Shown here: positions 1-64,000 of the stretch, one piece after another
Numbering within the stretch: position 1 is the first letter of the stretch
Layout of the letters: each line of letters opens with the position of its first letter
Source: Styela clava
Lineage: Eukaryota
NCBI RefSeq assembly: GCF_964204865.1
Contig: NC_135251.1
Span: 17,484,001-17,548,000, forward strand
Direction: 5' to 3'
Length of the DNA stretch: 64,000 nt
Notes under the pieces: model-generated
Told to the model about the DNA's origin: nothing
Seen by the model: only the letters and a program-made list of their open reading frames with translations
Database searches by the model: none
Translations under genes and position numbers: made by a program

Positions 1-149
1 ACAAAATTTCTCGAGAGCTCAATCATTTTTACTTTGTAATATATTTATTTGTAGCCATATGTCATAAAAGGACAAAAAGAGTTTAAATAAATAACGGATT
101 GTTAACAAACACCTAGTTTAATCAAATTATTCGGAGTCTTGAAAACTTT

Positions 150-236
150 TTATCTGAAAGAGAATGCTTTCGTTTTCGAGGCCTCGCTCGCGTGTCGAAT
201 AAATAGGCTCGCGTGCCAGGGGGTTGCCCACCCCTG
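150..236. mobile_element. Right terminus of a hAT-type non-autonomous element (left end not seen in the window)
   Basis: Ends GGTTGCCCACCCCTG at 236, the same CAGGG-type terminus as other hAT MITEs in the window, with CTCGCGTG subterminal repeats. Start is approximate. Confidence 0.5.
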
Positions 237-654
237 GTATAGGTAATTGGAAACGAAGCCAATATTTAGAAACGAAGCAATGAATTTTCTGCCACCATTC
301 GCGTACCTATCTTTGCGAGCAAGGATTTTCGGCACTGACGATTATTGAAATTAAGGCTCGCAATCGCATCGATTCTAGTGACGATATGCGCATTGCGCTC
401 AGTAAAATAGATCCGTGTATTGAAGAAATATATAGCGCAATGGACGGGAAATTTCAGTTTCACCAATTACACTGAGTCAATAGACTGTTTCTGATGAATT
501 GGATTTTGTATTTGAGTCAAAGAGTACTAACATTAAAAATACATTTTTGATGTTAAAGATTGGGTCGTGAGTATTCATAAATCTCAGATTTGGGTCGCGT
601 TCAAAAAAGTTTAAGAATCACTGACCCATACTGCATCTTAACTATACTATATGT

Positions 655-1518
655 CAGGGTGGTGCAAAGTTGCGAGGTTAAACGGCCGCAAAAAACTTTT
701 GAGGATGAGGAGGTCTCGCGAGCCGCAGTCGGAAAAACCCAAGAGTGATCAAAATATTGAGAGTTTCCTTGCTTCGAATATATTAAAGAATGAGAGTTTA
801 CCGTTCTAATCAGCCTGTTGTTATTTTGCATGGGTGGCGTTTTTTTTATTCTAAGAAAGGTATATCAAGCCTTTAGTTATTTTAAAATTGCTTCCCGAGA
901 AGTACCATGGTATTTGCCGTATTATTTCTCGTATTTGGTTTTGTATTGTCGCTTCAAATTATATTCTTTCGTGACAGATATCACTTGAAGCACACCAGAC
1001 ACTGTGGTTTACCGTTGTTGTGGGCATGGAAATACGTTTCCTCACGGTTTTGCTATGTCAACTTTCTTTTGAGACTCATTTGATGATCAATTGTCATAAC
1101 TGACTGATTTGATAACCTGCAGCGTGAACAGGCCTTGTGCTATCGTCAAAGAATGACCAAGTTTGTCTAAGTTAGGACTTCGGGACCTAGCTAAAAAAAA
1201 CTCGATCGCGCGTCGCTAAGTCAGCGTTACTCCTGTTAGATGGCCCACGCTTAAAAATAGAGTGTTTTACAAAAATAAAGGCACAAAACGTCTCTTCAAA
1301 TAAGGAGTTGCTCGGCGCGAGCTTAATTAAGGTGCAAAGTTGAGACTTATCTTATCGGCTGAGTGTTGTCTGCAAAAGGCATTTCATTTTTCTAGCCAAT
1401 TACTTCATTCAAAAATGTTCTGCCAATAAATACAAATAGTTGCCAATGGTTTAGTATAAGCAAAAAGTATAATTGTTCTGCGGGCCACACGGAATGTGCC
1501 AGGGTTTGGACCCCCTTG
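655..1518. mobile_element. Old hAT-type MITE
   Basis: Starts CAGGGTGGTGCAAAG and ends GTTTGGACCCCCTTG. GCGGGCC/CGGCCGC subterminal motifs. Imperfect 8-bp TSD CTATATGT / CTATTGGT. Confidence 0.5.
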
Positions 1519-1630
1519 CTATTGGTAATGGCGGCATAATCTACACGGGTACCAGCACTGAACCCTTCACTGAATACAAACCTAATGATTCAATATTCGA
1601 AAAATTGAGCAACTTGTACTTTGTTTAAAG

Positions 1631-4600
1631 GTTTGTGATGGTATTGTTGACTGTCGTAACAGCTCGGATGAAACGAAAGAACTTTGCGGCAGTAAAAGAT
1701 TTTTCTGTCCAGCCCTTGGAGGGAAAAAGGTTGCAAAATAAACTCAATATTTCAGAGTATAATAGGGAAACTAGTATTTTGATTCAATCTAAATCTGATT
1801 TTCATGGGGCGTGAATTAGATTTTCATGCCTTCAACTGTAATTTCTTTTGTTTGATGAGGAGCTAATTTATATTTATGTCAATCAAAACATTTTTCACTG
1901 TTACTTACTGTTATTTAATATTGTTTGTTGACGCCACCTTAAAATGCTTGTGACACACGTGTGAGATATTGATATTTGAAGGTTAGCATCGATATTGGAC
2001 TTAAATGCGATTTCTGGATAGCTTGCGATGATGAAACAGATGAAATGAACTGCACTGATGACAGATTCAACTGCGAAAATAAAAAACCGTTATTTGTTCT
2101 GGCAAAGCAGGTAAAATATGTACAAATTATAAGAGAGCATCCGCTTCTGTTCTTCATAATATTTTGATGAACATCTAGGTTAAGTGAATATAGAGGGGCC
2201 TCTGTGACTGGCAAATAATTTTTGATGTCCCGGAGTGTAGTCACATCCACAGCCTGATAGCCGTTTTTGCCACAAGGAGTATATAATTGTAGCATACTTT
2301 GTTTTATTTTTTCAAGGAATTAGATTACAATAGCTCATATATGAGTCATTCATTTAATTCAGACATTTGATGGGCGTGGTGACTGTACCGATTGGAGTGA
2401 TGAATGTCCAACAATTAACCAATCAACTGCAACCGACGGATTCTCTTCAAGATATGACCTTGTTGCAAATCCTATATTGAGAGCGATTGTTTGGATCATG
2501 GGATTGCTATCTATTGGTGGAAATGGGGTGAAAATACATTTGTATTCTATATTTTTATTGTTTCCAATCATATTTGTTTTGTATATTCCAAGTATGCCAA
2601 CAAATGACATTAGTTCTCGGGTTATAATTAAAATCTTGAAAAGACGACTCGACTAATGATTTTAATTGAATCTCCAGAGCCATACATTTGTTGCATTTTA
2701 CTACTTTTGTGTGTTCCATAATTTACAATTCTATATACCAAGTCATTTACATGCCGATCGGTTGGCCAAAGTTGCTTAAGAACATGCCTAAAAAAATCAT
2801 AAAATTTGACAGAACGAAACCTCCAAGAAGTAACCGAATCGATTTCCTGAATACATATTAATAAATCAAATTTGATTAAAGAAAGAAAGGCGTTTTAAAT
2901 TAAATTGTCAGTTTTATAATTTCTTGTCATCCTCAGACCTCTCATGTTCGCCTAATCAATTTAAAATTTACGTTTGTGAGATGGTCTGGTTATTCAGCAA
3001 ACCGGCATTTATTTTTAGCTTGTTATTATTCGTGAAACAAAAAGACTGATGAATAACAAAAGAAAAATGTCGGCAATGATGGTAGCAAACAAATTGTTAA
3101 TTTTGAACTTGGCTTGTTCTGACGTGATCATGGGAATATATCTCTTTTCAATTGGAATTTCTGGACTAGCAATGCAGGTAATACACTGCTCAAATCGTTA
3201 ACTTTGGTAGATAAAAATAACAAAGATTGATATTGAATGCACTCCAACATTATCTGTGTTTCTGCTGCCCAGGGCGAGTTTTTGATAATGATGTACCTTA
3301 TACCTAGGCTTACCATACGTCCCGCTTTAGGCAGGACAGTCCCGCTTTTAAGCATATTGTCACGCCGTCTCGACAAGTCAGTCAAAAGTCCCGCTTTGGC
3401 GTTCAGCCATTCAGCATAATACACGAACGTGTTCTCGTTACTGTTGTTGCTGTGTAGCTCAACACAAGCCTACTTACTGAAGGTGAATGCGTTATTCTGT
3501 TAGTTTCGTTGTTTCCCGCTAACATTGTTAGCAAACGTATCACATGTAAAATTAATTCTAACTGGTCCTGTTCGGACGTTCACGTGAATGTAACATTGAA
3601 CAGCGTCTTTTTGAAGGTGCTATCTACAAAAAAGCATGCTTGGGCGAATAAGTAAATTCTCAATGGTTGAAAACGGCAGACTATTTCATTATTCTTTATT
3701 TTTTTTGCTATACAAAAAAAATCTAAAATCGGATCATTTGTATCGTTATCGTATATTCCTTTCTATTTTTCGAATTGAACCCGATATTTAGACAGAGAAT
3801 ATGCGCATGAACTCTCGATGACAATATGGTAAATAAAGACAGCCGGGATGGCTTTAACTGTAGGCCTATGTAGTAAAATCGGAAACTGTAAAGTTACAGG
3901 ATCACAGCTAGGGGGTCGTGTCTTTGGAGGCGTCTCGCTTTGAAATCAAAAAAATATAGTAACCCTACTTATACCTAACTTCATGAATAATTTGGAGGGA
4001 TAAACAAATTATAAATGTTGGTATATATGAGAATGAATAAATTAAAGGTCAATTAAGAATGAATTGTTTGTATTATTGCGCTAAATCACGCAATGACCAG
4101 AGAAGCACATTGGCGGGGAAAGGCAGTCAGTCATTGCTGATTCATGGACTATGGACTGACTAACATTGCTGAATATGAACCTTTTCTACGTGGGATATTA
4201 AGCAGTTTTATTAAAATAAAAATAAATCAGACAACCATTCCTCTTTTGCAGGGCGTTTATTGCTCAAAAGATTTAATTTGGAGATCCAGTACTACATGCA
4301 CCATACTGGGAGTATTGTCTGTTCTTTCAGGCGAAACTTCAGTTATTACAATGTTGTTGCTGACAAGTTGCCGAATATATTCAATTTATAGAGTGAGACC
4401 TTTTATCATTTCAGTATGACTGTATGAATGCGGAAAGCACCGTTTTTTATTCATTGCTTTGCTATAAATATATTGTCGTTTACATACCGGATCGTATAAA
4501 GATTCGTAAACATTTTCTAACAAAAAGCTGAAATGTTTGAACGTGTCTGTTATCCAATCACAGAACAACTACATTCGAAATGCATTTTTTTTTAAACTTT

Positions 4601-6727
4601 TTTTCTGGCGTAGGCTAAATCAAGTCCAGGACCCAAACTGGACTGTAAATCCAATTCCCGATTCATTTGAGCGTTAGTCGCACTAACCCCTAGTAGGCAT
4701 TCATATATTACTTTTGAAGACACCCAAGTCCTCGATTGTCTGTATACTTACATTAAAACGTTAATTTTCCAGTTACTCTTTCGTAAAAAATTATGAAAAA
4801 GTTTGGTAATTTAACCTCTGCACACTCCATATATACATGGTTGACATACGCGACCAAAGAATAAAACTGCGCTGTCCTGTTTTGTCAACGAGCCTATATT
4901 AATTCATTCGCACTTACAGCCAAATAACTACTAAGTTCTAACTTCTATTTATGAACATCTAGCCTTTCAAATCATCTCGTCATCCACAAAAGAAAACTGT
5001 ATTTTTGATGATATTGCTTGCCTGGGGAATATCCTTATTAATTGCTACACTCCCGCTGTCACCAAGTTTATCTGGAATGTTCGTCAGCCATGCAGAATTT
5101 GAGTATTCTCCATATTCTTCAAACGCAACTGTTACACAAGACAACACTAAAACACTTTTTAAGAGACTTCTTACATATGATCTGAAACCGAATACGACAT
5201 TTCCAGGTGATGAGACTAGTAGACCTCTGCCTCGAAAAGTGTTGTTATTGACTTTAAAAGCCCTACTTTGAGACCACAAGTTAAAAAAAAACCAAAATAT
5301 ATACTGCAGTTATGTACATCAAATATATTTGATCCAAAACATATGAGCAAGAAATTATGCAAAATTCATAATTTTTCTTAATTTACTTAATTTTTACTAG
5401 TCAAATGATAAGTTTAGCCACAATATGCTGTCCTGTAACTGGAATTATTCCAATATATATTTATTTAGATAACCTCAAAATTATATTTGGACAGGTTTTA
5501 TAGACGAGTTTGCAGAACTACATCATTATTTTAAAGATCTTCATGTATAGAAAATCGAATCTCGTTCATTAATATTTTGTTTCCAATTCCAGACAAGTTT
5601 TCAGTCACCAACTTTCAGTCATGGAAAGATATTGAATCCGAATCAAAAAAGTATTTTAACCATGAACATTTCAAGATTAAGAGAACATTTGGGTAAAATA
5701 TTCATTGAATAATCACCATTTTTTGCACTGTAAACTGTGTGAACACCATTATGTTGAAGTAAGAATGTTCGACAACGCGATGTCGTAGCCGGAGTCGATT
5801 TTTTTTTCAATCTGAATCTGATTTCAAGACGTTGGTCAACTAGTAATCGGCTACTTTTTAAAGAATTGGAAATCAGGAGTGTGAGAAGTAACTTCATTCA
5901 AACTCCACAGTTTTAGTTAAATAATGGGTTAAAAATGCTAGAGTTCAGGGTTTCTGAAACAAAGCCAAAATAGTTACAATTTGCTGCAATACTTTCTGAT
6001 CTATATTTTTTATAAATTCTGCCTGTAAATGGATCCGGTGATTTGATAAAACCATACCAAAATGTAACAAAAAGGTAATTTCTTATCTTCAGATTGCAGT
6101 AAATCAAGTTCTGTTATTTTCAGGTATTATAGTGTCGACAGCGTTTGCATCCCCAAATTTTTTGTGTCTAAAGAAGATCGTGCTTGGCCTTTCTCTTTCG
6201 CTGTTAACGTTTTCAACTTTTTTGCTTTCGTGTTTGTTGCATTCTCCTACGTCGCAATTTATATCAAATCAAGCGAAAAAACAAGTCTACGAAAATCTTC
6301 ATTGTCTAATGATAGAGACGATGAAAATAGAAGTAAGAGAAATTTCAAATGTTTTTTCGTTCCTCATATTTTTAGAGTGTTCTAACTTTTTTTTAATAAA
6401 TTTTTTCATTCTCGGTTATTTTCAGCAATGCAGCTGAAAATTCTCCGACTCATCATAACTGACTTCTGTTGTTGGATACCGATCTGTATCATGGCCTTCT
6501 GTAAACTAGGAGGAGCAAATGTTTCAAATACAGCATATGTCGTCGCAGCAATCGTGCTTCTACCGATTAACAGTGCATTAAATCCAGTTCTGTATTCAGA
6601 CCTGCCAGATGCTTTATATAAGAAAGTGACCACTGGATTTAATGAAATCACAAGCTTGACAAGTTCTTTTTTCACCGCGTCGACCAGTATAAACGTGAGA
6701 ACAAATGGTGAAGAAAGTACGTTGTAA
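1631..6727 (+). CDS. Multi-LDLa, LRR-less RXFP/LGR-like (GRL101-related) class A GPCR, copy A; 5' part not in window
   Basis: Phase-consistent GT-AG exons 1631-1729, 1982-2110, 2363-2527, 3019-3177, 4252-4392, 4963-5206, 5593-5692, 6124-6332, 6426-6727. They encode LDLa motifs (VCDGIVDCRNSSDE, CDFWIACDDETDEMNC, FDGRGDCTDWSDEC), hinge/TM1 DGFSSRYDLVANPILRAIVWIMGLLSIGGN, TM2 LNLACSDVIMGIYL, ECL2 YYSVDSVCIP, TM6 DFCCWIP and TM7 PINSALNPVLY. Exon lengths match B and C. Confidence 0.9.
3305..3967. mobile_element. hAT-type MITE (TAGGGTTACCA-like TIR) in a gene A intron
   Basis: TIRs TAGGCTTACCATA / TATAGTAACCCTA. Perfect 8-bp TSD CTTATACC (3297-3304, 3968-3975). Empty site in paralog D at ~62656-62663. 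Confidence 0.85.
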
Positions 6728-9700
6728 GGACGGATTGGTGACAAGGAACAATCTAAAAAAAAAAAAAAAAATAAGAATTTTTTTTATCTCATGACGAGAT
6801 GGCGGAGACTACTATTTGTTCTATATGTAGTGTTATATAAAATATTATCGTTCAAATTTATTTGTACAAAATTCATAAATGTAAATTATATAATTTTTTT
6901 TGTATGTATCAAGAAAATCTAGCTCCCAGACTGCATCTGTGTTGATGATCTGGTATTTCACTCAGGAGTCTGTAGTTCGTAATTTAGGAACGTATACGTA
7001 CGAAACGTATACAGACTCTATATATTACCTGCATGAAGAACATTGAAATCAAACTAGCAGGCGCCATGGGGCCGATGCAGTCAAACATCGCAAGATTCAA
7101 AATTGTCAGATATTTTAAATTTGATTGAAAAGAAGATGATGATATGTTTGTTTACATGCTATAGAGCGAATGAATTACTCCCGGAAACATTTTTTACCCA
7201 GCATGCCAACATCATAATATTTACGAGGACAGTTTCATTTCTGATGGAAGAATGTGCATAATTCTTCAAGGTGGTGCGATTCGCGCTTGAAAATTACTAT
7301 TCTAGATTCTTACAATGTTATCTATCGGATAAACGTGCAGTTATTCAATAAACTATTCAGATATTAAGAACAGGATCATTCAAATCCACGGACAAATAGC
7401 CATGTATACGTAATTTTACTGTGTGGCCCAGTGATTTTTAGGTGAATATCAAGGTGGTGAGAAATTGCGCTAACTTGCAAGCTACATCGTGATCACAAGA
7501 ATTAGCTGAAAGCACACTTTTTGATGAAATCACTGATATAGATTATATATAATTAAATTGCATTTTTAATTCGCTATACATAACTAACAGCCAACAGTTT
7601 ATTTGAACTGAAATGCAAGCACATTTAATTTTCAAAATCCATCAATGAGAAAAATGCACCCTATTGGTTTGGCAATCTTCGAGTCATTGAGTTAGGAATC
7701 AGGAGATCTATTCTTTGTTGAGAATCTCATCAAAGGCAGCAAACGTATGCCGAGGAACATCTATATTTGATTTTGTTGACCTTTATATATAATATATTCA
7801 TACATGAAAATTATTCCAGTAGAGGGGACCTTTTAAGTAAACCAACGCCTTCTCGTAGAACATAATTTTTCCTTTCCGCATTTAAATTGTCAAAAGTATA
7901 TATTACAAATAATGTTTTCAGGTAACAAAACTCTATGCAGAATAGTACGAATCGGAATTTTTCGCATTTTATTGGCTTGTGGCTTCCGCTGGCATTGCAC
8001 GTTACGATGACACGCCGTCCGCTGTTTGCCGCCCTAAACATTAACTAATGTATAAGTACCCAAGTGAGTTTTGTTCTTATCTACAGTAGCTCTAGAAGGG
8101 CATCATATATATTGCGTTGAATACTGTTTTATTATGACATCATTACTTGCTGTTTTGAAACTTACGGAATGTATCAGCTTGTTTATAACATCAACAAACA
8201 TCATTTCAACTATAATGAATAATTAAATTTCTATGTGAATTAATTGAAAGTAATTCAATTTTATTTCCTTTTTTGACAATAAAAAAAGATTGAATTGGTG
8301 GAATCGTATATAACAACATACTGATTCGTACATACTGGAGGTAGAAAGGTTGTTTTTGCCAATGAAGCTACGTTTGATGAATGCTTGCAAGATGTAGATG
8401 GTAGAAGGTTGTTTGTTGTTAAAACTTAGGACCATGAATGACCTGGTATTTAGCTTAGAAAAAGTTGTTTAAAGTCGGGTCGGATTTTTTGAATAGAATA
8501 GCGATTAGATTGAGATTTGTTGGAAATTGTTTAAAGATATCTTCTTTGTATATATAACATTTCGGGACGTCTTCAAATATATTGAATTGAAGCGATATTG
8601 AATTTCTTCAAGTTATTTGAAATATACGAGTCTGAAAAAATTTCAACTCTGATCTCGTTGTCATGGTTAGTGAGTTTGGTTCTGAGAATTTTTCAGTAGG
8701 TAGTCAAGCACTCAGTGCACACCAGTGCCCATCAACGACATATATATCGGTGTTTGTGACACCCAGCAAAACTGTTTTTATATTAAAATTTCCGAAACAT
8801 CGAAGTTCAGTTTCATGAAAACTAATATGGAAACGCCGCTCGGTTACCATTTATTGTGCTTAAGTGCCTTTGTTGTTTTGTTAGCAATTAAATGAAAGAA
8901 ACTTTCAAAACGTCTTTCTGATGAACTTTATCAAATTTTCACGTCTTATGACTATAGAAGTGGCCATTACTACTATAGGGGCTATTGATCCTTTCTGCGT
9001 GTCCACACCCCCGTGTTATTGAACACACGTTAACAGAGTGTAACTCCGATCTGAACTCCCTCAGAGTTCAATAAGCACACAATGTACTGAATGCCGATGT
9101 TTTTATATTGTAAAGATGCACAATCCAATTGGTCCAAGTAACAGGTAGCGAATTACACTTAAAACCTTAATGCAGTTATGTGATGAAACCAAATTACTAA
9201 CTAACAAAGAACGCTCAAGACAAGCAACACTGAGCGAGGGAAATAAATCCTGAAGGAAATAAACTAGAGCAAGGACCTTGTTTCAGGCGAATAACATGCA
9301 CTATTATCAATACGTGGTGAAAATATTAAAATATACAGTGACTACCCCAATGTACTCGCTACACTACTTGGCTTACGGACACATGGCTTACGGACACAAC
9401 AGTAAAGGTTTTTCAACTCCAAATACGACTTGTGCTTCCGACTACAATACTGTACTGTACATTACTCTACAAGTAAATTTCTAAGGGTTTCATAGTTTGA
9501 TCGTTGGTAAAAAGTACCAAATCAAGTCTCAGTTATACTGTATATTAACTGTTGTTGGTATATATCAATTTTACTCGACACGTATATAAATTATGTCTTC
9601 AACAACGCGTATTAAAATGTGATAGTGTCTTTCGTATAGATCATTTACATGAAGTTAACCAAAATTTAGTTTAATTACTCTGACATGACAATGTACCATG

Positions 9701-11881
9701 TAGTGTTGTCAGATTAACCTATACCATCAGCATATTGATTTCATATGACCTTAAATTCTGAACAGTATTCTAAATTTAAACTGTATTTTGAATTCCATTC
9801 AGTGTTATAGCCAGCGACGTCTTATTCTGTAACAGAAGTCAGGCTTTTATTTCAGTAAATGTGTCGGTATGAATTATATTCTATTCGGCTGTGCGTAAGA
9901 ATTATGCAGATTAAGACTGGACACAGAGGGAAATAAGTTTTTATGCGCGGGGAATATAAAATATGTGGCTACTTTGAATGAGTTGTATTTTACTGTACGT
10001 CGTAATGACGAATACGTATCTATATTTATCACTCGTCTGAATGTATGTTTTACGTCTCCAATCTGTGCACGATCAGTGTTACAAATATAAATTACATATT
10101 AGACAGGTAAATGCCGAAGAAGTATGCTTAACAGTTTTATACCTTTCAATAATATATATAGAATAGGTTTAAATGAAGAAACGAGTGTGTCGATTGAAGT
10201 GATATTTTTATAAATAGGTATGACCGTATGAGTAGGATATTGGATTGTATATGCACACGTTTTTCGGAACATAAGCCTACTAAATGCAATTTTTTGTCAT
10301 CGAGAGGAGCTACAATCGCAGTGGATATAACCTGCTAGAATACAATTCTATCAACGAAAGCATCGTTTTGTCATCGAGGGTCAGCTATGGACAGTCACAC
10401 ATGCTCGGCTATTTCACCAAAGTTACAGAGTTGATTGACAAAATGACAACTTTCAAGGCAGTCCTGAATTGAAATATTACGCCTACAAATCACTCCTCAC
10501 CGCAGTTGTTTGCAGCCCCTGGGAGACATTCTTGCCCTACACTGATCGCATGTTGTCGACCTATTCTTCGTGTAAAAAGTGAACACAATAATATATACAT
10601 TGCAAATACAGTGAGTGACGCGGTGATATGTGCATTAGGTAGTCTGTCAAGGATGAAATTATGCCCAAGGCTACGGTTCCTATGGAAAAACGGTTCCTAC
10701 GGTTCCTTGTAACTGGTGGATAACCAACCACAAGTTCGATAAGATGTTAATGATAAAAACCGTTTTAACAGTTGTCAACACAAAGATACTTATTTATTAT
10801 ATATATACGCGTTTCCTGTTGCTTACAATTGCTTTCCTGATTGAGCATCAGTCGACGCTTGCGACAGATGACCGTTGTATTGATGCATAGCGGAAGCGTT
10901 TGCATGGTTTACAAGACGCTATCTTTCCAACTACGCAGCAGATTATTGGTGTTTTAGAAAACAGAATTTTGAGCAACCTTTTCTAAGGCACTAGCGATAA
11001 TACTTAAGGAGGAATCATGAAATACAGAAGACTAGACACAATTGTGGATAGCCACGGTTCGTCACACTTACTGGACACCAATAGTTTTGTAATTCGATAA
11101 TATCCTGGATTAAAGCTGAATTTGATCTAGCAGAATTAAGTTTCTGAAAGCGCCATCAAGAGATGAGCGTATGGTAGAAACTGTACCGTTTTTGTTGTTC
11201 TATAGTTTTGCAAATACAATTACCTGAAAAGCACTGATCAGTGATAAAGATTTTGCAATAACAATTTCTGTGTATTAACAGGCAGACACAGTCACAGTGC
11301 AACTATGTTGTCGAACGAGTTGGTATGCGAAATAATTAGAATAGGCCTGAAAACTTTTTTGTCTGTTTTATTTGAAGTTACAAACAATAAAGGGTTAGGA
11401 ATAATTTATTCGATTGTTATTTTCGTTCTCATATTATACAGTTTTCGTGCGACTGAAGTGCATTCGACTTATCCCAATTATCATACAAGTATTATGAACT
11501 GAAAATATTGTTTATCTATATTATTTAAACAGTTTTGATGACAATCACACAGTGTCTTGAAATATTAATAACTTGGAGTCAACACCTTACAGTTTTCGGC
11601 TGATTATTTTGGATATTTGAGAAGAAAATTGCTACATAAAACTAACAAAATATGACAATATCCAAAACTTCGTTTTGTAGTACCAATATTCGAAATGGAC
11701 AAACAAAATATATTTTCCGATTATTGGTGACATGTTTTTGCAAAAAAGTAACTTCGCTTATTCTTTTACAGAAAATGGTAGTTTAAGTTATGTTATAACA
11801 AATAATTCGAAGTACGTAAAATTACCTCGGGTAACTTCATGCACACCTCTAAAATTGTGGAAAATAATACTCAAAACAAAA

Positions 11882-14800
11882 ATGAAAAGCACGTTTATAT
11901 GGATTATCACTCACTATATTTTGACGGTGAAATTTACGGCCTTTGCCAATATAAACGACACAGGTACGCACTTATTTCTTTTCGTCAAATACTGAATTTC
12001 GGTTAATTAATTTACAGGTAATACAAAGGTCATTCATGCTTCCTCAGTCGATATCTCAGACATTCTCAGGCAATCAATATACCTAAAAAAAATTGAAAAT
12101 ACATTTTATTCTGTGAGCGCCAATTGTATTTTTCATTTTGATCAGAAATACACGAGGTAATAATGATCAAGCCGAGATGTCTTGAAAATGAAACGGTGTT
12201 TCACACATTATTTTGCAATGATAAACTAAAATGCAAAGATGGGATTCCAATACAAGATGTTTATGCTGAGTGGCAAATGTAAGTATATTTCTTTTGTATA
12301 AATGCTCTTGACCTAAGATTATCACGAATTCAGGATATCATATACAATCAGTCCTAACCCGTTCTTGGAATGTTATGACATTAGTCAAATCGCTTCTTGT
12401 TTTTACAGCTATAAGTTCGGTTTTCGAAAATGAGGGAACCCATTCTTTTAGTGAGTTCAATACAAAAGGGAGCCGGTTTTTGAAATTTTAAATTCCATCA
12501 CTGTGTTTAACTGTCATTACTATTTCTGTATTCACATTCCTCCCCATATTGTTCGTTAATTTCCCGTCTACAGATTGAAATTTATAGGCTGGATCTAAGC
12601 TTAAATTGATAATGGAATAGTAAACGAATGCCTTTGTGTAAATAAGTTATTATATTATATTCGGAGGAATTCTTCCATAAAAATCGGTCATTAGATCTTA
12701 TTTTTGTTGTCATAAACATAAAGTGTATCCTAACGTCCCAGAATGTGTCAGTTTGTCCGTAGTGCAAAATCATGTGATCATGATATCCCGTCCGAATCCC
12801 GTCATCTGTGTCTGTGGGCATCAAATCGTTTTAGTATTGAACTATCGTTTTAACGTTTTCCATTAACATATTCACATATTTTCAATATCAGATGCGAATC
12901 GTTGAGGAACAGCAAAACGCAGTATTGTGTGGTAGAAAGAGACGAAATATGCAAAGAGAAAGTCGTATGTTCAAACATGAACCCATGCGATGCAAGATGT
13001 GATTCTCATTATAAATGTCAGGTGAAAGATTCAAACACTTTTGTTCCAAAGAGAGATTCAAAAGTCTCTGGTGCTCTATTTTTAGATTTACTAAATGTTC
13101 TATGAACAGTTTGTTCCATTCATAACTCCCCACGACTTGTGGTATTTATTACTAGGTTTAGTAATAAAAGGGAGATTTTTTTCACTCGTGCTAAAGGTTT
13201 GCTTAGACTGTAGGTGTGAACTATGGCCCCACCGCGTGTTCTACCCCAGTAATATTAAACGTACTTCAGCGGAGTAACCCCACTGACTCCTTCAGACGTC
13301 AAGAAGCACACAATAACGTGTTGTCAAATGTTCGTATATTGCGGAGTTGTACAATCGAATTTAAATCTATTCTAGAGCATACATATTGAAATATACTCTT
13401 AATTAAACCCGAATACGAGGTATGCAGTTGAAATTCAAAACAGCAATTCAACAAAGAGAATATCAAAAACACTATATTCTTAACGCTCGGACAGAGGCCG
13501 GAACAAGTCACAGATCGGTCGATACAAAGAAATCTCAGCATAAAGATAAATCTTTCGCTACGATAACTGAAATGACCTATTTCCATAGAATTTAACATGC
13601 TATTACTACGAAGGTGTTAAATTACACTAAAATCCATAGTTACATTCTACATTCGTTGCAAGACATTCAGTTGACCGGTTTGGGGTTAGGGTTAAATTGG
13701 GAATCTTGAACTCACGCTCACACGACCACCACATTATCTACTAAACGACACAAAATTGAAAAAACGCTATCCTGTCGCTTTAAAATTTCCTACTTTTCAA
13801 TGTGATAATGTAGATACCAATTTAATGTGATGTATTGAAGAATTCAGAATGCAAGCTTCGTAGCACGGTATGCAATAAGAATGCGTGCGATGGTTGCACA
13901 GAAGAAGATCATGAATGGAATAACGGAATCGGATTCAAATGCCGGAGAAATGACGAGGATTGTGTCCTGCCTCAGCAATTAATTCACGATGACATAGCAG
14001 ACTGTGATGGAGGTGCAGATCTATGTTTTGAAGCTCAATATCATCTGAATAATAGTTTAAGGTGAGTCGATATCCTATTTTGAACCTGAATCAAGATGTT
14101 TGATCTCGATATTTCAAATTACGGAAATTGCCGTTCTTTGCAATCACATCACTTCTCCCCCTACATTTGATACAACACAACATCTGAAAGATTTTCGTTC
14201 CTAAATGGAAGTAAGCTGGCCCAGCCATAACTCGCGTGGCTCACTTCGTTCGTATTGTTCGTTCTAAAATGACCATCTTCGCTGTTAATGTTAAATATAA
14301 ACCCCTTTCCAAGTGGCATTGTTTGTCTTTGGATGGCATTGGTTTTGGATCTTTCGAACTTTGGATTTTTTTGTGATATGCATATCACATTTACTTTTGA
14401 GAACATAAAATTCCTTTTTGAAGCACACCTCTACACTTTCAACTGTAATATATTGTGTGATATAAACCATCGATTTGAATAATTATTCGTTATTCGAGTC
14501 ATTTGTATGCTTTAGTTTGTTTATTAATATGACATAAGATTACCAAAAGTAATCAATTAAATAATAACCAAATTGTGAAATTCATACTTACAGGCGCACG
14601 TATTTATTGCACAAATACTTTGTTACTTTTTGTAACAATTAAATGTCTCAACATTTGGATATGACATGTCTGGGATTTTTCTGATTATCATTACGAATAT
14701 ATTCGTGCGATAAAAATTGACGTTTTATAATGACGTGGAATAGTTTAAATATATTCAGATATTTTTAGCACGACATTCACAGGATTTACATATTCCTTCA

Positions 14801-17800
14801 CAAAGATCTTTTTTAAAAATTTAAAATTTTTTTGTATCAAAACTATAAAGTCTAGATTAAAATGTTAAATGATACGGTACTATGTCATACATACTGAGAA
14901 ATGTATGAACTGCGCTGACCTAGCGCAGGAATGGACAACTGGCTCGTCATATTTTCTCGGCGACCTGCCAAGTCAAAGATCATTGCAAAATAAGTGAATA
15001 TTGATGAAAAGGTATATAATGAGGATGGCCCTAATTCCCACCCACGGTAGGTTAGATCTAGCAGCTATGGCGATTTTGCCACCGTTCGTTCTTTTTTTGA
15101 ATTTAATTAAATTCGAGATTCTTACAGTTCGAATGACTTCGTCTTTCCAGTTTGTAAGTTGGAATGATATGATGATAAACTCCCGAGAGATTGCCGTTTG
15201 GAAAACAAAATTTAAGTCCTATAGTAATGTTCACGGTGATCTGAAACATAAATGATGCTGGATGGTATAAGTGATTTTAATAAAGTTGAAAGTCGAAAAT
15301 AGAATTCTCTCGGAGTAGAATTTCCTATCAAACTCATCATTTTTTTTTATGCAATGGTGCCACTCAGATTATTTCAAGATAAAACTGTCTGATCCCCGAG
15401 TCTGCTATAAAATCTCATGAAGTAAAAACAATTTTTGTACAATGAAAATTGATAGAATATGCTTTGTGATATTAATTGTGATATATATCATCATTCATCA
15501 CGAACCGGAAATAATTTGCGTTTCCAACCTTGTATAATGTTAACAATAAAATTTTCGACGGCAATTGATGGATTAATTAAAACGTAAATGCTGCGCACAA
15601 TTGACTGCGTTTCGACTTTAGTGACGGTATAGTCCCCAACGCCGAGCAAATACAATGTGTGCCATAGGCACACGAGATTCTGCTGTTACTACGCCTAGAA
15701 AAGTGTTTTTTATTTGCCGCGGGCCTCCTACAACAAATTGTTTACGGTTTTATTTTTAATATTTTATATTGCCGCTTTTCAATCAAAAAATTTTTGTCGC
15801 CGATTCACTCCTTTATTTGTCTTTAGCAATTCGCCACCAATGAATGTACAATAACTCTCAATGTATTCACAATTCTGTGCGAGTACAAAATCAAAGTATT
15901 TATCAATCACCGTTGTCGTTGCACAATTTTTGTGATGTAGGGAAGTAGGCACTAACGTGAAGGTGTTTACGGCCTAAATAACACGTCACGCTGACAAAAA
16001 CAATCGGCGTTTTAACAAAATGCAATCGCACGCGTTATTGGGGACTTTCTCAAATATCCAAAAATTTCCAAAAAAAGGGGCTGGCTGGCCTGGCTACGCC
16101 ACTGCGTCAGCCTATAGGTTGCATTGCTACGCCTAGTGAAAGCTGTTTTAGCCTAACAATATACACCCATCGCACCATCGTTTGCAATCAGCCCAGTCTA
16201 AACGGCATTTTGCAATCTCGTGCGCGATGAGGACTTACATTTGCGAAAGCACTCTTTCAGTTATAAAAAGACTAAAATCGTTTTATATTTCACTTATTTG
16301 ATTGTTCACTTATTCCTGGCAATATTGTGGTCCGCGAACCATGCAATTTTTTGTGGCTCCAGATTCCGACAACCTTGGACTACCCCGAACCAGAATATGC
16401 CCTAACGTTGATTTTTGTGATAACCATTTTTATAATTCTCAAAAAGTTAAAATAGTTGACGAGTAAAATATCAGGGAAACTTCCGCTAACGTTATAATTA
16501 TATTACCAAGATAAATGTGGTAAAACATGACAACGTAACAGTTATAATTAGGATTAGTTTGCAGTTGTGAGAAACTGCTCTTTTTTGTAGCAGTACTTGA
16601 CATTAGAATAGTTTTGACTAGAAGGATTCCAAACTGTTACCTTTGGCTTCTTTTTGCCCGTCTTGTTTATAATACCGGTGACGAAATGCAGGAAGGTAAA
16701 AGACAAGGATTATATTTTTTGCGGAGAAGATACAACAGCAAGTTTCTCGTAAACATAAAATTGAATAAATCTACGACTCACAATCTTCTTTTTCCTGATT
16801 TAAAATATAATATGTTATGTGACCCATTCGGTAGAAAAAATTGGCAATCCCAGGCCTAGTGGTCAAAATAGTATTAGCATATGACTAATCTCGGGTTCAA
16901 TTACCATACCCATTATCTAACCCAGATTGTAGCTCCTTATATAAAAGTGGCCGATTTTACACAGAGCCTTGTATGTAGTAGAAGGCGTCGAAAAAAGTAA
17001 TAGTAAAAAGTCTTCTCTCGTTTATTAGCCTAAGCCATATACTACATAACATTCAAAACATACATAACAGGAGTACTGAATGAAATATCAAGACACGAAC
17101 AATATTATATTATACACATGATCATAATGTAAAGCACAAACTTTTTTAATAATTTAGAACAGAACATCAACATCGTGAACATCTCAATCTTTTAAAATGT
17201 TTCATGTGCTTGAATGACGTCACCGTGATTGCTTCAACAAGTGTTTGTGACGGAATAATAGATTGTCCGGATCTATCTGACGAATGTCTTTGTGATAAAA
17301 GTCGACCTAGAATTTGCGAACAAGTGATTTCATATGATGAAAATGTGAGAAAATACTGTTTTAGTTTGTATGCGGGGTTCAGGGACAGATTACGACGAAT
17401 GACACTTATCCATGTCAATGATTCCTTATTTTGTGCTGTAATATTGTTTGTACTTGGCTACCCAAAGTCATTTACTTGATATTTCGCATCGTTAAATCTA
17501 ATTAACGTTTTATTAGTTACTGTATGTAAAATTGTATAATTTATTGTTATTTACAGGGATTTATTTCCTTACCTCTGGTTGCATCACCAACTACAGAGAC
17601 CGGACTCACCATGACATGGTATGTAGTGCCACCAACTATGAGTGCTCTCGGGTATTTATATTATGTTTGTATTCCAAAATTCCGAGTACAAGAGTAATTA
17701 ACTTTCTCCTTTAAAAAATATATTCATTGTACTATTGGCAACAAATTGCTTCAGGTCAAAATATAATAGCTTATACAGCATAAATTATTGTGGTGGCGGC

Positions 17801-20800
17801 GTGTGTTGTGAAAGAGAAGAGAAATTTGTGTATCTGTGATCCTGTGTCTGCTTTGGAACAAATGAGTACCTGTGACATTAGTTTTCCTACAGCTGCATTT
17901 ATCCGTTTTTGTACATACGGCTTGGCATTTGAGTAAGTTTTTTGGTAGTACACGTCAGAAAGTAACCTTACTGTGGCGACAGTTCGTTTCAGCAATTACC
18001 TGATATGCAGCATGTGAGTAAGATATCATCGCATTGCAGTTTTACTCAACGCAGAATTATATCACCGAATATTTCATGGGTTCAGTATAGAACTTAAGAA
18101 TGATGTCAAATTTTAGATAAGATTTCTTTGATTCACCTCAAATGCTGCGCGTGACGAAAATGTCATATTCCAAGCGAAACATCCAAGTTGCCAGCCATAG
18201 AAAAATAGCGTTGAGTAACAATGTTAAACCATAGACTTTTATGGGATATTTTTTACCAGATACCTCTTAATACCTTTCAGTCAATCTTCATCTATAGAGT
18301 GCTGGAACAAATATTGCGTGCGAGTTTATTAGTCCCATTACCTATTCCACTTTCTTCCATTTAAGGTTTTCAAGTGGAAAATACACAGATTGTAATGTTG
18401 GTAACGTGATATGCGCAGGGGGAAATTGCATCAATCCAGAGTCAGTTTGTGACGGTACAATAGACTGCCGAGATGATGAAGGGTATAAACGCATATAAAT
18501 TTATTTTGGCTCAATATTTCTTTGCGTCAATAACCACTTTTATCTGTATATAAATTATTTCCACGTTTAGATACGACCATTGTCGTGGAACTGTACCGTG
18601 TTCCGGGGCAATAAAATACGAACAGAAATGCAGGTAGGTTTAAACAATTGGAAGAATTGAAAAAAAAACTTAAATAGAAAATAGTTGTATATAAAGTAAA
18701 TTTGTGAGCGGTCTTTGTACATCTGATTACCGGCTCGAACGTTATGACAGGTCCGAGTTCAGCGGAGATAATTTTGTGCTGGACTCTTCACCACTGTTGG
18801 GTCGTCACGTAGCCGTCACGGCATCGCCTGGTAACCGATAGAGTAACCGTGCTTCGGCATATGATTAAGCCGACTCATCGCTTTCCTCTTCCCTGGGATA
18901 AATATTAAAAATCTCATGTTAGAATACTCTAATCTAAAGAATGACCATGAGGTTTGCTATCGTTGGTAAGGTGCGACACCAACCACAAGGCTTAGTTACT
19001 GGACTAATCTGCGAGCGAGAATCGATAGTTTTATTATTATCGTTTTTCTCTCTGGATTAAGAAATGGTGTCACGCATTAAAATTGCAAAACTAATGCATG
19101 CATAAAGTTGAATATTAACAATATCTTTATTCAGATGTTCTCGCGGTAGTCACACTTGTGTAAATATTCACGGAGTAGCTTGTGACAGTGTGGCAGATTG
19201 CCATATTGGGCCACCTTCTTGGGGTTCTATTATTTCTGCACCTCCTTTTCCTGATGATGAGTGCAGGGCTAGATGCTTTGAAACCTTTACAAATTTTACC
19301 TGTAATCATGATGCAATACATGCAGCAATACAAATGGTAGGGGTAGCAGAGGAATATATCTCATGCGAACATCATTTGGAATTGGATGCCAACGAAAGTA
19401 TAATAATAACCAAGGTAAGCATCGATTTTTGAAGTATATATATATATATTACTTGGTTACTTTGTTCGAAAGATGAGATATCTAATGCAATTTACTCACC
19501 AGATATTGCTGTCAAAATTGGGCAAAAATATCAAAACCGATATATTGGCGTAATCTTATTTATCAATAAATTTGCCTATTATTTTAATAAATACCTATCG
19601 TATCGAGTTCGAATACTCAATTTTTGTATGTAAAAAATATTTCGTATTGTTGTTTAGCATCTGGAAAAGAAGTTTGTCTGTGATGGAAAGCTACATTGTC
19701 CACAGGGCGATGACGAAAAAAATTGTGATAGATTCTTGTGTGATGGGAAAGAGGAAGGTGTTATAAGTATAGAGTTTGACAAGGCACGACAATTCATTTC
19801 TTTGTGTATCTAAACTAAGATTTACTCCACGTCGTCCACTTCGTCTTCTGTCCAAATCTTTGCGATACATCACTTAAGTCCCTATTGTAAACATAATATT
19901 TGTTCAACCCTCATTCTCAAAGTGTAATATCCAGTCCTATTCAAACAGTTATTGGACACGAAATGAACGTAGAGTTCTGCATAACATACCATTTGGGGGT
20001 ATAATTTGCCATGGAGTTCAATTTCTCAAATCATACATAATTTTTTTTGTTTGAAAATCGATCTGTAATATTTCTGAATCAAAATTGCAGTGGAAGGAAA
20101 ATGTAGAATTATATTTTAGAGTGACATATCTTGCATCTTTTTTGTAAAATTTCATTATGAATCATAGTTTTAAAAATAATTCGCTACTATATATATAACT
20201 TTTGTTCGATTTCAAACGGGATTGTTTTCAATTTCCACCGTAAATCGGCTAATATAAACAGCTGGTTTTAGAGCCAGAGAAAATAATTTGAATTCGCTTT
20301 ATTTAAATCATTACACATGCAAAATCATGCGTGTACATGTGAAACAACTCATTGATGATGATGTATTTGAGCAAAGATCTCATATTATTTTAGGTGTGTG
20401 ATGGAATTGAACATTGTAAAAATGGTTCGGATGAATCGATAGAACTTTGTGCGGAAAAGAGATTCCATTGTCCTGCTCTAGGAGGAAAAAAGGTTGATGA
20501 ATTATCTCAATATTACATTTTTAGAGTATTTTGATTACAACCAAACAAAACTTTCAACACATCGTTTTGGCAGTAAACTTTTTCGTCAAGAATTTTCAAT
20601 TCTATAGTTCAGATCAGGGGTGTGCAACCTTTTTCGCAGGCGGGCCAAATATCAATAACTGGGTGAAACCGCGGGCCGCATCTTCACTTAACATGGGCTT
20701 TCTATTAGTTGCATGCACAAAATAGAGTCTTTTTGTTATTGAACTCATGTCGTCATCATAAAAGGTTCTTGCAGGAATAATGAGTTAAAACGCATTAATT

Positions 20801-23800
20801 TCTTAAAACTATAATTCAAATATATTGTCACACCCAATTTAAACAAAATCAATGAGAAATTTGCTGCTGGATTCTTTTCCCAACTACTTTTATCCAAATT
20901 TGCTTAAAAGGAAGTGCTAGCAATTCGATATAACGTCCATTTTAGTAAAAAATATGTAACCCAAAAGTGCCATGTTTGAAGCCATGACTTTTTTCAAATG
21001 TGGAAAGTTGTCTTGGTTGAGATGTTTTCGGTATAATACGCCAAGAGTCATTTCCAAATACTTTGCTGTCAAATCTTATTCTAGATCATTCAGCTTTTGT
21101 ATCTCATTTTTATCTTAATATTGAATTTTTTCAAACTGCTTTCCAGTTGCCTAATCTTCAATTGCCCGTTGTAATAAATTCATTAGCGTCTGCTCCGTAT
21201 TTTCATTTAAATGTTCGCTGCTCGGCAAGTGACAGCTTTGTGAATCGTGTTGTTCGCTTCGATGCTAGGACGTTGTAAAGTCATAGACATAGATAATAAA
21301 TTGGACTCGAATATAAGCTTTGCAGCGCAAAGGGAAACATATCAAACTAAATTAAAAAATAGTTTAGCTGACCACACACCCTTCAAAATTTGCACTTCTC
21401 CGCGGGCCGCACGATTTCCCCTCGCGGGCCGCATTTGGCCCGCGGGCCGCACTTTGCACACCCCTGGTTTAGATCATGTTTTACAGATATTTATGTATTA
21501 GCTTGCCACTGATAAACGCCGAGATATCATTATCTACCAAGCATCGGCATTAAATCTAAATAACATGATTTATAATCAAACTTATTCGTGTCAGCTATAG
21601 GGAGTACAAAATCTGACATAAAACCTTTATATCAGACGTGGTGCATTTGAATAACGCATTTAAGGTTACTTTGTCCTTGGGCCGAATCATTTCATGCATG
21701 ACTATGGTTCCACTACTATGTTGTTACCGCGATAAACGCTTACTACAGCATCACTGCTTTCTATTCAAAAGGAATTATGGAGCAATAAAAACCTGATATT
21801 GCTAATTAAGCAATATTGTTTGACTAAACCCTGTGGATATTTTTATTTATTTTACATTTTTTGTAACAAGGTTATATTGTTGTTACTGTTTTAATAGATC
21901 CATCACTATTAAATTGTGTACCCTCCATCTGTTGTTTATGTCCAACTAATTTTATTTAAAATATTACATTCGAAGGTTAGCATCGATGTTGGATTGAAAT
22001 GCGATTTTTTGATAGCTTGCGATGATGCAACAGATGAAATGAACTGCACTGATGGCCGATTTTACTGCGAAAATAAAAAGCCATTATTTGTTCTGGCAAA
22101 GCAGGTAAAATATATGAAAACGATAAGACAGTAAAGCAACTATGTATTGAGCCTGTTGGAAATGGGTAACTAATTGCATGGGTCGTAACCGCACAAAATT
22201 AGGATTTGTCATGAGTCTCATAAATCTGCTGATCTTTTATCATCAAGATAAAATAGAAAGTCTAATCTTTATAAAATGTGTCGAGAAATGGTTCTGAATC
22301 ATAAATATCCATGCAATGTATTTCCATGAAAGTTTCCAAAATCACTTAAAACATGAAACGCGGCTGATTGACGCGACGTTATTTAGAAATTATGGATAAC
22401 CGTTGGCACAGAACTTAAACCACTCGATATGTCAACTGTGCTAGGCGAATTCAAATTGATTGATTATTGATAAAATTGACTGATTTAGTAGAGTTAGCGT
22501 CAATTCTTAGCATAAAATTCGAAGTCGATTTATATAAATTAGTTGATATATTATCCGTTTTTGTAAGTTTATTTTATATTCCGGCTGTAGCACATAAGTT
22601 CTTCAAAAGCATTTTTCATATTTGGCGATGCATTTTCAGAAATTTGATGGACGTGGTGACTGCACAGATTGGAGTGATGAATGTCCAACTATTGACCAAT
22701 CAACTTCAACTGATGGTTTTTCGTCAAGATATGAACTCATTGCAAATCCCATATTGCGGGCTGTTGTGTGGATCATGGGGTTGTTATCTCTTGGTGGAAA
22801 TGGGGTATGTATTTGTCTATATGTACAAATAATTGAGAAAACAGAGAAGAACCTAAAATTAAATTCAAACAAAAACGTATTGATCATTAAATGAATTGCA
22901 CTCGTGAAGTTGTAGAACTCGCAAGTATATACTTCAGTTAAGTTCAGTTAAGAAATATTCCATCTTGACTTTTCTCATTGTCTAGGTTGTTATTTTTCAT
23001 GAAACGAGAAGACTGAGGAATAGCAACAGAAAATTGACAGCCATCGTAATAGCAAATAGATTGCTGATTTTAAATCTGGCCTTCTCTGACGTCATCATGG
23101 GAATATATCTTCTATCGCTAGGGATTGCTGGCCTCGCTATGCAGGTATAAAAACACTTTGCCAATACTAAACCAAAATAAGTCTTTACCCCAATATAATA
23201 TGTATCATCAAGTATTTATCTGATATTATCGACATTTAATTTACAGGGCGTATACTGTTCTAAAGACTTAATTTGGAGATCAAGTACAGCATGCACGACA
23301 TTGGGAATTTTATCGGTTATTTCAAGTGAAACCTCGGTTATAACAATGGTTTTGCTGACTAGCTGTCGGCTTTACGCGATTTTTAAAGTGAGCATTATAA
23401 TTTTCTCATGATATATGAATTCGACTGGAGAAATCCAAAGTTATCCTAATCAGATTTAAGTTTGTTGTACGTTGACTAATTACTATATTTATTCATTCCC
23501 AGCCATTCAAATCATCTCGTCACCCCAAAATGAAAATAGTGTCTTTTATGATCCTGATAGCTTGGACGATATCATTTTTAATCGCCATACTACCGCTTTC
23601 TTCACATTTGTCTGGAATGTTTGTCAGTCATGCAGAATTTGAATATTCTCCGTACTCCTCAAACGCAACAGTCACCTTGGATGAGACTAAATCACTTTTT
23701 ACAAGGCTGCTGACATATGACCTCAAGCCCAACATGACGTTTCCAGGTAAGTTGCCTTGTTATCCCGCCGAGAGAACAAGCTTACGTTTGGTATTTGAAG

Positions 23801-25499
23801 CTAATAATGTCACAGATTAACATGAAAATGAGATTTTGCTGTCTACTAATTTATACGGGATTTTTCTATCCAAGAAACAAGTATTTGAAGTCATACATGG
23901 ATGATCACATATGAAAGGCAATTCATTCACATGACATTTATTCTCATAATTTAGTACGAAGTTGTGTATATTATGCTCTGATTAATAAATCTCGCCTGGT
24001 ATTACGTTATCTTGCGGACTTGTCTGACACTTTTGATATAAAAAATTCTTTTATTGTGAATTTCGGTATCAGATTTTGATATTGGAAGCATCGTCCATCT
24101 TGGCAATTATGGTGGGTAGTATCTTCAATATTTAATTTAAAAATCTCAAATAAAAAATACGTGGATTTAGACTTGTCAATTTTATTCAACTACCATTAGA
24201 ATACAAATTTACAATTTTTACGACAGACTCGTGAGTTGTTTAATGGACGTTTAATTGCAGAAAATGTTGTGTAAAATCTTTGCTTTAATAAAATCTGCCT
24301 TATTGTGTAAATTCTGCTTTTTATATGACAGATAAATTTTCAGTGAACAATTTTCAGTCATGGCAAGATATTATATCGGAATCAACCGAATATTTTCTTC
24401 ATAAACATTTCAAAATTCAAAAGAAGTTTGGGTGAATATGTTGTTGATTTCTCTTTATTTCTGTAATCTGTAATTTTTCATGAACCGCCGAAAAATCGGT
24501 TTCATATACGAAAGTACCATATGCGTGAAAAGATTTCAAATTGTTAGTTTCTCCTTTTTTGTTTCCGTTTCGATGTTTCACCTACTCTATTTATATGGAA
24601 GCGTTCCCCCTTCTCATCGTGCACAAAAAATTCTTACAATTTCAAACGGTATTGATTCCGTGCATACCTTTTTTGCCTGGAATAAATTACCCATGTTATT
24701 ATGAATTACCGTAATTTCTAATATCCGAACCTTTGATTTCACAATTTTTGTTTGTCAACAATTCGATGAACCTTATCATTTGCTTTTGTGTCATTTGGTA
24801 ATCACTTCCTGGTGTTTGTTGTATCACATACATGATTTAAGACATCGAATAATTGAATAACTTCTCATTCCAGGTTACAAAATAATTTTTTATTTTTTCA
24901 CTAACATTTTTCTAGATATTATAGTGTCGACAGCGTTTGCATTCCAAAATTTTTCGTAACCAAAGATGATCGGGCTTGGCCTTTTTCTTTCTTTGTTAAC
25001 CTTTTCAACTTTTGTGCGTTCGTCTTCGTTGCATCATCTTACGTTGCAATTTATATCAAATCAAGAGAAGGGTCAAAGTTCAGAAGAACTGCATCACGTG
25101 CAGAGAAAGACGATGGAAATAGATGTATGCTTTCAGGTTTCTTTTCATTTGGTTGTTCATATCAAACCTTCTTATTGATTTTTTTACTATTTTTTAGCCT
25201 TGCAACGAAAAATTCTCCGGCTCATCATAACTGACTTCTGTTGTTGGATACCAATCTGTATCCTGGCCTTCTGTAAACTAGGAGGAGCAAATGTTTCAAA
25301 TACTGCATATGTCGTGGCAGCAATAGTGCTTCTACCGATTAACAGTGCACTGAATCCAGTTCTGTATTCAGACCTGCCAGATGCTTTATATAAAAAACTA
25401 AGCGAAAAATTCCATGGAATTGTGAACTTGCCAAGTTCTCGTTCTACCATGTCGACCGCGGTGAATGGACGAACAGACATAGAAGAAAGCGAATTGTAA
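11882..25499 (+). CDS. Multi-LDLa, LRR-less RXFP/LGR-like GPCR, copy B (19 exons, ~982 aa, signal peptide)
   Basis: Exons 11882-11963, 12146-12278, 12892-13021, 13841-14061, 17158-17344, 17557-17618, 18366-18482, 18571-18633, 19135-19414, 19658-19783 (GC donor), 20394-20492, 21976-22104, 22640-22804, 22986-23144, 23247-23387, 23503-23746, 24332-24431, 24916-25124, 25198-25499. Sum is 2949 nt, open frame. Signal-like MKSTFIWIITHYILTVKFTAFA, about 8-9 LDLa-like modules, hinge and 7TM with NPVLY. Confidence 0.88.
13209..13660. mobile_element. Solo LTR (Gypsy-like) in gene B intron 3
   Basis: 452-bp insertion beginning TG and ending CA, flanked by 4-bp TSD AGAC. Single AGAC empty site in paralog C at ~35565. 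Confidence 0.65.
16845..17045 (+). mobile_element. Degenerate tRNA-derived SINE
   Basis: A-box-like GGCCTAGTGGTCAA and B-box-like GGGTTCAATTACC. Segment absent from the paralogous intron of C. Boundaries approximate. Confidence 0.4.
18730..18915 (+). mobile_element. SINE-like repeat remnant (paralogous copy at ~40760-40960)
   Basis: GC-richer intronic block with a degenerate B box (AGGTCCGAGTTC; AGGTTCAAGTTC in C) and a CTTTCCTCTTCCCTGGGATAAAT-type 3' end. Shared by both duplicates. Confidence 0.35.
20615..21466. mobile_element. hAT-type MITE in gene B intron 11
   Basis: TIRs CAGGGGTGTGCAA / TTGCACACCCCTG, repeated GCGGGCCGCA subterminal motifs, 8-bp TSD GTTCAGAT / GTTTAGAT. Empty site in C at ~42990. 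Confidence 0.88.
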
Positions 25500-27151
25500 A
25501 ATCACTGCTGGTGTTATCTATAATGGATTCAAAACGCAGACATGAAAGCCAGTGCATGAAAAGCAACGTTTATTGTTAGGCAACTGATTTTGCCATAGAT
25601 ATTTTTATTCAGATGATATTATTTTGCACGTTATTGCTTTTTTTCTTACAAACTTGAACCACGGATTTCTCGTGGATCCTGTATCTTCACTTGATAGCAT
25701 ATACATCTACCTCTACTTTTAATAATTAATTCTCTGCTAATCTCTGAGACCAACAACCGAATGGTCTTATTCGGCAAAACATTGTTACCTCAAAACATTG
25801 ACGATTCACTATATTACACGGTGTGAAAAATTTGATTGGCAAGTGAGGATCAATATGATTGGGGGTATCGTATCTGCTATGAATTAAAAAAGTTAGGCAA
25901 GTAGTTGAGCAGAAAATGGAAATGTTGTGCAGAATTTGGTACGAGGTAAATCGCAGGCGATACATAAGATATTCTAACAAATCTTAATAGTAACAAGTTC
26001 TCTCAAAACAAAGATTTGGTTTTACTTATTCAAGTTCACGCATGCCTTCAGCCAAAGTCACCAAATCAATAAACAATAAATTTTTGAGCACTCATTGAGA
26101 AACATTCTGAATTTTCGTTTTTATAGAATCCATCCTCTAGGACTGGTTTTCTCGTTCACGACGACAGCATACTGGTAAACTTAACTTTTCCCTGTTGCCA
26201 GGTCATATTTGAAATGATATATTTCCTCCTATTCCGCGTAATGCTCGACCATATGTACCGTTCTTGATCGAATCACAAGACAACTAGAACAGTATTATAC
26301 ATTAGAGTTAGACGATAGAAAAAAAATTGAGTGGTGTAGTCTTCACGCAGTGATACGAATTTTCAAAGGCAAAATAAAAATATTTTGCAACTTCTTTATA
26401 TCCTACCGTGGTTATGATTTGAATTTTTCTTTATTCTTTAGAAATTTCAATATCCTACTAAATTAATTGAATCCCAATTTCCTAAGTTTTTTTGATAATC
26501 TCATTCCTATCATAAACTATGGAACAGCGATGTCTAGTCCGCGGGAGGATTTGCTAGCGAATCTCATATACCTTATAATGAAATTTAAGAGTAAATCTAA
26601 GCCTGCAAAGCTAAGGTAAATGCAAAACCTTTCTTGTATTTGTATCTTCGCGACGCACTATCACACAAAAATCCCGCAATCGAAGCATATTATGAGCTTG
26701 ATGGCACACAAACAAAGGTTCTGTTAGGCATACGTCTAGAGAACAACAAGGAGAGACGCAATTCGACAATTACAAAAAAATTACGGAAACGTATTTTTTA
26801 TTCAAGTTAACGACATGGCCGTTTGTTTTTAATACTTCATAAATCTCTATTGGCCTTCAAGTGTTAGATATTTGAAAAAAATTTTGAGTTCACGCGCAAT
26901 AAATTTACGGGAAAAAGGCGCCGGCAAGCGAAAAGTTTATTTACTATCGCTAAAAAGCGTTTTGAAGGAGCACCAAAATGCTTTACTTAGTCCTACCTAT
27001 TACAAATATCGAGGACTAACTGCTAGTTTGAATCTTTTTTTTTTCTTCTAAAAATAGTCATATAACACTGACCAATTACGAAGGACAGCATCAAAGGTTC
27101 CAGTCGATAATAAACAAGAGAGCAATGCTGAAATGTATGGACACGCAATTC

Positions 27152-27261
27152 GGACCTCCTGAAGTATGCGCACCAAGATGGCGCACAACCTGAACTCAGG
27201 TTGTGTACCAGGTTAGGGTTCAGGTTATGCGACATCCTGGTGCGCATACTTCAGGAGCACC
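27152..27261. mobile_element. Palindromic 110-bp MITE (GG...CC ends, 8-bp TSD; Merlin-like)
   Basis: Perfect 20-bp inverted arms CTCCTGAAGTATGCGCACCA extending imperfectly to ~40 bp. TSD CGCAATTC at 27144-27151 and 27262-27269. Superfamily is an inference from terminus and TSD length. Confidence 0.7.
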
Positions 27262-27775
27262 CGCAATTCTATAAAATTCATATGCGGTAACTTACCAGTA
27301 TCTGTATCGGTGTACCGTGACGATACAGGAACTGTCGTAGCTTTTTTAGGTTCTGTGACGATGATCAGTTCCTCATAATTCATTTTCAACATCAATTGAA
27401 ACATTACGTGATCCGAGTAACTTCTGTATTAACATATCAGGTACAGCAATCAACCATTTTCAATTTTGCCTTGTAAACTGTGTGAACACCATTATGTTGA
27501 AGTAAAAATGTTCGACAACGCGATGTCGTAGCCGGAGTCTATTTTTTTTCAATCTGAATCTGGAGTAAAGACGTTGGTCAACTAGTAATCGGCTACTTTT
27601 TAAAGAATTGGAAATCAGGAGTGTGAGATGTAACTTCATTCAAACTTTCTCTTTCGCTGTTAACGTTTTCAACTTTTTTGCTTTCGTGTTTGTTGCATTC
27701 TCCTACGTCGCAATTTATATCAAATCAAGCGAAAAAAAAAGTTTATGAAAACCTTCATTGTCTAATGATATAGAC

Positions 27776-28683
27776 CAGGGCTACAGAACTATTTTTATCG
27801 ATGGCCCGCAAACAAAACTTCAAAATTATTTGGGTCCGGTCTTTCCAGAAATGATATTTCGGCATCCTTAAACGAGCACTTCTTCGACCGACTAATGATT
27901 AGTAGCAAATTAAAAGTGTTTATTATGGTGGTATAGTTTTTTTTGTATACATTCAAAACTATGAAAGTCATTTTATAATAGGAAATTCAAAAAGTGGGGC
28001 TAATGATCTAAAATAAATAATTAGGTGCGGTCCAAATCCAATATATCGACACCTCAAAACCAAACAGTGCTAAGTCCACTTTTCCAAACAATGACATTTT
28101 TCAATTGCTGATTTTCCTGGACTTAGCTTTACATTTTGGTCTATTTGCCTTATCTCTAGGTGCTCTAGATCTCAAGACAGCTATGGACTAAACCCTGCTT
28201 TTTTTAGGGCATTTGAGAACTAAACAGAGCTGTGTCTACTATAGTGGACTTAGCTCTGGATAACTGCATTGTAAGTTGGGGCTAAGTCCGTTTTTTGGAC
28301 ATAGCTCCTCTCAAAAAATATAATACAAAGCGCTAATTCCATACCAGCCTCTATAATAACATAATAAGGGGGCCCTAAGTCCAATAAAATTGTTTCTGGT
28401 CCAGAAAATTGAGAGCCAAAAACCCCCCCAAATAAAAATTTGGGCGGAGCTCAAATTTTTTTAAACCATCTAAATATGGCCTTTATTGTAACTTTGGTGG
28501 ACCATAAAAACTAGACATCCTCGATGTAAGGTATTAGAGAAATAAAAAAAAGAAACAAAAAAAAAACGTTTTTTGCGTTTTTCTCAAAACTAGAAAAATG
28601 GACTTAGCCCAATTTGGATTTCATGCGTCGATATACTCGAAAGGTCCGGATTCGGACCGCGGTCCGCCAGTTGAGTAGCCCTG
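27776..28683. mobile_element. hAT-type MITE inserted in the pseudo-exon
   Basis: TIRs CAGGGCTACAGAACT / AGTTGAGTAGCCCTG. Perfect 8-bp TSD ATATAGAC. Absent from gene A. Confidence 0.88.
28042..28635. mobile_element. Nested TIR element within the hAT MITE
   Basis: ~37-bp imperfect inverted repeats TATATCGACACCTCAAAACCAAACAGTGCTAAGTCCA / TGGACTTAGCCCAATTTGGATTTCATGCGTCGATATA, with many internal GGACTTAGC/GCTAAGTCC motifs. Confidence 0.6.
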
Positions 28684-31452
28684 ATATAGACGATGGAAAT
28701 AGAAGTAAGAGAAATTTCAAATTTTTTTTCGTTCTTCATATTTTTAGAGTGTTCTAGCTTTTTTTTTAATAAATTTTTTCATTGTCGAATATTTTCAGCA
28801 ATGCAGCGCAAGATTCTCCGACTCATCCTTACTGACTTCTGTTGTTGGATACCGATCTGTATCCTGGCCTTCTGTAAACTAGGAGGAGCAAATGTTTCAA
28901 ATACTGCATATGTCGTCGCAGCAATCGTGCTTCTACCGATTAACAGTGCACTGAATCCAGTTCTGTATTCAGACCTGCCAGATGCTTTATATAAGAAAGT
29001 GACCACTGGATTCAATGAAATCACAAGGTTGACAAGTTTTTTTTACACCGCGTCGACCAGTATAAACGTGAGAACAAATGGTGAAGAAAGTACGTTGTAA
29101 GGAAGGATGCTGACTGGCTAAAGGAACAATCTAAAAAAAAAAGTTAAGAAAAAAATCTATCTCATGACGAAATGGCGGAGAGTACTATTTGTTCTACATG
29201 TAGTGTTATAAAAAAGTAATATCGTTCAAATTAATTGTACAAAATTCATAAATGTAAATTATATAATTTTTTTGTATCAAGAAAATCTAGCTCCCAGACT
29301 GCAAATGTGTTGATGATCTGGTATTTCACTCAGGAGTCCGTAGTTTGTAATTAACGAACGTATACGTACGAAACGTATACAGACTCTATACATTACCCGA
29401 GGAACATTGAAATCAAACTAGCGGGCGCCATTGGGCCGATGCAGTCAAGCATCGCCAGATTCAGAATTGTCAGATTGAGAAACAATTTTTAGTGATTAAA
29501 TATTAATACCTGGATGCAACTATTCCCTGCATATCTATATATTTTAAATTTGATTGAAAAGAAGATGATGATATGTTTGTTTACATGCTATAGAGCGAAG
29601 GAATTACTCCCGGAAACACTTTGGAATGCTCTACCCAGCATGCCAACATCATAATATTTACGAGTACAGTTTCATTTCTAATGAGAGAATGTGCATAATT
29701 CTTCAAGGTGGTGCGATTTGCGCATGAAAATTACAATTCTAGATTCCTACTATGTTGCTTTATCGGATAAATGTGCAGTTATTCAACAAATTTTTCAGAT
29801 ATTAAGAACAGGATCATCCAAATCCACGGACAAATAGCCATGTATAGGTAATTTTACTGTGTGGCCCAGTCATTTTTAAGTGAATAACAAGATGTGAGAA
29901 ATTGTGGTTACTCGCGAGGCACATCGTGATCACAAAAATTAGCTGAGGTCACACTTTTTGATGAAATCATTGATATAGGTTATATATAATTAAATTTCAT
30001 TTTTAATTCGGTATATATAACTAACAGCCAACAGTTTATTTAAATTGAAATGCAAGCACATTCAATTTTCAAAATCTATCCATGAGAAAATGCACTCTAT
30101 TACTTTGACAATTTTCGAGTCATTGAGTTTGAAATCAGGAGATCTATTTTTTGTTGAGAATCTCATCAAAGGCAGCAAACGTATGGAGAGGAACATCTAT
30201 ATTTGATTTTGTTGACCTTTATATATAATATATTCATACATGAAAATTATTCTAGTAGAGGGGACCTTTTAAGTAAACCAATGTCTTCTCGTAGAACATA
30301 ATTTTTCTTTTCCGCATTTAAATTGCCAGAAGTATATCTTACAAATAATGTTTTTAGGTAACAAAACTCTATGCAGAATAGTACGAATCGGAATTTTATC
30401 GCATTTTATTGGCTTGTGGCTTCCGCTGGCACTGCACGTTCCGCTGTTTGCCGCCCTAAACATTAACTAATGTAGTCTAACCCAAGTGAGTTTTGTTCTT
30501 ATATCAGTAGCTCTAGAAGGGCATCATATATATTGCGTTGAATACCGTTTTTATTATGACATCATTACTTGCTGTTTTGAAACTTACGGAATGTATCAGC
30601 TCGTTTATAACATCAACAAACATCATTTCAACTATAATGAATAATTAAATTTCTATGGGAATTAATTGAAAGTAATTCATTCATTTATTTCCTTTTTTAT
30701 TGATTTTGACAATAAAAAAGATTGAATTGGTGGCATCTCATATAACAACATACTGATTCGTACATACTGGAGGTAGAAAGGTTGTTTTTGCCAATGAAGC
30801 TACGTTTGATGAATGCTTCCAAGATGTAGATTGCAGAAGGTTGTTTGTTGTTAAAACTTAAGACCATGAAGGACCTGGTATTTAGCGTAGAAAAAGTTGT
30901 TGAAAGTATGGTCGGATTTTTTGAATAGAATAAAGATTAAATTGAGATTTATTGGAAATTATTTAAAGATATCTTTATTGTATATATATATATATAACAT
31001 TTCGGGACGTCTTCAAATATATTGAATTGAAGCGATATTGAATTTCTTTCGATAGCGATATTGAAGTTATTTGAAATATCATGAAATGTCATGGTTAATG
31101 AGTTTGGTTCTAAGAATTTCTCAGTAGGAAGTCAAGCACTCAATGCACGTCAGTGCATATCACCGACATATATATCGGTGTTTGTGACACCGATCAAAAC
31201 TGTTTTTATATAAAAATTTCCGAAACATCGAAGTTCAGTTTCATGACAACTAATATGAAAACGTCTGGAAAATGAATTTCGTTCCGCTCTGCTATCATTT
31301 ATTGTGCTCCTTTGTTGTTTTGTTAGCAATTAAATGAAAGAAATTTTCAAAACGTCTTTCTGATAAACTTCATATCAAATTTTCACGGCTTATGACTATA
31401 GAAGTGGCCATTGATACTCAAAAAGATGTAGTGAAGATCGAGTGCAATAGAC

Positions 31453-31760
31453 CAGGGCTACTCAACTATTTTAACCAAAGGTCCGTTTAGAAAACTTCAA
31501 AATTACTGGGATCCGGACAATACAGAATATTTTTTCATTAAATAAACGAAACGTCAAATGATGGCTCGCAAATATAGACACAAATGTCGCATATTGGTAC
31601 CAGTACGACAAACTGTATAGATGTGTATTTAAATTGTATCAAAATCATCTGAAAGTTCCTAACGATGCTTATGCTGCCAAAACAAACAAGCAGACGCCGT
31701 CCAAATTAAATGGTCGAAAGGTCCGGATTCGGACCGCGGTCCGCCAGTTGAGTAGTCCTG
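31453..31760. mobile_element. hAT-type MITE, same family as 27776-28683
   Basis: TIRs CAGGGCTACTCAACT / AGTTGAGTAGTCCTG. Shared 3' end GAAAGGTCCGGATTCGGACCGCGGTCCGCC. TSD CAATAGAC / GAATAGAC. Confidence 0.85.
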
Positions 31761-34228
31761 GAATAGACTATAGTCTGTACATTACTCTAACAAGTAAATT
31801 TCTAAGGGTTTCATAGTTTGATCGTTGGTAAAAAGTACCAAATCAAGTGTCAGTTATACTGTATATTAACTGTTGTTAGTATACACCAATTTAAAATTGG
31901 CAATTTTATTCGACACGTATATAAATTATGTCTTCAACAACGCGTATTAAAATGTGATAGTGTCTTTCGTATAGATCATTTACATAAAGTTAACCAAATT
32001 TTTTTTTAATTACTCTGACATGACAATGTACCATGTACTGTTGTCAGATTAACCTATACCAGCATATTGATTCCATATGACGTCAAATTCTAAACTATAT
32101 TCTAAATTTAAACTGAATTTTAAATTTCATATAGTTTCATAGCCAACGGCGTCTTATTCTGTAACAGAAGTCCGGCTTTAATTTCAATGAATGTGTCGGT
32201 ATGGATTATATTCTATTCGGCTGTGCGTAAGAATTATGTAGATTTAGACTGGACACAGAGGAAAATAAGCTTTATGGGCGGAAAATATAAAATATTTGGC
32301 TACTTTAATTGTATTTTAAAGTTATATTTATCACACGTCTGAATGTATGTTTTACGTCTCCAATCGGCGCACGACCAGTGTTACAAATGTAAATTACATA
32401 TTAGAGAGGTAAATGCTCAAGAAGTATGCAGTTTTATACCGTTCAATAATATATATAGAATACATTTAAATAAAGAAACGAATTTGTCGATTGAAGTGAT
32501 ATTTTATAGATACGTATGAGTATGCTATTGCATTAGATATGCACGTCTTTCGCAACATATCCTGCTAAGTGTCTTTTTCTGTCATCGAAAGGAGTTAGAA
32601 TTAGGCTTGCCATAAACCTGAAGCGAAAAAAAAACACGACAGTGCTGATTGGACAGACCAATCTTGGGTCGATTCCGAGGCTTAGTAATAGTTTAAATGT
32701 TTTCCGTGCCATTGTAGATAACTTACGAGTTACGAGCTTCAAAATAGGCCGTAAATCGTATTAAAATATTAGAAATTTTATCTTCAACTTCTTGGAAAAC
32801 TTGCACTTTGTTTGCGCCTACGATTCACTCCTCACCGCAATTGTTTGCAGCCCCTGGGACACATTCTTGCGGTACACTGATCGCATGTTGTCAACCATAT
32901 CGTTATGTAAAAAGTTAACACAATAATATATACATTGCAAATACAGTGAGTGACGCTGTGATATGTGCATTTCTGTCAATGACGAATCAATGTCCAAGGC
33001 TACGGTCCCTATGGGAAAATCAGATGATTCAGTTAAGCATTGGTCACTTTCAAAAACACGCGGTTGAATGCGTGGAATTTTAGAGAATTTAACAAATACG
33101 TTCTTTTATCAAGACAGGAAATTGTAACTGTTTGATAATCACAAGTTTAATGGGATGTTAATGATAAAAACCGTTTTAACACTTGTCAACACAAAGATAC
33201 GCGTTTCCTGTTGCTCACAATTCTTTTCCTGATTGAGCATCAGTCGACGCTTGTGATAGATGACCTTTGTATTGATGCATCGCGGAAGCGTTTGCATGAT
33301 TTACAATACGCTATTTTTCCAACTCCGCAGTAGATTATTCGTGTTTCGAGGGGAAAAAATGTGAGCAACTTATTTCAAGAAATACAGAAGATTAGACACA
33401 ATTTTGGGTATTCGCGGTTCGTCACACTTGCTGGAAACCAATAGTTTGGTAAAACGATAATATCCTGCTGGATTAAAGCTGAATTTGATCTAGCAGAATT
33501 AGGTTTTTGAAAGCGCCATCAAGCATTTATTATAGATGAGCGTATACGGAAACTGTATCGTTTTTGTTATTCTATAGTTTTACAAATACAATTACCTGAA
33601 AAGCACTGATCAGTGATAAAGATTTTGCAATAACAATTTCTGTGTACTAACAGACAGGCAGACACAGTGCAACTGTGTTATCAAACGAGTTGGTATACGG
33701 AAAAAAATTTAGAGTGGGCCTAAAAACGTTCTGAGATGTTTTATTTGAAGTTACAAAAAATAAAGTGGTAGGAATAATTTATTCGATTGTTATTTTCGTT
33801 CTCATATGACACAGTTTTCGTGCGACTCAAGTGCATTAGACTTATTCCAATTATCATACAAGTATTATGAACTGAAAATATTGTTTATCTATATTATTTA
33901 AAGCAGTTTTGATGACAATCATGCAGTGTCATCATGCAATATTAATAACGTGCAGTCAACACCTTACAGCTTTTGGTTGATTATTTTGGATATTTGAGAA
34001 GAAAATTGTTACTTGAAACCAACAAAATATAGGACTCCGTTTCGTAGTACCAATATTCCAAATGGACAAACAAAATATAATATTTCTCGATTATTGGTCA
34101 CAAGTTTTAAAAAAATTATATTCGCCTATTCATTTACAGGAAATGGTAGCAAATACAGGAAAGTACTCAGGATTAGGGTAACTTCATGCACATCTCAAAA
34201 ATTGTGGGAAATAATATCTAAAACAAAA

Positions 34229-37200
34229 ATGAAACTCACGTTCATATGGATTATCGCTCACTATATTTTGACGGCGAAATTTACGGCACTTGCTAATATA
34301 AACGACACAGGTACACACTTATTTATTTACATTCAATACTGGTCGATTTTCGCTGGATTTTTGGTGAATTTAATACAAAGGTCATTTAGGCTAATTCCTC
34401 GGTCGATATTTTATTAGACAATCCAATCAATATAACTGAAAATAGTTGAAAATACATTTTATTCTGTGAGCGAAAATTGTATTTTTCATTTTGTTCAGAA
34501 ATACACGAGGTAATCATGATCAAGCCTAGATGTCTTGAAAATGGAACGGTGTTTCACACATTATTTTGCAATAATAAACTAAAATGCAAAGATGGGATTC
34601 CAATACAAGATGTTTATGCTGAGTGGCAAATGTAAGTATATTTCTATTGTATAAATTCTTTCGATCCAAGAATATCAATAATTCAATATCAAAGGATATT
34701 ATATACAAGCAGTCCGAACCCGTTCTTGGAATGTTGTGATATTAAAGCGAACCCCTTCTTGTTTTTACAGCTATAAGTTTGGTTTCCTAAAATTAGGGAA
34801 CCTATACTTTTGGTGAGTTCAATACAAAAAGAAGCTGGTTTCTGAAATTTTAAATCCCATCGTATTGTTCAACCGCCATTATTCGTTCTGCATTCACATA
34901 CCTCCCCATATTGTTCGTTAATTTCCTATCTACAGATTGAAATTTATAGGCTGAATCTGATCTTAAATTAATAATGGAATAACAAACGAATGCTTATGTG
35001 TGAATAAATTATTATATTATATTCGAAGGAATTCTTCAATAAAAATCAGTCAATAGATCTTATTTTTTATTGTCATAATCGTGTATCATAACGTCTCAGA
35101 ATGAGTCAGTTTGTCCGTAGTGTGAGTGAATGCGATCATAACATGCCGTCCGAATCCCTTAATCTGTGTCTGTGGGCAATAATTCATTGTAGTATTAAAC
35201 TATCTTTTATACGTTTTCCATTAACATATTCACATATATATTTTCAATATAAGATGCGAATTGTTGAGGAACAGCAAAACGCAGTATTGTGTGGTAGAAA
35301 GAGATGAAATATGCAAAGAGAAAGTCGTATGTTCAAACATGAATCCATGTGATGCAAGATGTGATTCTCATTATAAATGTCAGGTGAAAGATTCGGACGC
35401 TTTTGTCCCAAAGAGAGATTAGAGAGTCTCTGGTGCTCTCGGAGTTTTCTGAATGTTCTATAAACAGTTTGATCCATGAACTTCGGATAAACTTTGACTT
35501 GTCGTATGGGTACTCGGTTTTGTAACGAAAGCTTTTTTGTTTCACTCCTGGTAAATCTATGTTTAGACATTTAGTTGACCTGTTTAGGGATTAGAGCTAA
35601 AGTTGGTAAACTTAAATTCTTGCGCTCACATGACTACGTCAATACATCAACTACTAAATTGTACAGAATTAAATAAATGCAATCCGGTCGCTTCAAAATT
35701 TCGTACTTTTTAATGTGAAAAATGTATTGTAGAATTCAGAATGCAAGCTTCGTAGCACTGTGTGCAATAAGAATGCTTGTGATGGTTGCACAGAAGAAGA
35801 TCATGAATGGAATAACGGAATCGGATTCAAATGTCGAAGAAATGGCGAGGATTGCGTCTTGCCTCAGCAATTAATTCATGATGACATAGCAGACTGTGAC
35901 GGAGGAGCAGATCTATGTTTTAAAACTCAGATTACTAGGAATGCTAGTTTAAGGTGAGTCGACAATCCATTTTGAACCTGCATTAAAGTATTTGATCTCG
36001 ATATCTCGAATTGCCATTCTTTGCCATTACATCACTTCTCACGTGACACGTGTCTCGCTTGACTCACTTCATTCGCATTGTTCGTTCTGAAATTGACCAT
36101 CTTTGCTGTTGAGATTAAATATAAAACTCTCTTACAGGCAGTATTGTTTTCGTTACATATAAAAGCCCGCGATTTTTGATTTTTTGTTATATGCATATCC
36201 CATTTACTTTTAAGAACATAAAATTTCTTTTTTAATCACATGACTTCTACTCTGCGAATGTGTCGGTAATAAATTTTTTGATCAGAACGATCGATTTGAA
36301 TAATTATTCGGTTATTATGCCATTTGTATGCATAGTTTATTTATTAATATGACATAATATTACCAAAAGTCATTAACTAAATAATAACCAAATTGTGAAA
36401 TATATTCTTACAGGCGCATGTATTTATTTCCTAAAAACTTTGTTACTTTTTGTAGCAATCAAATGTCTCGACATTTGGATATTCCATGTCTGGGATTTTT
36501 CTGAATAAAATTACGAATATATTCGTGCAATACAAATTGACGTTTTATAATAACGTGAAATGGTTCAAATATATCCAAATATTTTAAACACGACACTCAC
36601 AGGATTTACATATTCGTTCACAAAAATATTTTAAAACAATTTTAGGAAATTTTAACATCTAGGTGAAATTATTAGTTGATGGTAATGGTACTATGTCACA
36701 AAAACTAAGAAATGTATAAACTGCTTGACCCAGCGTAGAAATGCAGATCTGAACCGCGACCCGCAAAGTCACGGATCCAAATAAGTGATTATTGATGAAA
36801 AAGTGTAAAATTAGGCTGGCCCTCATTCACAACACATCTGGCACCCACGGCAGGTCAGCAACTATTTGAGGCAATTTCGCAACAGTTCGTTCTTTCCTTG
36901 AATTTAATTAAATTTGAGATTCTCGAATTATCACAGTTCGAATGACTTCGTTTTTCCAATTTGTAGATTGGAATGACATAAAGATAAACTCTTAAGAAAT
37001 TATCGATTGGAAAACAAAATTTAAGTCTTAAATTAATGTCCACAGTAATCTGAAACATAAATGATGCTGGATGGTATAAGTCAGGGGTGGCCCACCTGCT
37101 TTCGTCCGCGATCGACAAAAATCTTCAAAATAGCTCGCGATCGACTGATCGGTAATAAGGTCATACACAAAAACGAACGAGTACTGAATATGCAGATAAC

Positions 37201-40200
37201 TGCACACACGCATACGAAAAATTCAATGCCACTGCTACTTTTGCGCATAAATATTATCACTACACGTTTGTTAGTCAAGACACAAAATGTTCGGCTCGTT
37301 CATTTTAGTCCTTGGTAGCAGCGAAACTTGCATTTGTTACGTAATAAAATGCTCGTTGGGCTTGCATAGAATCAAATACTGTATGTGTATTTTTGCACAT
37401 GTAGAGTACTGTATTCGTCCTGTTTTAAAACACACAGCAGGCGTTGCATAAAATTGGTTCAAGGCAATTTTGGGGGTATGACGTTAAATTTACGAACATC
37501 TGACGCGATCGAGCACTCGAAACGGGGAGATCGACCCGTCGATCGCGATCGACGTGTTGGCCACAACTGGTATAAGTGATATTAATGAAGTTGAAAGTCG
37601 AAAATATGATTTTCTCGGAGTATAATTTCCTATCAAACACTCTTGAAATCAGGAACAAGAACATGGTTGTCCAAATCCCTGCCCGCGGGCCACGTGTGAC
37701 TTGAAGCATCATCATCTGTGACTCGAGTCGCATTTGCTGGAAGATAATAACAAAAATCGCATTTTGGTATTGTTACATCACTAGCTGAGACACTCGGCAA
37801 AGTTGAATAGTGCGCTTGACTGATCTAAACTGTTAACTAGTTTTCTATATCTTCATCGGGAATATACGCTAACAATATAGGCTTCATAAAAAACTAAATA
37901 TCGGATGGGGTATCTATTACCCTATTGGTTGGCTATACCTACTGAAAGCTGTTTCTGCCTAACAATACACTCCGTGCCGCGCTGTCTTTTTCAACCAGTC
38001 TGAACAATAACACAAAAACTGCTGCATATATGTCGGAAAATTTGTAATTACCCTCCTGTACTTTACATCTGGCATAATTTAGTTATTTTGTAACATGAGT
38101 TTGGTGAAAAAGCTGACCAATTCATTAGATTTTTAACTGGATATGGGATGTAAAATACCACAATGCTTTTGTCTGCATGTTCTGTTGTTGCCAAAACATA
38201 TATAACCAAAATGGCATTTTGGAATCTTGTGAGCAATGAGCATTTTCCAAAGTTGAGGGATTTGGCTTTGAGAATATCGATGTTCAAAAGTAATTTCTTT
38301 GCAAGAGCACTTTCTTCGAGACTGAAATCTAGTTGATATAGAAAGATTTTTGCACGCGTTAGTGAGTTTTTTGGTGTTTTTCACGTGCTAGTGAGTTTTG
38401 GTGGTTTTTGCTCGTTTCGGCGAGTTGTTTGGTGTTTTTATGCATGTTTTCGCTTAAATCAATGACAAAGATTATCAATTTGTATGAACAATAATTGTTT
38501 CTGTTTTATATTCTTGACAATACTGTCGCCCGCAAATGAATTTTAGTGCTATTCATTTTGTACTTCTCAAAAAGTAAAAAGTGAGAAAAGTTTTCAAGTT
38601 AAATAGTAGGAATACTTCCTACGTAACGTTATAATTATTACCAAGATAAATGTGGGCTAAAACATGACAACGTAACAGTTAATATTATGATTAATTTGCA
38701 GTTGTGAGAAACTAGTCCTTTTTCGTAGTAGTACTTGACATTAGAATAGTTTTGACTGGAAGGATTTCAAACTGTTGCCTTTGGCTTCTTTTCACCTGTC
38801 TTGCTTACAATACCAGTGACAAAATACAGGGAAGTAAAAGATCAGTATTATATTTTTGCGGAAAAGATGCTCCAGCAAGTTCCTCGTTAATGCAAAAATC
38901 GTTTATTCCTAAATGACATTTAAAACATACTTGACAGGAGTCCTGAGTGAAATATCAAGAAACGGACAATATTATAATGAACCTATGATCATTATGTAAA
39001 GCACAATTTTTTTAATAATTTAGAACAGAGCTACAACATCGCGGAGATCTCGATCTTTCTAAGTGTTTCATGTGCTTGAATGACGTCACTGTGATTGCTT
39101 CAACAAGTGTATGTGACGGAATAATAGATTGTCCAGATCTATCTGACGAATGTCTTTGTGATAAAAGTCGACCTAGCATTTGTGAACAAGTGATTTCATA
39201 TGATGAAAATGTGAGAAAATGCTGTTTTTAGTTTGTATGCGGGGTTTAGGGACACAGTACGCCGCATGATACTTATCTATGCCATCAATACTGTAAAATT
39301 GTTTGCATTTGTACTTGGCTAACTATATTCAATTAGCGTACTTAAACGTCGCATTTTAAAATCTAATAAACGTTTTATTCGTTACTGTATGTTAAATTGT
39401 ATAATTTATTGTTATTTACAGGGATTTCTTTCCATAACTATGGTTGCTCCACCAACTACAGAGACCGGACTTACTATGACATGGTATGTATTGCCACTAA
39501 CTATGAGTGCTCTCGGGTATTTATATTAGATTTATATTCTAAAATTCCGAGTACAAGAGTAATTATTGACAAAACTTCCCATTTAAAAAGCATATTCATT
39601 GTACTATTGACAACAAATGACTTCAGGGCAAAACATAATTGCCCATACAGCATAGTTTCTTACGTCTTAAAGTAACCTTACTGTTTACCTCCCCAATGGC
39701 GCCAGTTCGTTTTAGCAATTACCCGATCTGCAACCTGTGGGTAAGACATCCCATTGCAGTTTTACTTGCCGCAGAATTATATTACCATACATTTTATGGG
39801 TTCAGTCTATTCTAGAACTTAAAAGAGATGTCACTAAATTTATATTAAATTTAATGGTGTATGATATCCATATCCCCAAGACCGAAATCCCGAACAATTT
39901 TTAATAAAATTTTAAATACCAATTTTGGATACTTAAAGCTCGGCTTGGAAAGCACTAAATGAAGATTGTCAGATTTAACAAGCAATACCAAGCTTTTCAT
40001 TCTAAATTAGCTTTCGAGAGTTGCAATATTGGTTGTTGCTGTCGTTTAAATCGCACATCTTAAAGTTGCATGTACCAATATCGAAAATAACGTAGCGGTA
40101 AATAAATTCAAGATAAATTGACTAAAATTTCTTTGATTCACCTCAAATGCTGCGCATGGTGAAAATGGCATGTTCCAAGTTGAAATTATAATTCTGAAAC

Positions 40201-43200
40201 ATCCGGGTTACCAGCCATAGAAAAATAGCGTTGAGTAACAATGTTAATTAAACCATAGACTTTTAATAGGATACTTTTTTTTACCAGATATCACTTAATA
40301 CCTTTCAGTCAATCTTCATCTATAGAGTGCTGGAACAAATATTGAAAGGAAATTTATTAGTCCCATCACTTATTCCACTTTCTTTCATTAAGGTTTTCAA
40401 GCGGAAAATACACAGATTGTAATGTTGGTAACGTGATTTGCGCAGGGGGATATTGCATCAATCCAGAGTCAGTTTGTGACGGTACAATAGACTGTCGAGA
40501 TGATGAAAGGTATAAACGCATATAAATTTATTTTGGTTTAATATTTCTTTGCGTCAATAACCACTTTTATCTGTATATAAATTATTTTCATGTTTAGATA
40601 CGACTTTTGCCGCGGAACTGTACCTTGTTCCAGCGCCATAAAATACGAAAAGAAATGCAGGTAGTTTAAACAATTGGGTATATCAGTATGATGAATTATT
40701 TTTTTGAATAGAAACTAGTTGAATAAACAGTGAATTTGTGAGCGATCTTTGTACATTACCCGCTCGAACTTTATGACAGGTTCAAGTTCAGCGGGGATAA
40801 ATATGTGCTGGACTCTTCACCGCTGGTGGGTCGTCACGTAACCGTAAACTAATACTATACGCGGCATGGCCTGGTAACCGGTAGAGAAACCGTGGTTTGC
40901 CATATGATTAAGCCGACTCATCCATTTCCTCTTCTCTGTGATAAACATAAAAAATCTCCTGTTAGAATACCCTAAAGAATTATCATGAGTACAGGGTGTG
41001 CTAGATTTGCTATCGCGTTGGTAAGGTGCGACACCAACCACAAGGCTGATTATTTTATCACTTAGTTACTGGACTAATCTGCGAGTTAGAATCAATAGTT
41101 TTATTTTTATCGTTTTTCTCTTTTGAGAGATGAATGGGAAATGGTGTCCCACATTAAAATCGCAATACTAATTCCATAACAATATCTTTATTCAGATGTT
41201 CTCGCGGTAGTCACACTTGTGTAAATATTCATGGAGTAGCTTGTGACAGTGTGGCAGATTGCCATATTGCGCCACCTTCTTGGGGTTCTATTGTTTCTGC
41301 ACCTCAAAATTCGTTTCCTGATGATGAGTGCGAAGCTAGCTGCTTTGAAACCTTTACAAATTTCACGTGTCTTCCTGAATCAATACAAATGGTAGGGGTT
41401 CCAGAGGCATATATCTCATGCGAACTTCATTTGGAATTGGATGCCAACAAAAGTATAATAATAACCAAGGTAAGCATCGATTTTTGAAGTATATATTACT
41501 TGGTTACTTTGTTTGAAAGATGAGATATTTAATGCAATTTACTCACCAGATATTGCTATATTGCTGTCAATATCAGAACCGATAACCGGTGAAGATGTAA
41601 CTGATACCCCGGTTATATGGATTCGAGTGAGCGGGAATCCTATTCATCAACAAATGTCTTTCATTTTATTAAATAACTATGGTATAGTATAGACTATAGA
41701 GTCTGAATATTTATTTTTGTATGTAAAATATTTTGTTCTGTTGTTTAGCGTCTGGAATGGAAGTTCGTCTGTGATGGAACTATACATTGTCCACAGGGCG
41801 AGGACGAAAATAATTGTGATAGATTTTTGTGTGATGGGAAAGAGGAAGGTGTTATAAGTATAGAGTATGACGAGGCACGACAATTTATTTCATTGTGTTA
41901 CTAAACATTGATTTACTTTACGCCATATTCGTCTTTTGTCCAAATCTTTGCAATACATAACTTCATTCCCTATTGTAAACATAGATTTTCTAAACAGTCA
42001 TTTTCAGAGTGTTATATCAAGCCATATTTCAATAATTACTGTACACGAAATGAACCTATACTTCGTTTTGTTATAATGTTGTTGTTCTTGGTATTCTTTT
42101 CTTGTTGTTAAAACAAAAATCGTTTTTATTATTCGAATACTGGACCAATTGCATTGAAATTTAGTGGTTAAAGATTGTGATTGTCGCAGAAGGCTATTAC
42201 TTTTATTCGTTTCAAAAATTTCTGTGGCAACTATGGGATTCGTTTCTCCTTGGGTGATGACGTCTTCAAAATTAAAAACTGTCCACCGTGTGGCGGTTTA
42301 GCGGTCAGTCGAAGAGGGGTAGAGTTCTGCATCACATACCATTTAGGGGTATATTTTGCCATGGAGTCCAATTGCTCAAATCTTACCCATTTTATTTTGT
42401 TTTAAAGTCGATCTGTAATATTTCTGAATCAAAATTGTTGTGAAAGGAAAATGTAGAATTATATTTTTAGAGTGACATATGTTGCATCTTTTTTGTAAAA
42501 TTTTATCATAAATCATATTTTTAAAACATTTAACTGTTATATAAATTCTTTTCGATTCCAAACCGGATTGTTTCAAATTTCCACCGTAAATCGTTGCAAA
42601 AATCAAATTTAAACGGCTCGGTTTTATAGCCAGAGAAAATTTGAATTCGCTTTATATAAATCATTACACATGCAAAATTACGCGTTTACAAGTTAAACAA
42701 CTCATGTAGTAAATTAATGATAATTCATTTGAGCAACGATTTCATATTATTTTAGGTATGTGATGGATTTGAACATTGTAAAAATGGTTCAGATGAATCG
42801 ATAGAACTTTGTGCGGAAAAGAGATTTCATTGTCCTGCACTTGGAGGAAAAAAGGTTAATAAAATATCGCAGTATTACATTTTCATAGTATTTTGATTAA
42901 AACCAAACAAAACTTTCAACATATCGTTTTGGCAGTAAACCTAAGTTGACTTAGGCGATTTTTCGTGAAGAATTTTCAATTCTATAATTTAGATCCTGTT
43001 TTACAGCGATTTATGTGTTAGCTTGCCACTGATAACGCCGAAATATCATTCATCGACATTAAATCTAAATAACATGATTTATAATCAAACTTATTCGTGT
43101 CAGATATAGGGAGTACAAAATCTGACATAAAACCTTCATATCAGACGTGGTGCATTTCAATAACGCATTTAAGGCCACTTTGTCTTTGGGTCGAATCATT

Positions 43201-46200
43201 TCATGCATGACTAAAGTTCCGCTACTATGTTGTTACCGCCATAAACACCTACAGCGCCACTGCTTTCTATCCAAAAGGAATTATGGAGCAATGAAAACCT
43301 GATATTGTTAACTTAAGAACTAATGTTTGACTAATCCCCTTGGACAGTTATATTTACTTAACATTTTTTTGTAACAAGTTTTTATTGTTGTTACTATTTT
43401 AATATAACCATCACCATTGGATTGTGTACCCATCGTCTGTTGTTTATGTCCAACTAATTTTATTAAAATATTATATTCGAAGGTTAGCATCGATTTTGGA
43501 TTGAAATGCGATTTTTTGATAGCTTGTGATGACGAAACAGACGAAATGGACTGTACTGATGGACGATTTTACTGTGAAAATAAAAAGCCATTATTTGTTC
43601 TGGCAAAGCAGGTAAATATCATCTATAATATGAAAAGCTTCAGATTAACGCGACGTTACTTAGATGTCAGTGGATTACCGTTGGCACAGAACTTGAAGCA
43701 CTCGACTCCACAATGCCAGGAAAATTTAAATTAATTATTGCAGAATTTGCGTCAGTAATTAGCTGATATAGTATCCGTTATATATTTGTTAGGACACTGT
43801 AAGTTTATTTTATATTCCGGCTGTAGCAAATAAGTTTTTCAAGAGCATTATTCATATTTGGTGCATGCATTTTCAGAAATTTGATGGTCGTGGTGACTGC
43901 ACAGATTGGAGTGATGAATGTCCAACAATTGACCAATCAACTTCAACAGATGGTTTTTCGTCAAGATATGAACTCATTGCAAATCCTATATTACGAGCTG
44001 TTGTGTGGATCATGGGGTTGTTATCTCTTGGTGGAAATGGGGTATGCAGTTATCTATATATATATATATATATGTGAAAATAATTAGGAGAACAATAAGG
44101 AACATAAAATTAACCACAACCAAACACAAATTGATCACTAAATAAATTGCACTCGCGAAGTTGTAGAACTCGCAACAGTCGCAAGTACATACTTCAGTTC
44201 AGTTCGCTAATTATCGAAATCAATTAAGATTAGAATTCTTGAAGTATTTAGTATTATTTTAGTAAACAATTCCATTTTGATTTTTCTCGTTGTCTAGGTT
44301 GTTATTTTTCATGAAGCAAGAAGACTGAGGAATAGCAACAGAAAATTGACAGCCATCGTAATAGCAAATAGATTGCTGATTTTAAACCTGGCCTTCTCTG
44401 ACGTCATCATGGGAATATATCTTCTATCGCTTGGGATTGCTGGCCTCGCCATGCAGGTATGAAAACACTTTCCCATTACTAAACCAAATAAAGTCTTTAC
44501 CTTAATGGGATATGTCTCATCAAGTATTATCTGATATTATCGATATTTAATTTACAGGGCGTATACTGTTCTAGAGACTTAATTTGGAGATCAAGTGCAG
44601 CATGCACGACATTGGGAATTTTATCGGTTATTTCAAGTGAAACTTCGGTTATAACAATGGTTCTGCTGACTAGCTGTCGGCTTTACGCAATTTTTCAAGT
44701 GAGCATTATAATCTTCTTATGATTTATTCAGATATGAATTAGACTCGGAGAAATCCAATGTTATCCGAAATCAGATTTAAGGATGTTCTAAGTTGACTAA
44801 TTACTGCATTTTATTCATTTCTAGCCATTCAAATCATCTCGTCACCCCAAAAAGAAAACAGTGTCTTTGATGATCATGATAGCTTGGACGATATCATTTT
44901 TAATCGCCATACTACCGCTTTCTCCACATTTGTCTGGAATGTTTGTCAGTCATGCAGAATTTGAATATTCTCCATACTCTTCAAACGCAACAGTCACATT
45001 GGATGAGACTAAATCACTTTTTACAAGGCTGTTGACATATGATCTCAAGACCAACATGACGTTTCCAGGTAAGTTGCCTTGTTAATCCGCCGAGAGAACA
45101 AGCTTACCTTTGGTATTTGAAGCTAATACTGTCACAGGTTAACATGGAAAAGAGGTTTTGAAGTATACTAATCTATACGGATTTTTTTCTTCAAGAGACA
45201 AATATTTAATGTCATACATGGGTGATCTCATATGATAAGCAATTCATTCACATGACATTTCTTCTCCCAATTTAGTACGAAGTTGTGTAAAATATACACT
45301 GTATATTGTGCCCTGATCAAATCTCGTCTGGTATTACGTTTTCTTGCGGACTTGTATAACAATTTTGATATAACAAATTCCTTTTTTGTGAATTTCGGTA
45401 TCAGATATTGAAGGCATCGTCCATCTCTGCAATGGTTGGTAGTACCTCCAATTTTTAATTTAAAAATCTTTAATAAAAATTATATGTGTGGAGTTAAACT
45501 TGCCAATTTTATTCAACTATCATTAGAATGTCGATTTACACTTTTTGCGAGAGAGCTTGTAAGTTGAGAGCTTGTATTTGAATTTAGTAGCTTTTGTGTA
45601 TCAATAAAACAGCATTTTCATGAAAATCTTTTTTTTTTATGACAGATAAATTTTCAATGAACAATTTCCAGTCATGGCAAGACATTGAATCGGAATCCAC
45701 CAAATATTTTCTTCATGAACATTTCAAGATTCAAAAGAAGTTTGGGTAAATACGTTGTTGATTTCTCATTCCCGTATGTAATCTGTTCCTCATCAACCAA
45801 CGCAAAAATCGGCTTTTACGAACGTGACATTCAAGTGAAAAAGAAATCAAATAGTTAGTTTCTCTTTTCTTATTTCACTTTCGATGTTCCACCTACTTTA
45901 TTTATATGGAAGCGTTACTCTTACTCATCGTAATCATATATAATATTATTATATGATATTTCAGGTTTATTTAGAGAACTTGTGACATATTTACATGTTA
46001 ATATCTGTAGGAGCGTATGTAAATAATTAAGTTTCATGTGTATTTTAAACTTCAGATTTTCCCCGGATCAAATCTGTTGACGTGAATATTTCTCTTTCTC
46101 TTTTATACGATTGCCTCAATTGTACTGACAACTTAGAAGTAGTAAGCTACTAAAATTTGAAATGATCAGACTTTTCCTGATCCGACATAGCCTATCAAAT

Positions 46201-47156
46201 TTGCTACAGCGTGGGTCTTGAAGCCGAGAGCTTTGGCACGAATTACCTATACCCATTAGAAAAGCTCACTACAACCACAGACCCAATGCCTGCACAAGTT
46301 GTTTTTTACGATTTCCAACGTTTTTAGCCCGAGCATAGGTATGTTTGCCTGGAAAGAATTACCCATGTTATGAAGAAGAAATTTCTAATATCCGACCTCT
46401 TTGCAAACAGTTTTCACAAATTTTGTTTGCCAACAATTCGATGGACCATATCAATTGCTTTTGCTCCATTTGGCAATCACTTCCTGGCGTTTATTGTACC
46501 AAATACATGATTTGAGACATCGAATAATTGGGATACCAAATAATTTTGTCTTTTATCCTGTCACTTTTCTAGATATTATAGTGTCGACAGCGTTTGCATT
46601 CCAAAATTTTTCGTAACCAAAGATGATCCGGCTTGGCCTTTTTCTTTCTTTGTTAACCTTTTCAACTTTTGTGCGTTCGTCTTCGTGGCATCATCTTACG
46701 TTGCAATTTATATCAAATCAAGAGAAGGGTCAAAGTTCAGAAGAACTGCATCACGTGCGGAGAAAGACGATGGAAATAGATGTATGCTTTCAGGTTTCTT
46801 TTCATTTGGTTGTTCATATCAAACCTTCTTATTGATTTTTTTACTATTTTTCAGCCTTGCAACGAAAAATTCTCCGACTCATCATAACTGACTTCTGTTG
46901 TTGGATACCAATCTGTATCCTGGCCTTCTGTAAACTAGGAGGAGCAAATGTTTCAAATACTGCATATGTCGTGGCAGCAATAGTGCTTCTACCGATTAAC
47001 AGTGCACTGAATCCAGTTCTGTATTCAGACCTGCCAGATGCTTTATATAAAAAACTAAGCGAAAAATTGCATGGAATTGTGAACTTGCCAAGTTCTCATT
47101 CTACCATGTCGACCGCGGTGAATGGACGAACAGACATAGAAGAAAGCAAATTGTAA
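34229..47156 (+). CDS. Multi-LDLa, LRR-less RXFP/LGR-like GPCR, copy C (19 exons, ~980 aa)
   Basis: Exons 34229-34310, 34499-34631, 35254-35383, 35733-35953, 39024-39210, 39422-39483, 40393-40509, 40598-40660, 41196-41469, 41749-41874 (GC donor), 42756-42854, 43483-43611, 43877-44041, 44298-44456, 44558-44698, 44825-45068, 45646-45745, 46573-46781, 46855-47156. Sum is 2943 nt, same phases as B. Confidence 0.88.
37082..37569. mobile_element. hAT-type MITE in gene C intron 4
   Basis: Ends CAGGGGTGGCCCAC / GTTGGCCACAACTG with CGATCGAC subterminal repeats. Perfect 8-bp TSD GTATAAGT. Empty site in B at ~15265. Confidence 0.85.
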
Positions 47157-48811
47157 AATCACTGCTGGTGTTATCTGTAATGGATTCAAAACGCAGACAT
47201 GAAAGCCAGTGCATGAACAGCAACGTTTATTGTTAGGCAACTGATTTTGCCATAGATATTTTTATTCAGATGATATTATTTTGCACGTTATTGCTTTTTT
47301 TCTTACAAACTTGAACCACGGATCTCTCGTGGATCCTGTATCTTCACTTGATAGCATATACATCTACCTCTACTTTTAATAATTAATTCTCTGCTAGGCT
47401 CTATGACCAACAACCGAATGGTCTTATTCGGCAGAACATTGTTACCTCAAAACATTGACGATTCACTATATTACACGGTGTGAAAAATTTGATTGGCAAG
47501 TGAGGATCCATATGATTGGGGGTATCGTATCTGCTATGAATTAAAAAAGTTTGGCAAGTAGTTGAGCAGAAAATGGAAATGTTGTGCAGAATTTGGTACG
47601 AGGTAAATCGCAGGCGATACATAAGATATTCTAACAAATCTTAATAGTAACAAGTTCTCTCAAAACAAAGATTTGGTTTTACTCATTCAAGTTCACGCAT
47701 GCCTTCAGCCAAAGTCACCAAATCAATAAACAATAAATTTTTGAGCACTCATTGAGAAACATTCTGAATTTTCTTTTTCATAGAATCCATCCTCTAGGAC
47801 TGGTTTTCTCGTTCACGACGCCAGCATACTGGTAAACTTAGCTTTTCCCTGTTGCCAGGTCATATTTGAAATGATATATTTCATTCCCTCCTATTCCGCG
47901 TAATGCTCGACCATATGTATCGTTCTTGATCGAATCACAAGACAACTAGAACAGTATTATACATTAGAGTTAGACGATAGAAAAAAAATTAAGTGGTGTA
48001 GTCTTCACGCAGTGATACGAATTTTCAAAGGCAAAATAAAAATATTTTGCAACTTCTTTATATCCTACCGTGGTTATGATTTGAATTTTTCTTTATTCTT
48101 TAGAAATTTCAATATCCTACTAAATTAAATAAATCCCAATTTCCTAAGTTTTTTTGATAATCTCATTCCTATCATAAACTATGGAGCAGCGATGTCTAGT
48201 CCGCGGGAGGATTTGCTAGCGAATCTCATATACCTTATAATGAAATTTAAGAGTAAATCTAAGCCTGCAAAGCTAAGGTAAATGCAAAACCCTTCTTGTA
48301 TTTGTATCTTCGCGACGCACTATCATACAAAAATCCCGCAATCGAAGCATATTATGAGCTTGATGGCACACAAACAAAGGTTCTGTTAGGCATACGTCTA
48401 GAGAACAACAAGGAGAGACGCAATTCGACAATTACAAAAAAATTACGGAAACGTATTTTTTATTCAAGTTAACGACATGGCCGTTTGTTTTTAATACTTC
48501 ATAAATCTCTATTGGCCTTCAAGTGTTAGATATTTGAAAAAAAAATTGGAGTTCACGCGCAATAAATGTACGGGAAAAAGGCGCCGGAAAGCGAAAAGTT
48601 TATTTACTATCGCTAAAAGGCGTTTTGAAGGAGCACCAAAATGCTTTACTTAGTCCTACCTATTACAAATATCGAGGACTAACTGCTAGTTTGAATCTTT
48701 TTTTTTTCTAAAAATAGTCATATAACACTGACCAATTACGAAGGACAGCATCAAAGGTTCCAGTCGATAATAAACAAGAGAGCAATGCTGAAATATATTG
48801 ACACGCAATTC

Positions 48812-48924
48812 GGACCTCCTGAAGTATGCGCACGCGCAGGATGTCGCATAACCTGAACCCTAACCTGGTACACAACCTGAGTTCAGGTTGTGCGCCATCT
48901 TGGTGCGCATACTTCAGGAGCACC
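48812..48924. mobile_element. Palindromic MITE, paralog of 27152-27261 with inverted core
   Basis: Same TSD CGCAATTC and same outer ends. The internal segment is the reverse complement of the unit-1 copy. Confidence 0.7.
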
Positions 48925-49641
48925 CGCAATTCTATAAAAATCATATGCGGTAACTTACCAGTACTTGTATCGGTGTACCGTGACGATACAGGAACTGTCA
49001 TAGCTTTTTTAGGTTCTGTGACGATGATCAGTTCCTCATAATTCAGTTTCAACATCATTACGTGATCCGAGTAACTTCTGTATTAACATATCAGGTACAG
49101 CAGTCAACCATTTTCAATAACAAAGACGTCTCGAAGTCATGTGCGTTAATTTTCAGCACCTAGATAAGTATAAGTATGAGTATAACTAGATTTTCCCGCT
49201 AAAGAACCATACACAAAACACAAAAGATTGGGAAAATCAGGGAAAGTGGCAAAACCTTTATAAAGGTTTAATACATGTAAATATACATGCGCCAGTTTAC
49301 CCACAATTAACACACAAACATATATCCAAATGAAAAAGACACGAACGGGTATCGATCGGGCGTCAAACTTCTATAACATAAGCACTCGGTGGGTCCCAAT
49401 TATTAATAAATACACTTTGATAGGATGGAATGCATGGCTATGGTATGTGTATCACAACAGTGCTTTTTTTCTACTAAAATACGGAATAAAAAACACTCGT
49501 TGTCGCAAAATGGTGACGTTGTAGTTCAATTTCATTGCAAAAATAACACAGCGACAAAAGATTGTTACTAAAAAATCAAGCTTCGTAAATAGATTGAATG
49601 TTTGGCGTATCGAGTTCGTTTTGGATTAGTTCGATTTAAAA

Positions 49642-49953
49642 TCATTGTATCTGTTCCAATGCTTCCAACATTATTATCGAATTTCCACGAACGACCAAAG
49701 TTCCAACAGGTGCAGTGGTCCCGTCTTTTTTGCGCTCTGTTCCATCATCCACAACTAGATTCATGAAAGGATCCAAACCTTGCAAAACACCCGTAACAGA
49801 TCGTCCACCATTTAACTTTAAATCCAATATTTTATTCATAAAACTCTTTAATTCCGGTGGAGGGACGTTGCTTATGTTGATAATACGCGATACAAATCCA
49901 ACAGTCAGATCAGGATACAAATAACGGTACAGGGACTGCCATAGCTTTTCCAT
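49642..49953 (-). CDS. SNRPG: Intronless Sm protein G (SmG)-like copy; canonical start position reads ATA (49875-49873), in-frame upstream ATG at 49953
   Basis: PPELKSFMNKILDLKLNGGRSVTGVLQGLDPFMNLVVDD...VGTLVVRGNSIIMLEALEQ matches the SmG Sm1 and Sm2 motifs. 77 codons from the ATA to the stop, with no stops or frameshifts. Functional status uncertain. Confidence 0.8.
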   Translation of the reverse strand: MEKLWQSLYRYLYPDLTVGFVSRIINISNVPPPELKSFMNKILDLKLNGGRSVTGVLQGLDPFMNLVVDDGTERKKDGTTAPVGTLVVRGNSIIMLEALEQIQ

Positions 49954-50101
49954 ATCCTGTGGCAATGATCTAGTCTTTTCCAATTAATTTTAACGTGAAT
50001 TGAAATATCAAGTGATCCGAGTAACTTCTCTATTACCCGGGCAATATACAATATAAATTCTCCAATAATCATGTACGGTACGATAACTTACCATTACCTA
50101 T

Positions 50102-50598
50102 AAACCTTTCCCCGAGCATCGTTTTCCTTGTTTACTTCGTGACATTGGCCAATCAGCAAGATGCAAAAATGACGTAACAATGCCCCCTTTTCACATCCGC
50201 TCAGACACTTTTCTCACTCAGACAGATTTTCAAGTGTGGCTGTAAACATTACCTCGTTTTCGCGTTTTTGAACTTTATTAGTTAGTTTTCAGTTGTGTTT
50301 CGGAAACTTAAATATGAAACAGATAATTCAATGATCACTCTTTCTTCCTAGGAGTTTTAATTTGATTGCAGTAATAAAAATTAGTGTAGAAATAGCTGTG
50401 ATAGACTAGCCTGAAATTCTTTACCGGTACTTTCAAAAAACAGATTGTTGTATTCGATAAATCATAATGATGGTTTGAAACACATACCCCATTTTACAGG
50501 CGCCAACTCGCAAAAGCACTCTTAAAATGGCCCCGAAAATTTTGCAATGGTAAAGTATAGAAATAATTTTTCGGGGGTCAAAGGTCGGAGAAAGGTCC
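50102..50598. mobile_element. Non-autonomous ISL2EU-type (PIF/Harbinger-related) element
   Basis: Ends AAACCTTTCCCCGAG / GTCGGAGAAAGGTCC, each flanked by AT. Same TIR family as the adjacent large element, opposite orientation. Confidence 0.6.
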
Positions 50599-50659
50599 AT
50601 AGCCTATGGACCTTTCCCCGACCTTTGACCTTTATTGTTTTGATTTTGTTCGCTCAGAC

Positions 50660-53600
50660 CAATGACGTTAAACAACATGATGCGCAACGAGACAAAAACG
50701 AGCGGATGTGTGCTGCTTTCAAGGCATAGCACCAATGGTGTTTGTGCCTGCTTTGACAGTTGTTGTCGATTTTAATGATATTTTGGAAAGTTGAGTTAAA
50801 AAGAAATCGGAAAAAGGTAAGTTAAATACTATTGTTGCATATCACACCCGGGCATCGCACTGTTAAGTACATGGGAAAGCCAGCTTTTTCAAATACTACG
50901 AAGTTATTAATTCAGTACGGTACGTAGTTGCCCATTTGCCGATATTGCATATTTACTTACTCCTTATGGTTTCAAATGGTTCATGCACCTCCATTCAGAT
51001 TTTTCTAACCAATGAGGATATATACGCATTGCTGTAACATACCATTGCTCAATCACTTTTATTTGCGTATTGATTCAAAGGTTTAACAAGTTCACCTAAC
51101 AATTCACTCATACCGGTCTATATTGTATAGTATGATCTCTCAAGTATATGAAGCCACGAATGACTGTAATTTTCGGACTAAACCCCTTCATTAGTTGGTT
51201 TATATACCAAATTCAGTAAGATATTTTTTACATTTAACATGAGACATTGGATTTATTAAATTTTCCATTCTAAATCATATAGACTGCTTTAAATATTCTT
51301 GACGAAAATAATAAATCTCCTCTTTCTTCAGATGTGAATGTTGTGGACAAACCTGTCTAAACATTGTGAGATTCCTGCAGCACAAGAGGCAATAGCAAAA
51401 ATAGTAAGTATATCAATTAAAAAATTAAGCCGACATAAAGCAAAACCTTCAACTATTCGTCTAACCTCAATTTCCCATTATTTATTCACAGGACAACTGT
51501 AGCAGACGGGCAGATATTAGAAGTCTCTCGAAGTATCAGTGACAGTGTGATTCCAAGAAATATAATTAGAATACTCCATAAATGTTTGCAATAGAAGAAC
51601 AACCTATGGAGGCATGTAAAGACATTTGACCCTCCGGTAGAGTTATGTATGGGTCCTATTTTGTAAAAAGGCACAAAACACGCCAGACATACTTAAAATA
51701 GCTTTGGAAATGTAGATTATTGGTCACTCACTACGCCTGTGTTAGAATTGGTTCATCAACTTTTGGTAGTACTATAGAAGAAATTCAGGGAAAGGTATAA
51801 TCATGATTCATGATAAAATACTTTTCAATATTTTGGACAACTTCAATATAGACCAGGGATGTCAAACTCGCGGCCCCAGAGAACTTCCATGGCGGCCCTC
51901 GAACGCTAAACAATAATTGTAATAATTTTTTGGAAGTTTTTTTTTTCTAAATGTAAAAGATTTTTCCAATTTTTCATAGTGAAATTGATTATTCACGCAG
52001 AAAACAATTTACTGAAAGTAGTTTTGGAAAATTAATTTGTTTTGTTCACATTTTGACCCAATTAAGAATTTACACATCAAGCTAGCAAAAGAATACTTGA
52101 ATAAAACATTTGAGTGAATAAATTAAACGCAAAATACATGAAGAAGGTGGCATTTTCGAAGAAAAATGGGAGTTGCAATATTTCTGCATTTCTCAAAATT
52201 CTGAAGCACATTGTTTAATTTGTCATATTTACATCAGTGCAATGAAATAACACAATAAGCTCAGCAGTCAATATGACAAATTCAAAGACCAACTTCGAAC
52301 AGAAAATTTCCATGTGTTTGTATATTAATATAATTATACAACGACTTAGTTTACTAAAAATCAATATCAACAATAATTCAAGCAATCCTATGCCACGCAA
52401 TGTGGCGCGAAATGTCTTGTCGAAAAAATCTTTGCTTACTGATCTATACACTTTCTTGCATTACTGGAATTAATTAAACATTCTCAAAGATCCATATTAA
52501 CCCATGATCATGTGACCTCGTTAGTTAGAGTTGGTACTATTAAATCATTTCAGCCTGGTCTTAGTATGCTGGTGACACCAAAAATTTGCCAAACGTCAGG
52601 ACAAATGTAATTGAGTAAACAATGAGTTTATACTGTAGTATTTTTGTTAATTTTAGGTCCATATATTTAGATTAAGTCATTTTTAGTGTATGTATTATTC
52701 TTTCCTTATCCAAAGCTTGTTCAAAAATGATTTTGATGGTTGTACATAGAATTTTATGTTTTTTTTTGTAATAAATACAGTAGCTGGCAATAATAGTGGA
52801 ATGCAAATATTAATAAGTAATTGCATTTGGAATTAAAGAAAATAATAAAACTTAATCCAACTGTTTAATTGCATCACAATATATGTCACAAACTAAAACT
52901 ATCTTAAAAATATCTTTCAAGTATACATTATCAAAAACTGTTTGCGGCCCTTTTTACAATTTCCAAAATGCGATGCGGCATATTGTACGACTTGTATTGT
53001 AACTTGTATTTGCTGTCGCAATGTACTATCTCAATGTGTCAAACTTTTAATTGGTGTGCATATTTTGCTTCCAGGTGACATAAATGTATTGTCCTGTTTA
53101 TTACCTCAGCTTGGAGTATTGACGAGAAAAAGGTACCAGTAAATTACGTAAAATTTTTTTTAACTCTCTGTTGTAATCAGAATTCACAATTAATAGGAAA
53201 TATAAACAGCCAACAATCAATGAGAAATATATGCAAAATTCCTCAGATAAAATTTATCTTTTAAAATCGGAGGAAGGCAGAAGATATAGGTAGTTTCCAT
53301 TCACACAAGTCTTTCAAGAAGACTTGCTCGAGCCAAACTGAATGAGCATCATAAGGTGATCGGTAAAGCTGCAAGTTGAATTCAGCCCTGCAACCTCCTG
53401 CATAGAAGATAATATTAATTAGTGGGCTATGAGCTAAATTCCTAAATTTAGACACAAACCTATTTACCAGGCAATATGTACCATCAATGTTACCTACGAT
53501 AAACTGAATATGTAATATGTCTAATAAATTCACCTACTAAAGCAAGTTCGATGGGTGCAAACTTTGTGTTATGGAAATGTATCACAGCACCGTTAAAAGA

Positions 53601-54038
53601 AGTATAAACAGTTTTGTAAGACACCCTCTTTAAATGAAATTTCAATGTTTAAGTACAAACATTAAAATTAGTAACTTTGAACTTGGTCATTATCTGCAAA
53701 ATGTTCCACACAAATCTTTACACTATCGTGTTTGTAATCTTCTCTGATAAAAAAACTTTTATGATGTCCAGAATTACACTTTACAGCTAGCTTGTCTGCC
53801 ATTTCAGCTTTCCAAGTGAGCAAAACTTCTTAGATATAATGATTATTTTCTTTCGTTACAGGCGCAAAAAGGCAGGTACTACACGTAAAAAAGGCGCCGA
53901 GTAGCAAAAGCGAACGGGAAACGGTCGCGAAAGGAGACGATAACTATGTGCATTGGAGCGTATCATGAAATACAATCTTTCGCCTTTAGTCTTATGGAGT
54001 GACGTCAGAGTTGCCTATCATGTTGTTTAATGTCATTG
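50660..54038 (-). mobile_element. Decayed P-element-superfamily transposon
   Basis: 29-bp TIR CAATGACGTTAAACAACATGATGCGCAAC (26/29 match at the right end) and 7-bp TSD CTCAGAC. Minus-strand remnants: THAP-like KICVEHF (~53710), YRSPYDAHSVWLEQVFLKDLCEW (~53300-53367) and RGDLLFSS (~51310). Confidence 0.75.
51854..52980 (+). mobile_element. Internally deleted hAT/Charlie (SPIN/GTF2IRD2-like) element, right end lost
   Basis: Left TIR CAGGGATGTCAAACT after ATATAGAC. N-terminal remnant KRKIHEEGGIFEEKWELQYFCISQNSEAHCLIC (~52125-52223) and C-terminal remnant RSILTHDHVTSLVRVGTIKSFQPGLSMLVTPKICQTSG (~52488-52601). Confidence 0.8.
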
Positions 54039-54329
54039 CTCAGACAAACATTGCAAATATTCAGGCTTGTGTAGGGCGATAGAGTGGTACGTTGCTCGTT
54101 TTAAAGGCCTTCGAATGGCATTTCACTGGTGATGGTGGTATTTTCGTGCTTCTAAAGTTATAACATATTGTCAAGTGATCTATTATTAACGTTATTCCGC
54201 CTTCACACTGTCACATTGCCGTTACCGTACCTAAATTAGTTCCAAAAGCTTGTTTAACATACAAAAATGGAATCACTTAGAGATTCTATGACTTGGTTCT
54301 CCAAGAACTTTTCTTTCCACCAGCTGGAA

Positions 54330-55860
54330 AAGGATACAAAATTTTTCATTGAAAGGTGATATTTAAACTTATATGGTTGAAGAATGTCAGAGGACTGTGA
54401 GACTTACGTGACTACCGGTACCGTATCCCATGGTTCATAGACTAATAGATAGCGTCCATGTTAGAACTAAAGTGGTGGGTTTAGTATAGAAACAAATGAA
54501 ATGCAGGGGCAGTTTAAAAAGTCTTTTAAATACATTTTTGGAAACATTGCACAAACTACAGCAATCTGTAATTATGAACAGATGAATATTTTTTCAGATA
54601 CATTCATGATGGTTCAGTCGTCAATCTTGGTTCAACGCTGGAGTTCAAAGCCAAGTGCTATAGATAAGTTCAGGAGGCTCTGCCACCACATCATCTTCAA
54701 AAAGGGGTGTCGCTGGATAGTCACCAAGTCTCTGATGCAATTTGTACATGATAGGCACGGTGAGGGCACTCAAGTTTATGCCACAGATTTATTAGCTCAG
54801 TAAAATGGGTGCAAATATACTATCGAAAGATTAGATTCAATAGGTTTATTGAGGTATTATGATTGATTATATACCACATAAAATTACAAGACCAATAATG
54901 TTATAGTGATAAACATGGTTTGAAAATTGTTACATATACATCAGAACAACTGGTGCTTGTTGTCATATCGTTGGACTAACCAAGACTATGCAACAGATGA
55001 AATTGAGGGGATAAAAGATTTTCCGCTGAGCCAAGCATGTACAAGCCTTCCCCAGCAATGGTAACAACCTATATGGAGGAAACGAAATAGATCCAACAAT
55101 TTTGTGGTCCGTAGTTAGTGCTAAACCCACAAAGTTAGATCGATCCAGAGTTCCAATCATACCGGTTCAACCAAAAACAGTCGGGTATCTCATAGGTTTT
55201 ACAATATAATTTATTCATTCAGTGTAGAAATAGAATATAACAGATTATAAAAAATATATGATGAAGGGACAAGCAGGAAAAAAAATCCAAGAAAATTACT
55301 ACAAATTATACAGTTTTCCAGATATTGTGTTGTATTGGATAAAAATACACACCAGATATATGCTTTTAGGCACAACAAACAAAAACCATGAAAGCAATGG
55401 AACGTCAAAATAATAGAATTAAATTCATTTCACAATTCCATTCACAGACATAATGCATCACAAAGATTTTACTGCTGAGTCATTTTATTAAAGCTCCTGG
55501 TGTCATCTCCTGGTAATGTGGGAGAATTGCGCTCACTGAGCACTACCTCATTGTTATATAGTCAGCCCATAGTCTGATGGGCAAACACCCACCACTTGGT
55601 TCGGTTCTAAAGTTATCAGGTGATTATGAACAAGTTGTAATTTACGTGACAGTGATAAATGCAAAACAACCTAACAAAACAAGGATATTTATCACACACC
55701 ACAGATACTACCAAGTGCAGGGCCAACTTCTGGCATCAGAAGCAGCTTGGTGTGACTTTGCAGTCAGCATACAAATGATATTGCAATCAAAAGGGTCACA
55801 CCGGACATGGCATGCATGCGAAGCATCCTCCATAAAGTAACATAATTTTATCACCAATAG
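54330..55860 (+). pseudogene. SWIM-finger / YqaJ (lambda-exonuclease-like) gene remnant of the ISL2EU element
   Basis: FKAKCYR*VQEALPPHHL...VSDAICT** (~54644-54733) and HHRYYQVQGQLLASEAAWCDFAV (~55696-55766), the YqaJ YYxQVQGQ...WCDF motif. Multiple stops. Boundaries approximate. Confidence 0.7.
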
Positions 55861-56089
55861 ATTGTAAAAAATTCTGCATGAAGTCCCAAGTCTTCAATAC
55901 TAATTTCCCTTCTTCCCGTTCAGTGGGACCAACCTCAAGACGTAGCGGTAGCCTATGAGCAGAGGGGAACGATTAACTCATTCCTAATCTCCCCTTTTCT
56001 TATTTAAATAGGCTAGTGCTGTCTAATCAATGGTTCTCCATCTTTTAAACATCTGGAAACCTATATAGCCAGACTCGATATTTGACTTA

Positions 56090-59000
56090 TTTTATTCATT
56101 TTACATTTTTATTTTTTACTTTTATTTTGTTGTGTCACTGCCATGAAAACTAATTTAAAATACCCACGTAGAAATTGCCACAAATCAGTTCGAATCAATC
56201 AAAAAGCTCTTTATTGTGACATTTGTTCTTCTTGGATACATTTAAAATGTACCAATATTTCTTGACAACAATATGAAAATCTTGATTCTGAAGCTGATGA
56301 AATTACCTTGGTGCTGTTTCCTTTGTGAAATAGACTGTATGCCATTCTCTTGTCTCTCTGATTCTGAAATATCTGAGTTATTTGTTCCCCTTCATACAGA
56401 AAAAGCTGAAGCCCAGGCACTTACCAAAATTCTTGATCCTGAATACCTCAACAAAATGTTTCTTGAATTAGCCAATACTGATACTGATGAATTCAACAAC
56501 ATTGATAGTGTTTTCTTGTACAATTGCTCAAATCAATATATCTGCTCCAGTGATGTCAATGCCCTTAAATTCAACGATAGCCTTAAACTAAGTGGTTTAA
56601 TGACTCTTTCAATCAATATCAGATCTTTAGCCTCTTTCAAAAACTTCACAAAATTTGGAGCACTAGCTAATTCACTGAATTGTAAGCCTCATGTAATTGC
56701 TGTAAATGAAACATGGATTGTATCTGGTACAAATGGCCATTTCAATGCACTGGATGGCTATGTTTTTATCTCTAATAGTAGATGGCCTATTATTCTCTGA
56801 TAAACTGCCCCACCAGGATAATTTCAAGTTCTGCTACCTGTATAGACCACATCTGGACAAACGTATATGATAAAAAAATTAACAGTGCTGTTTTAGCAGA
56901 ATGTGTTTCTGATCATCTGCCGATTGTACAATGCTCTCTTCTAGAAAAGCAAATTCAAACCAGAATTGAAACGCTTTATCGCCAGTTTACTTCGTCCAAC
57001 TTAATACTTTTATGGATGAACTGAATTCTATCGATATTGATGACTTCAGCAGCATCCAGGATCCCAACACTTGCTTTGAAATTTTTTTTGAAAAATTCTC
57101 CCTTGCTTACTCTTAATCTTTTCCTTACAAAAAACAGACCAAACAAACCTTGGTATGATACTGAGTTACGCAAACTCAACAAAGTCAAACAAAAACTTTA
57201 AAAGAAATTAATAAATAATAAAAGCATAAATGACAAGCACAAATTACAGTTCAATGAATGCAGGAACCTTTATACTCGATTGCTCCACAAAAAGAAATGA
57301 AATTATTACAAATCTAAATTTGCTTCTCACAAAGGCAACATCAAGGCAGTGTGGAAAACAATGAATGTACTTATTGGTGAAAATAAAACAAATTCTTGTC
57401 CTTTGTTTGGACTTGATTGCAGTAAGACACAAATTGCAAATAAATTTAATGAACACTTTTCCCAAGTGGCACAAAGTCTGCTCGACTATATGTCACAACC
57501 AGCTGGCTGTGACAAAAATTACATTTCATATCTTGGGAAGCAAGAATCCTCATCCATGTTCTGTTCTTAAGGCCAACTACATCATTAGAAATGGAAAATA
57601 TCATACGCGATATGAAGCCCAAGTCAAGTTTTGGAATCGATGGTATTCCATTCAAAATATTGAAATATGTTCCAGAACATATTATTGATATCCTGACATA
57701 TATATTTAATCTTTCACTGTCTAGTGGATTATTCATTGAAAGCTTCAAGACATCCAAAGTTCTTCCTCTCTTTAAAAAGGGTAGTGTTTCAGATCTTGGA
57801 AACTATAGACCTATTAGTCTTTTACCATCATTTTCTAAGATTCTTGAAAAAATAATGTATAGTAGAAACTACTTTGAAACTAACAAAGTTTTCCACTCGC
57901 ATCAATTTGGTTTCCGCAAGCATCACTCCACTGCTATGGCTGCTAATGTTTTGGTACACAAACTGACCAAGGCGTTTGAATGCAAACAACATGCAATTGG
58001 AATATTTCTTGATATCTCAAAAGCTTTTGACACCATTGACCATTCAATCCTCTTAAGTAAGCCCTATCACTATGGAATTAGAGGCGTCCCATTCAATTGG
58101 ATCAGGAGCTACCTTCAAGACAGGAAGCAAATTGTGCAATGTGACAACTCATTCTCTACAAATATTTGTGTCATGAAGCACGGATTTCCACAAGGATTTT
58201 TACTTGGCCCATTATTTTTTCTAGCTTACATTAATGACATGTCCAGGTGTCTCAAATCCTATGAGTCGATCATGTTTGCTGGTGACACTAACTTGATTCT
58301 TCATGGGGAAAACCTTGAAGATCTATTCACAGCTGGATGTTAGTTAATAAATTATCTCTGAATGCTAACAAAACTAAATTTGTATTATTCCATCCAAGCA
58401 AGCATAAAAGTGTGAGTTGTTCAAAAAAACCTACTGCTCAATGGCAATGAAATTGAAAGAGTGAAAGAAATAAAATTTCTAGGAATTATTTTTGATGAAA
58501 ATCTGTCATGGAAATCACAAATAATGCATGTTATTGGTAAAACAAAAAGAAACCTAGCAGTTTCTGCCAAAGTATCTCAGTGTGTTGATCAATCAGCTCT
58601 ACTGGCAATGTTTCAATCATTACTACCTAGCCATATTCGATATTGTTGTTCAGTCTGGCTTCATGGTAATAAAACACTTGTCTCAAAACTGCAGAGGATC
58701 TGTAATAATTTTTTAAGAATAGTTTTTGGTAAAAGAAAATGTGAAAGTGTAGACTCTTACTTCAAATCACTAAATATACTTAAGGTGGAAGATATGATGA
58801 AATTTGAAATATTATCCCTGGCTTACGACTTCGATAATAATGCGCTGCCCAATTGCTTTAATGACATACTTGTCAAAAATACCTCCAACCGAAGAGGTAG
58901 TTCCGATTTATTCGTACCTTCCGTGAGTCAGCATTTCTTGTCTTTTACTGGACCCAAACTTTGGAATTTAGTTTCCAAATATTAAAAATTACTACTGGTG

Positions 59001-60212
59001 GTATTCGATGACAAAAACTTGGGGACACTCCACACTTGCACATTATTGTTTATAATAATATTGTTATATCTTGCCATGACTTGGCCAGAACTAGTCCAGC
59101 ACCAAAGAAATGGTATTGTGACATGCATGAGTATATATTTTTTTAAATATATAGGTAGCTGACAAACCCGGATGATATTTTCTTTAAATAACTGCAAACA
59201 TTCTATCACTTCACGCTCGTGTTTTTATCTTTTTCTAGCTGTGATGTCCTTATCATACACGCTTGGTCTTATGTTTGAGTGGTGGTAGATAGTATAATAT
59301 AGTTCCTGCAAGGTTACTAATTATTGCAACTAGGCGAGTAGTAGAGCTATGTTGGATTCTCCCCTTCAGATTTTAATTTGCTGTGGGTCATTGAAATTGG
59401 ATGTGGTTTTTATATCATTTATGTATGCATGCATTTTATGTTAAGGCATGCTATTGGTGTTTGAGTTGACTTGTTGGCCAAGGTATAGATAGTGAAATTT
59501 TGTGTGTTTTTTGCATGGTGTGATAAATTTTTCTCTGCCCCAGGCAGAATATCATCATAGATCATCTATCCATCGCTATATAATGACAATACATCCCATT
59601 TATTTAAACAATTATTTTTTGCCTGTAATAAATAGTTCAGAGCGTACAATCTGGACTATAATTTGGTAATAATAGGCTCTAATTTGGGGAATGAAATGGT
59701 CTCGGCCCACCTCTTCATGCACCCAATTCTGGCAACTTGGCATTTGACTCCAACTATAATCAGCTTGGCAATATGTTTTCAATAGAATTTCTTTTATAAT
59801 TCAATTAACGATTAGAAGATCGATCAATTTGGCAATGGCAACCATTACAAAAATATCAATATGATGTGGCAAATAATTTTTTTCTTTCCTAGTATATATT
59901 TATTCTTTTTGTTTACTGTATAGTATACCCCAAATTTATCGCGTTTTATTCTTACTTAAATAACTTCTCAGTGGTTGTGTGTGTGTATGTGGCTGGTGGG
60001 TGCACGTGAGCGTGTGTGAAATAACTTAATAATTTTAGGCGAGTAAACACGTACCACTTCCTCTTGGCAAAACCTTCCATCTTATATTTTGTACGTTATA
60101 AACCTTATCTAAGGTTTCGTTTGCTCCCCTGATTTCATAATCGGTTTTTATTTATTTTTATCTGTCAAATGTATTGTTATGCTGATTATGGAGTCGAAAT
60201 AAACTTATACTT
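56090..60212 (+). mobile_element. Decayed CR1/L2-group non-LTR retrotransposon; PHD-APE-RT frame at 56143-58985
   Basis: PHD (CHKSVRINQKALYCDICSSWIHLKC...WCCFLC), APE (NIRSL, IAVNETW, CIDHIW, SDHLPI) and RT (YRPISLL, QFGFR, LDISKAFDTIDH, GFPQGFLLGP, FAGDT = mutated FADDT). Stops, frameshifts and an internal deletion. 3' end near GAAATAAACTTATACTTAT is approximate. Confidence 0.88.
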
Positions 60213-60488
60213 ATGTTGACTTTTTGTGTTGTTTTATGCCAGAGAACCAAAATAAAATGATGCTGATGCTTGCTTACATTTTTCTGCTGTCTGACAAATC
60301 GCTGTCATTTTCATTAGCGGCACTTGAGGTAGTTTCAACTAAAGAGTCTGGGGGCAGATCTGGTTAGATCCCTGACAATCCTTTCTCACTTTTGTCAAAT
60401 TCGCATGTCTCAGTATCAAGTGAAGTATCTGTAACAGATCCTGTTAAATTATGATCCAAAGTTAAATTATGGTACAAGTAATCCTTAC

Positions 60489-60874
60489 CTCACTATTTGA
60501 TGGTGCTTTGGGCGACAAGAATCTGATATAGGGTGCGGGTATTCATCAGTTGGTCCATCGCCTCCATGGAAATGCATGATGGAACGCATTGCTTGTATGA
60601 AAATTTATATAAAAATTAACATATTAAATATATCATCGGTATTGAACACAATATTTATGTTGGCCTACCTTGGTACACACGTAGGTATTTCTGGTGATTT
60701 TCCCTAGGTTTAATCGACTGTGAGGCCTGTTGCATTCCTTTATCCACCTCATTGCTTTTTGGCGGTCAATATGTGGCTTCGGACAAGGCACAAATCTTAC
60801 TCCATTTGAACGGCAGGAGTACCGTACAGGTTGTCAGGCCGGCAAATACCATATGCGCAGCGTTTAAAAAACAT
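60489..60874 (-). pseudogene. THAP-domain N-terminus of the ISL2EU transposase gene (frameshifted, with intron)
   Basis: MFFKRCAYGIC, then after a frameshift GVRFVPCPKPHIDRQKAMRWIKECNRPHSRLNLGKITRNTYVCTK|gtaggc; the next exon contains HFHGGDGPTDEYPHP. This gives the C2CH THAP signature. Confidence 0.78.
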
Positions 60875-62231
60875 AGTTAGTCTACCAAAATAATTCACTA
60901 ATAGATTCTGTTTAATAAAAATGCAACATCGTATCGAAGGCGAATTCTTCCGTACTGACATACGGTAGGCTATCGGTACCCTTGCACCGGTACCGGTATG
61001 ACTGTCTACTATTTTTTGGTTCGAAATAGCAGTTGGTTGACCTGTACGGTACCTTAATTGTAAGGTGCCTGCAACGGGTACATCCTTTCAGTATAGATGT
61101 ATAGATTTCGTGAACGTGATTTGCAACAAGTAACATACAGTATTACAGCTTTCTAATTCTCGCAGCCCTGTGAAGAAAACAAAAAGCGAAAAAAAGGGAC
61201 AAAGATCTGCCTAAACCGCCAGCAACCTGTGCGGAACGCGTCCAAAGTTGTCTGAGCGACTTTTCAGTGGAGAATGTTTGTTTACATCTGCTCGCTTGTG
61301 ATTGGTTGAGAATACGGATGTTTTGATGTCGGGGAAAGGTCTATAGGCCTGGTATTCGATGGCGGAACGATTCTTCCTTCGCATATAAAAACTCAATTCA
61401 TTTTCTCTCATCAAAACAAACTGCGGTAAGGTAAATTACCAGTACCGTACCTGTAGGCCAAAAATTCGATCGTGAAACGGTTCTTCTTTGGCATATTGAT
61501 CCGATTCAATCCATATTCACTTGCTGTTATCAAAGTAATCAAATATGATGGGCTACAAAACTTGCATTACTGCAATAGTAAGACCGTAAAAGGTACCGGT
61601 ACAGTCAAAAAAATTTCCGAATTTACTAAAAACCGTATTCTCACGAATGAAAACAATATAGCAAAATTTTAGACGAAATGTCAGATTTCATATAATTCCT
61701 ACAAAATTTAGAAATAAATAAAAGTGATAGCCTCTAGAGAAAAATTCTATCTTTAATCACTGAAAATTTCAAAGCAATTGGTCCAGTAATCAACGACAAA
61801 AGTGGGAGAAGAAGAAAGAGAATACCATGACGAAAAACAACAACAAAATAACAAAACGATTCATATAGGTCCAATACATTTTCAATGACATCCCAAAGAA
61901 CAACAACAAAATAACAAAACGATAGGTCCACTACGGGTACAAAAATGAGAAAATGACAATCAAAGGATTCGCAATAGCTGAAAAATAAACCTTCATGCAA
62001 TATATTAGGACCTTGTGTGTCGCTGTTCGATTACCAGCTTTAGTACCCCGCCACTTTCCTACCCAGTAAAACTGTGTAATTATCATTTCTGGGTAATTTG
62101 TACTCGAGTTTTTTTTTCGAGCCCGTTCAAAATAATCTATAATATAATTCTTGGCGTTAATCTGTCTCAGTTCCAGTTGGCTATATTTAGGGCGTAAAAA
62201 TGAATGTTAAATTTATAACAAAAAAGCTTAC

Positions 62232-62443
62232 CTTCTAACAATCTTATTTTCGCTTCCAAACGTTCCTTTGTCCCCTGTTCGCCCCGATCACCGTTGTGCC
62301 TATTTTAAGTATGGTGAGAAATAAACTACTGATTACTGACTGATTACACCAGGCAGACCCCTCCTACCCTCTGGCCCCCGCTTTCCGGGTCTTCCTTGGC
62401 ACTGAGCAGCACATCTATGACTCGATGCAGTTTTGTCAGTCAT
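62232..62443 (-). pseudogene. Fragment of a short-collagen + coiled-coil neck gene (collectin/ficolin-like)
   Basis: CAAQCQ-GRPGKRGPEGRRGLPG (~62348-62413), then exon 62299-62232 (ag...|gtaagc) encoding GHNGDRGEQGTKERLEAKIRLLE. Intervening donor degenerate. No lectin domain identified. Confidence 0.55.
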
Positions 62444-62448
62444 TGAAG

Positions 62449-63885
62449 GTTTGTGATGGTATTGTTGACTGTCGTAACGGCTCGGATGAAACAAAAGAAC
62501 TTTGCGGCAGTAAAAGATTTTTCTGTCCAGCCTTTCAAGGTTGATATTGTATAGGCTACACTCCGACTGACGTCCAATTTCCAACATTACCTTTGTTGTG
62601 GGAGCGGGGGACAAACTTTTCTGCTGCCCAGGGCGAGTTTCTGATAATGATGTACTTTATACCTAAGTTCATGAATACTTCGGAGGTTAACAAATTATAA
62701 ATGTTGTTATATATGAGAATGAATAAATTAAAGGGCAATTAAGAATGAATTGTTTGTATTATAGCGCTAAATCACGCAATGGCCAGGGAAGCCCAATAGC
62801 GGGAAATTGAGTGGGATATTGAGCAGTTTTTTATTCAAATAAAAAGAGATCAGACAATGATTCCTCTTTGCAGGGCGTTTATTGCTCGAAGGATTTAATT
62901 TGGAGATCCAGTACTATATGCACCATACTGGGAGTATTGTCTGTTCTTTTAAGCGAAACTTCAGTTATTACAATGTTGCTGCTGACAAGTTGCCGAACAT
63001 ATTCAATTTATAGGGTGAGACCTTTTATTATCTCACTATAACTGTATGAATGCGGAAAGCAACGTTTTTTATTTATTGCTATGATATAAATATATACTTT
63101 ATTGTCGTTTACATACCAGATCGTATAAAGATTCGTCAATCTTTTCTAACGTATTATTTCAAAAGTACCAGAAAAGCTGGGATGCCGTTTGAACGTGGCT
63201 GTTATCCAATCACAGAACAAATACATTCAAAATGCATTATGATTTTTTTTTTAATTTTTCATTTTTGGCGTAGGCTAAATCAAAGGCAGGGAAGATTTAG
63301 GACACAAATTGGACTGTACATCCAATTCCCGATTCATTTGAGCTTCAGTCGCAGTAACCTCTAGTAGGCATTCATATATTACATTTGAAGACACCCAAGT
63401 CCTCGATTGTCTGTATATATACATCAAATCGTTCATTGTCTATTCGGGAAAAATTATGGAGAAATTTTGCAATTTGACTATTTCACACTCCATATATACA
63501 TGGTTGGCATACGCGGCCAAAGCATAAAACTGCGCTGTTCTGTTTTGTCAACGAGCCTATATTAATTCATTCGCACTTACGGTAAAATAACTACTAAGTG
63601 GCAATTACTAACAAAATTCTATTTATTAACACCCAGCCTTTCAAATCATCTCGTCATCCACAAAAGAAACTGTAGCCTATTTTTGATGATATTGCTTGCC
63701 TGGGGAATATCCTTCTTAATTGCTACACTTCCGCTGTCTACAAGTTTATCTGGAATGTTCGTTAGCCTCGCAGAATTTGAGTATTCTTCATATTCTTCAA
63801 ACGCAACTGTTACACAAGACAACACTAAAAACACTTTTTACGAGTCTTCTTACATATGATCTGAAACCGAATACGACATTTCCAG
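62449..63885 (+). pseudogene. Decayed A-type LDLa-GPCR copy D (probably continues beyond the window)
   Basis: LDLa exon 62449-~62540 joins directly to the intron following the TM2 exon, so three exons are deleted. TM3 exon 62874-63014. TM4 exon 63637-63885 has indels giving an in-frame TAG (~63674) and a later frameshift. Introns align with gene A. Confidence 0.88.
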
Positions 63886-64000
63886 GTGATGAGTCTAGCA
63901 GACCTCTGCTTCGAAAAGTGTTGTTATTGACTTTAAAAGCCATATTTTTAGACCACAAGAAAAAAAATCAAGATATATATTGCAGTTATGTTCATCAAAT

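What the first reader, a model, noticed from the sequence alone, without database searches (positions are those of the whole stretch)
1631..63885. Birth-and-death cluster of LRR-less, multi-LDLa relaxin-receptor-like GPCRs
Seen: five related loci (two complete, one partial, two dead). The last LDLa module (DCTDWSDEC) runs within one exon straight into the RXFP-type hinge and TM1 (DGFSSRYELIANPILRAVVW). No exon in the 19-exon models encodes an LRR. Established: RXFP1/2 have one LDLa plus LRRs, GRL101-type receptors have many LDLa plus LRRs, and the LRRs carry the main hormone-binding site. Inference: these receptors recognise ligand with an LDLa array instead and evolve like a chemosensory or innate-immune family. 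This is the best candidate for an uncharacterised system here. From memory, LDLa-rich LGR-like expansions have been noted in ascidian GPCR surveys, so the family may be catalogued but functionally orphan.
Basis: partly seen in the sequence, partly recalled or inferred. Interest (0 to 1): 0.75.

Follow-up and report, generated by a model that had tools for sequence, protein, structure and literature searches.

The report
Sea squirt LDLa-GPCR gene cluster
A tandem cluster of sea-squirt receptor genes joins a relaxin-receptor-like membrane part to a string of LDL-receptor modules with no leucine-rich repeats; it is real and transcribed, but the family was described in Ciona in 2008 and still has no known ligand.

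Summary
The window (Styela clava, contig C2) carries five related loci on the + strand. One gene is cut only by the window edge, two are intact 19-exon genes, and two are dead remnants. One more intact copy lies just beyond the window.

One exon runs from the last LDLa module through an RXFP1-like hinge into TM1. Spliced contigs from public runs join the preceding LDLa exon directly to it. No LRR was found in the RefSeq proteins, in the 114 kb around the cluster, or in 120 listed relatives.

Among solved structures, RXFP1 is the best match for 3 of 4 family members tested. Only LGR-type receptors score at E <= 1e-10.

The family is not new. Kamesh et al. 2008 (PMC2396169) named it LDLRR-GPCR in Ciona. 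They reported 14 members without LRRs, an RXFP-like 7TM and haemocyte ESTs, and made the same ligand speculation. The scan also noted a similar gene elsewhere in this genome (s1-814908).

Gene gain and loss is supported. Rapid diversification is not: dN/dS is about 0.2 in both ectodomain and 7TM, and there are signs of gene conversion.

Details I did not find in that paper:
- a 68-85-residue ECL2 insert, present in 39 of 39 members;
- no acidic residue at the E/DRY position, in 0 of 39 members;
- RXFP1's ECL2 and hinge self-activation motifs are kept.

The ligand and the mechanism remain inferred.

The parts
1604..6727 (+). Gene 0 (P0001 type, LOC120336918), 3' part only. Exons: about 1604-1735 and 1979-2113 (LDLa), 2360-2530 (last LDLa + hinge + TM1), 3019-3180 (TM2), 4246-4404 (TM3), 4963-5205 (TM4), 5589-5693 (ECL2), 6119-6330 (TM5), about 6428-6724 (TM6-7, then stop). 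The 5' exons lie upstream of the window.
   Evidence: tblastn of P0001 residues 454-980, with exons at 81-100% identity. Upstream exons are in L002. Open frames.
11652..25499 (+). Gene 1 (P0151 type), intact, 19 exons. In-frame cores: 11652-11705, 11747-11962, 12145-12276, 12893-13021, 13841-14062, 17168-17344, 17557-17619, 18367-18483, 19136-19414, 19658-19783, 20394-20495, 21973-22104, 22637-22807, 22986-23144, 23244-23387, 23503-23745, 24331-24432, 24917-25123, 25200-25496 plus the stop. Ends are good to about 3 nt.
   Evidence: 19 blocks of P0151. The seven introns from exon 12 to exon 19 are seen as GT..AG joints in contigs of public runs.
22637..22807 (+). Exon 13 of gene 1: C-terminal half of the last LDLa module (DGRGDCTDWSDEC), about 20 residues of hinge (…DGFSSRYELIAN…) and TM1, all in one exon.
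   Evidence: The hinge aligns with RXFP1's hinge. Contigs cover 22637-22803 unbroken in 4 of 4 runs.
23503..24990 (+). TM4 exon, ECL2 exon (24331-24432) and the start of the TM5 exon. Together they encode an 81-residue insert in extracellular loop 2, ahead of the conserved GYYSxxSVC-I-P motif.
   Evidence: The alignment to RXFP1 skips P0151 residues 775-854. The insert is 68-85 residues long in 39 of 39 family members.
27645..29100 (+). Orphan 3' fragment, a copy of the 3' end of gene 0. It holds a TM5 exon remnant at 27645-27775 (first ~70 nt lost, premature stop after …SSEKKSL), a ~600-nt dispersed repeat at 28040-28635, and a still-open copy of the last exon at 28801-29097.
   Evidence: No contig depth at 27300-27699 in 4 runs (contigs cannot prove absence).
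34034..47156 (+). Gene 2 (P0151 type), intact. Exons 3-19 start at 34498, 35255, 35733, 39034, 39422, 40394, 41197, 41749, 42756, 43480, 43874 (LDLa-hinge-TM1), 44298, 44555, 44825, 45645, 46574 and 46857, ending at 47153.
   Evidence: Exon-by-exon alignment to gene 1 at 87-99% nt identity, with no stops. A start codon and a signal-peptide-like stretch lie in the open frame 33998-34414.
62443..64000 (+). Gene 3, a dead gene 0-type remnant. It has an LDLa exon at 62443-62541, a TM3 exon at 62867-63026, and a TM4 exon at 63614-63909 with three frame-breaking indels. Exons 12-14 (LDLa, TM1, TM2) are absent. It continues past the window, with its last exon at window-equivalent 65125-65421.
5721..49118 (+). 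Two tandem duplication units of about 21.7 kb (5721-27464 and 27464-49118). Each holds the 3' end of a gene 0-type gene followed by a whole P0151-type gene.
   Evidence: Self-comparison by blastn.
24631..27464 (+). Tract that is 94.5% identical to 46303-49118, against about 80-82% for the rest of the units. It covers exons 18-19 and the 3' flank and is a probable gene-conversion tract.
   Evidence: dS between genes 1 and 2 is 0.076 in 7TM exons against 0.213 in ectodomain exons.

Best explanation
What it is (shown). The window is part of a tandem array on Styela clava contig C2. The genes belong to the ascidian LDLRR-GPCR family: rhodopsin-class receptors with an RXFP/LGR-type 7TM. Their ectodomain is a chain of about 6-10 LDLa or LDLa-like cysteine modules, with no leucine-rich repeats. 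The whole array holds one intact gene 0-type gene, three intact P0151-type genes and two decayed gene 0-type remnants. It arose by repeated duplication of a ~21.7-kb unit. The intact copies are under purifying selection, and transcripts of this paralogue group are spliced as modelled.

How it most likely works (inferred, roughly 0.3).
- The 7TM keeps the parts that let human RXFP1 activate itself. These are the ECL2 loop YY…V-C-[L/I/M]-P, disulfide-bonded to TM3, and the hinge pair L-I in front of TM1.
- In RXFP1 the LRR domain holds that loop in check, and removing the LRRs makes the receptor constitutively active.
- These receptors have no LRRs. So either they signal constitutively, or another part does the restraining. 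The candidates are the family-specific 68-85-residue ECL2 insert and the strongly conserved membrane-proximal LDLa module.
- I favour the second option. The distal calcium-binding LDLa modules would capture a large, basic-patch ligand such as a lipoprotein or a protease-inhibitor-type complex, as LDLR and LRP modules do. That binding would shift the proximal LDLa/hinge/ECL2 assembly and switch the receptor on.
- The cell type is probably the haemocyte, going by the Ciona ESTs reported in 2008. That was not tested here.
For: Identity.
- P0001 and P0151 are S. clava RefSeq proteins and map to the window.
- Contig lengths of G000 equal those on S. clava protein records: 22,065,457; 23,815,600; 25,446,714; 24,301,187.

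Architecture.
- Pfam finds 7tm_1 and Ldl_recept_a only.
- 0 of the 120 listed relatives carries an LRR family in the precomputed Pfam column.
- There is no LRR in 114 kb around the cluster.

Clade.
- RXFP1 is the best solved structure for 3 of 4 members tested.
- The Atlas's structural neighbours are LGR, RXFP1 and GRL101 clusters, though every TM-score normalised by query length is under 0.4.
- In the tree the window's two gene types sit in a Styela-only clade of 4 (SH-aLRT 95). That clade lies inside a 13-member ascidian clade (99).

Selection and expression.
- dN/dS is 0.19-0.21, with no stops in the 16 exons compared (3-19 except 9) across 3 genes.
- GT..AG joints for introns 12-18 appear in 2 to 4 of 4 runs.

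Mechanism leads.
- The alignment to RXFP1 pairs the hinge and ECL2 motifs.
- In 39 family members the hinge is F34 S36 S35 … [L/M]38 I35. The ECL2 motif is Y36 Y38 … V35 C39 [L/I/M]38 P38. R3.50 is present in 39 of 39.
- Exon 13 is the best-conserved part between older paralogues (65-86% identity). The ECL2 insert and distal ectodomain are the most variable.
- The RXFP1 data come from sections 6-8 of bioRxiv 10.1101/2022.01.22.477343.
- The family description and the haemocyte ESTs come from PMC2396169.
Against: - There is no functional data for any member, and the ligand is unknown.
- P0002's best solved match is TSHR/LHCGR (82.8 bits), not RXFP1 (80.0).
- I could not build a tree with named vertebrate RXFP1/2, LGR4-6 or GRL101, because no such sequences could be fetched.
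- RXFP1's L566 position is R or K in 30 of 39 members. The GDxxGWxxxF motif needed for LDLa-dependent activation of RXFP1/2 is absent in all 39. The RXFP1 mechanism therefore cannot simply be carried over.
- The runs laid are only guessed to be RNA. At 30 of 31 listed exon places their contigs carry the letters of gene 2 and/or gene 4. They prove the splice pattern for the paralogue group, not expression of gene 1 itself.
- No tissue information was available.
Confidence: 0.8

Rival explanations
1. Constitutively active receptors. With no LRR brake, the ECL2 loop sits in the orthosteric pocket all the time. The LDLa array would serve trafficking, endocytosis or anchoring rather than switching the receptor on.
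For: An RXFP1 7TM domain without LRRs signals at 70% of Emax through ECL2 F564 and hinge L402/L403. The matching scaffold is conserved here. No member has an acidic residue at position 3.49 of the E/DRY motif (0 of 39). From general GPCR knowledge, which I recall rather than tested, that change often loosens the inactive state.
Against: A conserved-length ECL2 insert and a strongly conserved proximal LDLa suggest regulation. So does purifying selection on the whole LDLa array (dN/dS 0.20-0.23). About 27 loci of a purely constitutive receptor would be hard to explain.
Confidence: 0.2
2. Peptide-hormone receptors. Ascidian insulin/relaxin-like peptides or other small peptides would bind the LDLa modules, the hinge or the loops, as relaxin touches the RXFP1 linker.
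For: The 7TM and hinge are closest to RXFP1. The RXFP1 linker after the LDLa is a weak relaxin site (abstract and introduction of bioRxiv 10.1101/2021.06.06.446989).
Against: The high-affinity LRR site is absent. The GDxxGWxxxF motif is absent in all 39. The family has about 27 loci in Styela, while the 2008 paper cites only three Ciona INSL/relaxin-like genes and argues that they use a tyrosine-kinase receptor. Styela has a separate LRR-bearing RXFP1-like gene, L011, with RXFP1 at 1.3e-52.
Confidence: 0.1
3. Annotation artefact: LRR exons exist but were missed, so these would be ordinary GRL101/RXFP-type receptors.
For: NCBI names some of them 'GRL101-like'. P0151's first 63 residues look mis-modelled.
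Against: Contigs join exon 12 to exon 13 directly (3 of 4 runs), and exon 13 itself runs from LDLa into TM1. There is no LRR signal in 114 kb. 0 of 120 listed relatives from four ascidian species and from many unnamed assemblies shows an LRR family.
Confidence: 0.02

Closest known systems
Ciona intestinalis LDLRR-GPCRs (Kamesh et al. 2008, BMC Evol Biol 8:129, PMC2396169)
   Same: Both are ascidian. Both have 1-10 LDL-A repeats at the N-terminus, no LRRs, a TM region most like the INSL3/relaxin receptors, lineage-specific expansion and orphan status. Ciona proteins with LDLa + 7tm_1 fall in the same 13-member clade as the window's genes.
   Different: The species differs (Styela clava). Here there is a tandem array with remnants and a conversion tract. 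The 2008 main text has no occurrence of 'ECL2', 'DRY', 'pseudogene' or 'intron'. Its gene lists are in supplements I could not open, so one-to-one orthology is not shown.
RXFP1/RXFP2 (type C1 LGRs)
   Same: The 7TM is the best sequence match. The hinge (…SS…LL/LI…) and the ECL2 motif YY…VC-hydrophobic-P align. There is an LDLa module with a calcium-cage motif.
   Different: There are no LRRs and no GDxxGWxxxF linker motif (0 of 39). There are many LDLa modules instead of one, and the last one sits about 20 residues from TM1. ECL2 carries a 68-85-residue insert. Position L566 is R or K. E3.49 is replaced by F, Y, C or L.
GRL101 (type C2 LGR of Lymnaea and other invertebrates)
   Same: Multiple LDLa modules ahead of an LGR-type 7TM. 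NCBI's automatic name for several members is 'GRL101-like'.
   Different: GRL101 has LRRs between the LDLa array and the 7TM, as described in PMC2396169 and PMC4079206. These genes have none.
LDL receptor / LRP family ligand-binding repeats
   Same: Arrays of calcium-binding class A modules with the acidic D-x-S-D-E cluster.
   Different: Here the array is attached to a G-protein-coupled 7TM, not to a single-pass endocytic receptor. Several modules are atypical: Pfam recognises 6 stretches in P0151.
GPR52 (self-activated through its own ECL2)
   Same: A possible analogy: ECL2 acting as a built-in agonist, as Erlandson et al. discuss for RXFP1.
   Different: There is no sequence relationship. 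The analogy rests on inference only.

Membership tests
LDLRR-GPCR (ascidian LDLa-only RXFP-like receptors, Kamesh 2008) | Rhodopsin-class 7TM most similar to the INSL3/relaxin receptors | tested here: met
   7tm_1 at 2e-17. RXFP1 is the top solved structure for P0151 (8.1e-27), P0001 (8.6e-30) and Ciona P0012 (2.1e-31). For P0002 it is a near tie behind TSHR.
LDLRR-GPCR (ascidian LDLa-only RXFP-like receptors, Kamesh 2008) | One or more LDL-A repeats in the N-terminal ectodomain | tested here: met
   Ldl_recept_a at 2.2e-10 with 6 stretches in P0151. Exon pieces of the window give LDLa hits.
LDLRR-GPCR (ascidian LDLa-only RXFP-like receptors, Kamesh 2008) | No leucine-rich repeats | tested here: met
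   with positive controls. Exon 12-to-13 joints in contigs.
LDLRR-GPCR (ascidian LDLa-only RXFP-like receptors, Kamesh 2008) | Groups with the 14 Ciona members in a tree | tested here: inconclusive
   The genes group with Ciona LDLa + 7tm_1 proteins. The 14 Ciona identifiers are in supplements that were closed, so identity with that set is not shown.
Type C1 LGR (RXFP1/2) | LRR domain carrying the high-affinity hormone site | tested here: not met
Type C1 LGR (RXFP1/2) | Single N-terminal LDLa followed by a linker with GDxxGWxxxF | tested here: not met
   Motif found in 0 of 39 family members, and 0 hits in the six frames of the window. Multiple LDLa modules are present.
Type C1 LGR (RXFP1/2) | RXFP-type hinge and ECL2 self-activation loop (Y556 Y557 … C563 F564 P565 L566; L402 L403) | tested here: inconclusive
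   YY, V, C, a hydrophobic residue and P are kept in 35-39 of 39, and the hinge [L/M]-I in 35-38 of 39. The L566 position is R or K in 30 of 39, and an insert of 68-85 residues precedes the loop.
Type C2 LGR (GRL101) | Multiple LDLa modules plus LRRs before the 7TM | tested here: not met
   LDLa modules are present and LRRs are absent.

The most novel reading that the evidence does not exclude
In this LRR-less branch of the relaxin-receptor lineage, the autoinhibitory job of the LRR domain has passed to a family-specific 68-85-residue ECL2 insert working with the membrane-proximal LDLa module. The receptors would then be self-activating RXFP-type 7TMs, gated by what the LDLa array captures: large basic-patch ligands such as lipoprotein or protease-inhibitor complexes in haemolymph. 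That would be the first GPCR class to read LDLR-type cargo directly.
Probability: 0.15. Interest if true: 0.65.

Novelty: new member of a known kind. Interest (0 to 1): 0.3.

Why it matters
The family is a natural experiment on how relaxin-type receptors work. Human RXFP1 without its LRRs is constitutively active, and ascidians have kept dozens of such LRR-less receptors under purifying selection. Finding their ligand would test a long-standing idea, raised for GRL101 and again in 2008, that some GPCRs sense lipoproteins or other large protein complexes through LDLa modules. Finding their basal activity would show how an ECL2-driven receptor can be regulated without LRRs.

For this window alone the gain is modest. 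It gives a clean, annotated example of tandem gain, decay and gene conversion in a family that is already catalogued.

Tried and rejected
Single-exon searches.
- Pfam on single exon pieces gave only weak LDLa and 7tm_1 hits, because the modules are split across exons. I then worked with the full-length RefSeq-derived proteins that a search with the last exon returned.
- My first LDLa regex on open frames found nothing, for the same reason.

A tree with named vertebrate references.
- I wanted a 7TM tree with named RXFP1/2, LGR4-6 and GRL101.
- Two searches with Styela's LRR-bearing RXFP1-like ORF gave 6 and 2 hits, none named RXFP or GRL101. Sequences of solved structures cannot be fetched.
- I therefore used rankings against solved structures and a tree rooted on five LRR-bearing receptors. 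In that tree the LDLa-only versus LRR split is partly set by my choice of root.

Other checks.
- Tissue-resolved expression was not possible. Run records are coded and carry no library text.
- tRNA and Rfam scans of the window found nothing. The very deep spots in the read table at 27100-27299 and 27700-27899 lie on or beside dispersed repeats, not small RNA genes.
- Positive selection: only pairwise Nei-Gojobori counts on three young paralogues were made. No site model was run.
- I considered whether the orphan 3' fragment could serve as alternative 3' exons of gene 1. I rejected this. Its TM5 exon has lost its 5' part and acceptor and has a stop, and no contig lies on 27300-27699.
- Literature: six searches found no functional study of these ascidian receptors. 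The library lacks most subscription journals, so this is not proof that none exists.
- The supplements of PMC2396169 (gene lists, EST tissue table) were closed. The haemocyte claim rests on its main text alone.


Full report
WHAT IS IN THE WINDOW

The window is G000:C2:17484001-17548000 of a 377-Mb genome. GC content is 32-38% and there are no N runs. A self-comparison shows two tandem units of about 21.7 kb, 5721-27464 and 27464-49118. Further related pieces lie at 1966-5324 and 62657-64000.

WHICH ORGANISM AND WHICH GENES

I searched the last coding exon of the second locus (window 25200-25496, 99 residues) against 1.84 billion representative proteins. This gave 1486 hits at E <= 0.001. The best two are full-length proteins of 980 and 1019 residues.

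A word-based search with the first of these, P0001, named it and its relatives. P0001 is 'uncharacterized protein LOC120336918 isoform X3 [Styela clava]'. P0151 is 'G-protein coupled receptor GRL101-like isoform X2 [Styela clava]'. The other named hits are from Styela, Clavelina, Phallusia and Ciona. Contig lengths of G000 equal those recorded for S. clava RefSeq proteins. The window is therefore from the Styela clava assembly that NCBI annotated.

GENE MODELS

- P0151 maps to 11652-25496 in 19 co-linear blocks. This is gene 1.
- P0001 residues 454-980 map to 1604-6724. This is gene 0. Its residues 5-466 map 2.6-6.9 kb upstream of the window, so the gene is whole in the genome.
- Gene 2 (34034-47153) matches gene 1 exon by exon at 87-99% nucleotide identity. 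Exon lengths are the same except for an in-frame 6-nt difference in exon 9.
- A fourth intact gene of the P0151 type lies beyond the window, at window-equivalent 70381-82013.

Searches were made exon by exon. Full-length work used the stored RefSeq-derived proteins.

THE TWO DEAD LOCI

The stretch 27464-29475 copies the 3' end of gene 0.
- Only 131 nt of the TM5 exon survive (27645-27775). The part that encodes the ECL2 cysteine is lost, and a stop follows …SSEKKSL.
- A ~600-nt dispersed repeat sits at 28040-28635.
- The copy of the last exon (28801-29097) is still open.

Gene 3 (62443 onward) keeps an LDLa exon, the TM3 exon and a TM4 exon with three indels of 1, 5 and 1 nt. Nothing in 62301-63100 matches exons 12-14 of gene 0. 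Its last exon lies just past the window.

The 'partial' locus is an effect of the window edge.

NO LRRs

- Pfam on P0151 at E <= 10 lists 7tm_1, Ldl_recept_a (6 stretches) and two weak chance hits, but no LRR family. A mollusc relative run in the same call gives LRR_8 at 2e-105.
- In three Pfam runs on relatives, 18 of 19 full-length proteins have LDLa + 7tm_1 and no LRR. The exception is the snail (Bulinus) protein P0065.
- None of the 120 listed relatives of P0001 has an LRR family in its precomputed Pfam column.
- A genome-wide LRR_8 search listed 150 of 173 matches, none within 20 kb of the window or inside it. Only 150 of 526 candidates were scored.
- tblastn with six LRR ectodomains against 114 kb found nothing better than E = 0.22. 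The best hits (E 0.22-0.37) lie on an LDLa exon. The five foreign queries among them hit Styela's own LRR-bearing locus at 1.7e-8 to 8.9e-27.

TRANSCRIPTS

One search for public runs found 13 holders. Nine of them held 12-23% of the sampled words of a 6-kb stretch that is about one quarter exon, and were guessed to be RNA. I laid four of them, from three studies, on 21900-27899. Their contigs show GT..AG joints at every modelled intron from exon 12 to exon 19:

| Joint | Runs showing it |
|---|---|
| 22101>22637 | 3 of 4 |
| 22803>22985 | 4 of 4 |
| 23141>23244 | 3 of 4 |
| 23384 or 23387>23503 | 4 of 4, in two forms (one lacks GT..AG ends and has three other letters between) |
| 23743>24329 | 2 of 4 |
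| 24430>24915 | 2 of 4 |
| 25124>25198 | 3 of 4 |

The LDLa exon 12 is thus spliced straight onto the LDLa-hinge-TM1 exon.

There is a caveat. At 30 of the 31 listed exon places where the contigs differ from gene 1, they carry the letter of gene 2 and/or gene 4. Most contigs therefore come from those paralogues, or from converted alleles. At the exon-12 places, runs X2 and X3 carry gene 1's own letters at six of the seven (X3 at all seven). Contigs cannot show absence, strand or level, and no tissue labels were available.

PLACEMENT OF THE 7TM

Against all solved structures, P0151's best match is RXFP1 (7tmw, 8.1e-27). TSHR (3.9e-24), LHCGR and FSHR follow. Non-LGR receptors start at 1.5e-8 and LGR4 comes at 6e-5.
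- P0001 and Ciona P0012 prefer RXFP1 by more than 40 bits.
- P0002 scores TSHR and LHCGR 2.8 bits above RXFP1.
- In all four searches only LGR-family chains pass 1e-10.
- The Atlas's structure search lists LGR, GRL101, RXFP1 and TSHR clusters as nearest models, at TM-scores (by query length) under 0.4.

I built a quick maximum-likelihood tree of 45 7TM regions: 40 ascidian LDLa-only proteins and 5 LRR-bearing receptors used as root.
- P0001 and P0151 come out as sisters (SH-aLRT 99).
- They sit inside a Styela-only clade of four (95).
- That clade sits inside a 13-member clade with Ciona, Phallusia and Clavelina proteins (99).
- Clavelina has its own run of duplicates.

I could not add named vertebrate RXFP1/2, LGR4-6 or GRL101.

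SIZE OF THE FAMILY

The last exon finds 83 places in the genome at E <= 0.001.
- 28 of them are at E <= 1e-10.
- 12 are at 71% identity or more: six in this C2 array, one on C5, four on C13 and one on C4.
- I sampled ten more distant loci. All ten have 7tm_1 in one long open frame. Seven have Ldl_recept_a at E <= 0.001. Two more start with a visible LDLa half-module. One (L011) has LRR_8 and is Styela's RXFP1-like gene, with RXFP1 at 1.3e-52.

HOW THE COPIES EVOLVE

I counted Nei-Gojobori substitutions exon by exon over exons 3-19 except exon 9 and summed the counts.

| Pair | dS | dN | dN/dS |
|---|---|---|---|
| Gene 1 vs gene 2 | 0.140 | 0.030 | 0.21 |
| Gene 1 vs gene 4 | – | – | 0.19 |
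| Gene 2 vs gene 4 | – | – | 0.20 |

- The ectodomain exons give 0.20-0.23 and the 7TM exons 0.17-0.28.
- Exons are 87-99% identical, against about 76-85% over most of the remainder of the units.
- The 3' tract 24631-27464 is 94.5% identical to 46303-49118. dS between genes 1 and 2 drops from 0.213 in the ectodomain to 0.076 in the 7TM. This fits gene conversion.
- Between older paralogues, the LDLa-hinge-TM1 exon is the most conserved part (65-86%). The distal ectodomain (43-64%) and the ECL2 insert (down to 23.5%) are the least conserved.

The picture is gain, decay and some homogenisation under purifying selection. It is not measurable diversifying selection.

WHAT IS KNOWN

Kamesh, Aradhyam and Manoj (2008, PMC2396169; passages and section 14 read) describe the 'LDLRR-GPCR' family in Ciona. 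They report:
- 14 confirmed members with 1-10 LDL-A repeats;
- no LRRs;
- TM regions like the INSL3/relaxin receptors;
- grouping with human LGR7/8 and snail GRL101, apart from LHCGR;
- most EST matches from blood cells and haemocytes.

They speculate that the receptors bind lipoproteins or large protein complexes.

Their main text does not mention ECL2, DRY, pseudogenes or introns. Six literature searches found no functional work on the family.

The scan itself holds a note on a similar gene elsewhere in this genome (s1-814908). I did not test it.

LEADS ON MECHANISM

Erlandson et al. (bioRxiv 10.1101/2022.01.22.477343; abstract and sections 6-8 read) report the following for RXFP1:
- ECL2 (Y556, Y557, C563, F564, P565, L566) fills the orthosteric pocket in the active state.
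- Hinge residues L402 and L403 support it.
- A 7TM domain without the LRRs signals at 70% of Emax.

The HMMER alignment of P0151 to the RXFP1 chain pairs TDGFSSRYELIAN with TDGISSLENLLAS, and GYYSVDSVCIPKF with NYYGTNGVCFPLH.

Across 39 ascidian family members:
- The hinge is F(34) S(36) S(35) … L/M(38) I(35).
- The ECL2 motif is Y(36) Y(38) … V(35) C(39) L/I/M(38) P(38) R/K(30).
- R3.50 is invariant.
- Position 3.49 is never D or E (F16, Y12, C4, L4 and others).
- 68-85 residues are inserted between TM4 and the YY motif in every member.

The GDxxGWxxxF motif that RXFP1/2 need after their LDLa (abstract of bioRxiv 10.1101/2021.06.06.446989) is absent in all 39.

From this I infer, without any test, that the self-activating ECL2 core is retained. 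The missing LRR brake is then either not replaced, giving constitutive receptors, or replaced by the ECL2 insert together with the proximal LDLa. In the second case the distal LDLa modules would act as the ligand trap.

VERDICT

What this window adds is a well-resolved Styela tandem array with remnants and a conversion tract. It also adds three family-wide features I did not find in the 2008 paper: the ECL2 insert, the loss of the acidic E/DRY residue, and retention of RXFP1's ECL2 and hinge motifs. Together these make a concrete, testable question about how an RXFP-type receptor works without LRRs.

Noticed in passing
window 49645-49983 (- strand): An open frame of 113 residues carrying a complete LSM domain (Pfam PF01423, 1.3e-18). 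It looks like an Sm/LSm small nuclear ribonucleoprotein gene or retrocopy, lying between gene 2 and gene 3.
   Followed up: partly
window 56086-58982 (+ strand): Open frames of a non-LTR retrotransposon. The 276-residue frame at 57513-58340 has a reverse-transcriptase domain (RVT_1, 1.2e-25). The neighbouring frames of 184 and 189 residues have no Pfam hit.
   Followed up: partly
window about 27150-27262: A dispersed repeat of about 110 nt that matches itself on both strands, so it is MITE-like. The genome search gave 2055 first-look candidates, of which 40 were scored, at 91-99% identity on the + strand. In the RNA-like runs it gives summed contig depths of 8,000-36,000, with loose ends on both sides. 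There is no tRNA or Rfam match.
   Followed up: partly
window 28040-28635: A dispersed repeat of about 600 nt (1552 first-look candidates, 40 scored, mostly 91-95% identical). It is inserted in the orphan fragment between its TM5 remnant and its last-exon copy, and is absent at the matching place in gene 0.
   Followed up: partly
window 18572-18634 (gene 1); 40599-40661 (gene 2): An open 21-residue exon (…CRGTVPCS…KCR) that matches P0001 residues 317-337. It is skipped in P0151 (isoform X2), so it is probably a cassette exon inside the LDLa array.
   Followed up: no
window 11652-11962: The first 63 residues of P0151 precede a signal-peptide-like stretch (MKSTFIWIITHYILTVKFTAFA). The model also has a 41-nt 'intron' at 11706-11746. 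The true start is probably the later methionine.
   Followed up: no
L011:952-2967 (- strand; G000 contig C9): Styela has a separate LRR-bearing receptor in one 672-residue open frame (LRR_8 at 9.8e-19, 7tm_1 at 2e-23). Its best solved match is RXFP1 at 1.3e-52. It is a candidate true relaxin-type receptor to compare with the LDLa-only family.
   Followed up: partly
P0024 (Pleurobrachia bachei) and Atlas clusters: The LDLa + 7tm_1 architecture without LRRs also occurs in ctenophore gene models. P0024 (1060 aa) has a 7TM that hits the window's last exon at 4.1e-18. Two Atlas clusters of 79 and 91 members are mostly ctenophore. The architecture may therefore not be an ascidian-only invention, or it may have arisen twice.
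   Followed up: partly
window 21973-25496 versus P0151 and public contigs: P0151 and the public contigs are mosaics of gene 1, gene 2 and gene 4 letters. For example, P0151 has gene 2's residues in exons 8 and 15. This fits ongoing exchange between the paralogues, or allelic variation.
   Followed up: partly
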